Assembly: GCA_964630025.1 (NCBI GenBank) | Contig: CAZVRG010000004.1 | Span: 1 to 45,657, forward strand | Direction: 5' to 3' | DNA from: an uncultured Candidatus Saccharibacteria bacterium | Lineage (GTDB): Bacteria > Patescibacteriota > Andersenbacteria > UBA10190 > CAIZMI01 | Length of the DNA stretch: 45,657 nt | In this document: one piece after another, positions 1 through 45,657 of the stretch | Layout of the letters: each line of letters begins with the position of its first letter | Position numbering within the stretch: position 1 is the stretch's first letter | Made by a program: the position numbers and the translations under genes | The notes under the pieces: generated by a model | The model's input: the letters and a program-made list of their open reading frames with translations, nothing else | The model's database searches: none | What the model was told of the DNA's origin: nothing

Positions 1-540
1 GAGACGGCGGAACTTGTTGTGCACTCTGCGCTCACTGGGCACCTTGTGCTCTCCACCCTCCACACCAACGATGCGGTGGGCGCTATTCCGCGTCTTCTGG
101 ATATGGGTGTGGAGCCGTTTCTCCTTGCGGCGATTCTCCGGCTTGTCGGCGCGCAGCGCCTTGTGCGTCGCGTCTGCCCGCACTGCCGAACGCCGGTGCC
201 GCTCACGGAAGACGTCCGCGGCGTTCTCGACGCGGAACTCCGTTCTATCCCTGATACAGAAAAGACCGACGACAATCTCCGCGCGCCAAAAACGCTCTTT
301 CAAGGAAAGGGCTGTACCGAATGCGGGGGAACGGGAGTCAGCGGGCGCGTGGCCATTGTGGAAGTTGTTCCCACCATGGAGGAGTTTCGTGCGGCGCTCG
401 TGAAACGCGCCTCGCATGATGAGCTCCGAAAGCTTGCGACAGCGGCCGGCAATATGACGATGCGGCAAGACGGTGTGCTGAAGGCGCTTGCCGGCGAGGT
501 GCTCCTGGAGGAAGTGCTGGGCGTCACATCGGAGGACTGA
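1..540 (+). CDS. pilB: Type IV pilus/type II secretion ATPase (PilB/GspE family), C-terminal fragment; 5' end lies outside the window
   Basis: Frame 1 is open from base 1. It contains the His-box-like LVLSTLHTNDAVGAIPRLLDMG and the CPHC...CTECGGTG tetracysteine motif typical of GspE/PilB C-termini. It sits next to pilT, pilC and pilD. Confidence 0.85.
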   Translation, partial: ETAELVVHSALTGHLVLSTLHTNDAVGAIPRLLDMGVEPFLLAAILRLVGAQRLVRRVCPHCRTPVPLTEDVRGVLDAELRSIPDTEKTDDNLRAPKTLFQGKGCTECGGTGVSGRVAIVEVVPTMEEFRAALVKRASHDELRKLATAAGNMTMRQDGVLKALAGEVLLEEVLGVTSED

Positions 541-603
541 TGCGAAGAGCCCGTAGGCCTGTGCACAAGAGCGTGGTATTCTACCGTTGAGCGCACTCTC
601 GTC

Positions 604-993
604 ATGGCTACATCAAAAGGAAACATTCTCCTCATTGAAGACGACGCCTTTATCGCAGGCATGTATCAAACCAAGCTCGCCATGCTCGGGTATACCATTC
701 GGGTTGCCAGTGACGGGGAAGAAGGGTGGACCATGCTCACCACCGAGCCGCCGGATTTGTTGCTGCTCGACGTTGTGCTGCCCAAACGAGACGGATTTGA
801 AATTCTTGCTGCGGCACGGAAAGACCCGAAGCTCCAGCAGCTGCCGATTCTGCTCCTCACGAATCTCGGACAAAAGCCCGACGTGCAGCGCGGCCTCGAA
901 CTCGGCGCAAACGATTACATTATTAAGGCGCATTTCACGCCATCTGAAGTTGTGGAGAAAATCGAGAAAGTGCTTCGGGGGAAGACGTCGTAG
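604..993 (+). CDS. Stand-alone CheY-like response regulator receiver domain (PilH/PilG-like by context)
   Basis: 129 aa with an acidic pocket (LLIEDDAF), a phospho-acceptor Asp (LLLLDVVLP), a conserved Thr (LLLTNLG) and Lys (DYIIKAHF). No output domain. Confidence 0.85.
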   Translation: MATSKGNILLIEDDAFIAGMYQTKLAMLGYTIRVASDGEEGWTMLTTEPPDLLLLDVVLPKRDGFEILAAARKDPKLQQLPILLLTNLGQKPDVQRGLELGANDYIIKAHFTPSEVVEKIEKVLRGKTS

Positions 994-1063
994 CGCGCGC
1001 ATCCTTCCAAAGGATGCTGCCGCGTAGAACCTCTTCACCCGCGCGTATGACCTGCACGCACGC

Positions 1064-2119
1064 ATGAGCGCGGAAACACTTCTCCAAGATTTTCTCCGTG
1101 ATGTACGCAGTCTGAACGCATCGGATCTGCATCTTTCTGTTGGCCGTTCTCCCATTGTGCGCGTTGACGGAGCACTCCGCGTGCTCGAAGACCGTCATCC
1201 GCTGTCTGCCGAAGACCTTGCACAGATGGTGCAATGCGTCATGGGGATTGATCGCGCGCCGCAGTTTTTCAAGGAACGGCAGGGAATTGATATCGCATAC
1301 GAGCCGTCGCGTGACGGGCTTCGCTTTCGCGTGAATATGTTTTGGAGTCGTGGAGAGCCCGCGCTGGTGTTCCGCGCGATCTCGCGCACCGTTCGGACGT
1401 TGCGCGACCTGTCGCTTCCCGATACCCTGCTCCGATTCACGGAACCAAAAAAAGGTTTTGTGCTTTTTGCTGCCCCTTCCGGTCATGGAAAAACCACCAC
1501 GATGGCGGCGCTCGTCGAATACATCAATCAAACACGTTCCGAGCACATTATTACCATTGAAGATCCCATTGAGTATGTGTACACCGATGCGCGCTCGCTT
1601 GTGCATCAGCGTGAAATCGGCACCGATACGCGTTCCTTCCCCGATGCGATCCGTTCCGCGCTCCGAGAAGACCCGAACATTCTCGTGATCGGAGAAATGC
1701 GCGATCTGGAGACGATTGCCGCGGCGCTCACGGTCGCAGAAACGGGCCATCTGGTATTCGGCACCATTCATACGAACGATGCCGCGCAAACGATTGACCG
1801 TATTCTCGACGCATTTCCCGCGGATCGTCAGTCGGAAGTGCGGGTACAGCTTGCAGGAGCGCTCACCGGCGTTGTGTCGCAGCGTCTTCTTCCGCGGGTG
1901 TCCGGCGGACGCGTGCCCATCGTAGAGATTCTCGTGGCCAATCCGGCGGTACGCAATCTTATTCGGGAAGGGGAAACCGAACAGATTCCCGGACTCATTC
2001 AAACAGGTGCGGACGCAGGAATGGTATCGCTGGAACGCTCCATTGCGGAGCTGCTCCGACGCGGAGAGATCACGCCGGACGCAGCACGGCCCTATGTGTC
2101 TTCGAATGTTCCGTCGTGA
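1064..2119 (+). CDS. pilT: Twitching-motility (pilus retraction) ATPase PilT
   Basis: Walker A APSGHGKTTT, Asp box ITIEDPIEY, Walker B ILVIGEMRD and His box GHLVFGTIHTNDA. The 351-aa size is typical of PilT. Confidence 0.9.
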   Translation: MSAETLLQDFLRDVRSLNASDLHLSVGRSPIVRVDGALRVLEDRHPLSAEDLAQMVQCVMGIDRAPQFFKERQGIDIAYEPSRDGLRFRVNMFWSRGEPALVFRAISRTVRTLRDLSLPDTLLRFTEPKKGFVLFAAPSGHGKTTTMAALVEYINQTRSEHIITIEDPIEYVYTDARSLVHQREIGTDTRSFPDAIRSALREDPNILVIGEMRDLETIAAALTVAETGHLVFGTIHTNDAAQTIDRILDAFPADRQSEVRVQLAGALTGVVSQRLLPRVSGGRVPIVEILVANPAVRNLIREGETEQIPGLIQTGADAGMVSLERSIAELLRRGEITPDAARPYVSSNVPS

Positions 2120-2184
2120 AATTTCACAGATATCGCACTCCCGTGTTGTGCTACACTCACATGGTCACACACATCAACTGACCC

Positions 2185-3393
2185 ATGCCTGAATATTCAT
2201 ACCGCGCGCGCACCCGCCTGGGGCGCGTCACCAAAGGAACGGTAAAAGCCGCGAGTCCCGAACGCGCAAGCGAAATGCTTGCCGAGCACGGTCTCGTTCC
2301 TTTGGAGATTCAGGATGTCCGTGAGCTTGCATTCTGGAAGCGCGATATCAAATTTGGCGGCGTGCGCACCCGCGACCGTGCCATTTTTGCGCGGGAACTC
2401 GCAACGATGATCGAGGCAGGCATTCCCATTTTGCAGGCGTTGCGCATTTTGGGGCAGCAAACAGACAGCGCGCGCTTGGCGGATATCCTTCGGAATGTCA
2501 GTTACGAGGTCGAGGGTGGCAGTCTGTTGAGTAACGCGCTCGAAAAGTACGCACGGGATTTTTCCGAGTTCTTTGTGAGCATGGTGCGTTCCGGAGAAGC
2601 AAGCGGCCAGGTATCCAAAGCGCTTCTTTCGCTTGCGGAACATGAGGAGCGCGATGCGGAGCTCGTACGCAAAGTGCGTACCGCGCTGCTCTATCCGGCA
2701 TTTGTGCTCGTGATGATGGTCGTGCTCGTTCTCATCATGGCCAATTTCGTCATGCCGCAGCTCACGCAATTGTTCGAAGAAGCGCACGTAGCGCTTCCAT
2801 TGATCACGCGTGTCTTTTTGGGCGTGACACTCTTTCTCCAGAGATTCTGGTGGTTCGTGCTGCTCTTCCTCGGCATTGTGGTGTACATCACGATGAGTTA
2901 TCTCCGCACGCAGGAGGGAAAGTACAACGCAAGTGCATTTGTGCTGCGTCTCCCGCTCTTGAGCACGCTTCTCCGAAAGCTCTATCTTGCCCGCTTTTCT
3001 GGCGCTCTGCAGACGCTGCTTGAAGCGGAGGTGCCCGTGGTCCGCGCGCTGCTTATCGCACGCGATGTGATCGCCAATCGCGTCTATCAGAATATTATCG
3101 AGCGTACCGCTGAAGACGTGAAAAACGGCAGTACCATCTCCCAGGCGCTCGAGAAATATCCTGATATTCCCATGATGGTCTCCGCGATGATTGGCGTGGG
3201 CGAGCGCAGCGGGCAGCTTGGACAAGCGTTTGGAAATGTTCACCGCTTATACCGGCGGGATGTCGACGATGCATTGAGCAATCTGACGGTGCTTATTGAG
3301 CCCATTGTGATTGTGGTGATTGGTATTGGCGTCGCGTTTTTGCTCGCTGCGGTGCTGCTGCCCATCTACAGTCTTATTCAAGTGGTTTCGTAA
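2185..3393 (+). CDS. pilC: Type IV pilus platform protein PilC (GspF family)
   Basis: 402 aa with two GspF-type repeats (ELATMIEAGIPILQAL and LQTLLEAEVPVVRAL) and hydrophobic TM segments after each. Confidence 0.9.
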   Translation: MPEYSYRARTRLGRVTKGTVKAASPERASEMLAEHGLVPLEIQDVRELAFWKRDIKFGGVRTRDRAIFARELATMIEAGIPILQALRILGQQTDSARLADILRNVSYEVEGGSLLSNALEKYARDFSEFFVSMVRSGEASGQVSKALLSLAEHEERDAELVRKVRTALLYPAFVLVMMVVLVLIMANFVMPQLTQLFEEAHVALPLITRVFLGVTLFLQRFWWFVLLFLGIVVYITMSYLRTQEGKYNASAFVLRLPLLSTLLRKLYLARFSGALQTLLEAEVPVVRALLIARDVIANRVYQNIIERTAEDVKNGSTISQALEKYPDIPMMVSAMIGVGERSGQLGQAFGNVHRLYRRDVDDALSNLTVLIEPIVIVVIGIGVAFLLAAVLLPIYSLIQVVS

Positions 3394-3496
3394 GGCTCGT
3401 GCACATGTGTGGTAAACTTTCCTGTGTGATTCGCCAGCACTGTTCCCATTGCTCCGGAGTAGTTTCTTGTGGAGTATTGAGAGGAGGTGAGCGCAC

Positions 3497-4027
3497 ATGA
3501 ACATTCGTCAAGCTGGGCTACGCGGCGGGTTTACCCCGCACCAGCTCTTCCGTGGGAAAAGTAGTGCGGGATTTACGCTCATCGAGCTTCTCGTGGTCAT
3601 TGCGATCATCGGGATTCTCGCAACGCTCATCTTCATTTCCTTAGGAGCTGCCCGCGCACGGGCGCGTGACACGCGGGTGGTCTCCAACCTCGAACAGGCA
3701 ATGACGGTGTGTATTCTCCGTCAGGATGTGTACGGAGATCATCAGAAATGCGTGAAGACCGATCAAGGCGAAAGTGAATCGCCAGGCGCACTTTCTCGTC
3801 TCGACAAAGACACCGCGCAGATTGACGGCGTTGGTGGAGCAAATGACGGCGGTATTACCCTCGATCCGGGACCGAGTAACAGCAAAATGTGCATGCTGGT
3901 CACGTTGAATGCAAAGAGCGGGAGCAATAATAAGAAGTTTTGCCGCGATGACGGTGGAAACGTCACCTCATCGGTTGGTTCAGCAGATGCAAGCTGCAAC
4001 CTCGGCGTCTGCAACCCGGGGACATAA
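3497..4027 (+). CDS. Type IV pilin (probable major pilin) with a long class III leader
   Basis: Prepilin motif GKSSAG/FTLIELLVVIAIIGILA with Gly-1, Phe+1 and Glu+5. A strong SD GAGGAGGTGA lies at 3481-3490. The C-terminus has Cys residues consistent with a disulfide loop. Confidence 0.85.
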   Translation: MNIRQAGLRGGFTPHQLFRGKSSAGFTLIELLVVIAIIGILATLIFISLGAARARARDTRVVSNLEQAMTVCILRQDVYGDHQKCVKTDQGESESPGALSRLDKDTAQIDGVGGANDGGITLDPGPSNSKMCMLVTLNAKSGSNNKKFCRDDGGNVTSSVGSADASCNLGVCNPGT

Positions 4028-4042
4028 GATCACGATGGATCA

Positions 4043-4834
4043 ATGTGGTCGGTAAGCGCATTGGTGATCGGAGCGATTGTTGGAAGCACGCTTACCACGA
4101 TTATTGAACGGCTCCCTCGGCAGGAATCATTCCTCCGAGGGAGATCGCGTTGCCCGCACTGCGGAACATCCCTGACCGCGCGGGACCTTTTCCCCATCGC
4201 AAGTTTTCTTCTGCTGCGCGGGCGGTGCCGGCACTGCGCTGTTCCCATTCCGCGCTGGCATCTGGCGGTGGAGATCAGTGTGCCGGCGTTGTTTCTTCTG
4301 GCGGTTGTGCTGCTGCCTGGGTCCGCGGTTCCTGATCAGGTTTCCCGCTGGGTGCTGCTCGCGTTGCTTCTCGCGCTCACGGTGATTGATCTGCAGACAT
4401 TTCTGTTGCCGGACGTGCTGGTGCTTGCCATGGCGGGCGTCGGTGTTGTGCGGAGTGTCACGTTGCACATGCCGCCCCTTCCCTCCGCACTTCTTGGAGG
4501 AATTGTTGGTTTAGGCGTGCTGGGGGCGTTTGCGCTGATCCCCTGGCGTCGTCGGTCGGGTGACCGTACCGATGCGCTTCCTGCAACCGCCATGGGACTT
4601 GGGGATGCAAAACTCGCCGGTGCGATGGGCGTTGTTCTCGGCATGCAGGGGCTCATCACGGCACTCTTTGTGGCGTTTGTCGCTGGCGGTGCGGTAGGAA
4701 GCGCACTTCTTCTCACGCGGCGCGCAACCTTTGCGAGCCGCATCCCGTTCGGACCATTCTTGGCGGGCGCAACGATGCTCATTCTCCTGTTTCCCAACCT
4801 TCCGCATCTCTTTTTTGGTCTGTTGGGATTCTGA
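4043..4834 (+). CDS. pilD: Prepilin peptidase / N-methyltransferase PilD (peptidase A24)
   Basis: N-terminal CPHC...CRHC zinc motif, a polytopic membrane profile and the GLGDAKLAGAMG catalytic Asp motif. Confidence 0.9.
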   Translation: MWSVSALVIGAIVGSTLTTIIERLPRQESFLRGRSRCPHCGTSLTARDLFPIASFLLLRGRCRHCAVPIPRWHLAVEISVPALFLLAVVLLPGSAVPDQVSRWVLLALLLALTVIDLQTFLLPDVLVLAMAGVGVVRSVTLHMPPLPSALLGGIVGLGVLGAFALIPWRRRSGDRTDALPATAMGLGDAKLAGAMGVVLGMQGLITALFVAFVAGGAVGSALLLTRRATFASRIPFGPFLAGATMLILLFPNLPHLFFGLLGF

Positions 4835-4835
4835 T

Positions 4836-4938
4836 ACACCCCGTTAGAGACCTTTGAGGATTTTTCGCGCTATCGCGCAGGGAATAGAGATATGAAACCA
4901 GCGTCGGCTTTTTCAGAAGGTTTCTAACGGGGTATACT
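4836..4938. repeat. CCCCGTTAGA-type inverted repeat, copy 1, ending in a TATACT -10 box
   Basis: Left arm ACACCCCGTTAGAGACC and right arm GGTTTCTAACGGGGTATACT, with a 65-nt spacer containing a small CGCG-CTAT-CGCG hairpin. TATACT lies at 4933-4938, 17 nt before ATG 4956. Confidence 0.8.
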
Positions 4939-4955
4939 ACAGAGAAACGGACAGC

Positions 4956-5546
4956 ATGACGCAATTCATAGGGAACAGGGAACAGAGAACAGGACACAGA
5001 GAACGCACGCAACGCGTCCCTGATCCCTGTTCCCTGATCCCTGTTCCTTTTCCCTCGTCGTCCGCTGGCATCACCTTCATTGAAGTGCTGGTCACGGTCT
5101 TCATCGTTGGGCTTATGTCCACCATTCTTCTCGTTGGCGCTGTCGGTGCGCGGAGAAACGCGACGGTCCGGACTGCCGCGCAGCAGGTAGCGGCATTTCT
5201 TCGTGAGACGGGAAACCTTGCGCTGAACGGCGTGAAAGCAGAAGATTGCGACCCAAGCGATTCGCAGTGCTCTGCCTATCGCGTCACGCTCGGTCCATCA
5301 GACACCAAGACCGCGTACATGCGTCAGGCGCTTGGCGGCGGAGAAGAAGTGCGTGTGCCGTTGCCCGTCGGTGCGGTGTTTCCCGTCACGAATCAAGAAG
5401 TGGAATTCGTCTACACCCCCCCAATCCTTTCTGCAACGGCGGCGGAGATTGCCATAACGCATACAACCGGCGCGCCGCGGTGGCTGGTCTGCGTCACCTC
5501 GCTGGGAAGTGTTACCGTACAAACAGGAGAACAGTGCGTGCAATGA
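4956..5546 (+). CDS. Minor pilin / pseudopilin (prepilin-type N-terminal domain)
   Basis: PSSSAG/ITFIEVLVTVFIVGLM with Glu+5. The ~38-aa leader is encoded by heptamer hairpin H1. No in-frame ATG, GTG or TTG lies between the hairpin and the cleavage motif. Confidence 0.75.
   Translation: MTQFIGNREQRTGHRERTQRVPDPCSLIPVPFPSSSAGITFIEVLVTVFIVGLMSTILLVGAVGARRNATVRTAAQQVAAFLRETGNLALNGVKAEDCDPSDSQCSAYRVTLGPSDTKTAYMRQALGGGEEVRVPLPVGAVFPVTNQEVEFVYTPPILSATAAEIAITHTTGAPRWLVCVTSLGSVTVQTGEQCVQ
4971..5047. repeat. Heptamer-arm hairpin H1 (inside the pseudopilin leader)
   Basis: Left arm GGGAACA GGGAACA GAGAACA GGACACA, core GAGAACGCACGCAACGCGTCCC, right arm TGATCCC TGTTCCC TGATCCC TGTTCC. The arms are near-perfectly complementary. 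Confidence 0.85.
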
Positions 5547-6238
5547 CACAAACACCAGTGAACAGGGAACAGGGAACAGGGAACAGGGAACGCACGCAGC
5601 GTGTCCCTCCAGTCTCTGGCCTAAGTAAGGCCTCGTCGTCCGGCTTTACCCTTCTCGGTGTTCTCATTGGCGCGTTGTTCATTGTTCTTGTCTCCACGGG
5701 ACTTGTGTTCACCGCACAGCGCACGGGACGTGTTGCCACCGCAACCAAAGAACGGCTCATTTCGACACTTCTTGCGCGGGAAGGTGTTGAACTTGTGCGC
5801 GCGATTCGCGATAACAACTGGCTCGCGACGCCGCGGTGTCCTGCAGTTGGCGCGTGCACGATTTTTTGGCGTGGGCAAACGAGTGGTCCGGGTGCACTCT
5901 GTAACGGAACGTTTCGCATCGATGCCGACGCGCTTGAACTTCTCCCTGCTTCCGCAGGTAGTGAAGAAACGCGGCTTGCACTCGATGGCACAGCATACCG
6001 TCATGGCAGCGGCACGCCAACGACATACCGGCGTTGGGTCACTATTGAATCGCCGGAGGAAGGATGCGGAACACCCTCGATCTTCTCCCTCGGATCCATT
6101 CCCGCTCCGCAACCGCCACAGCCGCTGACGGTGCGTGTGGTTGTGGCATGGGACGACAACCCCGATGCTTCCTGTGCGCCAGGCCGTCAGTGTGTTGAAT
6201 TACGAGAAGATCTTCACCCGTGGATGAATTTCCGATGA
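5543..6238 (+). CDS. Minor pilin / pseudopilin-like protein
   Basis: KASSSG/FTLLGVLIGALFIVLV, with no Glu+5. ATG 5543 overlaps the upstream TGA (ATGA), so it was preferred over the 5246 ORF extension, which overlaps the upstream gene out of frame. The leader is encoded by hairpin H2. Confidence 0.7.
   Translation: MTQTPVNREQGTGNRERTQRVPPVSGLSKASSSGFTLLGVLIGALFIVLVSTGLVFTAQRTGRVATATKERLISTLLAREGVELVRAIRDNNWLATPRCPAVGACTIFWRGQTSGPGALCNGTFRIDADALELLPASAGSEETRLALDGTAYRHGSGTPTTYRRWVTIESPEEGCGTPSIFSLGSIPAPQPPQPLTVRVVVAWDDNPDASCAPGRQCVELREDLHPWMNFR
5558..5620. repeat. Heptamer-arm element H2 (degenerate right arm)
   Basis: GTGAACA followed by four GGGAACA units (the last truncated), then core GCACGCAGCGTGTCCC. 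The right arm TCCAGTCTCTGG is only weakly complementary. Confidence 0.7.
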
Positions 6239-6861
6239 ACATACGGATACGAGGGATCAGAGAACAGGGGACAGTGAACAGAGAACGCACCCGACGCGTC
6301 CCTGTCCTCTGTGCTCTGCCCCCTGTCCCCGCGTCGTCCGGCTTTACCTTCATTGAAGCGATTGTTTCTGTTGCCATCTTTCTTGTGCTTATCGGTACGG
6401 TGGCGGGAATTTTTTCCACGTTCTCGCGCCAGCAGAAGCAGGGCATTACGCAGGCAACGCTTCTTGGGGAAGCGCAGGCCGCCATCGAAATCTTGGAACG
6501 GGAAGTACGGACAGGGTTCTCCAATACATTTTCCGGTGCTGGCGCCGCGTTCAGCTTTCGCAACCAAAATAACGTTCTCGTCACGTATGAACTCGCCGAT
6601 GGGCGCCTGATGCGGCGCGCTGTTCCTCCAGATCAAGCAACCCCGGTCACGCCGGCGACTGTGGAGATACGGTCGCTCGAATTTGTGACACGCACGCCAA
6701 CCATCGATCTTGGCGCAGCGCCCCAAGTGCCCATTCTCACCGGAGAACAAGGCCGCGTCACTGTCCGCATGCGCATGTGCCCCACAGGCATTGATACCGA
6801 TCAGCGATGCCTGCAGGTACAGACAACCTTAACGTCGCGCCAATATGCACCCGCACTCTAA
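6235..6861 (+). CDS. Minor pilin / pseudopilin
   Basis: PASSG/FTFIEAIVSVAIFLVLIG with Glu+5. ATG 6235 overlaps the upstream TGA; the alternative start is GTG 6220. The leader is encoded by hairpin H3. Confidence 0.7.
   Translation: MNIRIRGIREQGTVNRERTRRVPVLCALPPVPASSGFTFIEAIVSVAIFLVLIGTVAGIFSTFSRQQKQGITQATLLGEAQAAIEILEREVRTGFSNTFSGAGAAFSFRNQNNVLVTYELADGRLMRRAVPPDQATPVTPATVEIRSLEFVTRTPTIDLGAAPQVPILTGEQGRVTVRMRMCPTGIDTDQRCLQVQTTLTSRQYAPAL
6253..6330. repeat. Heptamer-arm hairpin H3
   Basis: Left arm GGGATCA GAGAACA GGGGACA GTGAACA GAGAAC, core GCACCCGACGCGTCC, right arm CTGTCCT CTGTGCT CTGCCCC CTGTCCCC. Confidence 0.8.
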
Positions 6862-7312
6862 GCGAGAACAGCGCATCACGCACACCTCGTCATCACGCGG
6901 TGATACATCGATTCTTCTTATTTCTCTGTTGCTGATCGTTCTTGTGCTTGGCGCAACGGCACTGACGGTCCTTTCTATAGTGAATCTTCGCGGAGCAGGA
7001 AATGTTGCCGAAAGCTCTCAAGCACTCTATGCCGCTGACACCGGCGTCGAACGCGGATTGTCACTGTACTGGTGGAGCAATCCGTTATCCCCAACATGTA
7101 CGCAGGAAGATAATGTTCCGGTGGGAGACGCCGCAACATACCAACTCACCGTTCGGTCGGATACTGATTCTTGCCCCACATTGCTGGATTTGCAAGGCGG
7201 CGTGCGCGCCCTGTGTGTAGAAGCAATCGGGAAAGTGCGTGATGGCGAGGTACGACGGCGTGTGACCAACGATACAAACCCCACAGGTCTTCTGAATCCC
7301 TGCGGTCGGTAG
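6845..7312 (+). CDS. PilX-like / minor-pilin-like protein with an N-terminal hydrophobic helix
   Basis: ILLISLLLIVLVLGATALTVL followed by ALYAADTGVERGL, reminiscent of PilX N-terminal domains. It overlaps the upstream gene by 17 nt and is last in the pilin operon. Confidence 0.55.
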   Translation: MHPHSKREQRITHTSSSRGDTSILLISLLLIVLVLGATALTVLSIVNLRGAGNVAESSQALYAADTGVERGLSLYWWSNPLSPTCTQEDNVPVGDAATYQLTVRSDTDSCPTLLDLQGGVRALCVEAIGKVRDGEVRRRVTNDTNPTGLLNPCGR

Positions 7313-7316
7313 ACTC

Positions 7317-9552
<2,236 letters not shown>

Positions 9553-9596
9553 GAGTACCGTCGCTTCGCACCCTGCTCTCCGTGTAAGATAGGATT

Positions 9597-9893
9597 ATGG
9601 TTCACTCCGATAGAACACTGGTGCCGCGCATTGCCGATCTTGCGCGTCTTGCGTTGACAGTGGAAGAAGAAAAACGTCTTGCAAAAGAATTCGAGGATAT
9701 TCTTTCCTACGTCAGTCAGGTACAAGAAGTTGACGCGTCAGAAGAACCACTCACCACAACCATCAGCGGCGTGCAGCATGTGCTTCGCAATGATGTGGCT
9801 GCCTCCTCCTCGCTCACAGAAGAGCTGTTGGCATGTGCTCCGGATGTGGAAAAACGTTCGGTGCGTGTTCCGCCGATTCTTTCTGCGTCATGA
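9597..9893 (+). CDS. gatC: Asp/Glu-tRNA amidotransferase subunit C
   Basis: 98 aa with IADLARLALTVEEEKRLAKEFEDILSYV, typical of GatC. Its stop overlaps the gatA start (ATGA). Confidence 0.85.
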   Translation: MVHSDRTLVPRIADLARLALTVEEEKRLAKEFEDILSYVSQVQEVDASEEPLTTTISGVQHVLRNDVAASSSLTEELLACAPDVEKRSVRVPPILSAS

Positions 9894-11320
9894 CCGCCTC
9901 GATTCGTGACCTTCATGAGCGTCTTCGCCGCGGGGAGACGACGGCGGAGAAACTTCTCGATGCCGCGCTCGTCGCCATACGGAAGCAGGATCAAACACTG
10001 CACAGTTTTCTTCATGTCGCCGAGGACTCGGCGCGCGCAGCTGCACAGCGCGTCGATCGCGCATTGCAGTCAGGAACGGAAGAGCTGTCCGTCCTCGCCG
10101 GCATACCCTGCGCGATCAAAGACATGATTTGCGTGGCAGGCCTTCCCGCTACGGCAGCGTCCCACATTCTGGAAGGATTTGTTCCTCCATATGACGCAAC
10201 GGTGATCCAGCGCCTCAAAGACCATGGCGCGGTGATTGTGGGGAAGACCAATCTGGACGAGTTCGCGATGGGTTCGAGCACGGAACATTCCGCGTTCGGT
10301 CCCACGCGCAACCCGCTCGATACAAAACGCGTGCCTGGCGGTTCATCCGGCGGGTCGGCCGCCGCGGTGGCAGCAGGATTTGTCCCCTATGCGCTCGGAA
10401 CAGATACCGGCGGATCGATTCGTCAGCCCAGCAGTTTTTGCGGCATTGTGGGGTTGAAACCCACCTACGGGCGCGTGAGCCGTTCCGGCGTGATCGCACT
10501 CGCCAGTTCCTTTGATCAGGTGGGCCCATTCGCGCGCACCGTCGAAGATGCCGCCATTGTCTATGAAGCAATTGCCGGGGAAGATCCCAAAGACGGAACC
10601 ACGCTGCGCGGCCCGGCGCCAACAGTGCTTCCTGCGCTCACAGAAGGCGTCGAAGGATTACGCATTGGCGTTCCGGAAGAGTATTTCGCCGAAGGCGTAG
10701 ATACAGGCGTTGCGCAGACAGTCCGGAAAGCCATCGGTGCTCTTGCCGGACTCGGTGCCGAAGTGGTTGATGTGTCGTTGCCGCTCACAGGAGTCGCGCT
10801 TGCGGTATACTACATGCTCATGGATTCGGAGGCGTCCACGAATCTCGCTCGCTATGACGGCGTGCGTTTTGGGCAGCGCGTGAAGTCCAAGACTCTTGAG
10901 GAGGTATATCGGAAGAGTCGCGGCGCGGGTTTTGGCGCGGAAGTGAAGCGACGCATTCTTCTGGGGACATTTGCGCTCTCTACGGGCTATGCAGATCAGT
11001 ATTACCGCAAAGCGGCGGCGGTGAGACGCGCAATCGCGAACGAATATGCGAAGGCATTTAAGACCGTTGACGTGCTGGTGTCTCCAGCCGCTCCCGAAGT
11101 GGCGTTCCGTCTCGGAGAGAAAGTAGCCGACCCGTTGCGTATGTATGCGTCGGATGCCTTGTCGGTACCCGCAAACGTTGCGGGCATTCCCGGACTTGTG
11201 GTGCCTTGCGGAACGGTGAACACGCTTCCCGTTGGCGTGCAAGTGCTTGCACCGCTGGGAAGAGAAGATCTGTTGTTTCGCGTTGGTGCCGCGTATGAGC
11301 GTGCGCGGGAACGCGCATGA
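9890..11320 (+). CDS. gatA: Asp/Glu-tRNA amidotransferase subunit A
   Basis: Amidase signature GGSSGGSAAAVA and TDTGGSIRQPSSFCG. ATG 9890 overlaps the gatC stop. Confidence 0.95.
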   Translation: MTASIRDLHERLRRGETTAEKLLDAALVAIRKQDQTLHSFLHVAEDSARAAAQRVDRALQSGTEELSVLAGIPCAIKDMICVAGLPATAASHILEGFVPPYDATVIQRLKDHGAVIVGKTNLDEFAMGSSTEHSAFGPTRNPLDTKRVPGGSSGGSAAAVAAGFVPYALGTDTGGSIRQPSSFCGIVGLKPTYGRVSRSGVIALASSFDQVGPFARTVEDAAIVYEAIAGEDPKDGTTLRGPAPTVLPALTEGVEGLRIGVPEEYFAEGVDTGVAQTVRKAIGALAGLGAEVVDVSLPLTGVALAVYYMLMDSEASTNLARYDGVRFGQRVKSKTLEEVYRKSRGAGFGAEVKRRILLGTFALSTGYADQYYRKAAAVRRAIANEYAKAFKTVDVLVSPAAPEVAFRLGEKVADPLRMYASDALSVPANVAGIPGLVVPCGTVNTLPVGVQVLAPLGREDLLFRVGAAYERARERA

Positions 11321-12789
11321 GCCTTCCCGATTCCATGCGCCGTTGGAAAGAATTGAGTGACACGTTTTTTCTCGCGGCACTCTGCGTATCTGTTGTCGCC
11401 GTGACGGGGTCTGTGCTCACGTTTGCGTTGTTTATGCAGCGCGCGGAAGTAAGCCGAGCGCAGGAGGCAGAGCCCCCTCCGGGTCCACCTCCGCCCGGAG
11501 ATCCACCGCCTCCCCCCGACGCTCCCCCTGTCGAACCGCCCGGTCCGCCTCCACCAGGACCGCCCCCCGGACCGCCTCCCGCGCCTCCTCCTGGACCGCC
11601 GGCACCCCCGCCACCCCCGAAACCGCCGCCAGCGCCTCCTCCACCGGGTCCCGTTCCTCCGCCTGTGCCACCCCCCGGTGGCGGGCCCGCACCCGTACCG
11701 CCTCCAGGCGGCGAGCCACCTGCTGTTGTTCCGCCAACACCCACGTCTCTGATGCAAAGGACTGTATCCCCAGAACCGATGACGCCCATCCAGCAGCCCG
11801 TATCAAGGTTCTCTTCTCCAGCGCAGTATCTTGGTTCTGCAGTGACTGTCATCGCAACAATGAGCGCCGTGGTGACGGGAGTGCTTGCCGCCGTTGCTCT
11901 TCCGTCGGGACTCTCCAGCATACTGCGTTCCTTCTTTCCATTTCTTGCGACACACCGCCGTCGCGCACGCTGGGGGCGGGTCGTGGAAGAAAAGACAAAC
12001 CTTCCTGTTGCAGGTGCCGTGATTACTATTCTTGATGTGTCCGGAAAGCCAAAGGACACCATCATCACACGGAGTGATGGCACGTTTGCCATGGTGCTTC
12101 CCCGTGGCACCTATCGGCTCTCGGTGCAGCATGCCGGATCTCTGTTCGCGTCCGCGCCGCGTGATGTGCTGCTGTTCCCTGAAGAGCAGCTGTACACGGG
12201 TGGCGTTATCACCGTCGAAGAGCAAGAGAAAGTCTTGCCGGACACGCCGCTCGTTCTTGCGATGACGCCCACAGGCGTTCGTCATCAAACATTCCGTGAA
12301 CGTGCGCACCCATTTCTGGAAGGCATGCGTGTGTTCCATGCGCACATCGCGATGCCGCTGCTGCTCACCGCGGCCGCAATCAATTCGTTGCTGCTCCTGA
12401 TCGAACCGAGCCCGCTGCTGGTTGCATACGAAGTTCTCTATGGCGCATTGCTCACGTTTGAACTTCTTCTTTCACGTGTGACGCGCCGCGCGGTCGGACG
12501 TGTTCGCGACGCGATCGGAAAGCACCCTGTGCCGCTTGCCATTGTCCGCTTGTTTGATACAGCAACGCAGCGCGTGGTCGCCACGCGCGTCACTTCGCCG
12601 CGAGGAAGTTACCTGCTGATGCCGCCGCCAGGTCGGTATCGCATCGCGGTCAGTCATCCCGCCCACGTGCCGTACACCAGCGATCCGCTTGCTATCCGCG
12701 GCGGGAGGACGGGGCTTGTGCGTCTCGTTGCGGATCTTGTTTGCTCTCCAAGCGCCGGCGACGTCGCGGGACAAACGCAGGGCATCTAG
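11317..12789 (+). CDS. Proline-rich membrane protein with two carboxypeptidase-regulatory-like domains (paralog P1)
   Basis: N-terminal TM (FFLAALCVSVVAVTGSVL) followed by ~90 aa of polyproline. The motifs WGRVVEEKTNLPVAGAVITILD...DGTFAMVLPRGTYRLSV and GRVRDAIGKHPVPLAIVRLFD...GRYRIAV match the CarboxypepD_reg pattern. ATG overlaps the gatA TGA. Confidence 0.7.
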   Translation: MSLPDSMRRWKELSDTFFLAALCVSVVAVTGSVLTFALFMQRAEVSRAQEAEPPPGPPPPGDPPPPPDAPPVEPPGPPPPGPPPGPPPAPPPGPPAPPPPPKPPPAPPPPGPVPPPVPPPGGGPAPVPPPGGEPPAVVPPTPTSLMQRTVSPEPMTPIQQPVSRFSSPAQYLGSAVTVIATMSAVVTGVLAAVALPSGLSSILRSFFPFLATHRRRARWGRVVEEKTNLPVAGAVITILDVSGKPKDTIITRSDGTFAMVLPRGTYRLSVQHAGSLFASAPRDVLLFPEEQLYTGGVITVEEQEKVLPDTPLVLAMTPTGVRHQTFRERAHPFLEGMRVFHAHIAMPLLLTAAAINSLLLLIEPSPLLVAYEVLYGALLTFELLLSRVTRRAVGRVRDAIGKHPVPLAIVRLFDTATQRVVATRVTSPRGSYLLMPPPGRYRIAVSHPAHVPYTSDPLAIRGGRTGLVRLVADLVCSPSAGDVAGQTQGI

Positions 12790-12842
12790 CACCATCTCAA
12801 ACGATCGTCATTGCGAGAGGAGAGCACGCATGACGGTTTTCC
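12786..12842 (+). terminator. CCATCTCAAA + GTCATTGCGAG-type hairpin after P1
   Basis: CGTCATTGCG-AGAGGAGAG-CACGCATGACG hairpin followed by GTTTT. The preceding CTAGCACCATCTCAAAC recurs inverted at 15404-15424. Confidence 0.5.
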
Positions 12843-12923
12843 ACAGACACCGGAAGTGATCTGCTATGCTATGAAGTATCCGACACAACACACAGCATAT
12901 GCCGATCTCTTTGGCAGTAACCT

Positions 12924-15311
12924 ATGGTCTTCGTGTCTAAGTGGCGCGACGCGAGCGATGCGTTTTTTCTTGCTGTCCTTCTGATCAGCGGTGTTTCCGT
13001 TGCCGGCGCTGTCTTAAGCTTGGCGCGGTTTGCGCAGGAATATGGTCCCGTTGTTGCGCAGGATCTTGAAGAGCCTGTTCCCCCACCTGGCCCGGCTCCA
13101 GAACCACCTCCGCCTGACCCACCGCCTCCGCCGCCTGGAACCGAACTAGCCCCCCCGGGTGGGGATCCTCCGCCCGCACCGGGCGGCGGGCCTGCTCCAG
13201 CTCCCGCACCTCCGCCAACGGGTGGTACTCCCCCAGCAGGTGGCACACCGCCCGCTCCGCCTCCGCGAGGGGGGCCAGGACCAGCGCCACAACCGGCGCC
13301 ACCCCCGCCAGTTGGCGTGCCGCCCGGCGTGGACGAAATTGAGCCCGCACCAGGTGAAACGGTCTCCCCAGTACCGACAAATGGTGTGTTTCCACCCGCC
13401 GTGCAGCCTGCTCCTCCGGGCGGAGGAGAGCCGGTGTCTGGTCACACGCTGCCGTGGTGGGGCGTGTTCTGGCATCCGGGCGGTGGCGGATTTATCCAGA
13501 TCCTTCCGTGGCAGCAGATTCTCCAAAAACCCATCACGTGGGTATGGATCTTTTTGTGGATTGCGATTTTCGTGTGGCTCTGGACAATTGTGCAGGCCAT
13601 CTATTGGTTCCCGGGATTTTTCTGGATTCTGTTCGGGTTCCACTCGTTCATTTGGTACTGGTATTGGCTGTGGACGTGGTTCTGGGGTTTCATTCGACCA
13701 CAACCGATCACTGTAGGAATTGGACCCGGTCCAGGACCCGGGCCATGGCCGGGTCCTGGACCACAACCTGCGCCTGGCCCCTGGCCGGGTCCTGGGCCGC
13801 AGCCCGGTCCACAACCCGGTCCCGGACCAACTCCGGGGCCTATGCCGGGCCCTCAACCTGGGCCCGCTCCCGGGCCTGGTCCGGGCCCCGGTCCGCAACC
13901 AGGTCCAACTCCTGGTCCGGGTCCTACCCCGCAACCTGGACCCATGCCTGGGCCGCAACCAGGTCCCAGCCCCGGTCCCCAGCCGGGTCCAATGCCAGGG
14001 CCACAGCCCGGGCCTCCCCCAGGCCCAATTCCTGGTCCGCAACCTGGGCCGACGCCCAGTCCAACTCCTGGTCCTATCCCGGGTCCCCAGCCGACGCCTG
14101 GCCCGTGGCCGGGCCCTGGCCCACAACCTGCGCCTGGCCCGTGGCCGGGCCCTGGGCCGCAGCCGGCGCCTACACCCGGTCCGCAACCTGGCCCCGGACC
14201 CATTGCTGGTCCGCCACCAATTTCCGGACCAGGCGGAGGCTCGCCATCTGGTCCGGCTCCCGATCCCGTGTCACCGGTTGAGGAGGGTATCGGAAGACTT
14301 CTGGCCAGATTGCCGTCACGTGCGGGAAGAATTGCCGCGGAGAGCGTTGCGCGCGGAGAGCTTCCTATTCCTGCATTAAGCGGACAGAGAGCGGCGGAAG
14401 CTCCGTCGCTCACAGAAGTGATGATGGCGTCTGCCGATTCTCGGCGTCTGACGGGTTTTTCCGCACTAGGCATTCTTGCCACACATCGATACCGATCGAA
14501 GTGGGGGCGCGTGATTGATGCCAAGAATGGGCTTCCTGTGCAAGGGGCAGTTGTGACGCTTCTGGATGCGCAGGGAAAACCGCGCCAAAACATTCGTACA
14601 AAAGCAGATGGCAATTTTGCGTTTCTTGTCCCTCCTGGCCGCTATCTTCTGAATGTGGTGCGTCCACACTATGTGATGGAAACGCAGCCCAAGTCGCCCG
14701 CGCTCTTTCCTGACGAAATCTTGTATACAGGAGCGCCCTTCGCCGTCGAGCCGTCACCCGATGGTCGGGAAACGCTCACGCCGCCGGTGGTGATCACCAT
14801 GAAATCTACAAAAAAAGGCGCGCAGGGCGTGTCTGTGCGTCCGGCCGTGCATCGGGTCAGCAATGCCGCGCGTGCACTGCATGCGCACGTGGCGCTTCCG
14901 ATCCTGTTATTGAGTGCAGGATTTAACACCTTTATGCTTCTTCTGCAGCCCACGCCGTTTCTTGTTGCCGCAGAAGTGCTTTACGGCGTCTTGCTGTCCA
15001 TGGAATTGTTGCTTTCCCGCGTCTTCCGCCGCGCGATCGGGCGTTTGCGTGATGCCGTGACACGCAATCCGGTTTCCCTTGCGATTCTTCGGCTCATGGA
15101 TGCGCGCACGGGACGCATTGTCAACACGTATGTGTCCACAGCGGGTGGGTCGTTTCTCTTCCTTTCTCGCCCCGGAGCCTACCGTCTCCTATCGGCACAT
15201 CCGAAATACCAACCGCATGATGAGCGGATTGCCATTCGCGGCGGATCGCCCGGGCTCGGAAGAGTAACGGTCCGCCTGCAGCCACGGGGGAAAGTGGTCG
15301 CGGCAGTCTAA
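12924..15311 (+). CDS. Proline-rich, Trp-rich membrane protein with a (PGPX)n repeat and two carboxypeptidase-regulatory-like domains (paralog P2)
   Basis: The N-terminus SKWRDASDAFFLAVLLISGV is homologous to P1. The C-terminal half is collinear with P1 (WGRVIDAKNGLPVQGAVVTLLD...GRYLLNV; GRLRDAVTRNPVSLAILRLMD...GAYRLLS). A unique W-rich block and a PGPX array are inserted between them. Confidence 0.7.
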   Translation: MVFVSKWRDASDAFFLAVLLISGVSVAGAVLSLARFAQEYGPVVAQDLEEPVPPPGPAPEPPPPDPPPPPPGTELAPPGGDPPPAPGGGPAPAPAPPPTGGTPPAGGTPPAPPPRGGPGPAPQPAPPPPVGVPPGVDEIEPAPGETVSPVPTNGVFPPAVQPAPPGGGEPVSGHTLPWWGVFWHPGGGGFIQILPWQQILQKPITWVWIFLWIAIFVWLWTIVQAIYWFPGFFWILFGFHSFIWYWYWLWTWFWGFIRPQPITVGIGPGPGPGPWPGPGPQPAPGPWPGPGPQPGPQPGPGPTPGPMPGPQPGPAPGPGPGPGPQPGPTPGPGPTPQPGPMPGPQPGPSPGPQPGPMPGPQPGPPPGPIPGPQPGPTPSPTPGPIPGPQPTPGPWPGPGPQPAPGPWPGPGPQPAPTPGPQPGPGPIAGPPPISGPGGGSPSGPAPDPVSPVEEGIGRLLARLPSRAGRIAAESVARGELPIPALSGQRAAEAPSLTEVMMASADSRRLTGFSALGILATHRYRSKWGRVIDAKNGLPVQGAVVTLLDAQGKPRQNIRTKADGNFAFLVPPGRYLLNVVRPHYVMETQPKSPALFPDEILYTGAPFAVEPSPDGRETLTPPVVITMKSTKKGAQGVSVRPAVHRVSNAARALHAHVALPILLLSAGFNTFMLLLQPTPFLVAAEVLYGVLLSMELLLSRVFRRAIGRLRDAVTRNPVSLAILRLMDARTGRIVNTYVSTAGGSFLFLSRPGAYRLLSAHPKYQPHDERIAIRGGSPGLGRVTVRLQPRGKVVAAV
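13720..14240 (+). repeat. Coding tandem repeat with 12-nt period, encoding (P-G-P-X)n
   Basis: ~43 tetrapeptide units (PGPQ/PGPT/PGPM/PGPW...). A ~62-nt block at 13741-13803 recurs nearly identically at 14101-14163, exactly 360 nt downstream. Confidence 0.9.
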
Positions 15312-15314
15312 GTT

Positions 15315-15423
15315 GTCATCCTGAGGAGCGAAGCGACGAAGGATCTCGGCGTTTCTCTCGCATGAGATTCTTCGCTTCGCTCAGAATGACACGGAATGTG
15401 AAGAGTTTTGAGATGGGCTCTAG
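15315..15423. repeat. GTCATCCTGAGG-type long palindrome after P2
   Basis: GTCATCCTGAGGAGCGAAGCGACGAAGGATCTC pairs with GAGATTCTTCGCTTCGCTCAGAATGAC across a 16-nt loop. It is followed by TTTTGAGATGGGCTCTAG. Confidence 0.85.
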
Positions 15424-15443
15424 AGAAATACGTTTCGGTTGAG

Positions 15444-17039
15444 CTACAGAAGGCTCGACAGCAGACTCTGCGCGGTCATATGCGCGGGTTTTGGCAGTCC
15501 GAGAATGTCGAGCGCTGTGGGACCCACATCGGCAAGAATGCCAATCGGTGTGCTTAGAACCTGAAAGAGAATGTCATCGTCTTTTGGCGTGGTGTGTTGA
15601 GTATGTGCGGCAACGTAGAGCAGGACCACCGGATTCGCGGAATGATCGGTTGTTCCTTCTCCGGTTTGTAGATTCTTCATTTCCTCGGCATTGCCGTGAT
15701 CGCAGGTGAGCAGCACTGCACCACCAGCCGCAAGCGCAGCCTGGACGACGCGGGGAATTTGCGTGTCGAGAAACCGGAGTCCTTCCACTGTCGCGTCAAA
15801 TTTTCCCGTGTGGCTGATCATGTCGGGATTCGCGTAGTTCATCACGATGAAGTCATACTTTCCTTTGCCGGTTTCCTGTACCACATGATCGGTGATCGCC
15901 TCCGCGCTCATGCGCGGCGTTTCGCTGTAGTCTTTCACGTTGGGAGAGGGCACAAGAACGCGATCTTCGTTCGGGAAGGGCAGCTCGCGCCCGCTATTAA
16001 AGTAATACGTCACGTGCGCGTATTTCTCGGTTTCGGCGACACGGAGCTGTCGCAATCCATGCTCGGCAAGAACACGACCAACGGGCATATCCATCCATTG
16101 CTCGGGAAAGGCAACCGTGACCGGCAGTCCTTTTTCGTACTCGGCCATCGTGACAAATGCAAGGTCGGTGAATTGGACGGTGGGGAATGATGAAAACCCT
16201 TTCGTCACGAATGCGTGCGTGAGCTGCCGCGCGCGGTCCGGGCGGAAATTGAAGAACACGACCGCATCTCCGTCCCGCACGGGACGCACCGATCCGCCGT
16301 CGGTGATCACGCATGCGGGAGCAGTTTCATCCGTTGTTTTCCGCTCATACGCCGCCTGCAGAGCCTCTTGCCACGAGCGGTAGGGCGTTCCGGTGCCCGC
16401 AGTCAGAAGATCGTATGCCGCGCGGGTGCGGTCCCAATGCGTATTTCGATCCATGGCATAGAAACGCCCAATGAGCGTGGCGATACGTCCCGCGCCCGTT
16501 TGGCGCATGGTGTTTTCCATTTCCGTGAGATACTGTCCCGCGCTGACCGGCGGCGTGTCGCGACCATCAAGAAATGCATGGATGAGCGTTTGTTTGCCAA
16601 CGCCTTGCTCTGCCGCAAATGTAAGAAGCGCCTGCAGATGCTGCAGATGACTGTGGACCCCGCCAGGGGATGCGCACCCCATCAGGTGTAGAACGGACCC
16701 AGGGCGCTCCTTCACATGGGCAACCGCTTCCTGAAATGCCACGTTCTGAAAGAAGCTTCCGTCTTGAATCGCAAGCGTAATTTGCGGCAACGGCTGATAG
16801 ATCACGCGGCCGGAGCCGATATTTTTGTGTCCCACTTCCGAGTTGCCGACCTCTCCCCACGGAAGACCGACTTCAATGCCTGCAGCACGAATCGCAGCGC
16901 ACGGATAGGAACGAAGATAGTTCTGCAGATTCGTCATCTGTGCCGCGAGAACGGCGTTTCCATCCTCGATAAACGAAATCCCGAACCCATCGAGAATCAT
17001 CAGCACAAGCGGCCGTGGGCGTGGTGAAGGTGCCTCCAT
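15444..17039 (-). CDS. gpmI: 2,3-bisphosphoglycerate-independent phosphoglycerate mutase
   Basis: LMILDGFG, the catalytic Ser motif NSEVGHKNIGSGR, and CDHGNAE. The start was set to ATG 17039 because the longer ORF reads through the antisense strand of a tRNA gene. Confidence 0.9.
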   Translation of the reverse strand: MEAPSPRPRPLVLMILDGFGISFIEDGNAVLAAQMTNLQNYLRSYPCAAIRAAGIEVGLPWGEVGNSEVGHKNIGSGRVIYQPLPQITLAIQDGSFFQNVAFQEAVAHVKERPGSVLHLMGCASPGGVHSHLQHLQALLTFAAEQGVGKQTLIHAFLDGRDTPPVSAGQYLTEMENTMRQTGAGRIATLIGRFYAMDRNTHWDRTRAAYDLLTAGTGTPYRSWQEALQAAYERKTTDETAPACVITDGGSVRPVRDGDAVVFFNFRPDRARQLTHAFVTKGFSSFPTVQFTDLAFVTMAEYEKGLPVTVAFPEQWMDMPVGRVLAEHGLRQLRVAETEKYAHVTYYFNSGRELPFPNEDRVLVPSPNVKDYSETPRMSAEAITDHVVQETGKGKYDFIVMNYANPDMISHTGKFDATVEGLRFLDTQIPRVVQAALAAGGAVLLTCDHGNAEEMKNLQTGEGTTDHSANPVVLLYVAAHTQHTTPKDDDILFQVLSTPIGILADVGPTALDILGLPKPAHMTAQSLLSSLL

Positions 17040-17140
17040 TCCCTGTAGTATAGCGGCTCTCCGAGAAATACCTTGCTTTCGTCGAGGAAATACGCTATAG
17101 TTGCGCTGTTCAAGGCAGGGTCTTGAACGCGATATGTTGT

Positions 17141-17215
17141 CGCCGGGTGGAGAAGTGGTATCTCGCCAGGCCCATAACCTGGAGATCGCCGGTTCAAATC
17201 CGGCCCCGGCTACCA
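17141..17215 (+). tRNA. tRNA-Met (CAT), initiator type
   Basis: A manual cloverleaf fold gives acceptor CGCCGGG/CCCGGCT with a 1:72 mismatch, A11:U24, anticodon stem CCAGG/CCTGG, loop CCCATAA, T-arm GCCGG-TTCAAAT-CCGGC, and an encoded CCA. Confidence 0.85.
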
Positions 17216-17229
17216 GCATACCGAGAGAC

Positions 17230-17253
17230 CCGCAAAGCGCGGGCTTTTCGGTA
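17230..17253 (+). terminator. Short hairpin plus T-run after the initiator tRNA
   Basis: CCCGC-AAAGC-GCGGG followed by CTTTTCGG. Confidence 0.4.
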
Positions 17254-17357
17254 TTCCTGTTGGGCGGGATTTGAAAGATAGTTTCAAAAGCACATTGACC
17301 GGAAGATCGATTTGGTATAGAGTCCCGCAGGGAACTGTACCGTGAAAGGAGCATACT

Positions 17358-17654
17358 ATGTCGATGTCTCTTGATTTAGGAACGAAGCCGGCTGGACTAG
17401 AAGTTAAAACATACACGCATACGCTTGGATCGCTGGGCAAGTCCGTTCATCTTGGCGCGTATGAGATCTCGTTGGAAGACTTTCTCGTGGCTGCTGGATA
17501 CGTTCTTACCAATACGGACCTCGCCCCCAACGATCCCCGTCTCCAGTTTGTGAAGTATGTTCAGTCGATGCGGGTAGTCGAAGGCCACAATCGGGGCGGG
17601 GAACGGCTTGAACCCACGGTGCCGGTCCTTCTTCCGGAGCATATCGCCCGTTAA
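17358..17654 (+). CDS. Hypothetical small protein (98 aa)
   Basis: SD AAAGGAG lies 7 nt upstream of the ATG, and an intrinsic terminator follows directly. No motif was recognised. Confidence 0.6.
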   Translation: MSMSLDLGTKPAGLEVKTYTHTLGSLGKSVHLGAYEISLEDFLVAAGYVLTNTDLAPNDPRLQFVKYVQSMRVVEGHNRGGERLEPTVPVLLPEHIAR

Positions 17655-17673
17655 CGACGACGTGCATAGCTAG

Positions 17674-17712
17674 CCCCTTGCAGAATGCTTTCTGCGCGGG
17701 GTTTTTCTTTTT
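17674..17712 (+). terminator. Rho-independent terminator
   Basis: CCCCTTGCAGAA-TGCT-TTCTGCGCGGGG followed by TTTTTCTTTTT. Confidence 0.8.
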
Positions 17713-17823
17713 CAGGCAACGTGTTGAAGCAACAGGGGAAAATCGGTATTCTGTTGTTTTGTACCGGTGAATCCGCGTCGCTGCGCAGACAAAACAATAT
17801 GTATGCGCTACGCTTTGCTCCGC

Positions 17824-17898
17824 GCCGGTGTAGCTCAGTGGCAGAGCGATGGACTCATAAGCCATAGGTCGCAGGTTCGATCCCTGCCGCCGGCACCA
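17824..17898 (+). tRNA. tRNA with CAT anticodon, elongator type (Met, or Ile2 if lysidine-modified)
   Basis: Acceptor GCCGGTG/CGCCGGC, D-arm GCTC-AGTGGCA-GAGC, loop CTCATAA, T-arm GCAGG-TTCGATC-CCTGC, and an encoded CCA. Confidence 0.85.
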
Positions 17899-17958
17899 CT
17901 TCACAAACGTTTGTTCGCACCATATGCTGTGCAGGCGAACATTTTCATGTTGCGACTC

Positions 17959-18036
17959 GGCCCCGTGGTGTAGCCTGGTAAACATAGCACCTTGTCAAGG
18001 TGAAGATCGCCGGTTCAAATCCGGTCGGGGCCGCCA
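17959..18036 (+). tRNA. tRNA-Asp (GTC)
   Basis: Acceptor GGCCCCG/CGGGGCC, anticodon loop TTGTCAA, T-arm GCCGG-TTCAAAT-CCGGT, discriminator G, and an encoded CCA. Confidence 0.85.
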
Positions 18037-18087
18037 GAGGAGCGTTGGCGCGCTCCATACGTGGTTCTTTTCATAGAGGGTATTCTC

Positions 18088-18399
18088 ATGAGTCCGGACG
18101 AACTGAAGTTCCAGACGGAAAGTGGAGAGCTGACGCTGCAGAATATCCGGCAGAAACGCCGTGGCTCGACTGGTGGACTGGAGGAAGGACGCCTCTATGA
18201 ACTTGTCCACGCAAGTTTCTGCAGGAGTGATGGTCTCAGCGGCAGAGAGGACGATACTGGCCATGCGAATGTCGTGCTTCGTTGCCCGCACACTGGAAAT
18301 CTTTTTCTGATTGTCCCTACCGTGGAGCTTGATCAGGGCGCGGATGGCGATGAGTACCTGTGGGAGGGATTACACTGCGCACCGCTCCAATCGGCATAG
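18088..18399 (+). CDS. Hypothetical protein (103 aa)
   Basis: ATG 18088 is preceded by AGAGGG. The ORF track starts at GTG 18061. No motif was recognised. Confidence 0.4.
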   Translation: MSPDELKFQTESGELTLQNIRQKRRGSTGGLEEGRLYELVHASFCRSDGLSGREDDTGHANVVLRCPHTGNLFLIVPTVELDQGADGDEYLWEGLHCAPLQSA

Positions 18400-18433
18400 C
18401 GCTTTGTACAGCCGTTGGCGATGCCAGCGGCTG

Positions 18434-20047
18434 TTATTCGTGAACGCGGAAAATCATCGCGCGACTGATTTTCCCGTTCTGCTGCGGGAATGAAAAGGTC
18501 TGTGCCACACGAATATGGTCGAGAAAACGCGTGTCTGACAGCACAGGAAATACCTCACTCTCCGTGCCGCGGATAACGATGTATCGCGCGTCCCATTTTT
18601 GGAGCTCCTCCCACTGCTCGCTGCTGTCGGGCGTGTTGAGATGCGTCTCCGCAAAGACCGCGCGTCCCTCGTCTTTTTCGCCGAACAATGCGAGCACGAT
18701 GCTGGAGCGGTGCTCAAAGGCAATTGTTCCAGGGAGTGTTTTCGCTGCTTGGATTGCTTGGTAGTATGCGTAATCCGTTCCGAGATTTTTTTGATAGACT
18801 TCGCGAGCCTCTGCCGCGGTATGCCGCGTCCAGGACCCCGTCGCAAGAAGGATGAGCGCGAGTCCCAGTACTGCGGGGATTGTCTGTTTCAATACTGGCC
18901 ATCGGCTCAACATGCGACGAAACACTCTTCCGGATTCCTCAACACCAGCGGCGACAAGCAAAAAGAACAGCGGATAGAGGACAATGAGGAAGCGTTGTCG
19001 CACGCCCCACCACGCGATCGGCACCGCGAGCGTGAGGAAGAGCAGAACAAGCGGGAGAGAAACCGACACGCGTTTGCGCAGCAGAAAGATGATGCCTGCG
19101 AGCAGGAATAGACTGGGAAGTTCTTTCGGGTCTGTGACCAGCGAGCGCAGGCGCGCGGGCCATGTTGTGGCCGCGAGCGTCGCAACGTCATGCAGAACAC
19201 GGCGCGGTTCTTTCCATACGCGATCAAAACCCACGCTCTTCCAGAGTTCTCCGTAGTTGCGGAAAAACTCCTTGGCGCTCGTGACACCGAATGGCGTTGC
19301 TTCGGCGTCGGCAAAATATTCTACTGGCAAGAGCGGCCTCCCGACGGAGGTAAACAGGATCAGGAACGGCAGCCAACATGCGACCAACGCAAGGAGTGCC
19401 GGGAGCAGGAGGCGTCGGGGTTTCCAGAAGAACGCCGCGAGAAATGGGAAGAGCACGACGAGAAATGCACCCTCAAATCGTGTCAGTGATGTGAGCGCAA
19501 ACAGCGCTCCCGTGAGGACTGCTCCTCGGCGCGACCGCGTGTGAAGAAAGGCAAGGAGTGCGCCCAGCATCAGGGCAATAAACGTCGTGTCGGCATAGCC
19601 GCGTACGGATTGAAAGAGAAATGGCGCCACGGCCTGAAACGGCGCGAGGCCGATCACCAATGCAAACGATGAGATTCCCATCGTTCGCCCGAGCGCGTAT
19701 ACCAGGGCAACAGACACAAGGGAAGCGCCCAGAGCAATCACGAATGCTGCGTGTTCCCAGTCAACAAACGTATGCGCCAGGGCAATGAGCATCGGATACA
19801 TCGGTAACCGTTTCTCTGCAACCGGATAGGACCCTTTGAGGAGTTCTTGCGCAATGAGAATGAAGTTGTATGTATCGCCGCCGGGGAAGGCTTTCCACCA
19901 CTGGAGGAACGCGATGCGATGGACAACGGTAAGGACGAGAAGCGCGACGAGACCCCAGTGTGCACGGAAAAAATTGACAACTCGTGCGATCGGATCTGCG
20001 AAACGGGAGTGAAGAAAAGAATCGTTATGCACAGGAGAACGTATCAC
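18434..20047 (-). CDS. Polytopic membrane glycosyltransferase-like protein (ArnT/PMT_2, GT39/GT83-like)
   Basis: 537 aa with ~11 hydrophobic segments in the first ~400 aa and a soluble C-terminal domain. The N-terminal loop FPGGDTYNFILIAQ resembles this family. The call rests on architecture only. Confidence 0.55.
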   Translation of the reverse strand: MIRSPVHNDSFLHSRFADPIARVVNFFRAHWGLVALLVLTVVHRIAFLQWWKAFPGGDTYNFILIAQELLKGSYPVAEKRLPMYPMLIALAHTFVDWEHAAFVIALGASLVSVALVYALGRTMGISSFALVIGLAPFQAVAPFLFQSVRGYADTTFIALMLGALLAFLHTRSRRGAVLTGALFALTSLTRFEGAFLVVLFPFLAAFFWKPRRLLLPALLALVACWLPFLILFTSVGRPLLPVEYFADAEATPFGVTSAKEFFRNYGELWKSVGFDRVWKEPRRVLHDVATLAATTWPARLRSLVTDPKELPSLFLLAGIIFLLRKRVSVSLPLVLLFLTLAVPIAWWGVRQRFLIVLYPLFFLLVAAGVEESGRVFRRMLSRWPVLKQTIPAVLGLALILLATGSWTRHTAAEAREVYQKNLGTDYAYYQAIQAAKTLPGTIAFEHRSSIVLALFGEKDEGRAVFAETHLNTPDSSEQWEELQKWDARYIVIRGTESEVFPVLSDTRFLDHIRVAQTFSFPQQNGKISRAMIFRVHE

Positions 20048-20082
20048 CGTAACATGGCGCTGTGCGTGCGCGGTTCCGGGTA

Positions 20083-20140
20083 TCCCCGTTAGAAACGTTC
20101 CGCAGAAAGAACGTGCAGTCAGTTTCTACCGGGGTATACT
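20083..20140. repeat. CCCCGTTAGAAAC inverted repeat, copy 2, ending in TATACT
   Basis: TCCCCGTTAGAAAC ... GTTTCTACCGGGGTATACT with a 25-nt spacer. TATACT lies at 20135-20140, 9 nt before ATG 20150. Confidence 0.8.
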
Positions 20141-20149
20141 GGCAACGAT

Positions 20150-21067
20150 ATGGAGAAAAGCATCCGTCCTCGGGTTGCGATTGTTCACGGTCGTGACCGT
20201 CGTGAGAATATCCGTCAGGCACAAGCACTGCTCGGCGATGCGTATATCGATCGTCTGAAGAGTGCTCGCCAGATCTTCATTCACCCGAACCTTGTCTCTG
20301 ACACGAATCAGCTCGCGAGTACGCATGTGGAGGCTGTCCGTGCCATTCTCGACGTGATTTCGCTGCATCGCGGTGACACGGTGCGCATCGGAGATGCGAG
20401 CTATCACAGCACGAAAAAAGCGTTTGAACGCTTCGACTACGCATCACTGCAACGGAGCGGCAATGCGCAGCTTCTTGATCTGAACGATGACGAAACACTT
20501 GAGACGTGTACCTACGATCGCGAGCTGCGTCGTCAACCGGTGCCGGCAAGCAAAACAGTTCTTTCATCCGACTGTATCCTTCTCGTCGTTCCGCCAAAGA
20601 TGCACAGTTATTACACCGTGACGTTGAGTCTCAAAACCCACGTGGTCGGCAGTATGGTCGTCCCGAAAAGTCCGTTCGGGATTCATGCGCGCTGGCCGCA
20701 CGTGCACAGCGGCTACTCCGCGGCGCATCGCACGCTCGCCGATTGGTACCAAGAGCATCCCGCACACGCCGCGTTCATTGACGGCCGTGAGGCGATGGAA
20801 GGGAATGGACCAACGTCCGGAACGAAGGTGGAACTCAATTGGGCGGTTGCGTCTCTCGATCCCGTTGCAGCGGATGCGGTTGCGGCGTGGCTGATGGGCT
20901 TTGCACCGGACGACATCGGCTATCTCGTGTTTCTTCGCGAGGCGGGATGGACTATTGATCCGGATGCGATGGAGATTGTTGGCGAGCCGCACTGGCGGGA
21001 ATTGCGCCAGGAGCTTGCACGTCCCGAGACGTGGCCGGAGATTGCAGAATGGAACACACACGCATGA
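20150..21067 (+). CDS. DUF362 domain protein
   Basis: IFIHPNLVS near the N-terminus and IDGREAMEGNGPTSG...ASLDPVAADAVAAWLMGF match the DUF362 pattern as recalled. Confidence 0.7.
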   Translation: MEKSIRPRVAIVHGRDRRENIRQAQALLGDAYIDRLKSARQIFIHPNLVSDTNQLASTHVEAVRAILDVISLHRGDTVRIGDASYHSTKKAFERFDYASLQRSGNAQLLDLNDDETLETCTYDRELRRQPVPASKTVLSSDCILLVVPPKMHSYYTVTLSLKTHVVGSMVVPKSPFGIHARWPHVHSGYSAAHRTLADWYQEHPAHAAFIDGREAMEGNGPTSGTKVELNWAVASLDPVAADAVAAWLMGFAPDDIGYLVFLREAGWTIDPDAMEIVGEPHWRELRQELARPETWPEIAEWNTHA

Positions 21068-22260
21068 CGCTTCGTCTCTGGGAACGTTTTCAATTGTTCG
21101 TCCTACCGATGGTTGTTATCGCGATCTTTGCGTTTGCTGGCTCTGCAGCCTGGCGGCTGCAGACCGCACCCCGTACTGCGCCGCAGGATCTCGTTTCCCT
21201 TGAGGGCTGCTTCACGCATACCGAGTTTACCGAACGCATTCGTTGTTATCGTCCCATGCTGGAACACCACCTTGATATGCACGGGCCGCGCGCCGTGCTC
21301 GCCGCACTGGATCGTCTGCAAGAGCAGCGCACGCAGTTTCGCGCCGAATGCCATACCATGGCCCATATCTTGGGCCGCTATTGGATCGCCAGTGGGAAAT
21401 TGCTTGCCGACGGGTTTCGTGAGGGAACGAATATCTGTCATTCAGGATTTTTCCACGGCATGGCGGAACGTGTGTTTCAAGGAGAGGACGCGTCTCTTGA
21501 TGAACCGGCGCATCTTTCTCCGGAAGAGCTTCGTGCGCGCATCGCGACCGTCTGCACAGATGAAGCATTGCGCACCCCGAGCCGCAACATGCGGTTTCAG
21601 TGTCTGCACGGGCTCGGGCACGCAGCCGTCTTTTCTCTGTCGTACGATCTCCTGCTCGCACTGGAGATGTGCGACGTGTTACCCACAGAGTGGGATCAAA
21701 GTTCCTGCGCGGGCGGGGCATTTATGGAAAACATCACGGGCATGGAGCGCGACCGGCGCATGCTGCGCGCGGGAGATCCGCACTATCCCTGCTCTATTGT
21801 TCCAAGCCGCCATCGCAAATCCTGCTACGGCATGCAAACAAGCTGGATGCTGGAATCAGGGATGAACTGGGATGCGATCATCGATGAATGCCGAACAGCG
21901 GGAGATGTTCGCCTCGCGTGTTCCCAAAGTTTCGGTCGTGACGTCAGTCCGCGCGTGCGCGAAAAAGGTCCCACGGAGTTCGTGTCTCTCTGCACACAAC
22001 TGCAGCCGGATGAGCGTTCTCCCTGTATTCGCGGAGCAGTATATGCGCTCGCCGATCACACGTGGGACGGCCGCTACGCCTTTCCGTTCTGTGCGGCGTT
22101 TCCAGATGGTGCTCTCGGTCACGCGTGCTTCACGGAGGCGCAGCGGCATCTGTTGTACTCTCTCGAACAGACACGCGCTGCGACGGAACAGGGCTGTGCC
22201 GCTCTTGGCACAGGACGCGAAGCATGCCTGCAGTCCCTGCAAACTCTTGCGTCCTCGTAA
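21064..22260 (+). CDS. Membrane-anchored Cys/His-rich repeat protein, function unknown
   Basis: One N-terminal TM, then about eight helix-like units each carrying a Cys followed by small or aromatic residues (ECHTMAHILGRY, ICHSGFFHGM, QCLHGLGHAAV, SCAGGAFMEN, SCYGMQTSW, ACSQSFGRD, PCIRGAVYAL, HACFTEAQRH). ATG 21064 overlaps the upstream TGA. Confidence 0.6.
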   Translation: MTLRLWERFQLFVLPMVVIAIFAFAGSAAWRLQTAPRTAPQDLVSLEGCFTHTEFTERIRCYRPMLEHHLDMHGPRAVLAALDRLQEQRTQFRAECHTMAHILGRYWIASGKLLADGFREGTNICHSGFFHGMAERVFQGEDASLDEPAHLSPEELRARIATVCTDEALRTPSRNMRFQCLHGLGHAAVFSLSYDLLLALEMCDVLPTEWDQSSCAGGAFMENITGMERDRRMLRAGDPHYPCSIVPSRHRKSCYGMQTSWMLESGMNWDAIIDECRTAGDVRLACSQSFGRDVSPRVREKGPTEFVSLCTQLQPDERSPCIRGAVYALADHTWDGRYAFPFCAAFPDGALGHACFTEAQRHLLYSLEQTRAATEQGCAALGTGREACLQSLQTLASS

Positions 22261-22262
22261 GC

Positions 22263-22811
22263 ATGCCATATCCTACTTCTCGCCAGCTGCGATTCCCCCT
22301 CGATCAGTACGCGGCGAACGGGCGCGCATTTTTGGAGGAAGCCATACTTGGCGGGAAGCCATGGGGGCGACATCTTGGTGAAGATGCGTTGGTGGATGCC
22401 GGAACGCCTGTGCTCGCGATTGGCGACGGCGAGGTTATCTACGCGGCGCTCCACGCAAGTTGGTGGCGTCGGCGTGGAAACTGGGGACACGTGGTGATTC
22501 TTGGACATACCCATGCGCAGGACGGTCAGCCGTTTTATTCAGTGTACGGCCATCTGGGCGAGTATCGCGTAACGCCGGGAATTTCTGTGCGAGGTGGGGA
22601 AACGCTCGGGACCGTAGGCAATGGCCGCACGCGCGCCAACGGCTGGTGGCCGGAGCCGCATCTGCACTTCGCCATGTATCGCGGCCCGTGGGAGGGGAAA
22701 ATCCTTCCCGGCTACCTCCGAGAGAACGACGAGCGCACAAAGCGCGAGTATTGGGTGAACCCGTCGGAGTTTGTGCGGGGGTATCCGAATCAGGGGAAGG
22801 TTGCGTCGTAG
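22263..22811 (+). CDS. M23 family metallopeptidase
   Basis: HLGEDALVDAGTPVLAIGDGEV, GHVVILGH, YSVYGHLGE, and the HxH motif PHLHFAMY. The start was set just after the upstream stop. Confidence 0.8.
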   Translation: MPYPTSRQLRFPLDQYAANGRAFLEEAILGGKPWGRHLGEDALVDAGTPVLAIGDGEVIYAALHASWWRRRGNWGHVVILGHTHAQDGQPFYSVYGHLGEYRVTPGISVRGGETLGTVGNGRTRANGWWPEPHLHFAMYRGPWEGKILPGYLRENDERTKREYWVNPSEFVRGYPNQGKVAS

Positions 22812-22834
22812 AAGCATTCTCGCTAGGGTAGAGG

Positions 22835-22861
22835 CGCTAACCGGTGGTTAGTGTTCTTTTC
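22835..22861 (+). terminator. Rho-independent terminator
   Basis: CGCTAACC-GGT-GGTTAGTG followed by TTCTTTTC. Confidence 0.7.
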
Positions 22862-22881
22862 TATCACACGGAGAACCCCCT

Positions 22882-23880
22882 ATGACGCCGCAAGAGATTG
22901 GGCATGCTTTCCATGCAGAAAGTGGATCCTATGCCGTAGGAATCCCGACTATTGATGTTCCTGTCTTCCAAACGGAAAAGACAGGAACTCGCTACCTCAA
23001 AGCGCCGGGTGTCACCATCCTGGCGTATACCGTCAATAACCGAGAATCTCTCAGGGGCTTTCTTGAGGGGTTTGACCCGGATCTCGAGTTCCGTGAGTAC
23101 CTGAACGATGCGTACCGATGGACAGTCGGTGACATGGTGGAGACAGCGGAGGGGAAAACGTTTCAACCCGATCCTTCCTGTGAAACCCAGGTCATTCCAG
23201 ACTCCGCCCAGCTCATCAAGATCGCGGGGCAGCTCTGCTACATGAGTTTCGGGCCCGATCGCACACGGAACGCCGAGACGCGGAAGTACATGCACAACAT
23301 CATCGCCTCCGGCCACGGCTCCGTGCTCGAGCACCCCAACGTCACGCTGCTGCTCTACGGTATCTCTCGCAGTCTCACACACGAGCTCGTTCGTCACCGC
23401 GCGGGCATGGCGTTCTCGCAACTTAGTCAGCGGTACGTGGACGGGTCACGTCTGCGCTTCGTGGAGCGACCGGAGTACCAGACCGATCCAGAACTCCATG
23501 CGAAGTTCGAGGAAGAGATCGATCGCCAAGCGGCACTGTACGAAGACACTGCGCAGACGCTTCTCCAGCGGCAGGAATCCGGTACGGGGATCCTCAGCGG
23601 AGAAAAGAAACGTGATCGCCGCAAGAAGGTGAACCAAGCGGCTCGCTCCGTCCTCGGGAATCACGCGGAGGCACCGATCGTGGTGACCGGAAATCTGCGC
23701 TCTTGGCGGCATGTCTTCAACATGCGCACATCAGAGCATGCTGAAGTCGAAATTCGTCGCGCAATGTATCGGGCGTTTCTCTGCCTCGCGATGCTCGATC
23801 CAATCACCTTCGGCGATTTCGAGATCGTGGAGTTCGCGGATGGTACAAAAGGAGTGAAAACGCCCTACCCAAAAGTGTAA
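22882..23880 (+). CDS. thyX: FAD-dependent thymidylate synthase ThyX (long form)
   Basis: ThyX signature RHRAGMAFSQLSQRY (RHRxxSxxxxSxR), preceded by SGHGSVLEH. Confidence 0.9.
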   Translation: MTPQEIGHAFHAESGSYAVGIPTIDVPVFQTEKTGTRYLKAPGVTILAYTVNNRESLRGFLEGFDPDLEFREYLNDAYRWTVGDMVETAEGKTFQPDPSCETQVIPDSAQLIKIAGQLCYMSFGPDRTRNAETRKYMHNIIASGHGSVLEHPNVTLLLYGISRSLTHELVRHRAGMAFSQLSQRYVDGSRLRFVERPEYQTDPELHAKFEEEIDRQAALYEDTAQTLLQRQESGTGILSGEKKRDRRKKVNQAARSVLGNHAEAPIVVTGNLRSWRHVFNMRTSEHAEVEIRRAMYRAFLCLAMLDPITFGDFEIVEFADGTKGVKTPYPKV

Positions 23881-23887
23881 TGTCCGA

Positions 23888-23924
23888 CAGAGGTTTGACA
23901 GACCAAACCTCTGTTTTCTCTTTC
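23888..23924 (+). terminator. Rho-independent terminator
   Basis: CAGAGGTTTG-ACAGAC-CAAACCTCTG followed by TTTTCTCTTTC. Confidence 0.85.
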
Positions 23925-23974
23925 TGCCTCTGTACCTTCGTTGTCTCTCCACGGTACGCTAGAGAAATCGTCGC

Positions 23975-24370
23975 ATGACACTCCGCTCTTCGCTTGCCGT
24001 GTTTGGGGTTGGCACCACGTTTGCGTGGGCGGCATTTCTTCTTATTTTCTTTCTGGTGCCGCCGGAGACCGCGGGCACGCTCGGCGAAGTCTTTTTCTTT
24101 TCCGCGTTATTCTTGGCGTTTGTCGGCACGCTGACCATGCTTGGCGTTCTGGGACGCTGGCGGATGAGCCGGCTGCTTCCTGCACTGCACATCGGTCCGG
24201 CCTTCCGGCAAGGCATGTTTCTTTCCATTGCCGCGGTGGGCATGCTGCTGCTTCAGCGCTTCCGCGTGCTGCGCTGGTGGAATATTGCGCTGTTGGTCGT
24301 GATGCTGGTCGTGCTGGATTTTCTCCTTGCGCGTCGCGAGCCAAAAGGCGATGATGGTTCGTCCACCTGA
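23975..24370 (+). CDS. Small integral membrane protein (4 predicted TM), hypothetical
   Basis: 131 aa, strongly hydrophobic. A TACGCT -10-like box lies 14 nt upstream of the ATG. Confidence 0.6.
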   Translation: MTLRSSLAVFGVGTTFAWAAFLLIFFLVPPETAGTLGEVFFFSALFLAFVGTLTMLGVLGRWRMSRLLPALHIGPAFRQGMFLSIAAVGMLLLQRFRVLRWWNIALLVVMLVVLDFLLARREPKGDDGSST

Positions 24371-24376
24371 TACCCT

Positions 24377-25510
24377 ATGCCACGCATTCTTCAGATCGCA
24401 GACCCAGAAGAAGCCAAGGCAGTAGAGCAATTGGCGGTGCGCAGCGACTTCGAGGCACAACGCATTCGTCGTCTGTTAGACATGCCGGATCTTTCGCGAA
24501 CGCCGGGAAGCCCGCTCAGTGAAATCGTGAGTCGCGCCCTCGCAGTCAAAAGCGTAGAAGATTTTGATGTTATCAACATTCCTGAAATTGTTCCCACCCG
24601 CGTCCTTTTTGATCTTTTCAATATGCCGCCCGGTCATCCAGCTCGCAGCGCATCAGACACCTATTATATCAATGACGATTACGTGCTCCGCACTCATGAC
24701 ACGGTGTTCTGGTACTACTATTTGAACCACCCGATGATTAAAAAAAGGATAGAGAATAAGGAGACATTGGGCGCTGTCTGCTACGGAAAGGTGTACCGGA
24801 AAGATGAGATCGACAGAATGCACATGAATGTGTTCCATCAGTTCGGCGGATTGTACATCGCACCGGATGAGAAAAAAACCATCTCTCCAGACGACCTGAA
24901 GAATACCCTTTCTGAAATCGCACGCAGTATTTTTGGTGATGTACGCTTCCGTTTCTATGAGCATACCTTTCCGTATACCGATCCCAGCTACGAAATGGAG
25001 GCAGAAATCAACGGTCGATGGATAGAGATGCTCGGTTCCGGCATGGCCAGGAAAAGCGTGCTGGCGAATTTCGGCTTAACCGGCTATCACGGTTGGGCGT
25101 TCGGATTTGGTCTGGAACGTCTGGCAATCGCTTCCATGTCGCTTCCAGATATTCGGTTACTGTGGAGCGAGGACGAACGAGTCAAAAAGCAGCTGAAGCT
25201 TGGGAACGCATACCGGGAAGTGAGCAAGTTCCCTCCGGTCACCCGTGACATTTCGTTCATTGTCGGCAAGGATTTTGTGCCGAACGATTACTTCGACCTT
25301 ATTCGCGATATCGGCGGCGACCTCGTGGAAGAGGTGGCACTCCTCGACACATACGAGGACGCGGAAAAGTTCGGTGCGGACAAGGTGAGTTACACGTTCC
25401 GGGTCGTCTATCGGTCATTCGAGCGAACGCTCACCAATGAAGAAGTAGATGCCATTCACAAAAGACTCGAGGAGCAAACCGTGGCACGATTTTCCGCCGC
25501 GATTCGGTAA
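24377..25510 (+). CDS. pheS: Single-chain phenylalanyl-tRNA synthetase: PheS-type catalytic core fused to a C-terminal FDX-ACB anticodon-binding domain (mitochondrial-type architecture)
   Basis: Class II core GHPARSASDTYYI, GKVYRKDEIDRMHMNVFHQ, FPYTDPSYEMEA, GWAFGFGLERLA and PDIRLLWSEDERV. The C-terminus is KFPPVTRDISFIV...DYFDLIRDIGGDLVEEVALLDTY...YTFRVVYRSFERTLTNEEVDAIH. Confidence 0.9.
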   Translation: MPRILQIADPEEAKAVEQLAVRSDFEAQRIRRLLDMPDLSRTPGSPLSEIVSRALAVKSVEDFDVINIPEIVPTRVLFDLFNMPPGHPARSASDTYYINDDYVLRTHDTVFWYYYLNHPMIKKRIENKETLGAVCYGKVYRKDEIDRMHMNVFHQFGGLYIAPDEKKTISPDDLKNTLSEIARSIFGDVRFRFYEHTFPYTDPSYEMEAEINGRWIEMLGSGMARKSVLANFGLTGYHGWAFGFGLERLAIASMSLPDIRLLWSEDERVKKQLKLGNAYREVSKFPPVTRDISFIVGKDFVPNDYFDLIRDIGGDLVEEVALLDTYEDAEKFGADKVSYTFRVVYRSFERTLTNEEVDAIHKRLEEQTVARFSAAIR

Positions 25511-25545
25511 CAAAAGAAATCCGCACCTCGAAACGAGTGTGCGGA
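25508..25545 (-). terminator. Terminator for the minus-strand gene, in a convergent gap
   Basis: On the minus strand, ATCCGCAC-ACTCGTTTCGAG-GTGCGGAT is followed by TTCTTTTGTT. Confidence 0.7.
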
Positions 25546-25556
25546 TGAGTGCAGGA

Positions 25557-26132
25557 CTACACGCGCAGTTTCAATCGTGGTCGTGGCGGTGGGTTTCCTT
25601 TCCGTATCTCGGCGGCGATAGCGCTGAGGCGCTCGTCACCTCCGACGAAGCATCCCCAACCCGGGACGAACAGTTGCTGCTTGCTGCGGCGATTCACCAT
25701 GCTTGTCGCCCGAAGCGCGCTTCGCGTGTAGAGCGCGAGAGAGTGCTGCGTTGTGATCGCATCGTGGTTGCGCGCATTGCAGCAACAAAGAATCAGGAGA
25801 CGCACTTTGCCGTCAAGCGTGTTGACCCAGGTTTGTAGTCGCGTATCCAGCGGAGCATCAGCGCCAAACCGCCACTCCCCGTTTTCTCGGCCACCGTGTG
25901 CTAGCAGTATGGTAATTCCGCGGAGGAGAGGAGCACGTGCTGACCACGCGTGGTACACGCTGTAGACGCCGCGATTCTTCATGATTATTGCTAGCACGTC
26001 GTTCGTAAACAGTTCGTCAGGTCGCCAACCCACTGCACGTTCTTGGGGGAAGTAGGGGGCTGTGAGTGGATGCGTTTCGTCAAATCCATGACCGAGGAAA
26101 AGGCGGTCCGGTCCAAAGCATAACTCGAGCAT
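25557..26132 (-). CDS. Hypothetical protein with a possible caspase/CHAT-like His-Cys dyad
   Basis: SD AAAGGAG lies 7 nt upstream. ITILLAHGG and, ~38 aa later, VRLLILCCCNA each follow a hydrophobic strand. Confidence 0.6.
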   Translation of the reverse strand: MLELCFGPDRLFLGHGFDETHPLTAPYFPQERAVGWRPDELFTNDVLAIIMKNRGVYSVYHAWSARAPLLRGITILLAHGGRENGEWRFGADAPLDTRLQTWVNTLDGKVRLLILCCCNARNHDAITTQHSLALYTRSALRATSMVNRRSKQQLFVPGWGCFVGGDERLSAIAAEIRKGNPPPRPRLKLRV

Positions 26133-26253
26133 CGCGAGCTCCTTTGCAGAATAGGATCACATGTGTAACGAACAGCTGTATGGGCAGTGTAGCTGCTCTT
26201 GAGGGCACACGCCACTATAGGTACGTACTGGAAACAAAGGCGAAAATAGGCTC

Positions 26254-28508
<2,255 letters not shown>

Positions 28509-28516
28509 CGCGGCGT

Positions 28517-28585
28517 GTCATCCTGAGGACAACGTCCGAAGGATCTTGGTACGCTTCGAGATGCTTCGTGTGCGTTCAGTATGAC
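28517..28585. repeat. GTCATCCTGAGG-type palindrome after gyrB
   Basis: GTCATCCTGAGGACAACGTCCGAAGGATCT pairs with GAGATGCTTCGTGTGCGTTCAGTATGAC. Confidence 0.8.
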
Positions 28586-28720
28586 AACATGATTGAAAAA
28601 TGAGGCGAGCGATCCTGTCGGTACAGGAGCAGGTTGACGGCGTTTGTAGCTATCCGGTATACTCCCGGCTGTGGTGCCTCTCGGCCCCGCTTTTTAAATC
28701 ACGAACCTTTCTTTTCATTC

Positions 28721-28933
28721 ATGGTTTTGTCCGCACTGAAGGCCTTTCGCCTTCCGTCGCTGCTCGGCTTCACCCGTGAGGTCCGGCAGGAACTTAAAGG
28801 TGTGCAATGGCCGAGTCGCGAGACGACGGTGCGTTTTACCGTGCTCGTCATCGGCGTATCGGCAGTTGTCGGCATTGCAACGAGCCTTCTTGATGCTCTC
28901 CTCACGCTTGGGGTTGAACAGATTCTTCCGTAG
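28721..28933 (+). CDS. secE: Preprotein translocase subunit SecE
   Basis: 70 aa with FTREVRQELKGVQWPSRETTVRFTVLVIGVSAVVG, a single TM. It sits upstream of nusG as is usual. Confidence 0.8.
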   Translation: MVLSALKAFRLPSLLGFTREVRQELKGVQWPSRETTVRFTVLVIGVSAVVGIATSLLDALLTLGVEQILP

Positions 28934-29002
28934 CTTCTAGCTTGTAGCTTGTAGGCGGTCATAACGCACGTTCCTATAAACTAGAAGCTATAACCTAGAA
29001 CC
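28931..29002. repeat. Heptamer-arm hairpin H4 (fills the secE-nusG gap)
   Basis: Left arm TAGCTTC TAGCTTG TAGCTTG TAGG, core CGGTCATAACGCACGTT, right arm CCTATAA ACTAGAA GCTATAA CCTAGAA. It starts on the secE stop codon and ends 8 nt before the nusG ATG. Confidence 0.8.
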
Positions 29003-29009
29003 TCACCAA

Positions 29010-29555
29010 ATGGCCAAACAGATTCCCGCCACCGACAAAGCCTGGTATGTGTTGCACACGTATTCCGGGTACGAAGATAACGTTGCCCGCAACCTCCGGC
29101 AGCGTATTGAGTCCATGGGCATGGAAGACAAAATCTTCCAGGTGCTTGTGCCGCGGGAGAAAAAAATCAAGATTAAGGACGGCAAGCGGCGCGTGGTGGA
29201 AGAGCGACTCTTTCCAGGATATGTGCTGGTGGAGATGGTCGTCACGGACGATTCCTGGTATGTCGTCCGCAACACGCCAAACGTAACCGGATTTATCGGT
29301 TCGGGAACGATTCCCACACCGGTGTCGGAAGACGAAGTAAAGCGCCTCTTCGTGCGCATCGGCGAGGAAGAGCCGACGTACAAGATCGATATGAAGTCCG
29401 GGGACACAGTGAAGATTACCGATGGTCCGTTCAAAGACTTCGACGGCAGAATCGCGGAAGTAAACGAGGCAAAAGGCAAGATCAAAGTGCTGGTGAACAT
29501 GTTTGGTCGGGAGACGCCGATTGAGCTCGATTCTCTCCAGGCGAAAAAAGTCTAG
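29010..29555 (+). CDS. nusG: Transcription termination/antitermination factor NusG
   Basis: NGN domain WYVLHTYSGYEDNV and KOW motif GDTVKITDGPFKDFDGRIAEV. Confidence 0.95.
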   Translation: MAKQIPATDKAWYVLHTYSGYEDNVARNLRQRIESMGMEDKIFQVLVPREKKIKIKDGKRRVVEERLFPGYVLVEMVVTDDSWYVVRNTPNVTGFIGSGTIPTPVSEDEVKRLFVRIGEEEPTYKIDMKSGDTVKITDGPFKDFDGRIAEVNEAKGKIKVLVNMFGRETPIELDSLQAKKV

Positions 29556-29558
29556 GCT

Positions 29559-29735
29559 GCGACCGCAAAAACAAGCGCACTGTTGATGCACTGACAGGCC
29601 GGCAGAGCCGGACCTTTTCGTGCATCAACCCTTCAGACTCGCGCTTCGCTCCATTCCTCGCTCAACGGATCACCAATCCGTCTCGCTCGGTACTCGCTCC
29701 AGCGCTTCGCATTGCATCTTGTTTTTGCGGTCTCG
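29559..29735 (+). repeat. ~175-nt structured repeat, copy E2 (a partial extra copy extends to ~29810)
   Basis: Outer stem GCGACCGCAAAAACAAG/CTTGTTTTTGCGGTCTCGC. Stem 2 is GTTGATGCAC/GTGCATCAAC, capped by CCGGCAGAGCCGG. Stem 3 is ACGGAT/ATCCGT. It has the same conserved blocks as E1 and starts 4 nt after the nusG stop. Confidence 0.85.
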
Positions 29736-29877
29736 CGCGTGCTCCATTCGCTTTTAGCCCTCAGCTCTCCATCTACCTCATCACGATTCTGCAGTCTCGC
29801 GCGTGCGTTGTTTACTTTCAGTTATCAGCTTGGACTAGGATTTTGGCTTATGTAAGCAATTTTACTCCTATCGGCTA

Positions 29878-29906
29878 TTGACAAGTATCTCGAGAAGTGC
29901 TATGGT
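29878..29906 (+). promoter_or_regulatory. Canonical sigma70-type promoter
   Basis: TTGACA, a 17-nt spacer, then TATGGT. It lies ~50 nt upstream of ATG 29959, which has SD GAAGGAG. Confidence 0.65.
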
Positions 29907-29958
29907 GATCCCTTCTTTTTAAAGAAGACTGTTCCTTTTCACTACGAAGGAGTTTGTT

Positions 29959-30423
29959 ATGCGGACATTCAGTGTGGTTGTATGGGTGCTGACGTTCTGG
30001 TTCGTGAGCGTAAGCATATTCGTGTGGTTGAATGTTCAGAGGATACACCGAGAAGATGCGATGAAAATGGCGGAGCTGCGTCGCCTGGTGTATGAGAAGG
30101 ATCAGTTTTGGCAAGAGACGGACAAGCTGCTGAAAAATGCCGCAGCGTCTTCCCCGGCGGTGAGGCCGACAGTTTCAGCTCCCCCCCGTCCCATCGTCTC
30201 GGCCCATCGGTCTACACCGACGGCGCAAAAGACCTTTGCGCCAACGAGTACATACGTGCCTGTGTACGCTCCGGCTCCGGCGCCGATGGCGTTCCCGTGG
30301 CCAGGAGTTTCCGGCAGCCACGTCCGCTTCTCCGTCATTGTCATCGGCCCGAACGGATCGCGGTGGCGGGAAGGGCGGAAACTGGATCTAGTCCGACTGA
30401 TCCTTTCAACCCCTCTTCAGTAG
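29959..30423 (+). CDS. Hypothetical membrane-anchored, Pro/Ala-rich protein
   Basis: It has its own promoter, SD and terminator. An N-terminal TM (VVVWVLTFWFVSVSIFVWL) is followed by low-complexity AP-rich sequence. It interrupts the nusG-rplK adjacency. Confidence 0.6.
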   Translation: MRTFSVVVWVLTFWFVSVSIFVWLNVQRIHREDAMKMAELRRLVYEKDQFWQETDKLLKNAAASSPAVRPTVSAPPRPIVSAHRSTPTAQKTFAPTSTYVPVYAPAPAPMAFPWPGVSGSHVRFSVIVIGPNGSRWREGRKLDLVRLILSTPLQ

Positions 30424-30433
30424 TTCATTCCGA

Positions 30434-30471
30434 CCCCCGTAGAAACTTCGGTTTCTCGGGGGTTTTCTTTT
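30434..30471 (+). terminator. Rho-independent terminator with CCCCGTAGAAAC-type arms
   Basis: CCCCCGTAGAAAC-TTCG-GTTTCTCGGGGG followed by TTTTCTTTT. Confidence 0.9.
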
Positions 30472-30557
30472 GACCTTTTGCTTTTGTGAATATGCCGAGT
30501 GAACATGATCGTTGGTATCTCCCGTGGCGCACCGAAAACATGCACGGGCGTGAAATC

Positions 30558-30578
30558 GCTATCATGAATGATAGCACT
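30558..30578. promoter_or_regulatory. 21-nt palindromic site GCTATCATGAATGATAGCACT (copy a)
   Basis: 8-bp half-sites GCTATCAT/ATGATAGC. It is 20/21 identical to 35617-35637. Confidence 0.6.
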
Positions 30579-30648
30579 GCGAATGTTCGGTATGTTCAGC
30601 GGGATCACTTTCATACTGTGTTCTCTTTGGTGTATCACGTGCATGCTG

Positions 30649-30677
30649 TTGACGCTCCGCGCTTCGCGCTGTACGCT
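30649..30677 (+). promoter_or_regulatory. Putative promoter of rplK-rplA
   Basis: TTGACG, a 17-nt spacer, then TACGCT. The ATG lies 11 nt after the -10 box, implying a near-leaderless mRNA. Confidence 0.55.
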
Positions 30678-30688
30678 ACACGCTCGTT

Positions 30689-31111
30689 ATGGCAAAGGAA
30701 GTTCTTACGCAGGTAAAGCTGCAGATTCCCGGCGGGAAAGCGACGCCGGCGCCTCCCATTGGGCCGGCGCTGGGTCAGCATGGCGTGAACATACAAGACT
30801 TCTGCTCGAAGTTCAACGAGCAAACACGCGACAAGCAGGGCGAAGTGACGCCTGTAGTGCTGACAATTTATAAGGATCGCTCGTTCACCTTCATTTTCAA
30901 AACCCCGCCCGCAGCGGAGCTCTTGAAGAAAGCTGCGGGGGTTGAGAAAGGGTCCGGCACGCCAAACACCGCGAAAATCGGCACCGTCACGAAAGCACAG
31001 GTGCGCGAGATTGCGGAAAAGAAAATGGTGGACTTAAATGCCTCCGGTGTTGATGAGGCGATGCGGATTATCGAAGGCACCGCGCGGTCTATGGGGATTT
31101 CAGTTAAATAA
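30689..31111 (+). CDS. rplK: 50S ribosomal protein L11
   Basis: [26 protein letters not shown] and the full-length L11 pattern. Confidence 0.95.
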
Positions 31112-31112
31112 T

Positions 31113-31221
31113 CAAGCTCCAATAACCAAGCTCCAAACAATGTTCAAGCTCCAAGCTCCAAAACACTCCCGTTTTTTCATTGAGTATTGGAATTGTTTGG
31201 AATTTGGAATTTGAGATTTGG
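31113..31221. repeat. Heptamer-arm hairpin H5 (fills the rplK-rplA gap)
   Basis: The left arm is rich in AAGCTCC/CAAGCTC units and the right arm in GGAATTT/GAATTTG units. Pairing needs G.U pairs and a few mismatches. Confidence 0.75.
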
Positions 31222-31235
31222 TATTTTTTACGACT

Positions 31236-31913
31236 ATGCCTTCCAAACGCTACCAAGCCGCCAAAAAAGAACGTCCTACGGAAGCAAAATCCCTCCCGGA
31301 GGCCGTGAGCTTCGTGCATGCGCACGCAAAGGCGAAATTCGATGAAACGATCGAGCTGCACGCGCATCTCGGCGTCGACCCGAAAAAGAGCGACCAGTCC
31401 GTGCGTGGCACGCTTGTGTTTCCACACGGTGCCCCATCCAGCGTCCGTATCGCCGTCTTTACCGACGATCGTGAACTGCAGAAGTTGGCAAAAGAAGCTG
31501 GGGCGGATGTTGTCGGGGGCGAAGAACTGATTGCGAAGGTCAAGACCGAAGAAAAGCTCGACGCAGACGTTGCTGTGGCAACACCGGATTCCATGAAAGG
31601 TCTCGCAGCGGTTGCCAAGGTGCTTGGTCCCAAAGGGCTTATGCCGAATCCGAAAACGGGCACGATCGGTCCGGATCCTGCGAAGATTGTGAAAGAATTA
31701 AAGGGCGGGAAAACCGCATTTAAGATGGACGATTCCGGAAACGTACACCTTGCCGTCGGGAAAGCATCATGGGATGTCGAGAAACTCACGGCGAATACGA
31801 AGGCGGCGATTGATGCGCTCCGGCAATCCAAGCCGGCCGCTGCAAAAGGGGAGTTCCTGAAGTCCATGACGCTCACGTCCACCATGGGTGCGGGCGTACG
31901 GGTAAGAGTCTAA
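31236..31913 (+). CDS. rplA: 50S ribosomal protein L1
   Basis: KFDETIELHAHLGVDPKKSDQSVRGT and GPKGLMPNPKTGT. The start was set to ATG 31236. Confidence 0.95.
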   Translation: MPSKRYQAAKKERPTEAKSLPEAVSFVHAHAKAKFDETIELHAHLGVDPKKSDQSVRGTLVFPHGAPSSVRIAVFTDDRELQKLAKEAGADVVGGEELIAKVKTEEKLDADVAVATPDSMKGLAAVAKVLGPKGLMPNPKTGTIGPDPAKIVKELKGGKTAFKMDDSGNVHLAVGKASWDVEKLTANTKAAIDALRQSKPAAAKGEFLKSMTLTSTMGAGVRVRV

Positions 31914-31926
31914 AAAGTCAGCATAC

Positions 31927-31958
31927 AGAAAAAGAGCGGCTCCATGATATGGTGCCGC
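31927..31958 (-). terminator. Hairpin terminator oriented for the minus strand (may also serve rplA)
   Basis: On the minus strand, GCGGC-A-CCAT-ATC-ATGG-A-GCCGC is followed by TCTTTTTCTG. Confidence 0.6.
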
Positions 31959-32006
31959 CCTTAGTAATTGCGTACTTCCCAAATGATCGTGTTTCGACAA
32001 AGGACG

Positions 32007-32084
32007 TCATGAACGGAGCTTGTTGCCGAATGTTCCCTTCCTGTACAGCGCAAGCATCACCTGTTTATTCGGGACCTCGGACAT
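32007..32084 (-). CDS. Candidate 25-aa small ORF (MSEVPNKQVMLALYRKGTFGNKLRS)
   Basis: Not in the ORF track because it is too short. A strong SD GAGGAGGA lies 6 nt upstream of the ATG, and a terminator lies ~50 nt downstream. It sits in a lower-GC 320-nt gap. Confidence 0.35.
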   Translation of the reverse strand: MSEVPNKQVMLALYRKGTFGNKLRS

Positions 32085-32202
32085 TTCTTTCCTCCTCAAA
32101 AGTAGACAAATGAACAGACGAACAATACCCATGCGATAGTACGAGCCGAAATGCTTTGTGTCTAGAGCTTGGCTCACATCGCATAATCACTTGATCACCC
32201 GC

Positions 32203-32231
32203 TTGTCCTCAATAAGCACTCGCCGTACGCT
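32203..32231 (+). promoter_or_regulatory. Putative promoter of gatB
   Basis: TTGTCC, a 17-nt spacer, then TACGCT. The ATG lies 6 nt after the -10 box, implying a leaderless mRNA. Confidence 0.5.
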
Positions 32232-32237
32232 ACATCT

Positions 32238-33725
32238 ATGGAACTTGAAACCATCATCGGCCTGGAGATTCACGTCCATTTGAATACGAAATCGAAGCTG
32301 TTTTGCAGCTGCCGTAACGTGTCGGCGGCTGATCGACCGAATCAATACGTCTGTCCGGTCTGCATGGGATTCCCAGGGACGCTGCCCGTGACGAATGCGC
32401 AAGCGATTGAATGGACGGCGCTCGCCGGTCTGGCGCTTGGCTGTACCATTGCGAAGCACGCGACCTTTGCGCGGAAGAGCTATTTCTATCCCGATCTGCC
32501 GAAGGGATACCAAATCTCACAGTACGATGAGCCGCTCTGCATACACGGAGAAGCGCATGTGTTTGTGGGTGACACCGATCGCCACGTGCGTATTGAGCGC
32601 GTGCATCTGGAAGAAGATGCGGCAAAGAACGTACATACCAAGGATGCAACGCGTATTGATCACAACCGCGCAGGGACGCCGTTGATCGAAATCGTCACTG
32701 CGCCCGATCTGCGTAGTCCGCAGGAAGCAAAAATGTTTCTGGAAGAGCTGCAGCGCACCATGTGGTATCTCCGCATTTCAAACGCCGACATGGAAAACGG
32801 CGATCTTCGCGTGGACGCAAATATCTCCTTGCGCGAGCAGGGAGGAAAACTTTCGCCGAAGACGGAAATCAAAAACCTTAACTCTTTCCGCGCGGTCGAG
32901 CGTGCGCTCGCGTATGAAATTGAGCGCCAGCAAAAACTGTGGGAGGCAGGAACGCCGCCGACGACATCCAGCACGCGAGGATGGAATGATGAAAAAGGGC
33001 AGACGGTGGAGCAGCGCGTGAAAGAAGCGGAAGCGGATTACCGATACTTTCCCGAGCCGGATATTCCACCCCTTGTGTTGGAGCCTTCGTGGGTCGAGAA
33101 GCTTCGCATCGCACTTCCAGAACTTCCGCATGCGAAGGAAGAACGTTTCCGTCGCCAATATCAGATGGCGCCGGCGGACGCACGTTTGATCACGACGGAT
33201 CGTTCACTTGCCGACTTCGCAGAAAATGTCTTTTCCGAGATTGGGGAATGGGTTGCGGAACGGCCAGATGTCGAGCAGCGCGAAATTCCCCTCCTGGAGA
33301 AGCTCGCCACGAATTATCTGCTCGGAGATTTTCGACGGCTTCTTTCAGACGCAAAGGCAACTGTGGCCGATACAAAAGTCACACCCGAGAATTTCGCGGA
33401 ACTTGTCGTGATGCTGCATCGCGCTGAAGTAAATCGAAACGCCGTGCCGGATGTTCTGCGTCTCATGCACGGGACAGGCGGCGATCCTTCCACCATCGTG
33501 CAAGAGCGCGGCTTGCAGCAGGTATCGGATGCGGATGAACTGCGTCGTCTCGTGCAGAACGTCGCATTGAGTTTTCCGGCAGAAGTAGACAAGGTCCGCG
33601 GCGGGAAAGAACAAACACTGGAATTTCTTGTGGGACAAGTGATGGCGCAAACAAAGGGTCGCGCGAATCCCAAGACCGTGCGCGAGCTCTTCCGCGAAGA
33701 GTTAGGACTGTCAACGAGCGGGTAA
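32238..33725 (+). CDS. gatB: Asp/Glu-tRNA amidotransferase subunit B
   Basis: IGLEIHVHLNTKSKLFC, NQYVCPVCMGFPGTLP and RKSYFYPDLPKGYQISQ, plus a C-terminal GatB/YqeY domain. Confidence 0.95.
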   Translation: MELETIIGLEIHVHLNTKSKLFCSCRNVSAADRPNQYVCPVCMGFPGTLPVTNAQAIEWTALAGLALGCTIAKHATFARKSYFYPDLPKGYQISQYDEPLCIHGEAHVFVGDTDRHVRIERVHLEEDAAKNVHTKDATRIDHNRAGTPLIEIVTAPDLRSPQEAKMFLEELQRTMWYLRISNADMENGDLRVDANISLREQGGKLSPKTEIKNLNSFRAVERALAYEIERQQKLWEAGTPPTTSSTRGWNDEKGQTVEQRVKEAEADYRYFPEPDIPPLVLEPSWVEKLRIALPELPHAKEERFRRQYQMAPADARLITTDRSLADFAENVFSEIGEWVAERPDVEQREIPLLEKLATNYLLGDFRRLLSDAKATVADTKVTPENFAELVVMLHRAEVNRNAVPDVLRLMHGTGGDPSTIVQERGLQQVSDADELRRLVQNVALSFPAEVDKVRGGKEQTLEFLVGQVMAQTKGRANPKTVRELFREELGLSTSG

Positions 33726-34754
33726 GGGTTTCCCCAAGAATTCGGACATACAGTCGAGGGCCTCTGCGGGCGAGTCCACTCGAACAAGCTCGGGCTCCTT
33801 CGTGAGCCAGAGAAGCTGTCGACGGACATACTGGCGATGCGAGCGGAGCACTGCCTCTTTCGTCTCCTCAAGCGTGCCTTCGCCGCGGAGGTGTGAGAGC
33901 ACTTGCCGGTACCCGACAGATTGCAATCCGGGCGCGTCTGCGCCATAGGCGTTCACAAGTGCCTGCACTTCTTCAACAAACCCGCGGCGGAAGTATTCTT
34001 CGACACGACGCGCAAGGCGCTGTTCGAGTATCTCCGGAGGCGGAAGAAGCGCGAGTTTTAGAAAGCGGAAGGCAGTAGGCAACGGGGAAGAGGCAGTAGG
34101 GGCGAGGACGACGTCGCGTGCATCCCTACTCCCTACTGCCTGTTGCCTGTTCCCTCGAGCTCTCGCAATTTCCAGCGCCCGAATCACCCGCCGCGTATTC
34201 TTGAGATTGTCGATGCCAGTGAAAAGGTCTGGCGCGCGTGTTTCCAGTTCCTGAAGAAGATCCGCAAGCGGTTGTTGCTCCGCCCACGCACGGAATGCGG
34301 GATCCGGCGGCACGGAAGGCAGTGAGCGATGACCTGTGAGCACACGGACATAAAAACCCGTTCCTCCAACCACAATGGGAAGTTTTCCGCGCTTGTGGAT
34401 GTCGGCAATGATATGTTGCGCGTCCTCGCGAAATTCAGCAGCGGAATACCGCTGCGTTGGGAGAAGAATATCGATAAGATAGTGGGGAACATCCTCACAG
34501 AACAATGGTTCTGTTCGGAAACCTCGAAGCTTGAATGACGAATGACGAATGCGAGTAGTTTCGAAATTCGAAATTCGGAATTCGAATGTACACGGTTTAT
34601 CCGTTCCAATATCCATCCCGAGATAAATCTGTCGGGAATCAGCACTGATAATCTCTCCGTTGTATTTCTTCGCGAGTTCCAACGCGAGCGCGGATTTCCC
34701 CGCACCGGTGGGACCCATCAAGACGACCAATGGGAGGTGAGCTTGCGATGGCAT
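33711..34754 (-). CDS. miaA: tRNA dimethylallyltransferase MiaA carrying two in-frame hairpin-element insertions
   Basis: P-loop MGPTGAGKS, ADSRQIYLGMDIGTDKP, PIVVGGTGFY and GYRQV. The start was set to ATG 34754 because the longer ORF reads through hairpin H8. The 3' end overlaps gatB convergently by 15 nt. Confidence 0.9.
   Translation of the reverse strand: MPSQAHLPLVVLMGPTGAGKSALALELAKKYNGEIISADSRQIYLGMDIGTDKPCTFEFRISNFETTRIRHSSFKLRGFRTEPLFCEDVPHYLIDILLPTQRYSAAEFREDAQHIIADIHKRGKLPIVVGGTGFYVRVLTGHRSLPSVPPDPAFRAWAEQQPLADLLQELETRAPDLFTGIDNLKNTRRVIRALEIARARGNRQQAVGSRDARDVVLAPTASSPLPTAFRFLKLALLPPPEILEQRLARRVEEYFRRGFVEEVQALVNAYGADAPGLQSVGYRQVLSHLRGEGTLEETKEAVLRSHRQYVRRQLLWLTKEPELVRVDSPAEALDCMSEFLGKPLPAR
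34072..34155. repeat. Heptamer-arm hairpin H7 (inside the miaA CDS)
   Basis: Twelve consecutive heptads (84 nt = 28 codons): GGCAGTA GGCAACG GGGAAGA GGCAGTA GGGGCGA GGACGAC GTCGCGT GCATCCC TACTCCC TACTGCC TGTTGCC TGTTCCC. Confidence 0.85.
34533..34588. repeat. Heptamer-arm element H6 (inside the miaA CDS)
   Basis: GAATGAC GAATGAC GAATGCG AGTAGTT TCGAAAT TCGAAAT TCGGAAT TCGAATG. CGAAT/ATTCG blocks pair at 7-nt spacing, separated by 2-nt mismatches. Confidence 0.7.
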
Positions 34755-34787
34755 GACGTCACAGTGGCATGAGCAGGCGGCTTCCTC

Positions 34788-34914
34788 AAGAAGCTCCAAG
34801 CTCCAAATGCCAAGCTTCAAGTAATGCTCAATCCGGCAATACGTAAACGCGCCAGTCGCTTTGCGTATTGGACTTGGAACTTGTTTGGAGCTTGGTGCTT
34901 GAAACTTGGAGTTT
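34788..34914. repeat. Heptamer-arm hairpin H8 (divergent intergenic region upstream of miaA)
   Basis: Left arm AAGCTCC AAGCTCC AAATGCC AAGCTTC AAGTAAT..., core ACGTAAACGCGCCAGTCGCTTTGCGTA, right arm ...CTTGGAA CTTGTTT GGAGCTT GGTGCTT GAAACTT GGAGTTT. Confidence 0.8.
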
Positions 34915-34924
34915 GCGCGAATGG

Positions 34925-34975
34925 TACACCCCGTGAGAAGTGCCAATATGCCGTGCACTTCTAACGGGGTACACT
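34925..34975. repeat. CCCCGT-type inverted repeat, copy 4, ending in TACACT
   Basis: TACACCCCGTGAGAAGTGC-CAATATGCC-GTGCACTTCTAACGGGGTACACT. The ATG lies 6 nt after the -10-like TACACT. Confidence 0.8.
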
Positions 34976-34981
34976 ACCCCC

Positions 34982-35551
34982 ATGTTGCGTCAGACAACGC
35001 GCCTTCTGCGCTGGGTTCTCCTTCTCGCAATCTGCTGGAGCGCGCTCGTCTATGGTCTGCCGTTTGTGCGTCCGCTCATCCCACAGTATTGCCAGCAATG
35101 GAAATTACAAGGCGGCATCTGCGCCCAGAAAACACAAGACACGCTTGCGCGTGTACAGGAGTGGACAGATCGGAATTTGAAACCGTTGTCGCGCGATGCT
35201 CGTGTTCGTGCGTCGGTACAGCAAGCCCAGAGCGCATTTCAAAACTTTGAGGTTGTGCTGCGTCGCCAACTGGGTGATGCGCGCGTGGACGCCGCATTCC
35301 GTGGCGCGGATATCGCATTGCGCCGCCTGGAGGATCTGCTCGGCGAAGACGGCAACGTGGCGCAGGAAAAACTTGCCGCCGTTCCCGAGAATGCCCGCGA
35401 GCTTCTTCAGAAGGCGCGGGATACGTTTGATCGGTTACGCAACATTCTCGGCACGACCGGGCGTCGCGCGGAGGAGGTATCGGACGCCGTTGACGAAGCA
35501 AAGCAAGCGCTTGATGCGCTTTCCACCGTGCTTCCAGAAACAAAGAAGTAA
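34982..35551 (+). CDS. Hypothetical membrane-anchored helical (coiled-coil-like) protein
   Basis: An N-terminal TM (LLRWVLLLAICWSALVYG) is followed by charged, helical, low-complexity sequence. The start was chosen at ATG 34982, downstream of the promoter-like repeat. Confidence 0.55.
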   Translation: MLRQTTRLLRWVLLLAICWSALVYGLPFVRPLIPQYCQQWKLQGGICAQKTQDTLARVQEWTDRNLKPLSRDARVRASVQQAQSAFQNFEVVLRRQLGDARVDAAFRGADIALRRLEDLLGEDGNVAQEKLAAVPENARELLQKARDTFDRLRNILGTTGRRAEEVSDAVDEAKQALDALSTVLPETKK

Positions 35552-35616
35552 TCACCCGATCGTATCGGTGTTTGGCATTGGAAGATACCCCGCGAGTTTT
35601 ATCTGATCGCTAGAAT

Positions 35617-35637
35617 GCTATCATGTATGATAGCACT
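35617..35637. promoter_or_regulatory. 21-nt palindromic site GCTATCATGTATGATAGCACT (copy b)
   Basis: Near-identical to 30558-30578 and preceded by TAGAAT. Confidence 0.6.
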
Positions 35638-35763
35638 TTCACACATAGAAAAAGACTCTTCCGTCGGTTTCTGGGAGAAAAATTCTCTTTTCCGATGTGT
35701 GCAACTTTAACTTCCGAAGTTGAACGTACACACTCAACTTCAAATACTGCATATGAGAAGCAT

Positions 35764-37203
35764 TCAGCCGAGCGTCAGCGATTTTTGCGCGACGCGTTCG
35801 CGGAGGAATGCGAGCGCGTCCGCGAGTGATTTCACTCCAAGATTCTTCCCACCGTGGGCGCGCAGCGTCACAGTGTTGCCCTGCTGTTCCTTTTCTCCCA
35901 CAACAATCATCACGGGGATCTTCTGGACTTCCGCCGACCGAATTTTCTTCGGGAGCGTTTCGTTTGATTCGTCGAGTTCCGCGCGCAGACCGCCATCGCG
36001 CAATGCATCCGCAACACGTGTTGCATACGCGACCGCCGACTGACTCACGGGAAGCACACGCACCTGTATGGGAGCAAGCCACAGCGGGAATAGTCCGTTG
36101 AAGTGCTCAATCAGAAACGCGATGAATCGCTCGTGGGTTCCGATAACACCCCGATGCACGATCACCGGCCGCTCAGCTTTTCCTTCCTCGTTCGTCACTT
36201 CGATCCCGAAGCGCTCTGGAAGAAGCATGTCGAGCTGGATCGTCGAGACGGTGAACGTGTGTCCTGCAACATCTTTCATCTGGATGTCGGCTTTTGGGCC
36301 GTAGAATGCTGCGTCACCAACCGCTTCCGTGAACTTCACGCCGGCATGCTGAAGCGCAGAACGCAGTGCCGCTTCGCTTTGTTCCCAGAGCGCAATATTG
36401 TCCGCATACTTTTTCTTGTTCTTTGGGTCGTGTAATGCCAAGTCCACCCAATAGTCAGTCAGTCCGAGTGTTTGATAGACGCGCCGAATGAGCTCGAGGG
36501 TTTTTACGATTTCCGCTTCGATCTGATCCTCGCGGCAGAAAATGTGTGCATCGTTCAGGGTCATGCCGCGCACGCGGGTGAGACCCATGAGCTGGCCTGA
36601 CTTTTCGAAGCGGTACATGGTGCCGAATTCCGCGATGCGCATGGGCAAATCGCGATACGAGCGCGGCCGCGACTGGAAAATGCGGATGTGATGTGGACAG
36701 TTCATCGGCTTCAGGACAAACTCCTCCCCCTCAACCTTCATCAGCGGAAACATCGTGTCTTTGTAGTAGGGAAGATGGCCGGAGGTTTCATACAGCTCCG
36801 CCTTCCCAAGGTGCGGCGTGATGACATGCAGATATCCTGCGCGCAATTCTTCTTCGATAATGAATCGCTCCAGTTCGCGACGGATCGTTGCACCCTTCGG
36901 AAGCCACAGCGGTAGTCCGCTGCCGACCATCGGGTCAATGATGAACAGATCCAATTCCGCTCCGAGGCGTCTGTGATCTCTTGGAGACAACGTCTCCCCC
37001 TCATCTTTTTGAGGCTGGCGACGGCCTGCCCCACGACTTGTCCCGCGTAGCTCAAAGAGCGAAGTGGGAAGCCCAGAGGGCGAAGTGGGGCCTGCCCCGC
37101 GAAGCCCAGAGGGCGAAGTGGGGTGATCGCGCGGCGAGAGTTCAGCGGGTTCCGGAACAGCCGGTGTCTTCTTTTCGCCCAAAGGACGCTTGGTGGGTGG
37201 CAT
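35764..37203 (-). CDS. thrS: Threonyl-tRNA synthetase: catalytic and anticodon-binding domains only (no TGS or editing domain)
   Basis: Homology begins at DHRRLGAELDLFII. Class II motifs are present (HVITPHL..., FRFEKSGQLMGLTRVRGMTLNDAHIF, GDAAFYGPK), along with a C-terminal HGPT-type anticodon-binding domain. TGTAAAGT lies 6 nt upstream of ATG 37203. An alternative start is TTG 36990. Confidence 0.9.
   Translation of the reverse strand: MPPTKRPLGEKKTPAVPEPAELSPRDHPTSPSGLRGAGPTSPSGLPTSLFELRGTSRGAGRRQPQKDEGETLSPRDHRRLGAELDLFIIDPMVGSGLPLWLPKGATIRRELERFIIEEELRAGYLHVITPHLGKAELYETSGHLPYYKDTMFPLMKVEGEEFVLKPMNCPHHIRIFQSRPRSYRDLPMRIAEFGTMYRFEKSGQLMGLTRVRGMTLNDAHIFCREDQIEAEIVKTLELIRRVYQTLGLTDYWVDLALHDPKNKKKYADNIALWEQSEAALRSALQHAGVKFTEAVGDAAFYGPKADIQMKDVAGHTFTVSTIQLDMLLPERFGIEVTNEEGKAERPVIVHRGVIGTHERFIAFLIEHFNGLFPLWLAPIQVRVLPVSQSAVAYATRVADALRDGGLRAELDESNETLPKKIRSAEVQKIPVMIVVGEKEQQGNTVTLRAHGGKNLGVKSLADALAFLRERVAQKSLTLG
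37013..37125. repeat. In-frame tandem repeat in the 5' end of thrS
   Basis: On the coding strand, CCCCACTTCGCCCTCTGGGCTTC occurs twice 33 nt apart, followed by a partial third copy. It encodes PTSPSGLRGAG PTSPSGL PTSLFELRG. Confidence 0.8.
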
Positions 37204-37338
37204 GCGGGTACTTTACACGGAGATCCGCGCACGTGAGAAGGTCTGCGCGTGATTCGCGTTGCCATGCGTCATCAGGCGTGATATCGTGTCTCAGCTTCCG
37301 TACCCTCCCAATTTGCATACACAGAAAGGAACGATGAG

Positions 37339-37983
37339 ATGAACGCGGATGAACTCGTTCAGCGAAACGTCGTGCTTCTTCCCAGCGGCATCGTCGAAGA
37401 ACAGGCACTGCGATACAGTCGTCAACTGGCGGAGCGGTTCGCAACAGAATTTCTGCTGAGCCCGCAGTTTGTTGCGCATTGTAGTCTGTACCAGGCGGCG
37501 TACCCACAACGCAACGCAAAGCGTGTAAAGGAAGTGGTGCAAGTCATTGCAAAGGGTTTCCGGCCGTTCCAGGTATCGATGAATGGGTTTGGAATCTTCT
37601 GGCACACCTTTGTGTTCTGGGATGCCGACAAAAGCGAGGATCTCCGTCGGCTGCACCATGGTCTTCTGGAGGCGCTCAATCCACTTCGTGAGCAGCAGCT
37701 CCTGCCGATTCACCAGCAGCTCCTCACCGACGTTCAGATTCCTGCGCCACTGCGAGAAAGCATCCGGGACTATGGCAATCCTCTCGCCGGAGACCAGGAG
37801 CGGCCCCACATGACCCTTACACGTCTCAAGGATGCTCGCGATGCTGATCTCGCCCTCGAGCGTCTCCAAGCGACGGCGGATCCCACAGGGGCGATGTGCT
37901 TCGAGGCGACGATGCTGTATCTCACCGAGGTCGGACCGCACGGGACATGTCCGCGACTTCTTGATGGCTTTCCACTCGGATAA
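37339..37983 (+). CDS. 2H phosphoesterase superfamily protein (LigT/cyclic phosphodiesterase-like)
   Basis: Two HxT/Sx motifs at appropriate spacing: VAHCSLYQ and PHMTLTRL. The SD is AAAGGAA. Confidence 0.65.
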   Translation: MNADELVQRNVVLLPSGIVEEQALRYSRQLAERFATEFLLSPQFVAHCSLYQAAYPQRNAKRVKEVVQVIAKGFRPFQVSMNGFGIFWHTFVFWDADKSEDLRRLHHGLLEALNPLREQQLLPIHQQLLTDVQIPAPLRESIRDYGNPLAGDQERPHMTLTRLKDARDADLALERLQATADPTGAMCFEATMLYLTEVGPHGTCPRLLDGFPLG

Positions 37984-38127
37984 CATCTTCCACCCTCCAG
38001 TCGTCAGGCTCGAGGGTCTTTTCATGAGCGAAGGCGAGTTGACAAACCGGTGGATGTGCTCTAGTTTCTGACGTGCTGTTCCGGACTGTTTGTTCGAAAA
38101 CATACCTTTCTTTACAAGGAGCATCTC

Positions 38128-38667
38128 ATGGATGTGCCGCGGCATTTCGCCGAGTCGGGCTTTATTCCACAGACGAGGTGGTTCACAGACGAAGAATACA
38201 CCCGGATCCTTGATGGGATTGTGGTTAGTTGTGTGGACTGCATACTCGTGCATCGCGGTCGCATGCTGATCGGCTTTCGTGCAAGCGAACCGTACGTCGG
38301 CTGGTGGGTGCTCGGTGGCCGCATGCTGCCGGGCGAGAGCTTCGAAGACACCGCGCAACGCGTCACCAAACGGGAAACGAGCCTCCATATCGACGACCCC
38401 AGTAGATTTGCGTACCTGAACACGATCTCGTATGTGTGGACGAAGCGTGCGCAATCTCCACGGGGTCATGGATGCCACATGATCGGAAATAATGTGATGA
38501 TCGTCCTCTCCGACGAGGAAGCTTCTGCGATTCGAAAGATGTCTGATTTCACAGCACTGCAATGGATTGCGCCGAACGAAGTCCTCCGAGCAGGAGGCGC
38601 GGAGTTTCATGAGGCCATCCACTACTTCGCGCGCGAGGTCGCGCAGCGAGAAGGGAGATCAGCGTGA
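38128..38667 (+). CDS. NUDIX hydrolase (GDP-mannose mannosyl hydrolase-like degenerate Nudix box)
   Basis: GGRMLPGESFEDTAQRVTKRETSL, preceded by VSCVDCILV...MLIGFRASEPYVGWWVL, resembling the NudD/WcaH pattern as recalled. Confidence 0.65.
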   Translation: MDVPRHFAESGFIPQTRWFTDEEYTRILDGIVVSCVDCILVHRGRMLIGFRASEPYVGWWVLGGRMLPGESFEDTAQRVTKRETSLHIDDPSRFAYLNTISYVWTKRAQSPRGHGCHMIGNNVMIVLSDEEASAIRKMSDFTALQWIAPNEVLRAGGAEFHEAIHYFAREVAQREGRSA

Positions 38668-39446
38668 TCAGGATACTTGAAGATGTCGCACGGAAGTGCG
38701 GAAACCTGCTCGCAAAGATTCGCATGAGAAGTTCTGATCTCGGTGCGGAAAACAAAGACGAATCTCTGGGCGCGCACTTCGCGACGGAAGGAGATCGTCG
38801 CTCACAGGAGCTCGGTATCCGGCTTATTCATGCGCAGATGCCTGAAGAGCTGGTCATCGCGGAGGAACAGGCGAATGCATCGTCGGTTCCTCCCAACTGC
38901 ACAGTGTTCGACCCCTGTGACGGCACCACGATTTATTACAATAACTACAGCGAGTTTGGTGTCACACTGTGCACACTGCGCGATGGGCGCCCATATGCAG
39001 GCGTCATGTACTTTCCAAAGGACGGGACGATGATCAGCGCGGTCCGTACACATGGCTGTTTCATGAAGGGAAAACGCATCCGGCTGCGACACGATCGCCC
39101 GCTCGACAAGACCGTGATCGGAACCGATATCGGTCCATGGACGATCCACAGTGTTCTCGAACCCCTGTCGCAGCGCTTCTGCATGCGGAGTTCTCTGGCC
39201 GCCATTCACGGATTCCGAGAGCTTCTCCGCGGGCAAAGTGGTGCGTACTACAGTCTCAACATTGCGAAGATTTGGGATGTGGCGGCCGGCGCTCTCGCAG
39301 TACAGGAGGCGGGCGGCATCGTCTGCGGTCCGGACGGCCAACCACTCCAATGGAACTCACTCCGGATGGATTGGATTGCCGCCGCAAATCAACAACTTGC
39401 CGAATGTGTTCTTGCAGAGACACGGAAGTGGAAAGGCAGAACGTAG
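38664..39446 (+). CDS. Inositol monophosphatase family phosphatase (IMPase/CysQ/SuhB-like)
   Basis: The metal-binding motifs are VIAEEQ, DPCDGTTIY and WDVAAG. The GTG start overlaps the upstream TGA. Confidence 0.8.
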   Translation: MIRILEDVARKCGNLLAKIRMRSSDLGAENKDESLGAHFATEGDRRSQELGIRLIHAQMPEELVIAEEQANASSVPPNCTVFDPCDGTTIYYNNYSEFGVTLCTLRDGRPYAGVMYFPKDGTMISAVRTHGCFMKGKRIRLRHDRPLDKTVIGTDIGPWTIHSVLEPLSQRFCMRSSLAAIHGFRELLRGQSGAYYSLNIAKIWDVAAGALAVQEAGGIVCGPDGQPLQWNSLRMDWIAAANQQLAECVLAETRKWKGRT

Positions 39447-39473
39447 TGTATGTGTCTTTTCGCTCTAATCAAA

Positions 39474-39508
39474 CGCCAGCAGTCATATGACCGCTGGCAT
39501 TTTCTTTT
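39474..39508 (+). terminator. Terminator in the convergent gap with dnaE
   Basis: CGCCAGC-AGTCATATGAC-CGCTGGC followed by ATTTTCTTTT. Confidence 0.75.
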
Positions 39509-42500
39509 AGATCACAGGAGTTCTGACAGTTTCGAATGCGTCTTCGGGAGAGGCTATTTCGATAGCTTCCGCGTCGAGCAGCGTACACAGCTGCTTCTTC
39601 GCCTGACCATCAAGCGTCACGGTGAATGATGTTTTCACCAGATCCACCGCGCCGTTCTGTTTCGGGACGCGGAGATACACGCGGATCGGACCGGGCGGAA
39701 GCGCGCCGAGGAATTCCTTTAGGGAAAGTAATATTGTGCGGCTTCCGTTTGGCGGTACTGCCAGGATTGCATATGGTGGCGGTGGCGTTTCCAGAACAAG
39801 ACGGCGTTCTTGTGATTGTGGGGCGTGTGACGCTGACGCACCGATAGGCTGCATCGTTTCAGAGACGCGTGTTGCTTCTTCGCAGAGAATTTTTGGGACA
39901 CCGTCGCGATCATTTACCCGGCCTTCCACTATGAGAATAGTTTCTTCTGCCCAGAGATCCGGATGTGCTTCTAAGATTTTGGGAAACACCAGGACTTCCA
40001 CGGAGCCCGTTTGGTCTTCCAGCGTCACGAATGCCATGGTCTCTCGGCTCCGCGTAACGACTTTTTGCACATGCGTCACAATGCCGCCGACACAGACGCT
40101 GTAGTCCACGAGGTCTGTAGAAATATCTTTCATGGGCGTTGTCCGACCGGCGAGGAGATGTGCCACCGTGGCGACCGGATGGCCAGACACGTACAGTCCA
40201 AGAAGTTGTTTTTCCCATTGCAACCGTTGCGTCGCAGGAGCGGGAGGGACAGGGCGAAGCGTGACAGACGGCACACCCTTCTCGTCGGACCCACCGAAAA
40301 GTGCTCCTTGTCCCGCGAGTTCCTGCTTTTGCATATTGCGGCCAAGCTGGAGAAGCATGTCGAGGTTTTCCAGCATCGCATTGCGCTCGCCGAGAGCGTC
40401 GAGCGCTCCTGCTTTTATCAAGCTTTCTGCAGCTTTCCGGTTGAATTCTCGTGTCTGCACGCGCTGAAAGAACTCCGCAAGCGAGCGGAACGGCCCGCCA
40501 GAAGCGCGTGCGTCGAGAATGGCACGCACAACACCCGCACCCACATTTTTCACCGCGACAAGACCGAAGCGAATAGCCTTGCGATTCGCGGAATCCTTAT
40601 TCCGTAGTTCTAATTCCCGGTTCTCCGTAGTGGTCACCACCGTAAAGTGTTCTCCGCTCTCATTCACGTCTGGCGGAAGTACCGGAATGCCCATGGTCGT
40701 ACATTCGGTGACCTCAATGGCGATGCGGTCGGTGTCGTTTTCGTCCGATGTGAGCAGCGCGGCCATGAATGCTGCGGGGTAATGTGTCTTGAGATAGGCA
40801 GTTTGATAGGCGATGAGGGCATAGCATGCCGCATGCGCGCGGTTAAAACCGTAATTCGCGAAGGGTTCGATGAAGGCAAATATTTTTTCGGCTGTTGTTG
40901 TATCGACGCCGTTTTTGACTGCTCCGTCAATGAATTTTTCTTTTTGTGCCTTCAGGAGCTTTTCAATTTTCTTTCCCACGGCCTTGCGGAGGATATCCGC
41001 TTCTCCAAGGGTGAAGCCAGCGATCGCGCGCGCGATTTCCAACACCTGCTCCTGATAGACGGCGATGCCGTAGGTCTTTTTCAAGATGGGCTCGAGCGCG
41101 GGGTGAAGGTACTTCGGTGTCTGCAAGCCATGCTTTCCCGCAACGTATTGCGGGATCAGTTCCATCGGTCCCGGGCGGTAGAGCGATACCATCGCGATAA
41201 TGTCTTCAAATTCCGTCGGCTTCAGTTCTTTGAGATTCCGCTTCATGCCTGCGCTCTCCAGCTGAAAGACACCGGTTGTCAGACCTTCCTGGAGCGTTCG
41301 GTACGTTGGCGCATCGTCGAGAGGCAGCGCGTCGAGGTCGATGTTCACGCCAGCGTGTTCTCGGATTACCCGGAGAGCGTGCCCGAGAATCGTCAGGTTT
41401 TTTAATCCCAAGAAATCGATTTTCAACAGACCAAGATTTTCGATCGCATGCATTTCGTATTGTGTGACGATGGTTGCGTCATCCGTGCTCACGCGTTGCA
41501 CGGGAACATGCTCCACGAGTGGGGAGGGCGTGATAACAACGCCGGCGGCATGGGTGCTTGCATGGCGGGCAACCCCCTCAAGTTTTTTTGCGGTATCGAG
41601 AAGACGCTGCACTTGTGGATCGTCGGCGGCGAGCTGCCGGAGCTCTTTCGATTCTTGCCGCGCTTTATCCAGCGATGTGCCGAACGGGATGAGCTTCGCG
41701 ACTTTGTCGCAGAAGGTATACGGAAATCCCAGTGCGCGGCCCACATCGCGTACTGCAGCGCGTGCCGCCATGGTTCCAAAGGTGATAATTTGCGCGACGT
41801 GATCGCGTCCGTAGCGTTCACGAACGTATTGCAGTACTTCTTCACGCCGGTCATCGGCAAAATCCAAATCGATATCTGGCATGCTAATGCGTTCGGGATT
41901 TAAGAAGCGCTCGAAGACGAGCCGGTGTTTCAACGGGTCGATATTCGTGATGTTGAGGAGATAACTAATCAGCGATCCGGCGGCCGACCCACGGCCCGGG
42001 CCAACGAAAATCCCCTGACGCTTCGCCCAATTCACGAAGTCCTGAACAATGAGGAAATATCCGGCGAAGCCTGTTTTCTCGATAACGCCCAGTTCATATT
42101 CCATGCGTTCTCGTGCCTCTGCGGGTAGGGCGGCTCCATACCGCATGGTCATGCCGTCTTCCGCGAGACGGCGAAGGGCGGCATCCGGCGTCTCGGTAGG
42201 CGAGAGCGGGAACGACGGGAGAATAGACTTGCCGAACGTCAGCTTGGTGGTACAGCGCTCCGCAATGCGGACGGTATTTTCGAGCGCTTCCGGCACATCG
42301 CGAAATGCCTCTGCGAATGCCTCCGTCGTTTGAATGCTGAAGTCTTCGCCGAGCATGGACAGGCGATCTCGATCCGTCACGCGGGTTCCGGTTTGCACGC
42401 ACAGAAGGACATCTTGCGCTTCCGCGTCTTCGCGTCGGACATAGTGTGCGTCTCCCGTGGCCACAAGGTGAAGGCCGTGCGTGCGGGCCAACGCGCGCAG

Positions 42501-43073
42501 TCCTTCGTTCACCCTTCCTTGTTCGGGAAGCGATGGATGATGCTGGAGTTCGAGAAAGAACCGTTCTCGACCAAACACGTCGAGATGCCATTGCACAAGC
42601 CGCTCGACCTCCGTCGCATCACCGCGGATGATTGCTTGCGGGAGATCACCGTTAATGCATCCCGACAGTACGATGAGACCAGTGGCGTATTGCTGAAGCG
42701 TTGCGTAGTCAATGCACGGCTTTCGGTAAAAACCGTTCAGATGCGCGTCGGAAATGAGTTTGAGTAAGCTTTGGTATCCCTGCGTGTTTTCGGCGAGAAG
42801 CGTGAGATGGCGAATCGTTTTTTCGCCAGGTGTGCTTTCCCGCGCTCTTTGGCGGTCAGGGACAAGATACGCCTCAACACCGAGAATCGGCTTGAGTTCG
42901 CGCTTCTTTGCTTCTTCCCAAAACTCGACAAGCCCGTGGAGCACGCCGTGATCGGTGAGCGCAACCGAACGCATGCCCAATTCCTTCACGCGATCAAGAA
43001 TATCCGGAATCTTTCCGAGCCCGTCCAGGAGAGAATAATGACTATGAACGTGAAGGTGAACGAAGTCGGACAT
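39507..43073 (-). CDS. dnaE: DNA polymerase III alpha subunit
   Basis: PHP domain HLHVHSHYSLLDG. The 1188-aa collinear DnaE pattern includes GFAGYFLIVQDF, PDIDLDF and a C-terminal OB fold. TACAAT lies 6 nt upstream of the ATG. Confidence 0.95.
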   Translation of the reverse strand: MSDFVHLHVHSHYSLLDGLGKIPDILDRVKELGMRSVALTDHGVLHGLVEFWEEAKKRELKPILGVEAYLVPDRQRARESTPGEKTIRHLTLLAENTQGYQSLLKLISDAHLNGFYRKPCIDYATLQQYATGLIVLSGCINGDLPQAIIRGDATEVERLVQWHLDVFGRERFFLELQHHPSLPEQGRVNEGLRALARTHGLHLVATGDAHYVRREDAEAQDVLLCVQTGTRVTDRDRLSMLGEDFSIQTTEAFAEAFRDVPEALENTVRIAERCTTKLTFGKSILPSFPLSPTETPDAALRRLAEDGMTMRYGAALPAEARERMEYELGVIEKTGFAGYFLIVQDFVNWAKRQGIFVGPGRGSAAGSLISYLLNITNIDPLKHRLVFERFLNPERISMPDIDLDFADDRREEVLQYVRERYGRDHVAQIITFGTMAARAAVRDVGRALGFPYTFCDKVAKLIPFGTSLDKARQESKELRQLAADDPQVQRLLDTAKKLEGVARHASTHAAGVVITPSPLVEHVPVQRVSTDDATIVTQYEMHAIENLGLLKIDFLGLKNLTILGHALRVIREHAGVNIDLDALPLDDAPTYRTLQEGLTTGVFQLESAGMKRNLKELKPTEFEDIIAMVSLYRPGPMELIPQYVAGKHGLQTPKYLHPALEPILKKTYGIAVYQEQVLEIARAIAGFTLGEADILRKAVGKKIEKLLKAQKEKFIDGAVKNGVDTTTAEKIFAFIEPFANYGFNRAHAACYALIAYQTAYLKTHYPAAFMAALLTSDENDTDRIAIEVTECTTMGIPVLPPDVNESGEHFTVVTTTENRELELRNKDSANRKAIRFGLVAVKNVGAGVVRAILDARASGGPFRSLAEFFQRVQTREFNRKAAESLIKAGALDALGERNAMLENLDMLLQLGRNMQKQELAGQGALFGGSDEKGVPSVTLRPVPPAPATQRLQWEKQLLGLYVSGHPVATVAHLLAGRTTPMKDISTDLVDYSVCVGGIVTHVQKVVTRSRETMAFVTLEDQTGSVEVLVFPKILEAHPDLWAEETILIVEGRVNDRDGVPKILCEEATRVSETMQPIGASASHAPQSQERRLVLETPPPPYAILAVPPNGSRTILLSLKEFLGALPPGPIRVYLRVPKQNGAVDLVKTSFTVTLDGQAKKQLCTLLDAEAIEIASPEDAFETVRTPVI

Positions 43074-43096
43074 GTTTCTATTGTACTTCTCACTTC

Positions 43097-43181
43097 GGGC
43101 ATAGGGTATGGGGAATGGGGCATAGGGTTACGCAGAGACGTAAGCGAGAAACCATGCACCATGCCCCAACCCCCACGCACC
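43097..43181. repeat. Heptamer-arm hairpin H9 (divergent region upstream of dnaE)
   Basis: Left arm GGGCATA GGGTATG GGGAATG GGGCATA GGGTTAC, core GCAGAGACGTAAGCGAGAAA, right arm CCATGCA CCATGCC CCAACCC CCACGCA. Confidence 0.8.
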
Positions 43182-43197
43182 GTGCTATCGTACGCAT

Positions 43198-43980
43198 GTG
43201 CGGAGGCGATTACGAAAACAAATCACCATTGCAACGATATTCTTTGGCATTCTCGGTGCGCTTGGCGTCCTTATTGGTATTCTTATCTATGAGCCTCCAC
43301 CTCCGCCGCCACCGCCCGCACCGTCATTTGCTGCGCTCGTTGTGAATCGGGCGGGATTGCTCCGCCAAGATGCTCCCGATCGTGCAGATCTGTATGCCGT
43401 TGTGCGGAATCCAAATGCCAATGCCGGTCTGCGCTCGATTGGGTACACGTTTGAGGTGAAAGCAGGAAGCCAGACTGTCGCACAGATTCCGGGCCGCGCC
43501 TATGTGTTGCCCGGACAGGAAAAACTTCTTGTGCTGTTGAATACAGCAGTGCCGCCGGAGGGAACAGATGCTGCCATCCGATTTCAGTCTCCCGAGTGGG
43601 TACCAGTGGACGCGAGTTTTCGGGCGCCGTCGTTTGTGCCGGTGAGTCGCACAGCATCAGTCCGCGAAGGAAATCCGTCCACCTACGTCGTGAAATCGGT
43701 ACTTGCGAATGAATCCACACTCGATTACCTGCGCGTTGAGGTAACAGTGCTCGGTTTGGATGCCAACGGCACTGTGACAGGCTTGGGACAAACGGCAATA
43801 GGATCACTGCGTTCGGGAGAACGCCGAGAGTTTACCGTGTCGTGGCCGCTTCCTCCTGGGCGGAATGTGGCGGAAGTGCGGATTGTTCCGGAGGTGAATG
43901 TGTTCTCCGGTGCGGCAATTCAACCGCGCCCCGGGATTTCGGGATTAGAGCCGCGTCCAACGAGTACGCCAGCGTTCTAA
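43198..43980 (+). CDS. Hypothetical membrane-anchored protein with a Pro8 linker and two beta-rich repeats
   Basis: GTG start. TM segment IATIFFGILGALGVLIGILIY, then PPPPPPPP, then two similar ~90-aa segments. No motif was recognised. Confidence 0.55.
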   Translation: MRRRLRKQITIATIFFGILGALGVLIGILIYEPPPPPPPPAPSFAALVVNRAGLLRQDAPDRADLYAVVRNPNANAGLRSIGYTFEVKAGSQTVAQIPGRAYVLPGQEKLLVLLNTAVPPEGTDAAIRFQSPEWVPVDASFRAPSFVPVSRTASVREGNPSTYVVKSVLANESTLDYLRVEVTVLGLDANGTVTGLGQTAIGSLRSGERREFTVSWPLPPGRNVAEVRIVPEVNVFSGAAIQPRPGISGLEPRPTSTPAF

Positions 43981-44162
43981 AAAACCGCATACACTGGCGC
44001 GCTGTTCGCTCACGAATCCCACCGGCACAGCCGGATGCGTTCGTGAGCGAACCCTTCGGGCTTGGCGTTCGCTCCGCTCCTCACTCGCTGTATGTCACAT
44101 ACAGCTCGTTCGGTGCTCGCTCCACGCCTACGCATCGTATCCAGTTTCTGCGGTTTTTTTTT
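43979..44162 (+). repeat. ~175-nt structured repeat, copy E3 (ends in a T-run)
   Basis: Outer stem AAAACCGCATACACTGG/CCAGTTTCTGCGGTTTT followed by T9. Stem 2 is GTTCGCTCACGAA/TTCGTGAGCGAAC, capped by CCGGCACAGCCGG. Stem 3 is GCTGTATG/CATACAGC. It starts on the stop codon. Confidence 0.85.
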
Positions 44163-44291
44163 ATCTTTACTTCCCGGCCCGCGTCCCTCATCACGATTCT
44201 GAAGTTTTCACGTGCACAGTTCCTCGTACTTATTAGATATTCCGTGCTTCGTATTTCGAATTCGCACAAGGTATACTCTGTCCTGCTACAG

Positions 44292-45416
44292 ATGCGCCTT
44301 CCGCAGGTTTTCCGTCGTATTGATTGGGCACTCGTCGCGAGTGCGTTTCTTCTCGCGCTGCTTGGCGTGGTGCTGTTAAGCACTGCCGGCGAAGAGACGG
44401 GTGCGCGCTCGCTTGCGCTTCGACAGGGAGTATTTGCGCTCGTTGGTATGGGCCTCATGTTTTTGTTTGGCCGCTTGCATTACAGCGTTTTTCGCAGTCT
44501 TGCGGTGCCGCTGTATGTGCTCGTGCTTCTTCTCGTCGTATTCACACTCGTACAAGAACATCGCATTCGCGGGGTGGCCGCCTGGATCGTCATCGGCGGG
44601 ATGCAATTCCAGCCTGCGGAACTCTTGAAGGTGGCGCTTGTACTCATGCTTGCGCGCGTAAGCGCTGTCAGTTCCTCCCCGCTGTCATTCCGTCGTTTGC
44701 TCACTATTGCTGCGCTCGTTGGCGTTCCGCTGGTGTTGGTGTTACGGCAGCCGGACTTCGGTATGGCAAGCCTTGTGTTCTTCATTGCGGTGGGCATGAC
44801 GCTCGTGATGGGGCTTTCCCGTCGGCAACTGCTTGCTCTTGGTGTGCTTGCGGTGATTGCTGCCATCGCGGGATGGCAGGTCTTTCTTGCGGACTACCAG
44901 AAAGAACGCATTCTCGTATTTTTGAATCCGCAGCGTGATCCGCTCGGATCAGGCTATACCGCGATTCAGGCGCGCACCGCGTTCGGCAGCGGTGGAATGT
45001 TTGGACGGGGTCTTGGATGGGGGCCGCAAAGCCGGTTGAATTTCCTTCCGGAAGCACACAACGACTTTGTCTTTGCGCGCATCGGAGAAGAATTGGGGCT
45101 TATCGGCGTTGGCATTGTGCTGCTGTTATTCGCAGTGCTCTTTCACCGCATGGTGCGTGCCGCGCAACGAACATCCGACGCCTTCGGACGCGCGGTGGCT
45201 GTGGGAAGTCTTCTCGCCATTCTTGTGGGGCTCGGGGTAAACGCAGGCATGAATATTGGGCTTCTTCCTGTCACGGGCGTGCCGCTCCCGTTTATTTCAT
45301 ATGGGGGGAGTAACCTGCTTGCGTCATCGCTGCTTCTCGGCTTGGTGTTGAGCGTCGTTGCGCACGGGGAAAAGTGGGAACGCGCTGCCGAGGAGAGTGT
45401 CCTAATTGAGGCATAA
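44292..45416 (+). CDS. SEDS family peptidoglycan glycosyltransferase (RodA/FtsW)
   Basis: ~10 TM segments with QFQPAELLKVALVLMLA, LRQPDFGMA, LPEAHNDFVFARIGEELG and GVPLPFISYGGSN. The start was set to ATG 44292, 14 nt after GGTATACT. Confidence 0.85.
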   Translation: MRLPQVFRRIDWALVASAFLLALLGVVLLSTAGEETGARSLALRQGVFALVGMGLMFLFGRLHYSVFRSLAVPLYVLVLLLVVFTLVQEHRIRGVAAWIVIGGMQFQPAELLKVALVLMLARVSAVSSSPLSFRRLLTIAALVGVPLVLVLRQPDFGMASLVFFIAVGMTLVMGLSRRQLLALGVLAVIAAIAGWQVFLADYQKERILVFLNPQRDPLGSGYTAIQARTAFGSGGMFGRGLGWGPQSRLNFLPEAHNDFVFARIGEELGLIGVGIVLLLFAVLFHRMVRAAQRTSDAFGRAVAVGSLLAILVGLGVNAGMNIGLLPVTGVPLPFISYGGSNLLASSLLLGLVLSVVAHGEKWERAAEESVLIEA

Positions 45417-45432
45417 GAGAAACGGCCCCACA

Positions 45433-45587
45433 GGCACACGCAGGATATGGCTCGGAGTATGTGCTCGGCGGACGTTCCCGGCTCGATGCGCGACGCATCT
45501 CACCTCACTCTGTTCGCCCTGCTGCACGGGGTCTCTCACGCCGCCTCGCACATACCCGCTCGCCCCTGCGTGTGCGCGTCGTTTTTA
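45433..45587 (+). terminator. Long composite hairpin plus T-run after the SEDS gene (possible divergent relative of E1-E3)
   Basis: Outer stem GGCACACGCAGG/CCTGCGTGTGC enclosing ~120 nt rich in CTCGC/CTCAC words, followed by GCGTCGTTTTT. Confidence 0.5.
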
Positions 45588-45657
45588 CATGCATCGACCA
45601 ATATGTCCGTGATGAGAAAGATCAGTGACACCCACTAAGGTGCAGGTGTCACCCATC

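What the first reader, a model, noticed from the sequence alone, without database searches (positions are those of the whole stretch)
4836..4938. CCCCGTTAGAAAC/GTTTCTAACGGGG inverted repeat fused to the -10 box of several genes, with a highly variable spacer
Four copies (4836-4938, 20083-20140, 26254-26324, 34925-34975) have arms of 14-17 nt. The spacers are 65, 25, 37 and 9 nt. In every case the right arm runs directly into GGGGTATACT or GGGGTACACT, 6-17 nt before the start codon of a + strand gene (pseudopilin, DUF362, gyrB, hypothetical).

The same arm sequence forms a bona fide terminator at 30434-30471 (CCCCCGTAGAAAC-TTCG-GTTTCTCGGGGG-T run). It also resembles the outer stem of repeat E1 (ACCCCAGAAAC/GTTTTTGGGGT). 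The variable spacing argues against a dimeric repressor operator. The pattern looks more like a portable terminator-plus-promoter cassette, or the terminal inverted repeats of a small mobile element that delivers a -10 box.
Basis: seen in the sequence. Interest (0 to 1): 0.65.

Follow-up and report, generated by a model that had tools for sequence, protein, structure and literature searches.

The report
Tiny transposon sitting in promoter boxes
The repeated hairpin is a miniature, non-coding mobile DNA element that has inserted into the -10 promoter box of four genes in a groundwater Patescibacteria genome, copying four bases as it went in so that an intact box still sits next to each gene.

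Summary
Four inverted repeats (CCCCGTTAGAAAC...GTTTCTAACGGGG) each abut TAYACT, 6-17 nt before the ATG of a + strand gene.

Comparison with two syntenic relatives decides what they are. At all four sites at least one relative has an empty site carrying the same TAYACT at the same distance from the ATG. The window has TAYA[CCCC...GGGG]TAYACT. So the hairpin is an insertion with a 4-bp target-site duplication. The -10 box was the target and was not delivered by the element.

The same 11-nt terminal repeat occurs in many Patescibacteria MAGs. It also occurs in MAGs labelled Omnitrophota, Ratteibacteria and Thermodesulfobacteriota, and in some IMG/VR contigs. In 150 elements found without regard to their flanks, flank identity peaks at exactly 4 bp (84/150). 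The target word is T-T/A-N-A|C. Elements avoid coding DNA and cluster at gene starts. All 14 TTGA duplications lie in TTGAC/TTGAT words, and 12 pass a -35-plus-TAnnnT scan.

This is an apparently undescribed MITE-like family whose duplication rebuilds the promoter hexamer on the gene side. No transposase was found and no transcript data exist. The hairpin at 30434 is an ordinary conserved terminator and is not shown to be a member.

The parts
4835..4936 (.). Element copy 1, between pilD and a pseudopilin gene. Left duplication copy TACA (4835-4838, one substitution), left repeat 4839-4851 CCCCGTTAGAGAC, interior 4852-4919, right repeat 4920-4932 GTTTCTAACGGGG, right duplication copy TATA (4933-4936).
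   Evidence: Empty site in the relative L194: tttTGATATACTacggaaaacagacagcATG. L195 is also empty.
4933..4938 (+). TATACT, inferred -10 hexamer of the pseudopilin gene (ATG 4956). It pre-dates the insertion.
   Evidence: Same hexamer at the same distance from the ATG in the empty site of L194. Promoter function is inferred from position and consensus only.
20081..20138 (.). Element copy 2, between a divergent 537-aa gene and DUF362. Left duplication remnant TAT (20081-20083, one base lost), left repeat 20084-20096, right repeat 20122-20134 (GTTTCTACCGGGG), right duplication copy TATA (20135-20138). This is the oldest copy.
   Evidence: Also present but more decayed in L067, with the same 1-nt loss and the same A>C change. 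Empty in L068: tggTATACTgcgccgtGTG.
20135..20140 (+). TATACT, inferred -10 hexamer of the DUF362 gene (ATG 20150).
26252..26322 (.). Element copy 3, upstream of gyrB. Left duplication copy TCTA (26252-26255, one substitution), left repeat 26256-26268, interior 26269-26305, right repeat 26306-26318, right duplication copy TATA (26319-26322).
   Evidence: Empty in L067 (aggcTATACTgcccataatATG) and in L068 (gcgcTATACTgcatacaatATG).
26296..26324 (+). TTCACA-17 nt-TATACT. A -35-like word from the element's interior lies at consensus spacing from the resident -10 of gyrB (ATG 26334).
   Evidence: Consensus scan, 10 of 12 matches. Only this copy shows it. Function not tested.
34925..34973 (.). Element copy 4, between divergent miaA and a 189-aa hypothetical gene. 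Left duplication copy TACA (34925-34928), left repeat 34929-34941 CCCCGTGAGAAGT, right repeat 34957-34969 ACTTCTAACGGGG, right duplication copy TACA (34970-34973).
   Evidence: Empty in L067 (aatGGTACACTgcacctATG) and in L068 (gtGGTACACTggcggcATG).
34970..34975 (+). TACACT, inferred -10 hexamer of the hypothetical gene (ATG 34982, leaderless-type spacing of 6 nt).

Best explanation
The four hairpins are copies of a miniature, non-coding transposable element (MITE-like). Each has 13-14-bp terminal inverted repeats CCCCGTTAGAA(A/G)(T/C/G), a heterogeneous interior and a 4-bp target-site duplication.

The element integrates at the word T-(T/A)-N-A|C. The staggered cut is filled in, so the four bases TNNA appear on both sides. 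In this Patescibacteria lineage the commonest non-coding match to that word is the -10 hexamer TAYACT of leaderless or short-leader genes, so insertions that persist are found there.

Because the duplication covers the first four bases of the hexamer, the gene-side copy reads GGGG-TAYACT. That is a complete -10 box at an unchanged distance from the start codon. Everything upstream of the box is pushed away by 50-100 bp. In AT-richer relatives the same family sits in the same way on the -35 hexamer (TTGA|CA), just upstream of ribosome-binding sites, and on start codons.

Shown here: insertion polymorphism, the 4-bp duplication, the target word, and the position relative to promoter words and gene starts.

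Inferred: cut-and-paste by a DDE-type transposase supplied in trans (none found), that TAYACT is the working -10 box, and that promoters stay functional after insertion.
For: (1) Empty orthologous sites exist for all four copies. Three copies are absent from both the 92%-gyrB relative and the 80% relative, so parsimony gives gain in the window's lineage.

(2) Direct covariation of flanks. In the genome scan, 41 of 67 matches have a left arm. Their flank pairs are TATA/TATA 20 times and TACA/TACA 5 times. A TATA left flank with a TACA right flank never occurs, and the reverse occurs once.

(3) Flank-free census. In 150 elements, the last and first n flank bases are identical in 84 cases for n=4, in 10 or fewer for n=2, 3 or 5, and in none for n=6-8.

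(4) Target profile: T 93%, T 86%, N, A 82%, then C 58% or T 31%.

(5) Reconstructed empty sites: 68 of 84 are intergenic or at a 5' edge, against 70% coding for control sites with the same 4-mer. 40% lie within 20 nt of an outward-facing gene start, against 6%.

(6) 12 of 14 TTGA sites are -35-like hexamers with TAnnnT 16-18 nt downstream, against 12% of non-coding TTGA sites. For TTGAC it is 11 of 12 against 26% (p=4e-6).

(7) The inverted repeat ends at position 13-14. Watson-Crick pairing is 86-87% at positions 12-13 and random from position 15, as expected for transposase-binding ends rather than a long RNA stem.

(8) The same family is inserted in frame in a coding region: L195 6854-6981, 128 bp plus TTCA gives 132 bp, inside a prepilin leader.

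(9) TAYACT lies 6-9 nt before the ATG at unoccupied first-in-operon genes of the relatives, and 6-9 nt before the ATG in 16 of the 41 CPR elements.

(10) There is no Rfam match.
Against: - No autonomous copy or transposase was found in the window, next to solo arms, between distant arm pairs or in multi-copy loci.
- Interiors are unusually diverse for a MITE. 121 of 214 have no relative in the sample, and the four window copies share nothing but their ends.
- At orthologous sites in different species the ends stay conserved while interiors diverge or are flipped. This could mean host-level selection on the ends rather than purely selfish DNA.
- Occupied TTGAC sites are promoter hexamers more often than non-coding TTGAC sites in general, so sequence preference plus a crude coding filter may not be the whole story.
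- No transcript data could be obtained, so every promoter statement rests on consensus and position.
- Host labels outside Patescibacteria come from MAGs and could be binning errors.
Confidence: 0.8

Rival explanations
1. Exapted element. The insertions began as mobile DNA, but the terminal hairpin next to the promoter hexamer is now kept by the host. It could serve as a cis-regulatory module, for example a binding site for a transposase-derived or other protein, a cruciform that tunes supercoiling-sensitive promoters such as gyrB, or an insulator against read-through. This is not exclusive of the main explanation.
For: - Ends (repeat plus about 10 nt) are far better conserved than interiors at orthologous sites of three species (set A: repeats differ at 0-1 of 26 positions, interiors are 71-83% identical).
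- In the shared DUF362 copy, the arms differ at 4 of 26 positions against about 45% divergence in the loop.
- Occupied sites are enriched for true promoter hexamers beyond the target word.
- The gyrB copy supplies TTCACA at -35 spacing.
Against: - The L067 copy is visibly decaying (gaCCGTTAGAAAC...GTTTCTACCAGGG).
- End conservation is equally explained by repeated re-occupation of hot-spot sites by fresh copies. Tandem elements share a duplication (L111, L146) and orientations are flipped at orthologous sites.
- Family members also sit in coding DNA and behind genes.
- No binding protein is known.
Confidence: 0.2
2. Portable terminator-plus-promoter cassette. The hairpin ends transcription of the upstream gene, and the element brings its own -10 box for the downstream gene.
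For: - Stable hairpins, -26 to -43 kcal/mol, z-scores -3.7 to -6.4.
- Some family-like hairpins elsewhere are followed by T runs (L072 in an IMG/VR contig).
- Copy 1 lies 1 nt after the pilD stop codon.
Against: - The -10 box is present in the empty sites of the relatives, so it is not delivered.
- No T run follows any of the four hairpins. The consensus scan of 20000-36000, which covers copies 2-4, calls none of them terminator-like.
- Copies 2 and 4 lie between divergent genes.
Confidence: 0.05
3. REP/REPIN-like or IS200/IS605-derived palindromic element, moved as single-stranded DNA by a Y1 (RAYT/TnpA) transposase.
For: Short palindromes with variable loops, dispersed in intergenic DNA. The minimal forms are bare hairpins of 29 bp.
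Against: - Y1 transposition makes no target duplication, whereas a sharp 4-bp duplication with many different sequences is seen.
- Both ends are equivalent inverted repeats rather than distinct left and right subterminal hairpins.
- No RAYT or TnpA gene was seen in the loci searched.
Confidence: 0.05
4. Paired operator half-sites for a transcription factor that loops DNA at these promoters.
For: The centre-to-centre arm distances in the window (31, 41, 53, 84 bp) happen to lie near multiples of 10.5 bp (computed).
Against: - Presence/absence with target duplication.
- Spacers of every length from 7 to about 130 nt in the census.
- Copies in coding DNA.
- Occurrence across phyla.
Confidence: 0.02

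Closest known systems
Correia repeat-enclosed elements (Neisseria MITEs)
   Same: Small non-coding elements with terminal inverted repeats, mostly immediately upstream of genes. They are intimately tied to promoter words, form hairpins in RNA and are reported to invert in place (review PMC10969869).
   Different: - From my own knowledge, Correia elements have 26-bp repeats of unrelated sequence and a TA duplication.
- They carry their own promoters.
- Here the duplication is 4 bp and the repeat core is CCCCGTTAGAA.
- Here the promoter hexamer is the pre-existing target, rebuilt by the duplication.
- The hosts are Patescibacteria and other uncultivated groups.
Rickettsia palindromic elements (RPE)
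   Same: Palindromic mobile elements that can sit in frame inside genes. The L195 copy adds 44 codons to a prepilin leader.
   Different: In-frame coding insertion is the exception here (9 of 84 sites are coding). There is no sequence relation.
SPRITE and other terminator-like MITEs of Streptococcus pneumoniae
   Same: Small dispersed hairpin elements that cluster in regulatory regions and insert next to or into one another.
   Different: The four window copies lack a T tract. The family is defined by its ends and a 4-bp duplication, not by terminator features.
piggyBac / IS1380-type transposons (a lead from memory, not tested)
   Same: 4-bp duplication of a T..A word (TTAA for piggyBac) and ends beginning CC(C) followed by TAGAA-like bases (piggyBac CCCTAGAAAG, this family CCCCGTTAGAAA).
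   Different: No such transposase was found near any element. The target here is TTNA/TAYA plus C, not TTAA. The resemblance of the ends is short and could be chance.
REP / REPIN elements with RAYT transposases
   Same: Very short palindromes in intergenic DNA, in many copies, with variable loops.
   Different: REPINs make no target duplication. These elements do.

Membership tests
MITE (non-autonomous class II element with terminal inverted repeats) | Terminal inverted repeats of at least about 10 bp | tested here: met
   11-nt invariant core plus 2-3 covarying positions. Watson-Crick pairing is 86-87% at positions 12-13 and random beyond 15.
MITE (non-autonomous class II element with terminal inverted repeats) | Target-site duplication of fixed length flanking the element | tested here: met
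   84 of 150 have a perfect 4-bp direct repeat. Other offsets give 10 or fewer. The window copies have TACA/TATA, TAT-/TATA, TCTA/TATA and TACA/TACA.
MITE (non-autonomous class II element with terminal inverted repeats) | Presence/absence at orthologous sites, with the empty site holding one copy of the duplicated word | tested here: met
   All four window sites.
MITE (non-autonomous class II element with terminal inverted repeats) | Small, no coding capacity, many dispersed copies | tested here: met
MITE (non-autonomous class II element with terminal inverted repeats) | A cognate autonomous element or transposase with the same ends | tested here: inconclusive
   None in the window, none between arm pairs 250-12000 bp apart, none beside solo arms and none in multi-copy loci. 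Whole genomes could not be scanned.
Correia element | 26-bp Correia repeat sequence and TA duplication | tested here: not met
   Different repeat sequence and a 4-bp duplication. The Correia features are recalled from established literature.
REP/REPIN-RAYT | No target duplication. Insertion next to a fixed tetranucleotide. | tested here: not met
   The duplicated word varies (TTTA, TTCA, TTGA, TATG, TATA, TACA and others) and is the same on both sides of each element.
Intrinsic (Rho-independent) terminator | GC-rich stem with a short loop, followed by a T run | tested here: not met
   The four hairpins are followed by TAYACT, with no T run. Copies 2-4 fall inside the scanned region 20000-36000 and none is called terminator-like. 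Only the unrelated 30434 hairpin qualifies.
Transcription-factor operator pair | Fixed or helically phased spacing, conserved at orthologous promoters | tested here: not met
   Spacers of every length from 7 to about 130 nt. Absent from orthologous promoters of the relatives.
Described structured RNA (Rfam) | Match to a curated covariance model | tested here: not met
   Nothing at the gathering threshold in the window. Nothing at E<=1 on the elements of 13 loci.
piggyBac / IS1380 superfamily | DDE transposase of that family bounded by the same ends | not testable with these tools
   No candidate protein to test. The resemblance of ends and of the 4-bp T..A duplication is a lead from memory only.

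The most novel reading that the evidence does not exclude
The family is aimed at sigma-70 promoter hexamers as such, for example at DNA held or distorted by RNA polymerase at the upstream edge of the -35 or -10 element, rather than at a 5-nt word. Its conserved ends would then be retained by the hosts as promoter-adjacent control modules across Patescibacteria. That would give these tiny genomes a mobile, reusable layer of promoter regulation.
Probability: 0.15. Interest if true: 0.8.

Novelty: new member of a known kind. Interest (0 to 1): 0.5.

Why it matters
Patescibacteria have very small genomes and are thought to carry little mobile DNA. Here a MITE-like family has made at least three new insertions within 45 kb since two close lineages split, so a transposition system is or recently was active in them.

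Because the duplication rebuilds the hexamer, the elements mark the upstream edge of -10 or -35 boxes. This gives a sequence-only marker for promoters and for leaderless genes in organisms that cannot be cultured.

The identical 11-nt ends in several phyla and in viral contigs point to a shared, still unknown transposase moving between groundwater organisms.

The case also gives natural filled/empty promoter pairs (gyrB, DUF362, a pseudopilin). These can be used to test how much upstream DNA such promoters need.

Tried and rejected
- **Helical phasing of two operator half-sites.** The arm distances 31, 41, 53 and 84 bp looked like multiples of 10.5. I dropped this once empty sites and the full range of spacers were seen.
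- **DNA-uptake-sequence pairs.** The arm resembles the Neisseria GCCGTCTGAA and the window encodes type IV pilus genes. I rejected this because uptake sequences do not come with target duplications and empty sites.
- **Integron attC.** The order of the GTT/AAC core words relative to the loop is the reverse of attC.
- **Structured RNA.** No Rfam family matches, and pairing stops at position 14.
- **Exact-sequence literature search.** It returned only unrelated primer sequences. 'MITE' plus 'candidate phyla radiation' and 'leaderless' plus 'candidate phyla radiation' gave nothing relevant.
- **Transcript evidence.** No RNA runs hold the window or a Hainich-groundwater locus.
- **Population polymorphism.** Contigs of three metagenome runs showed no empty-allele joints.
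- **Search for an autonomous copy.** I checked arm pairs 250-12000 bp apart with matching flanks, ORFs beside solo arms, and Pfam on window ORFs and on multi-copy loci. No transposase turned up.
- **The 443-aa ORF at 37291-38622 (-).** I considered it as a candidate. It is an antisense artefact over two NUDIX genes.
- **The 30434 terminator as a family member.** Not supported.

Full report
**1. Observation**

The four inverted repeats are at the stated coordinates.
- The arm 15-mer with up to 3 mismatches occurs 8 times against 0.49 expected, and no shuffle reaches 8.
- GGGTAYACT occurs 4 times against 0.11 expected.
- Each right arm runs directly into TATACT or TACACT. An ATG follows after 17, 9, 9 and 6 nt.
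- The downstream genes are a pseudopilin (N-terminal methylation motif), a DUF362 protein, gyrB and a hypothetical protein.
- The gyrB start at 26334 is supported by conservation of the N-terminus MA(K/E/Q)RRSAG in two relatives.
- As RNA the regions fold at -26 to -43 kcal/mol, with z-scores of -3.7 to -6.4.
- Independent Logan assemblies from two groundwater samples cover copies 3 and 4 with no differences.

**2. Host**

gyrB is closest to Patescibacteria proteins. It is 92% identical to a Logan contig from SRR34348058 and 80% identical to Parcubacteria group bacterium Gr01-1014_38. Both relatives are syntenic with the window (L067, L068, L194, L195).

**3. The decisive comparison**

| Site | Window | Relatives |
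|---|---|---|
| Hypothetical gene | GGTACA[CCCCGTGAGAAG...CTTCTAACGGGG]TACACTacccccATG | L067 aatGGTACACTgcacctATG; L068 gtGGTACACTggcggcATG |
| gyrB | ggctcTA[CCCC...GGGG]TATACTtcctacaatATG | L067 aggcTATACTgcccataatATG; L068 gcgcTATACTgcatacaatATG |
| Pseudopilin | TGATACA[CCCC...GGGG]TATACT | L194 TGATATACTacggaaaacagacagcATG |
| DUF362 | filled | L068 empty (tggTATACTgcgccgtGTG); L067 filled |

At the DUF362 site, L067 shares the window's 1-nt loss in the left flank and its A>C change in the right arm, and carries further decay. That copy is therefore one older insertion. The other three are gains in the window's lineage.

In every case the hexamer TAYACT already existed at that distance from the ATG. 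The element sits between two copies of its first four bases. The apparent fusion of the right arm to a -10 box is a target-site duplication.

**4. The family elsewhere**

A scan of 185,579 species genomes with TTCTAACGGGGTAYACT gave 67 matches. Of these, 41 have the left arm CCCCGTTAGAA 7-130 nt upstream.
- Most are in Patescibacteria MAGs (Kazan, Saccharibacteria, Wolfe-, Nomura-, Specht-, Kaiser-, Jorgensenbacteria and others).
- Some are in MAGs labelled Omnitrophota, Ratteibacteria, Thermodesulfobacteriota/Deltaproteobacteria and 'Gammaproteobacteria'.
- The flanks covary in direct orientation. TATA/TATA occurs 20 times and TACA/TACA 5 times. A TATA left flank with a TACA right flank never occurs, and the reverse occurs once.
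- In 16 of the 41, an ATG opening an ORF of at least 50 codons follows the hexamer after 6-9 nt. This is the spacing expected for leaderless transcripts.

That scan fixed the right flank, so I repeated the census without any flank, using CCCCGTTAGAA-N85-115-TTCTAACGGGG on metagenome contigs.
- Among 150 elements in those loci, the last n bases of the left flank equal the first n bases of the right flank in 84 cases for n=4. For n=2, 3 and 5 the counts are 10, 7 and 4, and for n=6-8 they are zero. This is a clean 4-bp duplication.
- The duplicated words are TTTA/TAAA (30), TTCA/TGAA (19), TTGA/TCAA (14), TATG/CATA (8), CTTG/CAAG (4) and a few others.
- Oriented, the target profile is T 93%, T 86%, N, A 82%, followed by C 58% or T 31%. 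TATAC and TACAC fit the same T-N-N-A-C word.
- The inverted repeat is conserved to position 13-14 only.
- Sizes have a main mode of about 110-135 bp and a tail down to bare 29-bp hairpins.
- Interiors fall into subfamilies of 23, 15, 6 and 6 members, but 121 of 214 are unique in the sample. The window's four share only their ends.
- A few short copies lie on IMG/VR contigs.
- No Rfam family matches.

**5. Where the elements land**

I removed each element plus one duplication copy to rebuild the empty sites.
- 40 of 84 are intergenic, 28 lie within 60 nt of the leftmost start of a called ORF, 7 are at 3' edges and 9 are coding. Of control sites with the same 4-mer, 70% are coding.
- 40% lie within 20 nt of an outward-facing gene start, against 6% of controls.
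- All 14 TTGA duplications lie in TTGAC or TTGAT words. 12 pass a scan for a -35-like hexamer followed by TAnnnT after 16-18 nt. Only 12% of non-coding TTGA sites pass.
- For TTGAC, 11 of 12 pass against 26% of non-coding controls, p=4e-6.
- TAAA sites often directly precede GGAGG. TATG and TGAA sites overlap start codons, and GGGG+TGAA re-creates a GTG.

In each case the copy of the word on the gene side is complete.

In the window and its relatives the usual hexamer 6-9 nt before first-in-operon ATGs is TAYACT. The window has 17 TAYACT words, 29 TATA and 193 TACA/TGTA. All four insertions are in TAYACT words that precede a start codon.

My reading is that the same target word falls on the -10 box in this GC-richer, leaderless-type lineage and on the -35 box in AT-richer lineages. 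In the AT-richer lineages the -10 boxes (TATAAT, TAAAAT) lack the C.

**6. Mechanism and its limits**

The fixed-length duplication, equivalent inverted ends and empty sites point to cut-and-paste integration with a 4-nt stagger by a transposase supplied in trans. That step is inferred.

I found no transposase in the window, beside solo arms, between distant arm pairs or in multi-copy loci.

Insertion into a -10 box leaves the hexamer and its distance to the ATG intact but removes everything upstream. At gyrB the ancestral TGGAAA word, 17 nt upstream of the old hexamer, now faces a mutated TCTACC. The element's interior offers TTCACA at 17 nt from TATACT. The other three copies show no such replacement.

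Whether expression changes is unknown, because no RNA data exist for this organism or for a related locus.

**7. Unresolved observations**

- At orthologous sites of different species the ends (repeat plus about 10 nt) are much better conserved than the interiors (set A).
- In two other sets, the same subfamily sits in opposite orientation in different species. The flipped alignment scores 3.2-3.3 sd above shuffles, while the direct alignment is at background.
- Tandem elements that share one duplication occur (L111, L146). The rebuilt target can therefore be hit again.
- Repeated re-occupation, in-place inversion (reported for Correia elements; PMC10969869) and host selection on the ends all remain possible.

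**8. Claims not supported**

The hairpin at 30434-30471 is a normal terminator.
- It has a T run.
- It lies 11 nt after a stop codon.
- It has no flanking duplication.
- It is conserved in L067 as CCCCCGCAGAAACTTCGGTTTCGCGGGGGTTTTC.
- L068 has a different terminator at that place.

Its likeness to the arms (about 10 of 13) may be chance. Repeat E1 (7317-7492) has different ends, CGAGACCCCAGAAAC.

**9. Comparison and novelty**

The element meets the structural definition of a MITE except that its autonomous partner is unknown.
- It works most like the Correia elements of Neisseria in its position just upstream of genes, its tie to promoter words, its hairpins and its possible inversion. It differs in end sequence, duplication length and the fact that the promoter word is the target rather than cargo.
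- In-frame coding copies, such as L195 6854-6981 in a prepilin leader, recall Rickettsia palindromic elements.
- The CC(C)...TAGAA ends and the 4-bp T..A duplication recall piggyBac/IS1380. This is from memory and untested.
- I found no description of this family. A recent survey of prokaryotic MITEs does not mention Patescibacteria in its main text (PMC11602168).

I rate it a new member of a known kind. The open question is whether promoter hexamers are hit because of a 5-nt word plus selection, or because promoters are targeted as such.

Noticed in passing
window 4971-5047, 5558-5591, 6253-6330, 34070-34155: A second palindromic insertion family, built of 7-nt units (GGGAACA/GAGAACA), gives 15 hits against 1.04 expected. 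It lies in frame in the leader peptides of pseudopilin genes and inside miaA (ORF of 415 aa against 325 aa in the relatives). The pseudopilin copy is absent from the relative L194.
   Followed up: partly
window 26361-26403: A 43-nt palindrome (GGGCACCCCTACGGATTCGC gaa GCGAATCCTAAGGGGACCCC) lies inside the N-terminal extension of gyrB. It adds about 16 residues relative to L067 ([31 protein letters not shown] against MAERRSAGRGTRPSG).
   Followed up: partly
window 7317-7492: Repeat E1 is a roughly 176-bp element with ends CGAGACCCCAGAAAC...GTTTTTGGGGTCTCG, between the last pseudopilin gene and ligA. The ligA upstream region of L195 is only 49 nt and lacks it. It is probably another MITE family.
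   Followed up: partly
L195 6854-6981: A member of the same family, with variant arms CCCCGTTACAAGCC, is 128 bp long and has a TTCA duplication. The total of 132 bp is inserted in frame in the prepilin leader of the orthologous pseudopilin (211 aa against 168 aa).
   Followed up: yes
window 30434-30471; L067 14026-14062: An intrinsic terminator before the L11 operon is conserved between the window and L067. L068 has a different terminator at the same place.
   Followed up: yes
L004/L014 and L025/L041/L046 (orthologous loci in different species): The same element subfamily occupies the same promoter site in opposite orientation in different species. Tandem elements sharing one duplication occur in L111 and L146.
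   Followed up: partly
L133, L159, L164, L090; viral L071 and L073: The non-matching flank pair TTCA[element]CAAG recurs. This suggests either longer true ends in one subfamily or exchange between copies.
   Followed up: no
window 17141-18036: A tRNA cluster: tRNA-Met (CAT) twice and tRNA-Asp.
   Followed up: no
window 37291-38622 (-): The 443-aa ORF with no Pfam hit has an odd composition. It lies antisense to two + strand ORFs that correspond to the two NUDIX genes of L067. It is probably not a gene.
   Followed up: partly
L067, L068, L194, L195 gene starts: In this lineage many first-in-operon genes have TAnnnT, mostly TAYACT and often preceded by G or TGG, 6-9 nt before the ATG and with no Shine-Dalgarno sequence. 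Other genes have GGAGG. This suggests a mixed leaderless and leadered transcriptome.
   Followed up: partly

Follow-up and report, generated by a model that had tools for sequence, protein, structure and literature searches.

Hairpin elements with tandem heptanucleotide arms in a Parcubacteria (CPR) genome and their likeness to cyanobacterial STRR sequences

Short tandemly repeated repetitive (STRR) heptanucleotide sequences were reportedly described in filamentous heterocyst-forming cyanobacteria by Mazel et al. in 1990 (J Bacteriol 172:2755) and by Vioque in 1997 (NAR 25:3471). They consist of 7-bp units repeated in tandem and give rise to intergenic hairpins; their function is unknown, and roles in transcript stability and translational coupling have been mentioned as proposals (PMC2670836). 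Here, a stretch of DNA of 45,657 nucleotides (the window) was analyzed that belongs to a Parcubacteria (CPR) MAG, a host that is new for heptad repeats of the STRR kind, and the presence of nine hairpins with 7-nt tandem arms (H1 to H9) was confirmed. A previous sequence-only reading of the window had described these hairpins and had stated that it knew of no described element class for them. Its interpretation is partly supported, but cyanobacterial STRR do fit, as the architecture and the GGGAACA unit are both reproduced in Dolichospermum. The window elements and STRR have in common a 7-nt tandem unit, many unit sequences per genome, a dispersed location, often in spacers between operon genes, and the capacity to form hairpins. 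Loci from Nostocales contained 9-11 arrays per 16-20 kb, those from Nostoc, Trichormus and Dolichospermum contained period-7 arrays exclusively, and (AGGGAAC)x20 and (CCTGTTC)x13 from Trichormus and Dolichospermum correspond to a GGGAACA unit identical to that of the window. The hairpin in the atpA-atpG spacer of Dolichospermum (z = -5.8) displays the same interrupted stem as the window elements, with 5-6 bp and a mismatch per heptad. The window elements differ in that their host is a reduced-genome Parcubacteria/CPR bacterium and in that five of nine copies are translated parts of protein-coding sequence. Their arrays, with 3-7 units, are short and almost always form dyads around an apex of 15-30 nt, whereas those of cyanobacteria are frequently long, with up to about 75 units, and one-armed.

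Other known systems resemble the window elements in part. Ogata et al. are said to have reported in Science in 2000 that Rickettsia palindromic elements (RPE) are translated in frame and are tolerated in surface segments that are not essential. RPE form families of 100-150 bp with conserved sequence and, to our knowledge, are restricted to Rickettsia and lack heptad periodicity. Both kinds of element are palindromic repeats of a reduced genome that lie in frame in protein-coding genes and are translated, but there is no sequence relationship between them and only the window elements have heptads. REP/BIME of Proteobacteria are multicopy, non-autonomous intergenic hairpins of operons that can stabilise upstream mRNA; the mobilisation of REPs, which share about 35 nt of conserved sequence, is attributed to RAYT (Y1, IS200/IS605-like) transposases that would act in trans on the folded single strand. 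We know of no REPs with tandem heptads or within coding sequence. Short multicopy intergenic hairpins inside operons are common to REP/BIME and the window, but the window elements are heptad-armed and partly coding, and neither a RAYT nor an IS200/IS605 gene was detected within the window. Integron attC sites are recombination sites with a conserved hairpin architecture, little sequence conservation and 7-bp core boxes, and share with the window elements an architecture kept over sequence and 7-bp building blocks; however, attC sites have two box pairs and flank gene cassettes next to intI, whereas the window has tandem arrays, no cassettes and no intI. Contingency loci, such as the 7-bp repeats upstream of hmw in Haemophilus influenzae, are single, perfect and highly polymorphic arrays. 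Like these, the window has tandem units that are not a multiple of three at surface-structure genes, but its elements are imperfect dyads, occur also in housekeeping genes and spacers and are invariant across assemblies.

All nine loci are present where the sequence-only reading had placed them (Table 1), and its statement that copies occur in both coding and non-coding DNA holds, as H1-H3, H6 and H7 lie in ORFs and H4, H5, H8 and H9 are intergenic. The labels H6 and H7 were retained from that reading (H7 = 34072-34155, H6 = 34533-34588) and are swapped with respect to coordinate order. The divergent spacer between dnaE and a membrane-protein gene that holds H9 has 124 nt.

Table 1. Positions of the hairpin elements and of relevant genes in the window.
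Feature	Position	Strand	Description
H1	4970-5049	+	family A hairpin; TRF, array scan and fold
H2	5556-5620	+	family A; (GGGAACA)x5 left arm intact, right arm decayed
H3	6253-6330	+	family A; leader of minor-pilin gene 3
H4	28931-29002	+	(TAGCTTS)n / (CTAnAAG)n hairpin; secE-nusG spacer
H5	31111-31222	+	(CCAAGCT)n / (TTGGAAT)n hairpin; rplK-rplA spacer
H7	34068-34156	-	family A; in frame within miaA, site 2
H6	34531-34588	-	sense strand (GAATTTC)n / (CGTCATT)n; in frame within miaA, site 1
H8	34791-34914	.	long (AAGCTCC)n / (TTGGAGC)n hairpin; divergent intergenic region upstream of miaA
H9	43097-43185	.	(GGGCATA/GGGNATG)n / (CCATGCM)n hairpin; divergent spacer
Prepilin peptidase gene (PilD, Peptidase_A24)	4043-4834	+	directly upstream of three pilin genes
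Minor-pilin gene 1	4956-5546		carries H1 in leader-coding part
Minor-pilin gene 2	5543-6238		carries H2 in leader
Minor-pilin gene 3	6235-6861		carries H3 in leader
miaA (tRNA dimethylallyltransferase)	33711-34754	-	Pfam IPPT E = 1.6e-56; carries H6 and H7
dnaE	39507-43073	-	one flank of H9 spacer
Membrane-protein gene	43198 onward		other flank of H9 spacer

When the window was scanned for tandem arrays, seven period-7 arrays with a score of at least 11 were obtained, compared with none in 30 dinucleotide shuffles. No strong arrays were found in the same scan at the other periods from 4 to 13 or at 15, and the signal at period 14 merely represents two times seven. TRF reported period-7 arrays at every locus but H9, for which it gave no period-7 row; direct reading of H9 reveals the imperfect heptads GGGCATA GGGTATG GGGAATG GGGCATA. 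The array of H2 consists of five nearly perfect units (96% match in TRF). A sliding-window test recovered the same loci and added none. The heptad periodicity therefore exceeds that of shuffled controls in the window, and the view that these hairpins reflect a property of the nucleic acid and not a protein repeat is supported.

At eight of nine loci an array followed by an inverted and largely complementary array gives a hairpin that is more stable than those of shuffled sequences. Predicted RNA folds had z values of -8.0 for H1 (-44.4 kcal/mol), -3.1 for H3, -3.4 for H4, -3.6 for H5, -2.8 for H6, -3.1 for H7, -5.0 for H8 (-52.3 kcal/mol) and -2.9 for H9. The exception is H2 (z = -1.6), whose fold is weak because its right arm has decayed. 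Arms are 80-94% complementary, and a typical stem contains 5-6 bp and then a symmetric mismatch of 1-2 nt in each heptad, so that the near-perfect complementarity previously claimed for several copies was overstated. The hairpins show no strand-specific (sense-strand) G-U signature, in agreement with a neutral origin or one at the DNA level, and no match for the elements was found in Rfam. Some arms have been homogenised without compensation in the opposite arm: every right-arm unit of H5 has AAT in place of the AGC that would pair with the left arm, and in the orthologue of H4 in relative L096 TAGCTGG x4 is confined to one arm.

Contrary to the claim that the copies share almost no sequence, they form families. 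In family A, H1, H2, H3 and H7 have the GGGAACA unit and a GCACGC..ACG..GTCC apex in common, which bears out the shared core noted earlier for these four copies; in H7 this core is on the minus strand, the sense strand of miaA. H1 consists of (AGGGAAC)n, the apex GCACGCAACGCGTCC and (TCCCTGW)n, and on its sense strand H7 reads GGGAACAGGCAACAGGCAGTAGGG, the apex GCACGCGACGTCGTCC and then CCCTACTGCC..., so that unit and apex both agree although H7 lies 29 kb from H1-H3. A second family, AAGCTNC, comprises H4, H5 and H8 and is also found upstream of miaA in relative L097. The units of H4 (AAGCTAC) and H8 (AAGCTCC) differ at one position, and H5 aligns with H8 over its length with a mean column identity of 74% in an alignment (A4) of three rows that include the reverse complement of H8. 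The H9 family (GGGCATN) recurs at site 1 of miaA as GGGGCAT and GGCCATG in L098 and L096. As the same unit families reappear at other loci in relatives, the arm sequence is not free, contrary to what had been proposed.

All five coding copies, three in prepilin leaders and two in MiaA, are translated in frame and free of stops, an observation that is new. The sequence-only reading had passed over these insertions and the empty sites in relatives. H1-H3 begin 14-18 nt past the start codons of their genes and lengthen the three prepilin leaders by some 17-28 residues. H1 is translated as MTQFIGNREQRTGHRERTQRVPDPCSLIPVPFPSSSAG followed by ITFIEVLV, which gives pilin gene 1 a leader of 38 aa, compared with 10 aa in orthologues of 70-72% identity, whose leader MTRVRRWSSG, followed by FT, represents an empty site for H1. 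With H2, the leader of pilin gene 2 has 33 aa versus 16 aa in L090 and L091. For pilin gene 3, the leader of 10 aa in L091 is an empty site for H3, and L090 has a different, non-heptad hairpin in the position of H3. The prepilin peptidase gene and the pilin genes show operon synteny, and a sequence identical to the peptidase is annotated with PF06750/PF01478 in L093; PilD would be expected to cleave off the extensions that the hairpins encode. In miaA, H6 is inserted at site 1, after GTDKP, and H7 at site 2, after RALEIARAR. In an AF2 model of MiaA (mean pLDDT 83) the residues encoded by H6 (about 56-74) match a segment with pLDDT below 50 (58-77), and those encoded by H7 (about 200-228) overlap a low-pLDDT segment of which residues 211-220 are below 50. 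These two segments are the main regions of pLDDT <50 and the rest of the model is confident; H6 and H7 form low-confidence loops. MiaA homologues with inserts align on either side of the insert (alignment A1), and the frame is kept at all of the many insert lengths.

Orthologous loci had been proposed as a source of empty sites and target-site duplications; empty sites were found in relatives, and neither a target-site duplication nor a conserved terminal motif is visible when filled and empty sites are compared. H4 fills the secE-nusG spacer, with the secE stop codon TAG as the start of its first heptad. L081 and L096 have an orthologue of H4 built from the same unit, and across these three genomes one pair is altered on both sides; in L098 H4 is absent and the spacer has 3 nt. 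The rplK-rplA spacer, which H5 fills and where a T-run follows, has 126 nt in the window, so that L081 and L082 (3 nt) and L098 (14 nt) offer empty sites for H5; in L096 the same spacer holds a different heptad array (GAATCTG). In P0002 and P0003, the nearest relatives of MiaA (72% identity), site 1 is empty; many other relatives carry inserts of other units there, with four different units across the window, L096, L097 and L098. In the position equivalent to H8, other heptad hairpins occur in L081 (GAGTTAT) and L097 (TAGCTTN). Neither transposases nor integrases were detected in the window, in line with what had been noted. The stretch 4169-13213, including H1-H3, is present in NCBI assembly GCA_007375805.1 (100% identity), in an ENA assembly (99.99%) and in a Logan assembly (100%), which may rest on shared or overlapping reads. 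H1-H3 are thus found essentially base for base in three further assemblies and are not an assembler artefact, and no variation in their copy number or length was seen across the four assemblies.

We favor, with a probability of roughly 0.55, the reading that the elements are STRR-type palindromic repeats: short, non-coding, non-autonomous and selfish or near-neutral, with turnover by slippage, rare copying and survival at permissive sites. Units would be gained, lost and homogenised by slipped-strand mispairing in 7-nt steps, which would keep an arm periodic as its sequence drifts, and the arms might be held largely complementary by hairpin-templated correction or by selection; the one mismatch per heptad would then be a consequence of homogenisation within each arm separately. 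Occasionally a family member may be copied elsewhere by a putative trans-acting machinery. In a compact CPR genome copies would survive only where they are harmless, that is, in the few nucleotides between operon genes, in divergent promoter spacers, in prepilin leaders cleaved by PilD, or in disordered surface loops such as those of MiaA, where they would simply be translated. A possible benefit, for instance through REP-like stabilisation of mRNA or tuned downstream translation, would be secondary. Several points speak against this reading: the window shows no mobilising enzyme, filled and empty sites differ by no visible duplication or terminal motif, and the 7-nt step size is left unaccounted for. 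The very same sites are reused in distant CPR lineages, which could mean ancient vertical inheritance or function, the conservation of H4 over three genomes hints at selection, and the assemblies are free of copy-number polymorphism, so that ongoing slippage is something we infer.

That the hairpins are instead selected cis-regulatory RNA structures (stabilisers, processing sites, attenuators or devices of translation coupling, as in REP/BIME), with heptads as a by-product, seems unlikely to us. H4 and H5 fill spacers of conserved operons exactly, a T-run follows H5, H4 keeps its unit and one compensatory pair in three genomes, H1-H3 begin close to start codons, and transcript stability and translational coupling have been proposed for STRR (PMC2670836). 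However, the closest relatives lack H1, H5, H6 and H8 and their genes are otherwise intact, one site holds different unit families in different genomes, sense-strand G-U bias and Rfam matches are absent, and a location in protein-coding loops is hard to reconcile with RNA regulation. Local origin and vertical inheritance without mobility, in which a seed at a permissive site is remodelled by slippage and quasi-palindrome correction and alike units at different loci reflect convergence or gene conversion, we regard as quite improbable. It would agree with the lack of target-site duplications, terminal motifs and a transposase, with arrays at the two MiaA sites in distant CPR lineages, with a MiaA linker in the 'empty' relatives that still exceeds that of non-CPR MiaA, and with the neighbouring, paralogous leaders that hold H1-H3 and could plausibly undergo gene conversion. 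The match of H7 to H1-H3 in unit and apex from 29 kb away, the alignment of H5 with H8 along its length and the different rplK-rplA families in the window and L096 argue against it, and the 3-nt spacers of L081 and L082 would need precise loss.

Two further explanations concern the coding copies. Gain or loss of one 7-nt unit would shift the frame and might switch the pilin genes on or off, and arrays with a unit length not divisible by three at the 5' end of three surface-structure (pilin) genes, together with the five nearly perfect units of H2, are what phase variation would lead one to expect; yet it is very improbable, as elements of this kind are found in miaA and in non-coding spacers as well, most arrays are short with imperfect units, array length is constant over four assemblies and orthologues simply lack the arrays. 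Removal of the elements as intervening sequences from RNA or protein, which would explain their tolerance inside genes, is scarcely credible: CPR genomes are known for insertions in rRNA genes, and a hairpin would suit an RNA-level excision signal, but five of five coding copies are in frame and stop-free (about (1/3)^5 by chance if untranslated, stops uncounted) and the inserts of MiaA homologues keep the frame at many lengths.

Beyond the window, 14 period-7 arrays were found in 465 kb of CPR loci compared with 1 in 568 kb of non-CPR loci. Eleven of these 14 CPR arrays lie within open frames of more than 300 aa, among them arrays at sites 1 and 2 of miaA and in miaB, and distant CPR genomes also have in-frame heptad arrays in miaA and miaB.

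Nine loci at which tandem heptamers flank a short core had been picked out by the sequence-only reading, and this observation is confirmed by direct reading of the window, whereas its interpretation is supported in part. Period-7 arrays were reported by Tandem Repeats Finder at eight of the nine loci; H9 is the exception, and its imperfect heptads were recognised by direct reading. An array scan of the window (score of at least 11) gave seven period-7 arrays with a total of 168 nt, compared with none in 30 dinucleotide-preserving shuffles, and no arrays at period 15 or at any period of 4–13 other than 7. As the signal at period 14 corresponds to two times 7, period 7 is the sole enriched short period in the window, and a sliding-window statistic returned the same loci and none additional. 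The inverted-repeat arms are 80–94% complementary, and at eight of the nine loci the fold is much more stable than in shuffled controls (z, fold energy against shuffles, -2.8 to -8.0). In H2 the left arm, (GGGAACA)x5, is intact and the right arm has decayed (z = -1.6). The near-perfect complementarity claimed for several copies did not hold, as stems typically consist of 5–6 bp and a symmetric mismatch of 1–2 nt per heptad. That the periodicity belongs to the nucleic acid was borne out by the 7-nt period and by non-coding copies, and a protein repeat was rejected on the same grounds. Also rejected were integron attC sites (no integrase, no cassettes) and CRISPR (spacer-repeat structure absent). 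Rfam 15 gave no match above gathering score on the elements, three tRNAs being its sole matches in the window.

An assembly artefact is refuted by other assemblies, which may share reads, that reproduce H1–H3 without indels: a contig of NCBI assembly GCA_007375805.1 corresponds to window 4169–13213 (100% identity), an ENA assembly to 4169–11557 (99.99%), and a Logan assembly to 4847–6402 (100%). The host is a Parcubacteria-group (CPR) MAG, the window being equal to contigs of GCA_007375805.1. Its MiaA is 60% identical to a homologue (P0010) from 'Parcubacteria group bacterium Gr01-1014_38', and closer relatives (62–72% identity) are found on metagenome contigs; the best matches in a genome collection, whose matches served as the CPR versus non-CPR sample, were CPR MAGs with at most 40% identity. 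Window genes are ordinary housekeeping genes (ligA, gatCAB, gyrB, secE, nusG, rplKA, miaA, hisS-like, dnaE, ftsW) and type IV pilus genes (pilB/T/C, a pilin, PilD and four minor pilins). In agreement with the earlier statement on transposases, no gene for a transposase, an integrase or a reverse transcriptase was found in the window. Copies indeed lie in both coding and non-coding DNA. H4 fills the secE-nusG spacer, its first heptad supplying the TAG stop codon of secE, and H5 fills the rplK-rplA spacer. H8 and H9 lie upstream of miaA and dnaE, respectively, in spacers between divergent genes. In a scan for promoter and terminator consensus sequences, counts equalled those of shuffles and no match fell on the elements.

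Coordinates and site contents of the hairpin elements, of corresponding sites in relatives, and of further features
Feature	DNA	Position or length	Content
H1	window	4970–5049	pilin leader
H2	window	5556–5620	pilin leader
H3	window	6253–6330	pilin leader
H4	window	28931–29002	intergenic
H5	window	31111–31222	intergenic
H7	window	34068–34156	in miaA
H6	window	34531–34588	in miaA
H8	window	34791–34914	intergenic
H9	window	43097–43185	intergenic
rplK-rplA spacer	window	126 nt	H5
rplK-rplA spacer	L081, L082	3 nt	
rplK-rplA spacer	L098	14 nt	
rplK-rplA spacer	L096	96 nt	different heptad array, GAATCTG
secE-nusG spacer	window		H4
secE-nusG spacer	L081, L096		H4 unit
secE-nusG spacer	L098	3 nt	
upstream of miaA	window		AAGCTCC (H8)
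upstream of miaA	L081		GAGTTAT
upstream of miaA	L097		TAGCTTN
miaA site 1	window		GAATTTC/CGTCATT (H6)
miaA site 1	L081, L082		empty
miaA site 1	L096		GGCCATG
miaA site 1	L097		ATTGGAA
miaA site 1	L098		GGGGCAT
miaB-gene array	L003 (CPR-like MAG)	4591–4616	
miaB-gene array	L006 (CPR-like MAG)	4039–4058	
miaB-gene array	L044 (CPR-like MAG)	8663–8688	
non-heptad leader hairpin, gene 3	L090	7500–7650	z = -4.0
non-heptad leader hairpin, gene 1	L091	10010–10160	z = -3.5
stem adjoining H6 inside miaA	window	34498–34515	7-bp ACAGAAC/GTTCTGT, 4-nt loop
array just upstream of rplK	L081	9295–9345	AGCGTGG/AGCGTGA, conserved
array just upstream of rplK	L082	10625–10675	AGCGTGG/AGCGTGA, conserved
cyanobacterial spacer hairpin	L100	3850–3960	array paired with inverted array
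Trichormus array	L099	7154–7684	about 75 heptads, AATGACC/AATGACT
rplA-gatB interval	window	31913–32238	about 325 nt
repeat block in ORF 12924–15311	window	13720–14170	periods 9, 12 and 36 nt, CCN/GGN-rich
TCTAACGGGGTA sites	window	4835–4854/4917–4936	
TCTAACGGGGTA site	window	20125–20136	
TCTAACGGGGTA sites	window	26254–26268/26306–20	
TCTAACGGGGTA sites	window	34928–34943/34955–34970	

The nine copies had been said to have almost no sequence in common, but families can be distinguished by unit and apex, even though no consensus is common to all nine and only the architecture is general. The proposed common core of H1, H2, H3 and H7 was borne out as the apex GCACGC-RACG-YGTCC, and these four (family A) also have the unit GGGAACA in common, on the sense strand in the case of H7. 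H5 and H8 align along their length (mean column identity 74% in a three-row alignment that also includes the reverse complement of H8), and the H8 unit AAGCTCC differs from the H4 unit AAGCTAC at a single position. Among the relatives, the units upstream of miaA in L097 are comparable to the H4 family, the miaA site 1 units of L098 and L096 are H9-like, and the one of L097 is comparable to the right arm of H5. The family-A apex GAACGCACSCRRCGYGTCCCT had six matches in JGI metagenome contigs, which are considered chance matches because none has a heptad context; judging by these matches, the apex is not widely conserved. Units free of stop codons in all six frames are not enriched (9/20, 4/23 and 3/15, versus 50% of all heptamers), and units with 4-bp palindromes (AGCT, CATG, TCGA, GGCC) make up about half by hand count, an unconvincing excess over the roughly 36% expected.

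The five coding copies (H1–H3, H6 and H7) keep the reading frame, contain no stop codons, and are translated rather than removed. H1, H2 and H3 are located in three consecutive minor-pilin genes with overlapping stop and start codons (ATGA), and each starts 14–18 nt past the ATG and lies between the start codon and the prepilin cleavage motif G/F-T-x-I-E. The leader of pilin 1 has 38 residues in the window versus 9–10 in five orthologues (62–72% identity), in which the short leader is canonical (for example MTRVRRWSSG/FT). As PilD is encoded immediately upstream of these genes, the extra residues are presumably cut away. Stable hairpins without heptad periodicity are present in the same minor-pilin leader regions of relatives, the apex of one of them (CCCGACGTGTCC, L090 gene 3) being similar to that of H3, and in this clade palindromic DNA seems to land in prepilin leaders generally. 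When 24 MiaA proteins were aligned, the window protein proved longer than others at two sites, one following GTDKP and one following RALEIARAR. Inserts of varied length and sequence occur at exactly the same sites in about half of the proteins (site 1 in 12/24), and the two closest relatives (72% identity) have no insert at site 1. The AlphaFold2 model of the window MiaA has a mean pLDDT of 83, with values below 50 only at residues 58–77 and 211–220, the segments encoded by H6 and H7. The short stem adjoining H6, whose arm resembles the family-A unit in sequence, is possibly what is left of another element. In-frame residence in genes is known from Rickettsia palindromic elements, and H1–H3, H6 and H7 likewise are palindromic elements in frame within protein genes and translated; we know of no resemblance of their units or apexes to the Rickettsia elements.

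Heptad arrays are also found in other CPR lineages. The 33 loci from CPR MAGs (465 kb) contained 14 period-7 arrays, 11 of them inside open frames of more than 300 aa, versus 0–3 arrays for each other period from 5 to 11, and a single period-7 array was found in 34 non-CPR loci (568 kb). Several genomes carry miaA arrays at the same two sites as the window (Moranbacteria L010, Doudnabacteria L048, L035, L006, L031), and arrays are present in a gene identified by eye as miaB in L003, L006 and L044. The miaB arrays are A-rich (AAAAATC, AAAAGTC), in-frame, and at one identical position just upstream of the conserved ...TSHPKD.

The contention that no such element class had been described must be given up, as by architecture and by one identical unit a described class exists, namely the short tandemly repeated repetitive heptanucleotide sequences (STRR) of cyanobacteria. 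STRR have been known since 1990 and regarded as a cyanobacterial peculiarity; their original description is said to concern filamentous, heterocyst-forming cyanobacteria, and to our knowledge no explanation has been given of where they come from, what they do or why the unit measures 7 nt. The peptide of a (GGGAACA)n/(TGTTCCC)n hairpin gave more than 1,200 matches at E ≤ 1 to short 'hypothetical proteins', and the named organisms among the 120 matches listed were filamentous cyanobacteria such as Moorena, Dolichospermum, Trichormus, Coleofasciculus and Anabaena. These proteins are evidently ORFs called across GGGAACA arrays; arrays of the identical unit abound in Trichormus, Dolichospermum and Moorena. 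Translated STRR arrays appear to account for hundreds of the short hypothetical proteins in public databases. Two cyanobacterial loci of 16 and 20 kb contain 11 and 9 period-7 arrays, respectively, including (AGGGAAC)x20 and (CCTGTTC)x13, and a Nostoc plasmid has an exclusive enrichment of period 7 as the window does. Cyanobacterial STRR are described as 7-bp repeats of unknown function that can fold into hairpins, one example lying between hupS and hupL (PMC2670836). The heptad-dyad hairpin in the atpA-atpG spacer of Dolichospermum (5–6 bp plus mismatch per unit, z = -5.8) has the architecture of the window elements. The likeness thus comprises the tandem 7-nt unit, many dispersed copies with several unit sequences (at least five unit types among nine loci in 45.7 kb of the window) and pairing of an array with an inverted array to give spacer hairpins. 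The window elements differ from known STRR in that the host belongs to the CPR, the form is short and dyadic, and copies often reside in frame within genes. When GGGAACA, which was the search query, is set aside, CPR and cyanobacterial unit repertoires overlap no more than expected from chance and base composition, the one further exact match, AATTACG, being about what chance and AT bias predict. REP sequences differ in that a conserved sequence of about 35 nt is present in all copies, whereas the window copies have no common consensus. As for REP/RAYT systems, no cognate Y1 (RAYT) transposase gene was detected within the 45.7-kb window. The Trichormus array is ordered in a 21-nt super-repeat, and the annotation includes it in a 221-aa 'gene'.

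With moderate confidence, the elements are interpreted as selfish or near-neutral palindromic repeats of the STRR type. Their arms would be maintained by slippage in 7-nt steps, the elements would now and then be copied to new permissive sites, and those landing in leaders or loops would be harmlessly translated. Variant units are homogenised inside one arm without compensation in the other: the right arm of H5 has AAT in every unit where the left arm demands AGC, and in the L096 orthologue of H4 the TAGCTGG x4 of one arm faces CAAGCTA units in the other. This is a signature of slippage-driven unit turnover within an arm, and such turnover within each arm accounts for stems with one mismatch per heptad. 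A primary role of the hairpins as regulatory RNA is possible, although less well supported; no consistent preference for the sense strand was detected in fold stability or G-U pair counts, which gives no evidence of selection at the RNA level. Among the three H4 orthologues one pair has changed on both sides, and three sequences with one changed pair are too little for structure-level selection.

When syntenic contigs of relatives were compared site by site, empty sites were found, and neither a target-site duplication nor a terminal motif was visible at filled versus empty sites. Both absences would favour a purely local origin of each element, a possible explanation that is nevertheless less well supported than the selfish or near-neutral repeat. 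The same grade applies to phase variation: H1–H3 show no indels and hence no change in unit number among four assemblies, a weak test as these may share reads, and in this they differ from contingency loci. A further, unlikely interpretation is that heptad hairpins in filamentous cyanobacteria and across the CPR were left by a dedicated mechanism that measures out 7 nt, one candidate being an enzyme that reads the shape of a folded single-stranded hairpin and extends or copies it in steps of 7 nt. In CPR, such a mechanism would repeatedly add new translated peptide segments at favoured positions of housekeeping proteins and secretion leaders.

As Parcubacteria and other CPR lineages have the STRR architecture and at least one identical unit, a second, very different genomic background, tiny and gene-dense, is available, and the mechanism could be narrowed down by setting its gene content, repair systems and insertion sites against those of cyanobacteria. 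Selfish hairpin DNA can evidently be written into the conserved MiaA and MiaB and into cleavable prepilin leaders of highly streamlined genomes, which is relevant to the origin of new peptide segments. For CPR protein annotation, the elements account for 'insertions', for falsely extended N-termini and for small ORFs that are spurious, and for assembly it is of relevance that contig breaks tend to fall at repeats.

Further features were noted in the window. In L081, L082, L096 and L098 the rplA-gatB interval holds a thymidylate kinase gene. ORF 12924–15311 encodes a 795-aa protein with a CarboxypepD_reg domain, its repeats are collagen-like (Gly-Pro-X) at the DNA level, and the NCBI contig of the same organism ends within this ORF, at 13213, before the repeat block is reached. 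The 12-nt motif TCTAACGGGGTA, followed by nACTA, occurs six times versus 0.06 expected, usually 10–25 nt upstream of start codons (pilin gene 1, gyrB, the 20150 ORF and the 34982 gene) and often as an inverted pair 11–62 nt apart. It could be a promoter or operator motif specific to this lineage, and in L082 the region upstream of miaA is flanked by a comparable inverted pair.

Follow-up and report, generated by a model that had tools for sequence, protein, structure and literature searches.

The window, that is, the whole 45,657-nt stretch of DNA that was analyzed, comes from a groundwater Parcubacteria (CPR) genome and carries a pilin locus composed of assembly genes, a major pilin gene and four minor pilin genes, the last of them PilX-like (Table 1). 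The prepilin peptidase of this locus has the domains PF06750 and PF01478 (found on the identical gene in the assembly L001) and is 74-75% identical to its orthologues in the relatives L055 and L061. The ATG starts of the minor pilins 1 to 3 (4956, 5543 and 6235) were also called independently in three other assemblies, and those of pilins 2 and 3 overlap the preceding stop codon as ATGA. Between 3300 and 7600 there is a single promoter-like match, located 5' of the first minor pilin at 4910-4938; matches of this kind are not above the number expected by chance, and its TATACT is kept in L055 and L061.

Table 1. Features of the pilin locus and heptamer elements of the window; a slash within a peptide motif marks the cleavage site.
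Feature	Position	Strand	Remarks
PilT-like assembly gene	1064-2119		
PilC assembly gene	2185-3393		
Major pilin	3497-4027	+	leader 25 aa vs 10-11 aa in relatives
Prepilin peptidase (A24), PilD-like	4043-4834	+	263-aa ORF; expected remover of the extended leaders
Promoter-like site	4910-4938	+	TTTTCA-17-TATACT; pilin-1 ATG 17 nt downstream
Minor pilin 1	4956-5546	+	ATG; leader 4956-5069, 38 aa; cleavage after G38 (SSSAG/ITFIE)
H1, heptamer-arm hairpin	4970-5049	+	core 5001-5020; in-frame insertion, +28 codons
Minor pilin 2	5543-6238	+	leader 5543-5644, 34 aa; SSSG/FTLLG; no Glu5; ATGA with pilin 1
H2, array and core	5556-5607	+	(GGGAACA)x4-5 at 5556-5591; core 5588-5607
Minor pilin 3	6235-6861	+	leader 6235-6342, 36 aa; SSG/FTFIE; ATGA with pilin 2
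H3, heptamer-arm hairpin	6250-6331	+	core 6283-6302; in-frame insertion, +26 codons
Minor pilin 4, PilX-like	6845-7312	+	PF14341
Element D	28930-28991		GTAGCTT heptamer hairpin in secE-nusG spacer; ends ~19 nt before nusG ATG (29010)
Element E	31111-31222		CAAGCTC/TTTGGAA heptamer hairpin filling rplK-rplA spacer; z -3.9
Element F	34078-34148	-	in frame in miaA; GGGAACA-type; reads GNRQQAVGSRDARDVV; core GCACGCGACGTCGTCC
Element G	34533-34583	-	GAATTTC/GTCATTC heptamer hairpin; in frame in miaA, DIGTDKP to VPHYLID
Element H	34791-34914		AAGCTCC/TTGGAGC heptamer hairpin 5' of miaA; z -4.1 to -4.5

Type IV prepilins bearing a signal peptide of class III are recognized by a leader ending in Gly-1, a hydrophobic helix of ~21 residues and Glu5, and the leader itself is hydrophilic and short, 6-26 aa (PMC4471445). 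The Gly-1 end, the hydrophobic helix and Glu5 were found in pilin 1 (G/ITFIEVLV) and pilin 3 (G/FTFIEAIV), while pilin 2 (G/FTLLGVLI) and likewise all of its orthologues are without Glu5. The N_methyl Pfam model matched pilin 1 below its cut-off (19.6 bits, residues 35-59) and pilin 3 above it (22.6 bits); pilin 2 gave no match to this model. The leaders of the three minor pilins are hydrophilic and net positive, yet at 38, 34 and 36 aa they fall outside the 6-26 aa range.

The additional length is accounted for by the elements H1, H2 and H3, which share a core of 20 nt ahead of the cleavage site G/F(I)T. The core, GAACGCACGCAACGCGTCCC, is found at 5001, 5588 and 6283 with 0, 2 and 2 mismatches (0.03 expected), and three of the four substitutions are synonymous. 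The initial annotation had described an ATG, a heptamer hairpin and then the cleavage motif in each gene. This order stands, with all three ORFs in frame, but H2 is not a hairpin. The arms of H1 (5' GGGAACA-type, 3' TGTTCCC/TGATCCC) are complementary at 81-88%. By folding energy H1 is strong (-44.4 kcal/mol, z -8.6), H3 is moderate (-36.1 kcal/mol, z -4.0), and H2 folds no better than chance (-24.6 kcal/mol, z -1.4; 20 of 200 shuffles as good). The H2 array comprises 5.1 copies with a 96% match (TRF), and its complementary 3' arm was not found, being missing or replaced. The arms in general hold 4.1-5.1 units (TRF), and 7 was the only array-forming period in the window among the periods 5 to 11. 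The leader motif NREQ.TG.RERT.RVP, first reported for all three pilins, matches pilins 1 and 2 exactly, but pilin 3 reads IREQGTVNRERTRRVP. The statement that diverged pilin bodies accompany a nearly invariant core was borne out: 5' arm and core are 80-88% identical among the three copies (shuffled maximum 71%), compared with 23-33% for the mature pilins. A regular-expression search located three canonical G4 motifs in the whole window, one of them on the H2 sense strand (5565-5588); the H1 antisense strand also has a G4 motif, and H3 and the non-GGG families have none.

Smaller changes are seen in the neighboring leaders. The insert of the major pilin is 42 nt (~3534-3575) and forms a small palindrome, CCCCGCAC..GTGCGGG, of another type than H1-H3, with a duplicated GGxTTTAC (GFT) motif on both sides. 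In alignments, the leader of the PilX-like pilin has four codons (REQR) more than in the relatives.

The same type of element recurs elsewhere. The window has eight heptamer loci, five of which lie in frame inside ORFs; outside the pilins, two are in frame within miaA and three lie between genes. Convergent (inverted) array pairs are present in H1, H3, D, E, F, G and H, and H2 is a single array. Element F (-50.7 kcal/mol, z -4.5) can be aligned with H1 and H3 in the same orientation; it adds 15 aa with respect to the close relative L064 (NusG 98%, GyrB 94%) and is patchily present among miaA orthologues. Element G (z -2.1) amounts to ~27 aa more than in solved MiaA structures and is absent in P0019 and P0020, while P0021-29 hold other inserts at this site. 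Both F and G are missing from the 72%-identical miaA orthologue P0020/L064, and in L064 a different heptamer hairpin (GAGTTAT x4) straddles the miaA start. For element D (z -3.2), L064 has an orthologous but diverged heptamer element with 4.4 units, compared to 3.6 in the window. The rplK-rplA spacer is 125 nt in the window as opposed to 3 nt in L064. A further difference from L064 is a clean palindrome of 48 nt that sits in frame at codon 9 of the window's gyrB, and proS of the window contains a palindrome in frame.

The comparison with relatives defines what the elements are. Orthologous pilins start at the same codons as in the window, and in the syntenic relatives L055, L056, L061 and L062 the baseline leaders are 10-16 aa, against 25, 38, 34 and 36 aa in the window. 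The leader of pilin-1 orthologues with 62-73% identity is MTRxxRxSSG, and H1 is missing in P0002-5, P0007, L055, L061 and L062; the pilin-3 orthologue of L056 has the leader MNTLGDRRNG with no element, and H2 makes the leader 18-21 aa longer than in L055, L056 and L061. In DNA alignments the insertion points follow a conserved TATACT..ATGAC, and the ATGA stop/start overlaps are kept in the syntenic relatives. The elements are thus insertions with respect to orthologues with the same start; they keep the frame, and they occur also in miaA and in spacers. Gain versus loss was read from the majority of relatives and not from a rooted tree. A conserved leader hairpin, as originally envisaged, does not agree with L055, L061, L062 and L056, which have the same pilins without the leader element; the earlier note had named such relatives, provided that expression did not differ, as evidence against its proposal, and the first half of this is what we find. 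Since close relatives lack them, the elements look like tolerated invasive DNA and not like a conserved control element.

The same leaders of relatives can be filled otherwise. Those of L056 pilin 1 (54 aa) and L055 pilin 3 (67 aa) hold unrelated hairpin inserts. In L059, whose pilin-1 orthologue is distant (48% identity), a hairpin of the H1-H3 family occupies the position of H1, and the pilin-2 leader of L059 contains another hairpin; the link to minor-pilin leaders therefore either recurs or is old. RNAalifold on H1, H3, the L059 element and element F gave compensatory double changes in 5 of 20 pairs. Across different relatives, hairpins of unrelated heptamer sequence share positions, in the L059 pilin-1 and pilin-2 leaders, at the L064 miaA start and between secE and nusG. 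The window and the assemblies L001, L002 and L003 are identical over all three elements and probably represent one sample. An assembly artefact was considered and dismissed, as the sequence is identical in four assemblies.

Whether the elements are translated depends on the starts. As the initial annotation had noted, no canonical start (ATG, GTG or TTG) lies in frame after the elements, and its view that they are translated and present on the mRNA gains support, by inference, from the orthologous starts, the ATGA synteny and the kept frame. In H1 and H2 the frame in use is the sole stop-free sense frame, and more than eight independent inserts (pilins, gyrB, miaA) all keep the frame and have no stops. 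This strict preservation of frame favors translation over an intron-like excision. Were the starts mis-annotated, the hairpins would be untranslated intercistronic or 5'-UTR sequence, with non-canonical initiation near the cleavage site. Several starts indeed have no obvious Shine-Dalgarno sequence, and the H1 3' arm contains the non-canonical codons CTG and ATC. However, untranslated DNA would not need an open frame, the upstream ATGs have orthologous counterparts in the element-free relatives, with the ATGA coupling intact, and a prepilin without its leader loses the Gly-1 context required for processing (PMC4471445). We regard this explanation as extremely improbable.

The initial annotation had further suggested that the hairpins gate translation of the minor pilins or mark them for coordinated processing. 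In its fuller form, an RNA hairpin after the start codon, or the H2 G-quadruplex, would throttle or stabilize each minor-pilin cistron, and would thereby determine the ratio of minor to major pilins or furnish sites at which RNases process the polycistronic mRNA. A role as translational regulators has been suggested for heptamer repeats close to start codons (PMC4679880; bioRxiv 10.1101/2022.06.06.494920), and in pilins 1 and 3 the onset of the stable stems is at +15 to +19. Heptamer hairpins are located also near the starts of nusG, rplA and miaA in the window and of rplK, nusG and miaA in L064, with the position of the secE-nusG hairpin kept between the two in spite of sequence drift. The hairpins in both L059 leaders, the five compensated pairs and the rarity of G4 motifs such as the one on the H2 sense strand are likewise compatible with regulation in cis. 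For the AUG, the predicted probability of being unpaired is 0.19-0.36 in the window, somewhat below the 0.41-0.83 of the element-free orthologues, but the predicted accessibility over -12..+12 is overall the same (0.43-0.44 with the element, 0.34-0.65 without it), and occlusion of the start region by the hairpins was rejected on this account. The proposal fares poorly on other grounds as well: H2 has no 3' arm and is stemless, close relatives with the same operon do without the elements, unrelated palindromes fill the same leaders in relatives, and elements of this kind, found also in miaA and in spacers, are at odds with a role specific to leaders. Because the miaA copies are located mid-gene, a function at the start codon is impossible for them. 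Regulation in cis is, on balance, unlikely.

Phase variation was weighed as well. Slippage of the 7-nt unit in the leader array would shift the frame and turn a minor pilin on or off. A non-triplet repeat (4-5 units, at most 96% perfect in H2) in the 5' coding region of surface-filament genes would suit such a switch, a repeat in leader-peptide-coding sequence has precedent (PMC3745409), and element D differs in unit number between the window and L064. Against this, the H1 and H3 arrays are short and imperfect, the four assemblies, probably from one sample, do not differ, heptamer hairpins of the same architecture are found in miaA and rplK-rplA, essential genes or spacers for which a switch would do harm or serve no purpose, and loss of frame in pilin 1 would also break the coupling to the overlapping cistrons downstream. 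Phase variation is highly unlikely. A combined scheme, in which slippage and/or a hairpin or G4 tunes each minor pilin independently in an episymbiotic CPR organism and the family homes to first codons, we hold to be quite unlikely. Nothing in the analysis argues in favor of a regulatory or phase-variation role, and a dedicated regulatory role would not be required to account for the elements.

The degenerate core had 51 matches in 185,579 species-representative genomes, all of them single chance matches in genomes of high GC with no heptamer flanks, and the core plus flank had one chance match only in JGI metagenome contigs. A leader profile run against 5.8 billion proteins recovered nothing but short spurious ORFs, which are (GGGAACA)n arrays in translation; one comes from a cyanobacterium, and the core is absent from all. 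No Rfam family was matched at its gathering score, the far-sub-threshold miRNA-precursor look-alikes being generic hairpins; a known structured RNA was discarded as the identity of the elements. Alignments of H1-H3 with the empty sites revealed no target-site duplication or flanking direct repeat, and no transposase was detected among the 30 window ORFs scanned. As neither hallmark was found, mobility of the elements is what we infer.

In our assessment, H1-H3 probably form one subfamily of lineage-specific, small palindromic heptamer repeats that is tolerated in prepilin leaders. Transcription would proceed from the promoter upstream of pilin 1, and each element would be translated as part of a 34-38 aa class III leader that is hydrophilic, net positive and cytoplasmic and that the adjacent prepilin peptidase is expected to cut off. 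Because of this removal, the mature pilins would be unchanged and the leader may be a permissive landing site, like a MiaA surface loop; the pilin cistrons, because they overlap, leave no intergenic space for elements. The stems, from +15 on, would lie just beyond the ribosome initiation footprint, and the ribosome would unwind them during elongation. The shared core would reflect recent common descent of the three copies, not deep conservation. H2, which has lost its 3' arm, is a decayed element, and the pilin-1-type MTQ start of pilin 2 suggests copying between paralogous 5' ends. Template-switch correction or structural selection probably maintains the arm complementarity. Three of the eight heptamer loci fall within ~100 nt of leader sequence, which is above random insertion into permissive space and therefore points to target preference, local copying or selection.

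If this reading is true, palindromic heptamer repeats colonize coding DNA in frame in CPR/Patescibacteria, a phenomenon akin to the Rickettsia-type palindromic elements (RPEs) compared below, and cleaved leader peptides, N-termini and surface loops are its hot spots. The class III leaders of 34-67 aa, beyond the textbook range, constitute a natural test of the tolerance of prepilin peptidase. Annotation calls for caution, since repeat DNA in translation may account for long "novel" N-terminal extensions or inserts of CPR proteins, and the locus is a tractable case for the origin of heptamer-arm palindromes and the upkeep of their complementarity. The leader elements alone do not reveal a new regulatory mechanism.

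Several known systems are of note. REPs are extragenic and tied to RAYT transposases, and MITEs have terminal inverted repeats and target-site duplications. The elements resemble REP/BIME/REPIN sequences and MITEs as small dispersed hairpin repeats at gene boundaries, with presence/absence polymorphism and possible effects on mRNA stability, but no target-site duplication was seen for H1-H3 and the window encodes no transposase. The window has a second repeat family, ACCCCGTTAGA...TCTAACGGGGTA, which is a better match to the MITE pattern. In Neisseria opa, CTCTT repeats in the leader-coding region are phase-variable (PMC3745409). The likeness lies in a non-triplet tandem repeat within the leader-coding part of a surface-structure gene. 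The opa tracts, however, consist of direct repeats alone, are longer and have been shown to vary in length, whereas the arrays here have 4-5 units plus an inverted copy and show no length variation among the four assemblies, which are probably one sample.

The cyanobacterial STRR heptamers are grouped with the G-rich heptameric simple-sequence repeats. Inverted pairs of such heptamers have the unit GGGAATC in Xanthomonas and, in Nostoc, GGGGA(T/C)T (Rehm et al. 2015, PMC4692102), and Xanthomonas genomes have 70-75 convergent inverted pairs each, with stem-loop or G4 potential (PMC4692102). Here, too, the 7-nt unit begins with GGG, about four units are preferred, and the repeats are close to ORF ends or starts and probably transcribed. 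In contrast, 89-93% of theirs are intergenic, with coding sequence under-represented, while five of our eight loci are in ORFs, in frame, and many units coexist in the window (GGGAACA, GTAGCTT, AAGCTCC, GAATGAC), only some of them G4-capable.

The closest parallel is with RPEs, selfish palindromic DNA that has entered protein-coding genes in frame (Ogata et al. 2000, reviewed in PMC10969869). Both are short multi-copy palindromes, inserted in frame into unrelated genes and, probably so in the present case, translated as additional stretches of peptide at tolerated positions, missing from orthologues and prone to decay, in a host-dependent bacterium with a reduced genome. Three core-sharing copies and the related miaA copy make the palindrome multi-copy (z -4 to -8.6 for H1, H3 and F), and in-frame insertion is evident in pilins 1-3, at two sites in miaA and in gyrB by comparison with L055, L056, L061, L064 and database orthologues. 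The resemblance would be one of analogy and not of membership, and homology is not to be expected given the heptamer architecture and the host. RPEs are ~100-150 bp, have family-specific conserved peptides and lack a 7-nt periodicity, whereas the present elements are 50-125 bp, with tandem-heptamer arms that vary by locus, reside in a CPR host and have the cleaved class III leader peptide as their preferred site.

The nearest relative with a name is "Parcubacteria group bacterium Gr01-1014_38", and the host is therefore a groundwater CPR/Patescibacteria bacterium. The pilin-1 protein is identical on a contig of the NCBI MAG GCA_007375805.1 and in two other assemblies. A type IV pilus operon is present in the window, its pilin genes followed by ligA and gatCA. 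Pilins 1-3 begin with ATG at starts that independent gene callers also picked, those of pilins 2 and 3 in an ATGA overlap with the preceding stop. No in-frame ATG, GTG or TTG lies between element and G-F(I)T cleavage site in any of them, as initially described, and mis-annotation of these starts is hardly credible.

Pilus genes and heptamer hairpins of the window, with leader lengths (aa) in the window and in relatives
Feature	Position	Strand	Context	Leader, window	Leader, relatives
PilT-like ATPase	1064-2119		type IV pilus operon		
PilC	2185-3393		type IV pilus operon		
Major pilin	3497-4027		type IV pilus operon	25	10-11
Prepilin peptidase	4043-4834		type IV pilus operon		
Small pilin-like gene, pilin 1	4956-5546		type IV pilus operon	38	10, 10, 10; L056 54
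Small pilin-like gene, pilin 2	5543-6238		type IV pilus operon	34	13-16; L062 30
Small pilin-like gene, pilin 3	6235-6861		type IV pilus operon	36	L056 10, L062 22, L055 67
Fourth small pilin-like gene	6845-7312		type IV pilus operon		
Heptamer hairpin	28930-28991		secE-nusG spacer		
Heptamer hairpin	31111-31222		rplK-rplA spacer		
Heptamer hairpin	34791-34914		upstream of miaA		
Heptamer hairpin, first miaA element	34533-34583	minus	inside miaA		
Heptamer hairpin, second miaA element	34078-34148	minus	inside miaA		

The three leader elements, H1, H2 and H3, share the core GAACGCACGCAACGCGTCCC at 5001, 5588 and 6283 (0, 2 and 2 mismatches; three copies vs 0.03 expected in the window). Four to five tandem GGGAACA-like heptamers stand 5' of each core, and complementary TGTTCCC-like heptamers lie 3' of it in H1 and H3. 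Among periods 5 to 11, arrays occurred in the window at period 7 only. H1 (4970-5049) folded at -44.4 kcal/mol (z -8.6) and H3 (6250-6331) at -36.1 kcal/mol (z -4.0). H2 lacks the complementary 3' arm and folded no better than shuffled sequences (z -1.4); the "three hairpins" of the initial annotation are thus two hairpins and one half-element. Of the leader peptide motif said to be common to all three, pilins 1 and 2 have an exact copy and pilin 3 an approximate one. In line with the contrast drawn between a nearly invariant core and diverged pilins, 5' arm and core are 80-88% identical between copies, the mature pilins 23-33%. The observation of leader elements in three minor pilins is partly confirmed. 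Three of four substitutions among the cores (5001-5020, 5588-5607, 6283-6302) are synonymous third-position changes (CAA>CAG, CGC>CGT, ACG>ACC), and the core's CGCACGCAAC is similar to the element-free pilin-1 leader of a relative (L061, 6001-6030, CGCACGCCAC); neither point can be interpreted on such small numbers.

Within 3300-7600 a single promoter-like site was found, TTTTCA-17-TATACT (4910-4938); it precedes pilin 1, and relatives keep its -10 element; H1-H3 would for this reason lie on a transcript from this putative promoter. All inserts are multiples of three in length, and the frame used in H1 and H2 is the sole stop-free sense frame, which argues that the elements are translated, as had been proposed; the ribosome would read through them as part of the leader. 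The segments they encode are hydrophilic with a net positive charge, which would fit a cytoplasmic leader. Prepilin peptidase cuts after Gly-1 on the cytoplasmic side (PMC4471445), and insertions may be tolerated in the leader because it is removed. The overlapping cistrons leave no intergenic room.

None of the stems begins before +15. For -12..+12 the predicted unpaired probability was 0.43-0.44 with the element, inside the 0.34-0.65 span of element-free orthologues, the AUG itself being predicted somewhat less accessible with the element. Only three canonical G-quadruplex motifs occur in the 45.7 kb, at 5565-5588 (+), 5018-5041 (-) and 43097-43120 (+), the first two being arms of H2 (sense strand) and H1. 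The sense-strand motif of H2 would suit a regulatory hairpin or G4 in the minor-pilin leaders, a reading that found no direct support here and that we regard as unlikely. Phase variation through 7-nt slippage, equally without direct support, is more doubtful still, with repeat numbers identical in four assemblies, which probably derive from one sample.

Comparison of pilin loci in relatives, the check proposed with the initial annotation, argues against conserved leader hairpins. A pilin-1 search gave eight relatives; in five of these (62-73% identity) the leader is 10 aa long, MTRxxRxSSG, with FTFIE after it and no counterpart of H1. Four syntenic loci (L055, L056, L061, L062) have the same gene order and ATGA overlaps as the window. 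DNA alignments show the element as an insertion between two conserved stretches, TATACT...ATGAC on the upstream side and the GG-TTY-ACC codons downstream. In L056 pilin 1 and L055 pilin 3 the long leaders likewise consist of strong hairpins, but their sequence is unrelated. By this comparison, H1-H3 are not conserved, and the leader-coding segment is an indel hot spot in which different palindromes landed in different lineages. One qualification comes from L059 and L060. The distant pilin-1 orthologue L059 (48% identity; Hainich groundwater) has a same-family heptamer hairpin at the same place (z -3.4) and another in its pilin-2 leader; L060 has a degenerate one. The earlier interpretation is partly supported: translation stands as probable, and a conserved gate does not.

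H1-H3 belong to a wider heptamer-hairpin family, with five further members in the window that have other unit sequences. The second miaA element, GGGAACAGGCAACAGGCAGTAGGG...GCACGCGACGTCGTCC in miaA sense, aligns with H1 and H3; the first is a ~27-aa insertion (DIGTxKP to VPHxLID) relative to solved MiaA structures. Both sites are patchy among 15 Parcubacteria orthologues: a 72% identical MiaA (P0020) has neither element, and others carry different inserts there, including an AAGCTCC-type heptamer hairpin (P0023/L063). L064 and L061, from one sample, stand for a close relative (NusG 98%, GatB 94%, GyrB 94% identity). By comparison with this relative, the window has an insert of 52 aa close to the proS N-terminus, an rplK-rplA spacer of 125 nt (3 nt in L064) and, in gyrB (26358-26405), a perfect in-frame 48-nt palindrome at codon 9 (+16 aa), absent from the L064 GyrB (94% identical), which uses the same ATG. 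The secE-nusG heptamer hairpin is in both, diverged, and a different heptamer hairpin, GAGTTAT x4 (z -3.8), straddles the L064 miaA start. Heptamer arrays of L064 (4906-4981, 9294-9327, 10889-10919) lie at the miaA start, immediately before rplK and between secE and nusG, partly matching the window's positions with differing units; in the miaA array the 5' arm contains the ATG, and translation covers the 3' arm.

The elements showed no target-site duplication, and the window no transposase. Pilin 2 starts with MTQ like pilin 1, where its own orthologues have MN.R/MSG, a hint of copying between the paralogous 5' ends. Compensated changes occurred in 5 of 20 arm pairs; arm complementarity could come from template-switch correction or from selection. 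On the sequences compared, H1-H3 are in-frame insertions, members of a family and absent from relatives.

Other repeats were also seen. Small CCCCG...CGGGG palindromes interrupt the leaders of the major pilin (~3534-3575) and L056 pilin 1 (10020-10160) exactly at the GG-TTYAC codons for the Gly-Phe-Thr cleavage motif. About 4 nt are duplicated there (TTTA / TTCA), which leaves a doubled pseudo-cleavage motif, as in GGFTPHQ...AGFTLIE and AGFTPLQ...TGFTFLE. The palindromes of a second family, (T)ACCCCGTTAGA...TCTAACGGGGTA, form four inverted pairs, at 4837-4934, 20082-20136, 26254-26320 and 34927-34971 (8 arm matches vs 1.5 expected in the window). Every pair runs straight into a -10-like TA(T/C)ACT hexamer with an ATG 13-20 nt downstream, the genes behind being pilin 1, a DUF362 gene, gyrB (this copy not in L064) and a 189-aa gene. 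This family resembles MITEs, and its members may carry promoters or target them. A repeat family with three direct copies in the window, CCCACTTCGCCCTC...CTTCGCGGGGCAGG, makes up the in-frame insert of 52 aa that follows the proS start (37040-37150, minus strand); sequence related to it occurs at the ligA N-terminus of L055 (8729-8824) and the pilin-2 leader of L059 (~610-700). An FtsW/RodA-like ORF has hairpins at 44004-44052 and 44076-44116 in a long predicted N-terminal extension, the latter (GCTCCTCACTCG...CTCGTTCGGTGC) belonging to a family that also supplies part of the L055 pilin-3 leader's 57-aa insert. Between rplA and gatB (7446-8150 in L064, 31913-32238 in the window), L064 has a thymidylate kinase gene vs just a 325-nt gap in the window. 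A large ORF with CarboxypepD_reg domains (12924-15311) contains many inverted repeats and, at 13722-14171, GC-rich 12/36-nt tandem repeats of GGxCCx type with collagen-like periodicity.

The core was not found in species-representative genomes or JGI metagenomes, nor its peptide in the protein database; no Rfam family matched the elements, and the literature gave us no report of heptamer-hairpin elements from CPR genomes or from within prepilin leaders. Xanthomonas and Nostoc have G-rich heptamers in arrays of about four that are arranged as inverted pairs (PMC4692102); in Xanthomonas the unit is GGGAATC, with 70-75 pairs per genome and 89-93% intergenic. PMC4679880 and bioRxiv 10.1101/2022.06.06.494920 report further heptamer repeats close to start codons. 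For selfish palindromes that are translated in frame, the precedent is the Rickettsia palindromic elements (PMC10969869).

Follow-up and report, generated by a model that had tools for sequence, protein, structure and literature searches.

Gram-positive wall-spanning proteins are built from a signal peptide such as YSIRK, a Pro-rich wall-spanning region and a C-terminal LPXTG/TM anchor. Proteins of the TonB/TolA type combine an N-terminal transmembrane (TM) anchor with a rigid Pro-rich periplasmic spacer. For Patescibacteria (CPR), a life in attachment to host cells is assumed and, to our knowledge, almost nothing is known about the anchoring and deployment of their numerous large surface proteins. 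Here, we compared these systems with two genes of an ultra-small, Parcubacteria-type bacterium, P1 and P2, in a window of 45,657 nucleotides, the whole stretch of DNA that was analysed. Both lie on the plus strand, as do all features given below except one convergent neighbour.

P1 (11317–12789; 490 aa) and P2 (12924–15311; 795 aa) are intact open reading frames, exactly as stated by the first-pass annotation, which had described them as tandem paralogous membrane proteins without an enzymatic motif. Alignment of the two showed 44% identity over the C-terminal ~290 aa (E 4e-72) and 46% identity over the N-terminal 46 aa (E 1e-7), and no recognisable enzymatic domain was found in either. The common parts listed in that annotation were recovered as well, namely an N-terminal motif within a TM helix, a Pro-rich tract of 100–120 aa, a CarboxypepD_reg sandwich in two copies and a TM hairpin, and its view of P1 and P2 as envelope or membrane proteins with a polyproline stalk is supported. 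The exception is the "second hydrophobic region", which is not homologous: it corresponds to a helix termed TM-A (residues 169–195) in P1 and to a Trp-rich block (residues 176–258) in P2.

The last ~320 aa form a module consisting of TM-A, an Arg-rich clamp ("RRRxPWGRV"), sandwich 1, a TM-B/TM-C hairpin, a second basic clamp and sandwich 2. It is an internal duplication of a unit made of a TM helix, a basic clamp (R/K)3-4 x(P)WGxV and a transthyretin-like CarboxypepD_reg sandwich. According to hydropathy and AlphaFold2, the Ala/Thr/Val-rich TM-A of P1, an interfacial helix (199–206) and the clamp HRRRARWG (213–220) are encoded at 11821–11976, followed by sandwich 1 (11974–12270), the hairpin (residues 342–385; 12340–12471) with its five-residue loop EPSPL, and sandwich 2 (12520–12741), with the basic clamp SRVTRRAVGRVRD in front of it. 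The hairpin appears in the AlphaFold2 model as helices 326–362 and 366–385. For P2, Pfam, alignment with P1 and the module profile place sandwich 1 (527–625), the hairpin (655–698) and sandwich 2 (715–788) at 14502–15287. Its clamps read HRYRSKWGRV and SRVFRRAIGRLRD and its loop QPTPF, compared with HRRRARWGRV for the full first clamp of P1. TM-A directly before the first clamp is absent from P2 and from two genes of a related locus (L005_B, L005_C), which carry the Trp-rich block farther upstream.

The Pfam search suggested by the first-pass annotation matched PF13620 (CarboxypepD_reg) to two stretches of each protein, with whole-protein scores of 72.8 bits for P1 and 65.7 for P2, above the gathering cut-off of 32.3 bits. 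In the AlphaFold2 model of the P1 core (mean pLDDT 77.8; 85–93 in sandwich 1), two long helices separate the two sandwiches. Both can be superposed on CnaB2 and on the transthyretin-like domain of carboxypeptidase D (target TM-scores 0.76–0.87). Foldseek likewise returned carboxypeptidase D and CnaB for sandwich 1, while for the module as a whole only single transthyretin or CnaB domains matched, with a query TM-score of ≤0.26. The module as such is not described by any curated family, by any solved structure or in the literature that we found.

P1 and P2 score 494 and 405 bits against a profile of the module, each as a single end-to-end match at the extreme C-terminus (P1 residues 152–488 of 490 correspond to profile positions 55–392), and in both of them a basic clamp with WG (or G) directly precedes each sandwich, while the hairpin loop is short, without charge and contains Pro. 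Searching 1.84 billion representative proteins with this profile gave 1199 matches with E<1e-30; about 110 among the best 150 clusters of these 1199 contain the whole module in one stretch, and the module is common to no fewer than about 110 clusters of predicted surface proteins. In all 46 members examined closely it is C-terminal, ending a median of 11 residues before the C-terminus. Their N-terminal parts contain fn3 domains (19/46), besides PKD, Big_5, FG-GAP, PEGA and LDL-B, and among the 42 members that begin with Met, 33 carry a hydrophobic segment resembling a signal at the N-terminus. Large members typically show a signal peptide followed by extracellular-type domains, one TM helix and sandwich 1, with a TM tally of signal peptide + 1 + 2. 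P0013 combines a cleavable signal peptide with acidic double-disulfide repeats, and a prepilin-type N-terminus was identified in the distant family member P0014 (22.8 bits; cut-off 16.3). Proline is modestly enriched just before TM-A in the large relatives (9.5% versus 5.8% elsewhere; higher in 26/42).

All members with a named organism belong to Patescibacteria/Parcubacteria. Proteins from metagenome-assembled genomes of these groups (e.g. Gr01-1014_38, VMFP01000002.1) are true homologues that share the module at 40–71% identity, and the nearest ones also share with P1/P2 the locus between gatA and iPGM. Their annotations assign no function and consist of generic names ("carboxypeptidase regulatory-like domain-containing protein" or "Fibronectin type III protein"), and most were mis-started by gene callers. 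Judged by sequence, P1 and P2 are "headless", stalk-only members of a large uncharacterised envelope-protein family. The relevance to envelope or attachment proposed in the first-pass annotation gains weight from relatives carrying adhesin-like ectodomains, and the module offers a tangible marker by which the CPR "surfaceome" can be searched.

Measured against the described systems, the family resembles the Gram-positive wall-spanning proteins in its exported N-terminal part, a Pro-rich segment adjoining the membrane, a hydrophobic C-terminal anchor with basic residues behind it, and variable "heads" on a constant tail. However, in place of a single TM helix and a short tail, the family is anchored by a ~320-aa module that comprises three TM helices and two folded sandwiches predicted to be cytoplasmic, and P1/P2 have neither a head domain nor LPXTG. 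A sortase-anchored LPXTG protein was rejected, as the C-terminus of P1/P2 is a folded sandwich without the motif-TM-tail arrangement; the sole LPxxG string, NLPVAG, sits in the opening strand of sandwich 1, where it belongs to the domain consensus. As in TonB/TolA, an N-terminal TM helix precedes a ~100-residue Pro-rich tract that is likely an extended PPII rod across the envelope, but in P1/P2 the chain re-enters the membrane after this tract and lacks a TonB_C/TolA C-terminal domain. Membership of the TonB family was discarded since Pfam gave no TonB_C match in P1/P2 at E≤1 and ExbBD-type (or TolQR) partner genes were absent among the window ORFs scanned. Both sandwiches match PF13620 like the domains of carboxypeptidase D, NOMO, SdrD B and CnaB. 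In these known proteins the domains are extracytoplasmic and either soluble or arranged in tandem, whereas each sandwich here comes after a TM helix and a basic WG clamp, with a predicted location in the cytoplasm. A NOMO/EMC7-type protein was not supported (Pfam 13.7–15.5 bits versus cut-offs of about 27; the PDB match to NOMO2 is domain-level only), nor was a type IV pilin or pseudopilin (no N_methyl match, PF07963/TIGR02532, at E≤1 in P1/P2).

The topology of the module was derived from the positive-inside rule and from TM counting by a home-made hydropathy scan. Across 63 members, the net charge is +4.2 after TM-A, at the first clamp (W in 52/63, G in 63/63), +2.6 before TM-B, about 0 in the five-residue TM-B/TM-C loop and +2.2 after TM-C; the loop contains Pro in 51/63 members, and Gly352 is kept in 56/63. 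Because of this charge signature and the single TM helix between ectodomain and sandwich 1, both sandwiches are very probably cytoplasmic, with the Pro-rich or variable N-terminal part outside. CarboxypepD_reg domains are extracytoplasmic as a rule, which counts against this placement. TM-A is only moderately hydrophobic (KD 1.7–2.5) and is missing in P2-type paralogues, so the P2 region upstream of sandwich 1 may lie on either side of the membrane.

Taken as a whole, we consider it fairly likely that P1 and P2 are stalk-only members resting on a membrane base with cytoplasmic sandwiches and acting as an anchor or strut. The N-terminal part would be exported, in P1/P2 via the conserved signal-anchor, which may be cleaved at a conserved A-Q, and TM-A would bring the chain back into the cytoplasm. 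The two sandwiches, with the tight TM-B/TM-C hairpin between them, would then form a three-helix membrane base, in which the Arg/Lys clamps may hold the two folded cytoplasmic domains against the inner leaflet. In the large relatives this base would carry fn3, PKD, FG-GAP or Ig ectodomains, and in P1/P2 only about 100–120 residues of polyproline, which as a PPII rod with a rise of about 3.1 Å per residue could span a wall or S-layer as spacer, strut or brush. The cytoplasmic sandwiches would most likely either keep the protein from being pulled out, as an anchor of the "toggle bolt" type, or offer a docking platform. Architecture, family membership, C-terminal position of the module, charge asymmetry and fold were established directly; for the anchor or strut role itself, the chances appear evenly balanced. 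The proposal supplies a testable membrane-anchoring hypothesis.

Alternatively, the module could be an active transmembrane device, used for outside-in signalling or energy transduction by analogy with TonB/TolA or integrins, or a sorting tag that a dedicated machine would recognise, with partner-binding cytoplasmic sandwiches. WG is invariant or nearly so, D398 is kept in 58/63 members, and the hairpin contains the polar residues N356 (33/63) and E372 (32/63). In addition, FG-GAP and fn3 ectodomains recall integrin-like receptors, the N-terminal layout of P1/P2 is TonB-like, and the strong conservation of the sandwiches (FPxExLYxG, H..Y.PY) would be needless for a plain anchor and hints at a partner or activity. 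However, an invariant intramembrane carboxylate is absent, with position 382 swapping between E and K/R; no TonB_C, kinase, GGDEF or other output domain was found, and 11 neighbourhoods contain no conserved partner gene except the convergent iPGM gene. We therefore regard an active device as unlikely. Similarly doubtful is the broader idea that the ~320-aa tail is a hitherto unrecognised, Patescibacteria-wide system for anchoring or sorting surface proteins, with two cytoplasmic transthyretin-like domains that would dock on an intracellular partner such as machinery for secretion or placement, the cytoskeleton or a signalling component. If true, hundreds of adhesin-like ectodomains, together with the polyproline "whiskers" of P1/P2, would be positioned or regulated from inside, in a functional analogue of sortase/exosortase tags or integrin tails made from different parts.

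The first-pass annotation had proposed a polyproline stalk that presents or anchors the Ig-like sandwiches at the cell surface, with possible relevance to attachment; in such a model, only the TM-B/TM-C hairpin would enter the membrane. CarboxypepD_reg, CnaB and SdrD-B folds are indeed typical of adhesins and pilins at the surface, the hydrophobicity of TM-A is weak, P2 has no TM-A at all, and a pilus locus is close by. Yet this arrangement would put about +9 net K/R outside and none inside, and the uncharged five-residue hairpin loop is typical of an outside-facing turn. Moreover, in large members the signal peptide already places hundreds of fn3/PKD residues outside before a hydrophobic helix and sandwich 1 follow. 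The charge signature of the 63 members and the architecture of the large ones predict the reverse orientation, and the surface display of the sandwiches appears improbable. The annotation had named a wholly cytoplasmic topology as evidence against its model; the prediction agrees with this for the folded domains, which lie inside, and disagrees for the stalk, which lies outside.

The N-terminal part of P1 carries the motif WKELSDTFFLAAL and TM1 (residues 10–40; 11344–11436; hydropathy 2.24; AlphaFold2 helix 5–51). An alignment of seven N-termini showed that the motif W[KR][ED]xS[DH][AT]F[FL][LI] is kept in seven genes of four genomes. The conserved A-Q follows TM1 (P1 residues 48–49) as a possible signal-peptidase site, and cleavage of the P1/P2 N-terminal helix is uncertain. 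The polyproline tract (residues 52–150; 11470–11766), a coil in the AlphaFold2 model and predicted to be extracytoplasmic, contains 21 PPP motifs, overlapping ones counted; in the densest part (residues 41–120), each 40-aa block has 20 to 30 Pro. In P2, motif and TM1 (7–37) and a first Pro/Gly/Ala tract (50–170) span 12942–13433. The Trp-rich block (13449–13697), including WYWYWLWTWFW, probably forms one to three membrane helices in place of the lost TM-A; no homologues were found among 5.8 billion proteins, and it is otherwise present only in L005_B and L005_C. A second tract with a (PGPxPG)n repeat (266–440; 13719–14243) coincides with DNA tandem repeats of periods 12 to 36.

Automatic gene callers shorten P1 to 336 aa, starting at M155, and place the start of most homologues downstream of the Pro tract. 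Ribosomes should stall at proline runs, which reach up to 30 residues in the L001 orthologue; this expectation follows from established knowledge on EF-P. Both points would fit the view that the N-terminal TM helix and polyproline are untranslated, the real products being ~336-aa cores and the long ORFs by-products of GC-/CCN-rich sequence. This is very unlikely: motif and TM1 are conserved as protein in the seven genes, always in frame despite differing Pro tracts, conservation of L005_A, the orthologue of P1, starts at the initial Met, P0005 is annotated full-length in GenBank, and the large relatives have exported N-terminal parts too. A start at M155, still possible and unneeded, would leave TM-A without an export signal for its N-terminal side. 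With the full-length frame conserved across orthologues, the analysis corrects systematic gene-start errors due to polyproline tracts, and P1/P2, as extreme polyproline proteins in a minimal genome, may be natural probes of EF-P dependence.

Upstream of P1 lie gatC (9597–9893) and gatA, ending at 11320 (Pfam GatC 54.7 bits, Amidase 500 bits). The overlap of the P1 ATG (11317–11319) with the gatA TGA (11318–11320) in GCGCATGAGCC, noted in the first-pass annotation, was read directly in the sequence; the odd partnership with gatA that it saw there finds no echo as a functional link. The checked synteny shows this ATGA overlap only in the window and L005. gatCA lies upstream of members in five loci, with gatA-to-member gaps of 148 nt in L001 and 125 nt in L007 and a GT87-like gene between gatA and the family member in L006; near the members in L004, L016, L017, L018 and L019, more distant ones included, no gatCA was found. 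A functional tie to Glu-tRNA(Gln) amidotransferase through translational coupling of P1 to gatA is thus extremely improbable, gatB being unlinked at 21 kb, and P1/P2 were rejected as components of a GatCAB operon. The gatA coupling is local synteny.

The syntenic loci examined contain one to three copies of the family, and the Trp-rich P2-type paralogue occurs only in the window and L005, where L005_C is the orthologue of P2 (82% identity across the C-terminal 290 aa). The pilus locus that the first-pass annotation had noted 4 kb away is of type IV and lies ~4 kb upstream of P1 (1064–7312), with an ATPase, a PilC-like protein, pilin, prepilin peptidase and minor pilins assigned by Pfam; for P1/P2 it is syntenic context. 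Its gene order is the same in L001 and L006, and L005 keeps only the last two pilus-cluster genes before the contig end. On the other side, an iPGM gene (15444–17354, minus strand; Pfam iPGM_N and Metalloenzyme; the ORF as listed reaches too far on the 5' side) is convergent with P2 and, in the synteny comparison, is the most conserved neighbour of the P1/P2 orthologue group.

The tandem genes P1 (11317..12789, forward strand, 490 aa) and P2 (12924..15311, forward strand, 795 aa) lie 3' of gatA at the coordinates described in the first-pass annotation, and the P1 start codon (ATG, 11317-11319) overlaps the gatA stop codon (TGA, 11318-11320), as read from the sequence (GCGCATGAGCC). Most of the architecture described for these proline-rich membrane proteins was likewise recovered. 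BLASTP confirmed their paralogy, with 44% identity across the C-terminal ~290 residues (E 4e-72); the N-terminal 46 residues align separately with 46% identity (E 1e-7). Pfam placed two CarboxypepD_reg-like sandwiches (PF13620) in each protein, scoring 72.8 bits for P1 and 65.7 bits for P2 (cut-off 32.3). In both, hydropathy revealed an N-terminal TM helix and a TM hairpin between the two sandwiches, and composition a Pro/Gly/Ala-dominated tract of about 100-120 residues. The second hydrophobic region listed as a shared part is present in both proteins, but the two versions are not equivalent. In P1 it is an Ala/Thr/Val-rich helix (residues 169-195, TM-A) immediately N-terminal of sandwich 1. 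P2 lacks TM-A and instead carries a Trp-rich hydrophobic block (13449-13697, residues 176-258; ITWVWIFLWIAIFVWLWTI, including WYWYWLWTWFW) and, C-terminal of it, a second tract, (PGPxPG)n, some 175 residues long. This block recurs in copies B and C of L005, a relative's locus, and a search of 5.8 billion proteins returned no homologue outside these paralogues. A promoter/terminator scan gave no signal over background.

Automatic gene calling places the P1 start at M155, yielding 336 aa, and most homologues are shortened likewise. Despite these starts, the long reading frames appear genuine, as they are conserved at full length. The L001 ORF (Parcubacteria MAG Gr01-1014_38) spans 475 aa, starts MNRSDPVHTWREASDAFFLAVLL and contains 30 consecutive prolines in one run; L005, from a closer relative, holds three tandem copies of 494, 631 and 727 aa, the first of which (L005_A) is conserved from its first Met onwards; and one database member, P0005, is annotated at full length in GenBank. 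All seven N-termini compared share the motif W[KR][ED]xS[DH][AT]F[FL][LI], a helix of ~24 residues and, some 8-10 residues beyond it, an A-Q (A48/Q49 in P1) that may be a site for signal peptidase I. A prepilin signal at the N-terminus of P1 and P2 was ruled out (no Gly at -1, no N_methyl match), and the string NLPVAG was considered as a sortase motif and rejected. P1 is orthologous to L005_A (71% identity) and P2 to L005_C (82%), and the duplication is therefore older than the split of these organisms. Since the mis-starts lie systematically 3' of the polyproline tract, public databases lack the N-terminal TM helix and stalk of most members.

The conserved part of these proteins is a C-terminal module of ~320 residues, built as an internal duplication of the unit [TM helix, (R/K)3-4 x(P)WGxV, sandwich]. 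A single-sequence search of 5.8 billion clusters found only 14 relatives, among which just two had a named source, both generically named MAG proteins (from a Parcubacteria-group bacterium and an unclassified 'bacterium'). A profile search with the core against 1.84 billion representatives, by comparison, returned 1199 proteins at E<1e-30. The whole core is present as a single stretch in roughly 110 of the top 150; the other high scorers are giant CarboxypepD_reg arrays. In the 46 members inspected in detail (590-2163 aa), a median of 11 residues separates the end of the module from the C-terminus, and the N-terminal parts consist of extracellular-type domains: fn3 (19/46) as well as Pur_ac_phosph_N, PKD, Big_5, FG-GAP, PEGA, WxLIP and LDL-B. 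A hydrophobic, signal-like start is seen in 33 of the 42 members that begin with Met, often together with an AxA site. Among other members, P0013 and P0019 carry a signal peptide followed by acidic double-disulfide repeats, and P0014, an ENA metagenome protein of 526 aa, fuses a prepilin-type N-terminus (TIGR02532, 22.8 bits) to the C-terminal module. This distant member hints that prepilin peptidase may process some of the family. As the module tail is shared and the N-terminal parts differ, the tail is the constant part of the family and the exported head its variable part.

Database names of the relatives are generic. In NCBIfam, no family matched the module above cut-off in P1, P2 or any of the seven relatives scanned. 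Among up to 8000 candidates, a word-indexed search based on an alignment of diverse modules added few members, none informatively named, and a contig scan with a pattern inside the generic sandwich retrieved only the known Parcubacteria contig and unrelated CarboxypepD_reg proteins.

The first-pass annotation had suggested that a stalk presents or anchors Ig-like domains at the cell surface; two lines of evidence argue for the reverse orientation. Averaged over 63 aligned modules, net charge is +4.2 in the 12 residues after TM-A, +2.6 in the 18 residues before TM-B and +2.2 after TM-C, while the five-residue TM-B/TM-C loop, with Pro in 51/63, is close to 0. Under the positive-inside rule, this charge pattern places both sandwiches in the cytoplasm and the hairpin loop outside. 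Independently of the charges, large members lead from a cleavable signal peptide through hundreds of fn3/PKD residues to a single hydrophobic helix and then sandwich 1, a layout that likewise argues for cytoplasmic sandwiches. For P1, sandwiches inside and the Pro tract outside is thus the topology that we predict with considerable confidence. P2-type paralogues, which have lost TM-A, have gained the Trp-rich block upstream, a co-occurrence consistent with a need to retain one membrane crossing.

An AlphaFold2 model of the P1 core (mean pLDDT 77.8) comprises the TM-A helix, a short interfacial helix and a seven-to-eight-stranded sandwich (pLDDT 85-93), followed by helices of 37 and 23 residues and the second sandwich. 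The full-length model (pTM 0.35) added only N-terminal features, namely a long helix at residues 5-51 and an unstructured Pro tract. Foldseek against the PDB matched only individual transthyretin-like/CnaB domains, with single-domain likeness to carboxypeptidase D, CnaB2, SdrD and Gram-positive pilins; query TM-scores did not exceed 0.26, and therefore no solved structure resembles the whole module. A PDB sequence search returned generic sandwich matches only (NOMO2, SdrD, carboxypeptidase D).

Altogether, these membrane-anchored surface proteins represent a new architectural variant, in which the module most likely serves as a membrane base for exported polypeptides. Three helices and two folded cytoplasmic domains would form this base, clamped onto the inner leaflet. 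An active, proton-coupled role of the module is disfavoured, because an invariant intramembrane carboxylate is absent and position 382 alternates between E and K/R in the alignment. In the same alignment, W219 occurs in 52/63 members, G220 in 63/63, G394 in 59/63 and D398 in 58/63. The sandwiches are strongly conserved, for instance at FPxExLYxG, which leaves room for a cytoplasmic partner of the module. On the membrane-base reading, P1 and P2 would display only the polyproline rod, which as PPII (about 3.1 A per residue) would extend to about 30 nm, or to about half of that length should TM1 be retained and the rod form a loop, and could act as a spacer or brush spanning the wall or S-layer. 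Many large relatives have Pro-rich linkers at the position matching this tract. The family appears widespread yet uncharacterised, and its proposed function is an inference. A full-text literature search found no description of the module, and a 2026 preprint on CPR Pam pili deals with other proteins (doi 10.64898/2026.03.03.709456).

The surrounding DNA is housekeeping and of Patescibacteria type, in the order type IV pilus cluster, ligA, gatC, gatA, P1, P2 and convergent iPGM (15444-17354, reverse strand), with gatB 21 kb off. This order recurs in four other loci (L001, L005, L006, L007). The ATGA overlap behind the translational coupling to gatA noted earlier is present in the window and recurs in L005, but is not conserved beyond. 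Gaps of 148 nt in L001, which has one family copy, and 125 nt in L007 separate gatA from the family member, a membrane protein is inserted in L006, and distant members lack gatCA, so that the coupling represents lineage-local synteny. The L006 insertion (5631-7997) encodes 788 aa with a weak GT87 (mannosyltransferase-like) match. A convergent iPGM gene abuts the family member in the window, L001, L004, L005, L006, L007 and L016, and probably in L020, thus also in distant relatives without gatCA; in L004, L006 and L016 the two genes share 8 to 93 nt at their 3' ends. In L017 the distance to iPGM is about 5 kb, and L018 and L019 have neither gatCA nor iPGM as neighbours. Adjacency to iPGM marks one orthologue group. 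Several family members can occur in one genome (L017, L019); the window holds P1 and P2 only.

The interval 17141-18036 (forward strand) contains two genes for tRNA-Met and one for tRNA-Asp. The first tRNA-Met falls within a spurious 5' extension of the iPGM ORF, whose real start is therefore downstream, near MEAPSPRPRPLVLMILDG. Besides that, an EF-P gene is located immediately upstream of a family member in L017 (7376-7933) and a few kb from one in L004 (12663-13223), a suggestive proximity given the extreme polyproline of some members, such as the 30-Pro run of L001. A single-chain PheRS-like protein of 377 aa, which joins a class II core to an FDX-ACB domain, is encoded at 24377-25510 (forward strand) of the window, with no adjoining pheT. 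Human mitochondrial PheRS is its top match in the PDB (E 3e-57), and its NCBIfam scores for pheS_mito (224.5 bits) and 'PheS-related mystery ligase SrmL' (224.2 bits) both stay under the respective cut-offs. A polytopic membrane protein of 537 aa (18434-20047, reverse strand), with no Pfam or NCBIfam match, is conserved: L001 and L005 carry counterparts of 539 and 537 aa at the equivalent position. Purely by eye, it looks like a GT-C-type glycosyltransferase.

Follow-up and report, generated by a model that had tools for sequence, protein, structure and literature searches.

A conserved tryptophan-rich block followed by a variable X-Pro linker in a polytopic membrane protein of a CPR bacterium

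X-Pro repeats, e.g. those of TonB and procyclin, act as extended spacers, for which an extended conformation of the polyproline-II (PPII) type is assumed. In TonB, the (Glu-Pro)n(Lys-Pro)n repeat separates a membrane anchor from a folded domain, and the (Glu-Pro)n repeat of procyclin is placed likewise. The same arrangement is found in P2, a protein encoded in the window (i.e., the whole analysed stretch of 45,657 nucleotides), where an X-Pro array with Pro at 83 of 86 alternate positions lies downstream of membrane segments, with an anchor on its N-terminal and a domain on its C-terminal side. However, the P2 array is uncharged, with Gly, Gln, Thr, Trp, Ala or Met in the X position, it is far longer (173 aa), and it is tied to membrane elements at both ends. 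P2 lacks charged Glu-Pro/Lys-Pro blocks, scans against Pfam and NCBIfam revealed no TonB_C domain, and the procyclin family (Trypan_PARP) gave a trace match in Pfam (E = 2.2). The features of the locus are as follows.

11317-12789, + strand: P1, tandem paralog of 490 aa with an ordinary second transmembrane (TM) helix
12924-15311, + strand: P2 coding sequence, 795 aa (stop included), reading frame uninterrupted throughout
12960-13025, + strand: TM1, N-terminal membrane anchor, aa 13-34 (hydrophobicity scan)
13071-13448, + strand: acidic Pro-rich low-complexity region, aa ~50-175 (from the translation)
13449-13706, + strand: Trp-rich hydrophobic block, aa 176-261, with 17 W, 12 F and 3 Y
13533-13691, + strand: conserved core of the Trp-rich block, aa 204-256, 13 W in 53 aa
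13722-14240, + strand: uncharged (X-Pro)n array, aa 267-439, 173 aa
13743-13805, + strand: proximal copy of the 21-codon unit PWPGPGPQPAPGPWPGPGPQP, in frame
14103-14165, + strand: distal copy of PWPGPGPQPAPGPWPGPGPQP, 360 nt downstream, in frame
14256-14492, + strand: conserved amphipathic segment rich in Arg, aa 445-523, linking the array to the first beta domain
14493-14798, + strand: first transthyretin-like beta-sandwich (CarboxypepD_reg, PF13620; Pfam E = 5e-18)
14883-15014, + strand: TM helical hairpin; its turn reads QPTP, and two of its Glu residues (E684, E694) are invariant
15081-15272, + strand: second transthyretin-like beta-sandwich (second PF13620 stretch)

P2, a real membrane protein of polytopic type from an uncultured Parcubacteria (CPR) bacterium, is a derived tandem paralog. 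Its gene is located on the chromosome between gatA and the gene for phosphoglycerate mutase (iPGM), and the order gatA-[paralogs]-iPGM is common to this locus and the contigs carrying its orthologs. P2 is collinear with two of them (L001, 8552-10735, and L002, 1285-3252; 67-71% amino acid identity). The synteny ligA-gatC-gatA-X-iPGM can also be found in Parcubacteria bacterium Gr01-1014_38, where only one gene of the family, of the P1 type, is present. The best matches of GyrB are 60-63% identical, and its top matches are mostly from Patescibacteria (CPR) metagenome-assembled genomes. The assembly GCA_007375805.1 is 100% identical to window positions 4169-13213. Besides the present contig, two assemblies of the same strain end within P2, in its acidic Pro-rich region, at 13186 and 13213; as both stop upstream of the array, its length is the one read from the present contig. 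Look-ups of the exact P2 product, and of the neighbouring iPGM product in two versions, gave no entry in the protein collection.

Members of the family begin with an N-terminal anchor, followed by a low-complexity loop that is hypervariable, another membrane segment, and a conserved module in which two beta-sandwiches flank a TM hairpin. This combination occurs in only ~11 related proteins among 5.8 billion; the family is tiny and lineage-restricted, and the power of comparative analysis is correspondingly low. A scan of GTDB genomes based on the family alignment revealed no relatives, but this null is weak, because its two peptide patterns also miss the known relative from Gr01-1014_38, which reads TWREASDAF and DGTFGALLP at the scanned motifs. 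No relative was retrieved in a JGI metagenome scan with the pattern W[RK]DASDAF either. KWRDASDAFF, the family motif preceding TM1, shows no variation across the paralogs and orthologs aligned (6/6). The N-terminus of P2 (KWRDASDAFFLAVLL) lacks a prepilin motif; signals of the Gram-positive sorting (LPXTG) or type IV pilin kind were not found, and the Trp-rich block is internal. In the relatives, the loop equivalent to 13071-13448 is poly-Pro, (AP)7 or Gly/Asp/Lys-rich, and the loops of P1-type members are hypervariable as well. The Arg-rich segment (aa 445-523), in which the hydrophobicity scan detected no TM-like stretch, is ~80% identical across P2 orthologs, and Arg/Lys clusters flank the TM hairpin on both sides.

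Both P2 (65.7 bits, in two stretches) and P1 (72.8 bits) exceed the PF13620 cutoff of 32.3 bits. The first beta-sandwich is predicted by AF2 with a pLDDT of 85-92 and matches CnaB and transthyretin-like domains in Foldseek, whereas the second is drawn as strands at positions 280-343 of the C-terminal model, whose fold search gave transthyretin/CnaB matches at the domain level only (E ~1e-3). Sequence comparison relates the P2 beta domains to NOMO2 and SdrD, and fold comparison to CnaB, SdrD and carboxypeptidase D. The likeness to PF13620/CnaB-type proteins is confined to single domains. As the full-length AF2 model has a pLDDT of 42.9, it was not used for fold comparison, and only secondary structure was taken from it.

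The Trp-rich block of P2 is highly unusual. A preliminary description of this locus had counted ~20 Trp in ~85 residues; the actual number is 17 in 86 aa, and the strong enrichment stands, since the 12 other genes of the window contain 0.9% W with at most 6 W per 86 aa (binomial P = 4e-18). Its core consists of helix A (TWVWIFLW..WLWTI.QA), an FPGF turn, and a WYWYWLW..FW segment. The block is kept in four related proteins on three metagenome contigs, with 12 (L001c), 11 (L002c), 12 (L001b) and 10 (L083) Trp residues in the core; L083 has a divergent block with an alternating W pattern. WLWTI.QA, FPGF and WYWYWLW..FW are invariant in five aligned sequences. Differences from L001c in the core fall mostly on third codon positions (12/8/28 for first, second and third), which indicates that the frame is under purifying selection. 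With low confidence (pLDDT ~50-59), AF2 places two helices in the block, 203-228 and 231-257. Both are of membrane-spanning length, a point against a single crossing and in the direction of a two-crossing hairpin.

The alternating W-X pattern recalls the C-terminal (Trp-X)4 of gramicidin A. Dense Trp clusters in or near membrane-active segments are also found in the MPER of HIV gp41 and in Trp-rich antimicrobial peptides (PMC7746737, PMC6017362). In contrast to all of these, to which it has no sequence relationship, the P2 block is internal to a polytopic protein, and with 53-86 aa and 24% Trp in the core it is much longer than those peptides.

An exhaustive comparison of the block profile with 1.84 billion representative proteins retrieved only its own ortholog cluster (represented by P0002). 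There were 0 Pfam families and 0 PDB matches at E ≤ 10, and a JGI metagenome scan with WYWYWLW found no relative. A word-index search with the block alignment returned nothing as well; however, it also missed the known orthologs (124 and 97 bits locally), so we consider this null unreliable and rely on the exhaustive search. The initial remark that a described domain with this combination was not known is in agreement with Pfam, NCBIfam and PDB, none of which matched the block or the array. An origin of the block by inversion of an X-Pro array was considered and rejected, as the reverse-complemented block showed no DNA similarity to any Pro-rich region beyond that of codon-shuffled controls. 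The Trp codon TGG gives CCA on the opposite strand, so that WYWYWLWTWFW becomes PEPRPQPIPVP when read in antisense; in view of the controls, this Pro pattern reflects codon complementarity only.

The array, estimated at ~170 residues beforehand, had been described as a strict PGPX repeat, which it is not: in-phase runs, separated by phase slips, comprise at most 6 units and together account for 124 of the 173 aa. Strict periodicity exists at two residues, PGPX being merely the commonest four-residue reading, and the dipeptides are GP (45), QP (14), TP (7), WP (4), AP (4) and MP (3). No D, E, K, R or H is present. The period of 2 (or 4) residues distinguishes the array from collagen (Gly-X-Y, period 3), as had been pointed out, and from elastomeric GPGXX/VPGVG repeats (flagelliform silk, elastin) with their Pro-Gly turn and period of 5. 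Since half of its X residues are Gly, the array might be flexible instead of extended. At the DNA level, the reported 12-nt period is present but weak (TRF, 61-76% matches in 12-nt segments, with further periods of 18, 24 and 36 nt); Pro is encoded by its four codons in nearly equal shares, and this makes the DNA less repetitive. The recurrence of block 13741-13803 at 14101-14163 was reproduced (57 of 63 nt identical, the best offset between 6 and 480 nt). The two in-frame PWPGPGPQPAPGPWPGPGPQP copies differ in 6 codons, all synonymously (a chance of ~5e-4 for randomly placed substitutions, estimated from the codon table), and their longest exact shared run is 20 nt. Just after the distal copy, P2 and L001c (PGPWPAPQPGPGPIAG) have GPQPGPGPIAG in common, and the distal end of the array is therefore regarded as ancestral.

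X-Pro arrays also occur in hydroxyproline-rich glycoproteins of the arabinogalactan-protein type, eukaryotic secretory proteins that undergo prolyl hydroxylation and O-glycosylation. Searches with the array gave algal proteins as the strongest matches, driven by composition; P2 itself comes from a CPR bacterium. Uncharged linkers rich in Pro, Thr, Ser or Gly are also known from surface and secreted proteins of bacteria, e.g. as Pro-Thr linkers in cellulases and in protein P0006 of Pseudobdellovibrio. Like the array, they are of low complexity, hypervariable and inter-domain, with Pro at alternate positions (P0006: 39% identity, 34% of the query covered). These matches represent composition rather than homology, and none of the linkers is coupled to a Trp-rich membrane block. 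The repeats of Borg elements are reportedly near-perfect in DNA and recent, whereas the P2 array is degenerate in DNA and selected as a peptide. The concept shared with Borg elements, in which amino-acid tandem repeats give rise to new disordered regions, is that of rapidly evolving in-frame repeats making low-complexity segments (PMC9879509).

Comparison of the relatives separates the block from the array. The linker following the block is 197, 146, ~110, 65 or 26 aa long across P2-type proteins and variously Pro-, Gly- or mixed-rich: the 146-aa linker is Gly-rich with charged X-Pro, the one in L083 (~110 aa) is generically Pro-rich, the 65-aa linker is mixed, and the one of 26 aa amounts to almost nothing. 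The proposed search of related genomes thus recovered the Trp-rich block but no conserved PGPX array, and the combination of poly-Trp and PGPX rod does not hold as a unit, because relatives keep the former and differ in the segment downstream. From these alignments, the linker is best read as a fast-changing spacer and not as a conserved domain. P1 has neither the block nor the array, as already noted at the outset. P1-type proteins possess a hydrophobic segment immediately before the HRRRARW cluster; in P2-type proteins this segment is missing, and the Trp-rich block is found upstream instead.

We consider it probable that P2 combines a conserved aromatic anchor, which replaces the TM2 of the P1 type, with a length-variable spacer of the polyproline-II type. 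The Trp-rich block (helix A, FPGF turn, (W-X)6 segment) would take the place of the ordinary second helix and may function as a high-affinity membrane/interface anchor, for which we infer a net single crossing. The uncharged array would adopt a PPII-type conformation and tether the conserved module to this anchor. Residues before Pro are limited to extended or PPII conformations. Selection would act on the composition of the array only (Pro in every second position, no charge), leaving its sequence and length free, and the array would have been enlarged in this lineage through internal duplication of a short ancestral X-Pro linker. The term "rod" used at first is less apt, as both array ends are tied to membrane elements, i.e., the Trp-rich block and the beta-domain/TM-hairpin module.

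A different topology, possible but in our view rather unlikely, would make P2 a surface stalk: the block would form a two-helix hairpin, and the array, comparable to Pro-rich wall-spanning regions of Gram-positive surface proteins, would cross the cell wall with both beta-sandwiches outside. The two helices of membrane-spanning length drawn by AF2 with low confidence are in line with it, as are the resemblance of the beta domains to mostly extracytoplasmic folds (CnaB, SdrD B, pilin and carboxypeptidase transthyretin-like domains) and the hypervariable low complexity typical of exposed regions. However, the topology of the downstream module must be the same in P1 and P2, and P1 has ~14-15 Lys+Arg on the beta-domain side versus ~3 on the opposite one, so that by the positive-inside rule the array and both beta domains are assigned to the cytoplasm. 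Furthermore, the first beta domain is followed by the TM hairpin, and a stalk could therefore not project it far.

Apart from topology, the array could be a contingency locus whose length switches often within populations, e.g. through loss or gain of the 360-nt interval; this we regard as improbable. The direct repeat at 360 nt (57/63), a 36-nt tandem unit at 14091-14171 (TRF, 86% matches), the very different linker lengths of related species and the breaks of two same-strain assemblies inside P2 could be quoted in its favour. Yet DNA repetition is weak: TRF matches of 61-86% and a longest exact repeat of 25 nt (20 nt between the 360-nt copies), together with near-even use of the four Pro codons, are not those of a simple-sequence contingency locus, and the assembly breaks, ~500 nt before the start of the array, fall into DNA of 76-77% GC whose repeats do not exceed 13 nt. 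No length variant was observed within the strain. The suggestion that recombination between the 63-nt copies resizes the array is thus formally possible but poorly supported (90% identity, ≤20 nt exact).

Far more speculative, and very improbable in our judgement, is a role of the Trp-rich block as a new aromatic membrane-insertion module, with which an episymbiotic CPR cell would reach and anchor in, or perturb, another membrane, e.g. that of its host; the (W-X)6 segment and its helix partner would be suspended between Pro-rich tethers of ~140 aa upstream and 173 aa downstream, whose hypervariability would tune reach or evade recognition. That the block and array are mis-assembled, or a non-coding GC-rich stretch open by chance, is hardly credible: other frames on both strands are open here too, the full product is absent from the protein collection and independent assemblies do not cross the region, but the flanks on either side are in one frame and collinear with the orthologs, the Trp core changes mainly at third positions, each codon difference between the repeat copies is synonymous in the P2 frame, and no k-mer longer than 25 nt is repeated that could cause assembly collapse. 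Collinearity, third-position bias and synonymous repeat differences all agree with the original view of the segment as coding.

A conserved 53-residue core of which about one quarter is tryptophan is exceptional in a ribosomally made protein. CPR bacteria are generally thought to be poor in amino acid biosynthesis and dependent on other cells. In such a host a core of this composition is even more striking, which argues for a strongly selected role at a membrane or interface, and the family could inform how CPR organisms build or use their envelope. The scope is narrow, as the family is known from only a few metagenomic contigs, and an X-Pro array as such belongs to an ordinary type of low-complexity spacer; nevertheless, the linker offers a clean natural case of evolution selected for composition and free in sequence. 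One detail is left unexplained by a pure spacer: a W-containing unit is perfectly conserved at both array ends, which hints at a sequence-specific role.

P2 is best read as a membrane anchor joined to a low-complexity spacer, a known kind of arrangement, and it contains an orphan Trp module. The surrounding window has the content of a housekeeping chromosome (DnaE, GyrB, GatB, FtsW, type IV pilus genes, tRNAs), and its GyrB reaches best identities of 60-63% among representative genomes, the top matches being mostly MAGs of Patescibacteria (CPR). P2 and its paralog P1 are flanked on one side by gatA and on the other by a convergent cofactor-independent phosphoglycerate mutase gene.

9833..11320, gatA, one flank of the P1-P2 pair
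11317..12789, + strand, P1, 490 aa, tandem paralog of P2
12924..15311, + strand, P2, 795 aa, tandem paralog of P1
13722-14240, + strand, (X-Pro)n array of P2, aa 267-439, 173 residues

A profile of the conserved C-terminal half gave 11 matches in all among 5.8 billion proteins, one of them from Parcubacteria group bacterium Gr01-1014_38. This bacterium has the ligA-gatC-gatA-X-iPGM synteny of the window, X being a single P1-type gene. On two contigs from relatives (L001 and L002), a third tandem paralog lies between the P1 and P2 orthologs (L001 6574-8469, complete; L002 35-1279, partial); it has the Trp block and almost no linker after it. The window genome is without this middle paralog, and its P1-P2 gap is 135 nt. 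The family plan is as follows.

N-terminal anchor, with the invariant motif W(R/K)(D/E)(A/L)SD(A/T)F
Low-complexity loop, hypervariable (poly-Pro, (AP)7 or Gly/Asp/Lys-rich, depending on the member)
Second hydrophobic helix, with an Arg cluster directly after it
First beta-sandwich, CarboxypepD_reg/transthyretin-like (PF13620, E = 5e-18)
Transmembrane hairpin, with two invariant Glu
Second beta-sandwich, the last element, after the hairpin

Fold comparison of the beta domains gave domain-level matches only, to CnaB, SdrD B and carboxypeptidase D transthyretin-like domains. The hairpin of P2 is encoded at 14883-15014 (aa 654-697) and has an equivalent in P1; the invariant Glu residues lie in its second helix (A.E.LYG.LL..ELLL), the turn is Pro-x-Pro, and Arg/Lys clusters lie on both sides, an arrangement kept in all members.

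The Trp block of P2 (aa 176-261, nt 13449-13706) contains 17 Trp, 12 Phe and 3 Tyr in 86 residues; the extreme richness noted in the preliminary description stands, and its count of roughly 20 Trp in ~85 residues was too high. In 12 other genes of the window Trp averages 0.9%, with at most 6 per 86 residues (binomial P ~4e-18 for the enrichment). Related genomes carry the block in four further proteins: it was found in the P2 orthologs of L001 and L002 (L001c and L002c), in the middle paralog and, divergent and less Trp-rich, in the P2-like gene of L083, and the linker following it there measures 26 to 146 aa. The five closest sequences, among them the incomplete middle paralog of L002, share WLWTI.QA, FPGF and WYWYWLW..FW without change, and L083 retains an alternating (W-X)6 pattern as VWFWSWVWKWPW. 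Within the 53-residue core (P2 aa 204-256, nt 13533-13691) there are 13 Trp in P2, 12 in L001c, 11 in L002c, 12 in the L001 middle paralog and 10 in L083. Differences of the core from the orthologs number 12, 8 and 28 at codon positions 1, 2 and 3, as expected under purifying selection. When 1.84 billion representative proteins were searched exhaustively (HMMER) with a profile of the block, its own ortholog cluster came up and nothing else; Pfam and PDB yielded zero matches at E <= 10, and a scan of JGI metagenomes for WYWYWLW turned up no relative. This is in line with the earlier remark that no described domain was known to combine such a segment with a PGPX rod. As an orphan module confined to one very small CPR clade, the block is truly unusual. 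Its likeness to the gp41 MPER and to Trp-rich peptides is a functional analogy only, with no kinship (PMC7746737, PMC6017362); the (Trp-X)4 tail of gramicidin likewise offers a functional analogy only. An origin of the block from an inverted X-Pro array (TGG is the antisense of CCA) was tested and found no support.

The array follows the block after a short PITVGI bridge. Its period is two residues, with Pro at 83 of the 86 alternate positions; the X position holds Gly 45 times, Gln 14, Thr 7, Trp 4, Ala 4 and Met 3, and no residue is charged. The PGPX repeat, first described as strict, is the most frequent four-residue reading of this array, in phase for runs of at most 6 units that cover 124 of the 173 residues. 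The array is not collagen, as had been recognized, for Pro stands at every second position; nor is it elastin- or silk-like or a member of the TonB family. X-Pro and Pro-rich spacers of this kind are known from TonB, procyclin and Pro-Thr linkers, but the array is uncharged, Gly/Gln-rich and unusually long. Residues preceding proline are limited to extended, PPII-like conformations. With Pro at every second residue the array should be extended and PPII-like, its contour length reaching up to ~50 nm (3.1 Angstrom per residue); the actual span would be far below this if Gly gives flexibility.

In P1-type proteins an ordinary hydrophobic helix leads directly into the Arg cluster in front of the first beta domain; those of the P2 type have lost it, and the Trp block sits upstream instead. 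Conservation of the downstream module requires its topology to be preserved, and the most economical reading is therefore that the Trp block functionally replaces TM2 and crosses the membrane once. Helix A would then span the membrane, with the FPGF turn and the (W-X)6 segment at the interface, which Trp and Tyr prefer on the Wimley-White scale. AF2, by contrast, gives two helices of membrane-spanning length for the block, but at low confidence (pLDDT ~50-59). No hydrophobic segment separates the array from the first beta domain; whatever the crossing parity of the Trp block, the array therefore shares one side of the membrane with both beta domains. We lean towards the cytoplasmic side. The Lys+Arg counts of P1 (~14-15 versus ~3) favour it strongly, and every member has 5 K/R after the hairpin versus 2-3 before; against these charge counts, beta domains of this type appear mostly in extracytoplasmic proteins. 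A surface stalk, in which the Trp block itself forms a hairpin and everything is outside the cell, is a possible but less likely arrangement. The array is attached at either end to membrane-embedded parts and is therefore better seen as a tether or loop than as a projecting rod.

As DNA, the array is weakly repetitive: TRF detects periods of 12, 18, 24 and 36 nt at 61-86% matches, the 12-nt period of the preliminary description being one among several. Block 13741-13803 does recur 360 nt downstream, at 14101-14163, with 57/63 identity, the highest of all offsets. In frame, both copies encode PWPGPGPQPAPGPWPGPGPQP, and all six differing codons are synonymous; the chance of this is ~5e-4 by our own estimate (taking ~28% of random changes to these codons as synonymous), and the peptide has therefore been selected in this frame. 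Pro codons in the array are used almost evenly (24/23/20/18), those of the rest of the window being biased to CCG and CCC, which is consistent with peptide selection together with degeneracy at the DNA level. A contingency locus at the array, despite the duplicated block, is not supported by the DNA: the longest exact repeat within 13449-14260 is 25 nt, and between the 360-nt-spaced copies it is at most 20 nt.

Linker lengths, measured from the Trp block to the conserved VEE.IGR motif, vary among the members.

Window P2, 197 aa, X-Pro
L001c, 146 aa, ~100 aa Gly-rich, then a charged X-Pro stretch
L002c, 65 aa
Middle paralog, 26 aa
L083, ~110 aa, generic Pro-rich

At the level of sequence, the Trp block is conserved and the X-Pro array is not; of the earlier pairing of a poly-Trp segment with a PGPX rod, the first part holds, and the second is better taken as a tether. 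The distal array end of the window (GPQPGPGPIAG) is common to L001c (PGPWPAPQPGPGPIAG), and therefore a short X-Pro linker was ancestral and became longer in the window lineage by internal duplication.

P2 is collinear over its full length with L001 8552-10735 and L002 1285-3252 (Logan contigs; 67-71% aa identity), and this, together with the frame-specific selection, contradicts an artefact or pseudogene. With exact repeats of 25 nt at most, k-mer collapse is unlikely. Two other public assemblies of the same strain, GCA_007375805.1 (VMFA01000006.1) and ENA ERZ27284378 (k139_76875), match the window at 100% identity and stop at 13213 and 13186, respectively, within the Pro-rich N-terminal portion of P2 and ~500 nt before the array begins; the array length of 173 aa thus comes from this one assembly. 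Around these ends GC is 76-77% and no repeat exceeds 13 nt; we infer a coverage dropout, not a repeat problem.

Public gene calls for the family (P1 and P2 of the window, L001, L002, L083 and a further contig, L084) are systematically cut to internal starts, with products of 230-590 aa, and the antisense ORFs called across the Pro-rich parts are spurious. Protein databases consequently lack the N-terminal anchors and low-complexity loops as well as some of the Trp blocks. The ortholog entries P0001 and P0002 are such shortened versions, and the full P2 product has no record in the protein collection. The window also contains two tRNA-Met and one tRNA-Asp genes (17141-17215, 17824-17898 and 17959-18036). 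The long opposite-strand ORF 15444..17354 runs with its 5' extension into the first tRNA-Met, and the mutase start must therefore be further inside, probably near 17039 or 17000.

Three intergenic copies of a ~175-180-nt element are dispersed over the window (7318-7500, 29560-29742 and 43982-44160), with ~70-76% pairwise identity and terminal inverted repeats GAGACCGCA.AAAC ... GTTTTTGCGGTCTC. Rfam holds no match to it at E <= 1. In the orthologous gap of L001 the copy upstream of ligA is missing, but the L001 contig opens with part of such an element. The consensus fold is strong for a comparison of only three copies (62 pairs, 22 with changes on both sides), and the element resembles a mobile element of the MITE type or a structured RNA, so far undescribed, of this lineage.

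Follow-up and report, generated by a model that had tools for sequence, protein, structure and literature searches.

We describe a gene for a 377-aa protein that is likely to be the sole PheRS of the Parcubacterium from which it comes, a single-chain, editing-free synthetase encoded in the ancestral pheS-pheT slot. Parcubacteria belong to the Patescibacteria, bacteria with tiny cells. PheRS is the textbook obligate (alpha-beta)2 synthetase of bacteria. The gene lies in a stretch of DNA that is itself an entire 45,657-bp contig (the window), and the enzyme that we propose would be a housekeeping PheRS in the single-chain mitochondrial-type format. Its class II PheS-type core would activate phenylalanine with ATP, in a reaction presumably identical to that of canonical PheRS, and its fused FDX-ACB domain would read G34 of the tRNA-Phe anticodon as human mitochondrial PheRS (mtPheRS) does, including the closed-to-open domain swing upon tRNA binding. 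There would be no beta subunit and hence no B3/B4 editing site. In this proposal, a xenologue from the deep clade of mitochondrial PheRS would have displaced the ancestral pheS-pheT operon beside gyrB in Parcubacteria, and the single-chain gene would have been exchanged horizontally among Parcubacteria lineages. The analysis shows the domain architecture, the fold, the conserved catalytic and anticodon-reading residues, the replacement of pheST by position and the clade to which the protein belongs; Phe as the substrate, the monomeric state, the lack of pheST elsewhere in this genome and fidelity without editing are inferred.

Gene and domain architecture

The features of the gene and its product are as follows.

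24377..25510, + strand: putative single-chain PheRS gene (PheS core plus FDX-ACB), 377 aa; ATG-to-stop ORF with Pfam PF01409 and PF03147
24554..25192, + strand: class II catalytic core, aa 60-272 (Pfam, group-wise alignment), containing the RTHDT segment (aa 105-109) and FPYTDPS (aa 198-204)
24785-24850: motif 2, aa 137-158, GKVYRKDEIDRMHMNVFHQFGG
24845..24847, + strand: Gly157 codon, replacing Glu/Asp of canonical PheS and the mitochondrial-type representatives compared (E. coli E210; M. tuberculosis E217)
24974..24976, + strand: Tyr200 codon in FPYTDPS, replacing the second pocket Phe (E. coli F250, M. tuberculosis F257)
25091-25126: motif 3, aa 239-250, GWAFGFGLERLA
25223..25507, + strand: FDX-ACB anticodon-binding domain, aa 283-377 (Pfam), including D324, Y326, S338 and R377

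The preliminary description of this DNA, made from the letters alone, took the ORF for a mitochondrial-type single-chain PheRS in a bacterium, and that reading is supported by the present analysis. Both of the domains it proposed are recognised by Pfam, and all of the peptides it quoted are present in the ORF: tRNA-synt_2d (PF01409, the PheS core) spans residues 60-272 (E 1.5e-49), and the FDX-ACB model (PF03147) matches the C-terminus, as had been claimed, at residues 283-377 (84.5 bits, E 7e-24; cut-off 31.1 bits). Pfam and a tblastn search of the window describe one polypeptide, in which the PheS class II core is followed directly by FDX-ACB, without beta-subunit domains. The human FARS2 segments that the preliminary description gave were accurate, as the HMMER alignment to PDB 8p8x/3cmq (E 3e-57) pairs them with the quoted window segments (gdvyrrdqidsqhypifhq; gwafglglerla...pdirlfwcederf; and one ending rityrhmertlsqrev). 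Its statement that no pheT adjoins the gene also holds: tblastn with E. coli PheT found no B3_4 or B5 region in the 45.6-kb window. The comparison it called for with a TIGR00469-type model (pheS_mito) is ambiguous, since the match is strong, at 224.5 bits, but falls below the curated cut-off of 258.35. Two other models also score below their cut-offs, NF051887 (SrmL) with 224.2 bits against 300 and TIGR00468 (pheS) with 153.5 against 237.45. Membership in canonical bacterial PheS fails, given the TIGR00468 score, the lack of an adjoining pheT and a position outside the canonical clade.

The architecture is that of mtPheRS (human FARS2, yeast MSF1; TIGR00469), namely a PheS-type class II core with a C-terminal, B8-like FDX-ACB domain and no editing domain. 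When all PDB sequences were searched, the six best matches were human mitochondrial PheRS (E 3e-57); bacterial PheS chains align with the core only (E ~1e-29 to 1e-31), and bacterial PheT chains with only the last ~95 residues. An AlphaFold2 model built from a 66-sequence alignment (pLDDT 95.6, pTM 0.91) aligns end to end with human mtPheRS in its closed form without tRNA, 3cmq/8p8x (TM 0.79-0.80, rmsd 3.3 A, ~387 columns; TMq 0.78-0.80 and rmsd 3.3-3.8 A across 3cmq/8p8x/5mg*). The open, tRNA-bound form gives a TM of 0.59, and bacterial alpha subunits match the core only (TMq ~0.54). As modelled, the window protein folds like mtPheRS along its whole length and packs its two domains in the same way. 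The single-chain form has been treated as a peculiarity of mitochondria and called 'a monomeric chimera' (PMC8136816; PMC7373986), and we would expect the window PheRS to be monomeric.

The window protein also differs from mtPheRS in several respects. Its gene is bacterial and chromosomal and stands in a housekeeping neighbourhood, and the protein is shorter, with neither a presequence nor the insertion that follows motif 2 (between residues 160 and 172). With canonical (alpha-beta)2 PheS/PheT, including the B2-less PheT of Kaiserbacteria, it shares a homologous core, the anticodon domain (PheT B8) and the position beside gyrB. Unlike the canonical enzyme, it is one polypeptide without B1, B3/B4 (editing), B5, B6/7 or the PheS N-terminal coiled coil, and its core is only ~35% identical to canonical PheS.

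The gyrB slot

A housekeeping role for this protein is supported indirectly by its chromosomal position, which is defined by the following neighbours.

23975..24370, + strand: 131-aa hydrophobic ORF, upstream
26334..28508, + strand: gyrB (ORF translation; Pfam GyrB domains in homologues), the neighbour that defines the chromosomal slot
28634-28933, + strand: secE (Pfam), downstream synteny block
30689-31111, + strand: rplK (Pfam), downstream synteny block
31218-31913, + strand: rplA (Pfam), downstream synteny block
32238-33725, + strand: gatB (Pfam), downstream synteny block (28634..33725, used for positional equivalence)

Housekeeping genes of the window comprise ligA, a gatA-type amidase gene, gatB, gyrB, secE, rplK, rplA, miaA, thrS, dnaE and thyX. 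A type IV pilus component is also encoded. A gap of 6 nt separates the upstream hydrophobic ORF from the PheRS start codon, and this ORF may be co-transcribed with the PheRS gene; it is no conserved partner, and the upstream gene differs among genomes.

Across Patescibacteria, the first place in the order X-gyrB-secE-nusG-rplK is taken either by canonical pheS-pheT (Kaiserbacteria, ABY1-type lineages) or by the single-chain gene, which lies <5 kb from gyrB in 58/58 gyrB-containing family loci. For comparison, PheT loci were sought in metagenome contigs by means of a degenerate DNA pattern that encodes the conserved B5 motif, E-D-x-x-E-E-x-[AG]-R-x-x-G-Y. Each of the 120 loci so retrieved encodes PheT, most with an adjoining canonical PheS, and none carries the family gene. 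Eight of them have neighbours, GyrB included, that are 62-86% identical to genes of family-bearing loci. Conversely, the window and 85 family loci (1.32 Mb), searched by tblastn with the E. coli proteins PheT and PheS, contain neither a B3_4, B5 or PheT-core region nor a further PheS, so that no locus carrying both types was seen among these 85 and the 8 pheST loci with Parcubacteria-like neighbours.

In six loci pheT directly adjoins gyrB (L111, L104, L180, L145, L173 and L216). The first four of these read pheT - gyrB - (secE) - nusG - rplK ... gatB, and the family loci L054 and L009 share with the window the order single-chain gene - gyrB - ... - rplK ... gatB; the downstream block order is repeated in family loci and in the pheST loci L104, L111 and L180. 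A comparison of L056 with L119 offers the cleanest case of slot replacement. L056 carries gyrB, the single-chain gene, a 409-aa glycosyltransferase, a 237-aa protein and tRNA-Thr, and its counterpart L119 carries gyrB (77% identical), pheT-pheS, a 411-aa protein (63%), a 233-aa protein (60%) and tRNA-Thr. L173, also compared with L056, has pheS-pheT in the slot together with gyrB (79% identical) and four more syntenic genes (66-73%), and its PheT matches a Candidatus Kaiserbacteria protein at 100% identity. On L216, an annotated 376-kb Kaiserbacteria contig, the order pheS (242 aa) - pheT (B3_4, B5, FDX-ACB) - gyrB ... class II aaRS - dnaE parallels that of the window, single-chain gene - gyrB ... 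thrS - dnaE. A second possible anchor for pheST, rplT, was absent from every fetched locus.

Mutual exclusion persists between genomes whose flanking genes are ~80% identical. A GyrB tree of 58 loci mixes the two kinds: the six loci with pheST fall among the 52 with the family gene at three or more points, and both types occur together in none. Canonical PheT was found in Kaiser-, Kuenen-, Komeili-, Falkow- and Magasanikbacteria, and by name the PheT lineages and the single-chain lineages are nearly complementary, the Kaiserbacteria label alone appearing on both lists. Many CPR PheT proteins lack the B2 domain (PMC5370408).

We conclude that the single-chain gene would be a functional replacement of pheS-pheT. 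Judged by comparative synteny around one 45.7-kb contig, pheT is very probably missing from the source genome, and pheS-pheT would be encoded nowhere else in it. Because the gene occupies the slot of its relatives' two-subunit genes, the window PheRS most likely charges tRNA-Phe alone, without a proofreading domain.

Amino-acid pocket and anticodon reading

Residues of the window protein correspond to those of E. coli PheS as R141=R195, G157=E210, Y200=F250, T201=T251, A241=A294 and R248=R301. In the alignments, the motif-2 arginine R141 and the motif-3 arginine R248 are kept and nearly invariant, together with H149, F153-H154-Q155, F198-P199, T201, S204 and E206, and within the family the specificity alanine A241 is conserved to the same degree.

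The pocket around the amino acid is less orthodox. L-Phe is held in M. tuberculosis PheS by F255, F257, T258 and A305 together with Q215, E217, G309, R312, Q158, R201 and S177 (PMC12447630). Comparison over F255, F257, T258, A305, Q215, E217, G309, R312, R201 and S177 finds the canonical pocket incomplete in the window protein: eight equivalents are retained or conservatively replaced, and E217 and F257 have become G157 and Y200. Position 157 is Gly in 40/40 family members and Glu/Asp in 85/89 mitochondrial-type representatives (E in 53, D in 32), and FHQxGG/GA occurs in 120/120 top family matches. FPYTDPS is found in the same proportion (120/120), and position 200 is Phe in 75/85 mitochondrial-type representatives. 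Further changes, each in 40/40 family members, are Thr to Asp108, Ala-His-Gln to Val-Phe-Trp (110-112), Asp to Lys138 and Tyr-Pro to Met-Asn (150-151). The family-wide changes at 108, 110-112, 157 and 200, along with the score below the TIGR00469 cut-off, distinguish the window protein from mtPheRS.

Less derived variants exist among the Parcubacteria. The combination D108/G157/Y200 is present in 80 of 85 family loci, T/D/Y at these positions in two, and D157 with F200 in another two. T/D/Y is also the combination of P0121, a protein 58% identical to the window protein that passes the pheS_mito cut-off with 264.3 bits. Positions 108 and 157 are T/D in P0121, L080 and L081 and D/G in the crown group, so the two changes go together; a partial or chimeric sequence, P0139, is T/G and forms an exception to this pairing. 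We hypothesise that T108D relocates a carboxylate and thereby compensates for E157G. The amino-acid site departs from that of every characterised PheRS compared, and is read here as a remodelled Phe site in what would be a working PheRS. Because two residues of the Phe pocket are changed (Gly157, Tyr200), phenylalanine is a substrate that we infer. The mitochondrial enzyme offsets its missing editing by higher active-site specificity (PMC8136816; PMC7373986), and the window enzyme would have to secure fidelity without editing.

Anticodon recognition appears to be more conservative. Human mtPheRS recognises G34 of tRNA-Phe via Asp364 (D364G is inactive), Phe366 (stacking), Ser375 and Arg414 (PMC7540514), and the equivalents in the window protein are D324, Y326, S338 and the C-terminal R377. 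The first three are invariant in 40/40 family members, and R377 is present in 39/40, with one gap. tRNA-Phe genes, sought near the single-chain gene for their identity elements, were found in none of 53 loci.

Distribution and constraint

Relatives of the window protein number in the thousands. The best 120 clusters are 72-79% identical to it and 362-390 aa long, with two domains identical in kind, and their named sources are Parcubacteria-type Patescibacteria/CPR (Giovannoni-, Yanofsky- and Doudnabacteria, Paceibacterota, Minisyncoccia). When one genome per GTDB species was scanned, 80 loci from similar organisms came up, which add Nomura-, Zambryski-, Wolfe-, Lipton-, Colwell-, Jorgensen-, Sung- and Kaiserbacteria. 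Databases label the family 'hypothetical protein' (NCBI) or 'PheRS alpha chain' (JGI). Among 1.84 billion cluster representatives only 208 clusters match at E <= 1e-30, and those outside the family are mostly mitochondrial-type proteins with a few other bacterial single-chain proteins.

Compared with the window copy across shared loci, the single-chain protein has a median identity of 70.6%, L11 of 61.2%, GyrB of 57.6%, GatB of 42.6% and MiaA of 34.2%, values that indicate unusually strong constraint on the single-chain protein. One MAG yielded two loci, L031 and L054, whose single-chain genes are 83%-identical alleles. Gene duplication was considered for this pair and set aside; because each allele adjoins its own gyrB, mixed strains in one bin are the most likely source.

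Relationship to other single-chain proteins

Architecture alone is no proof of PheRS function, because the non-CPR single-chain proteins P0124 and P0128 are accessory and NCBI names a sister family, NF051887, 'PheS-related mystery ligase SrmL'. This bacterial model covers both the core and the C-terminal domain of the window protein (query 49-366, model 19-344/349), and its existence shows that curators are aware of bacterial PheS-related single-chain proteins without an assigned role. A full-text literature search found no publication on SrmL, nor any paper linking CPR, Patescibacteria or Parcubacteria with a monomeric PheRS.

The main rival to our proposal is accordingly that the window protein is a PheS-related paralogue with another function, similar to SrmL, that exists beside a canonical pheS-pheT elsewhere in the genome. 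We consider this unlikely. The SrmL model does score as high as pheS_mito (224.2 versus 224.5 bits), but 224 bits is well under the 300-bit cut-off, and the proteins nearer to SrmL (P0124, P0128 and P0131, 219-253 bits) are rare, stand in accessory contexts and keep Asp157, with Phe200 also kept in P0124 and P0128. P0124, from an Oligoflexia MAG, and P0128, which has lost FDX-ACB, are non-CPR homologues from accessory neighbourhoods of larger genomes; the window gene, by comparison, fills the pheS-pheT slot of close relatives, never alongside pheS-pheT, and encodes a protein more conserved than GyrB and L11 with invariant G34-reading residues. The family-wide alteration of two Phe-site residues would also suit a paralogue, although less derived variants (T108/D157/Y200; D157/F200) are present among the Parcubacteria family loci. 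It is therefore from its unlikeness to SrmL, being below the cut-off where the nearest SrmL-like proteins are rare and accessory, that we class the window protein as working like mtPheRS.

Similar single-chain proteins are encoded by huge phages. A 340-kb phage-like contig carries P0137/P0279 (348 aa, core plus FDX-ACB), and a 634-kb uncultured phage record carries a homologue that extends into FDX-ACB. In a curated phage collection most matches are to host-type pheS only, and the 634-kb record provides the one single-chain-type homologue. The huge-phage copies differ from the window protein, to which they are ~38% identical, in passing the pheS_mito cut-off (308 bits) and in keeping the acidic residue.

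Phylogeny and origin

The catalytic-core tree included 71 canonical PheS sequences, four of them from Parcubacteria-neighbour loci and 20 adjoining a B2-less PheT. All single-chain proteins (the CPR family, other bacterial and mitochondrial-type) form one clade outside these 71 in 100/100 bootstraps, so the window PheRS branches with the mitochondrial type and apart from ordinary bacterial PheS, as the preliminary description had anticipated. Core identity of the window protein is 46% with other bacterial single-chain proteins, 41% with the mitochondrial type and 35% with Parcubacterial PheS. Because the single-chain clade is fully supported outside canonical PheS, and because core identity to the latter is 35%, the gene is a xenologue that displaced pheS-pheT in place, without local fusion. 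A recent internal deletion that joined the resident pheS to the B8-coding 3' end of the pheT beside it would leave a PheS core followed by B8 in just the position occupied, but this is very improbable, as the core is closer to bacterial single-chain and mitochondrial-type proteins than to neighbouring Parcubacteria PheS, the core tree contradicts an origin by fusion in situ, and the L056 gene lies on the strand opposite to that of L119 pheS-pheT.

In a tree rooted on the E. coli PheS core joined to PheT-B8, the CPR proteins form a group (99% bootstrap) that joins the other bacterial single-chain proteins (63%), and together these are sister to the mitochondrial-type set and not nested inside it. 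The trees are neighbour-joining only, for which reason the deep branching order is provisional. Window protein and mtPheRS share 31-32% identity, the G34-reading residues and a common clade, and these comparisons would place the window protein in the same deep clade as mtPheRS but in a distinct subfamily. It may bear on the origin of the mitochondrial enzyme.

CPR bacteria live as episymbionts and carry much foreign DNA. Given this lifestyle, and given that, among characterised proteins, the nearest relatives are mitochondrial enzymes of eukaryotes, a functional PheRS might have been captured from a eukaryote, a nuclear mitochondrial-PheRS gene having moved into CPR bacteria. Such a capture is, in our view, improbable. 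The CPR proteins cluster with bacterial single-chain proteins, sister to the mitochondrial type (63% bootstrap; neighbour-joining with one outgroup type), they lack the mitochondrial-type insertion between residues 160 and 172, and huge-phage copies exist too.

Xenologous displacement, the reading we prefer, would have been accompanied by horizontal exchange of the single-chain gene among Parcubacteria, because distances between family proteins barely track those between GyrB proteins (Spearman 0.16, with a plateau near 0.33 and different nearest neighbours for the two proteins) and because the distribution is patchy.

Implications

A broader picture can be drawn, which we offer tentatively and with more doubt than confidence. 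Perhaps most Parcubacteria/Paceibacteria-type Patescibacteria translate with an editing-free single-chain PheRS of the ancient mitochondrial-enzyme clade, whose gene spreads horizontally and repeatedly ousts pheS-pheT at its own locus. Perhaps the crown group rebuilt the amino-acid site (Glu to Gly, Phe to Tyr, Thr to Asp), possibly to reject tyrosine without editing. The 'mitochondrial' form might then be a bacterial invention acquired by eukaryotes and not a post-endosymbiotic fusion.

If the single-chain protein is the sole PheRS of a large bacterial radiation, it would provide a concrete bacterial relative for the question of where the mitochondrial enzyme came from. It would also account for an expected failure in such genomes of two marker models, TIGR00468 for pheS and TIGR00472 for pheT, which we take to be among the GTDB bac120 markers, and completeness estimates would be affected. 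Natural pairs of close genomes that differ only in PheRS type would be ideal for weighing the benefit that a beta subunit with its editing site confers. Finally, an editing-less PheRS, in the window together with a ThrRS that is also editing-less, would bear on the tolerance of mistranslation in reduced genomes.

Reduced synthetases in the window and in Kaiserbacteria

In addition to the single-chain PheRS, the window encodes a threonyl-tRNA synthetase that consists of a class II core and an anticodon domain only, with neither a TGS domain nor an N2 editing domain:

35764-37203, minus strand, threonyl-tRNA synthetase (479 aa; TIGR00418, 528 bits)

Besides PheRS, it is thus another editing-less synthetase encoded in the window. 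Its Kaiserbacteria counterpart (L216:19477-20721, on an annotated contig with pheS-pheT-gyrB) has 414 aa and the same two domains. The canonical Kaiserbacteria PheS (L216:9269-9997) is just 242 aa long, a bare tRNA-synt_2d core without the N-terminal coiled coil, and its PheT partner, at 593-615 aa, lacks the B1/B2 region. The alpha-beta PheRS of Kaiserbacteria is already minimised, in a lineage that also has the single-chain gene. At L119, a Kaiserbacteria-like pheT-pheS locus beside gyrB, pheT (9245-11202) is broken by a frameshift at around 10300, where the reading frame changes from 2 to 1; this reflects either a sequencing error or a gene in decay.

Single-chain PheRS in phages and other genomes

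A single-chain PheRS of 348 aa that scores above the cut-off of pheS_mito, the TIGR00469 model of mitochondrial PheRS, is encoded on a 340-kb contig that is phage-like by content (PhageMetallopep, SNF2, PcfJ and numerous tiny ORFs):

L091:8001-9047, single-chain PheRS; source contig ENA ERZ19027398 scaffold_19, 340,874 bp

An uncultured huge phage of 634 kb (LR745206.1 613863-614750) likewise encodes a homologue, which extends into the FDX-ACB domain. In the MAG JACQLT01, the single-chain gene is present twice, on separate contigs (L031 and L054). The copies are 83% identical at the DNA level and are each followed by their own gyrB; most likely, these represent two strains in one bin. In P0128, a non-CPR bacterial homologue (L088-L090:10001-11197; 45% identical), the FDX-ACB domain has been lost, and low-complexity sequence takes the place of the C-terminus. 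Because its gene is set among two-component, GH92 and MFS genes, P0128 looks like a dispensable paralogue.

Genomic surroundings

In many related loci (e.g. L016, L033, L039, L041 and L019), the PheRS-gyrB block is preceded by the same tRNA trio as is found in the window:

17141-18036, cluster of tRNA-Met, tRNA-Met and tRNA-Asp

The first tRNA-Met (17141-17215, plus strand) overlaps the 3' part of an opposite-strand iPGM ORF (15444-17354). At the comparison locus L009, GyrB (11164-14571; 1135 aa) is enlarged by an insertion of ~415 aa in the Toprim region with intein hallmarks, starting with CFSGD after ...GG and ending in ...VHN before S. Elsewhere in the window, CarboxypepD_reg domains are the sole recognisable ones in two big neighbouring ORFs (11317-15311; 490 and 795 aa), and several other large ORFs gave no family match (935-2002, 5246-6238, 18434-20047, 21031-22260 and 37291-38622).

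A tRNA_bind protein encoded beside single-chain PheRS

Directly upstream of the single-chain PheRS, 13 of 80 GTDB loci, several of them Doudnabacteria, encode a standalone tRNA_bind protein of 132-148 aa:

L041:9570-9989, tRNA_bind gene
L016:9543-9974, tRNA_bind gene
L049:5611-6027, tRNA_bind gene
L068:9535-9981, tRNA_bind gene
L021, L033, L029, L014, L039, L042, L030, L060 and L051, tRNA_bind gene

The window has no such gene. With 94-116 bits over pheT_bact positions 41-152, the B2 domain of PheT is the protein's top match, together with YtpR, whose cut-off it narrowly misses. The protein may act in trans, helping the beta-less PheRS to bind tRNA.
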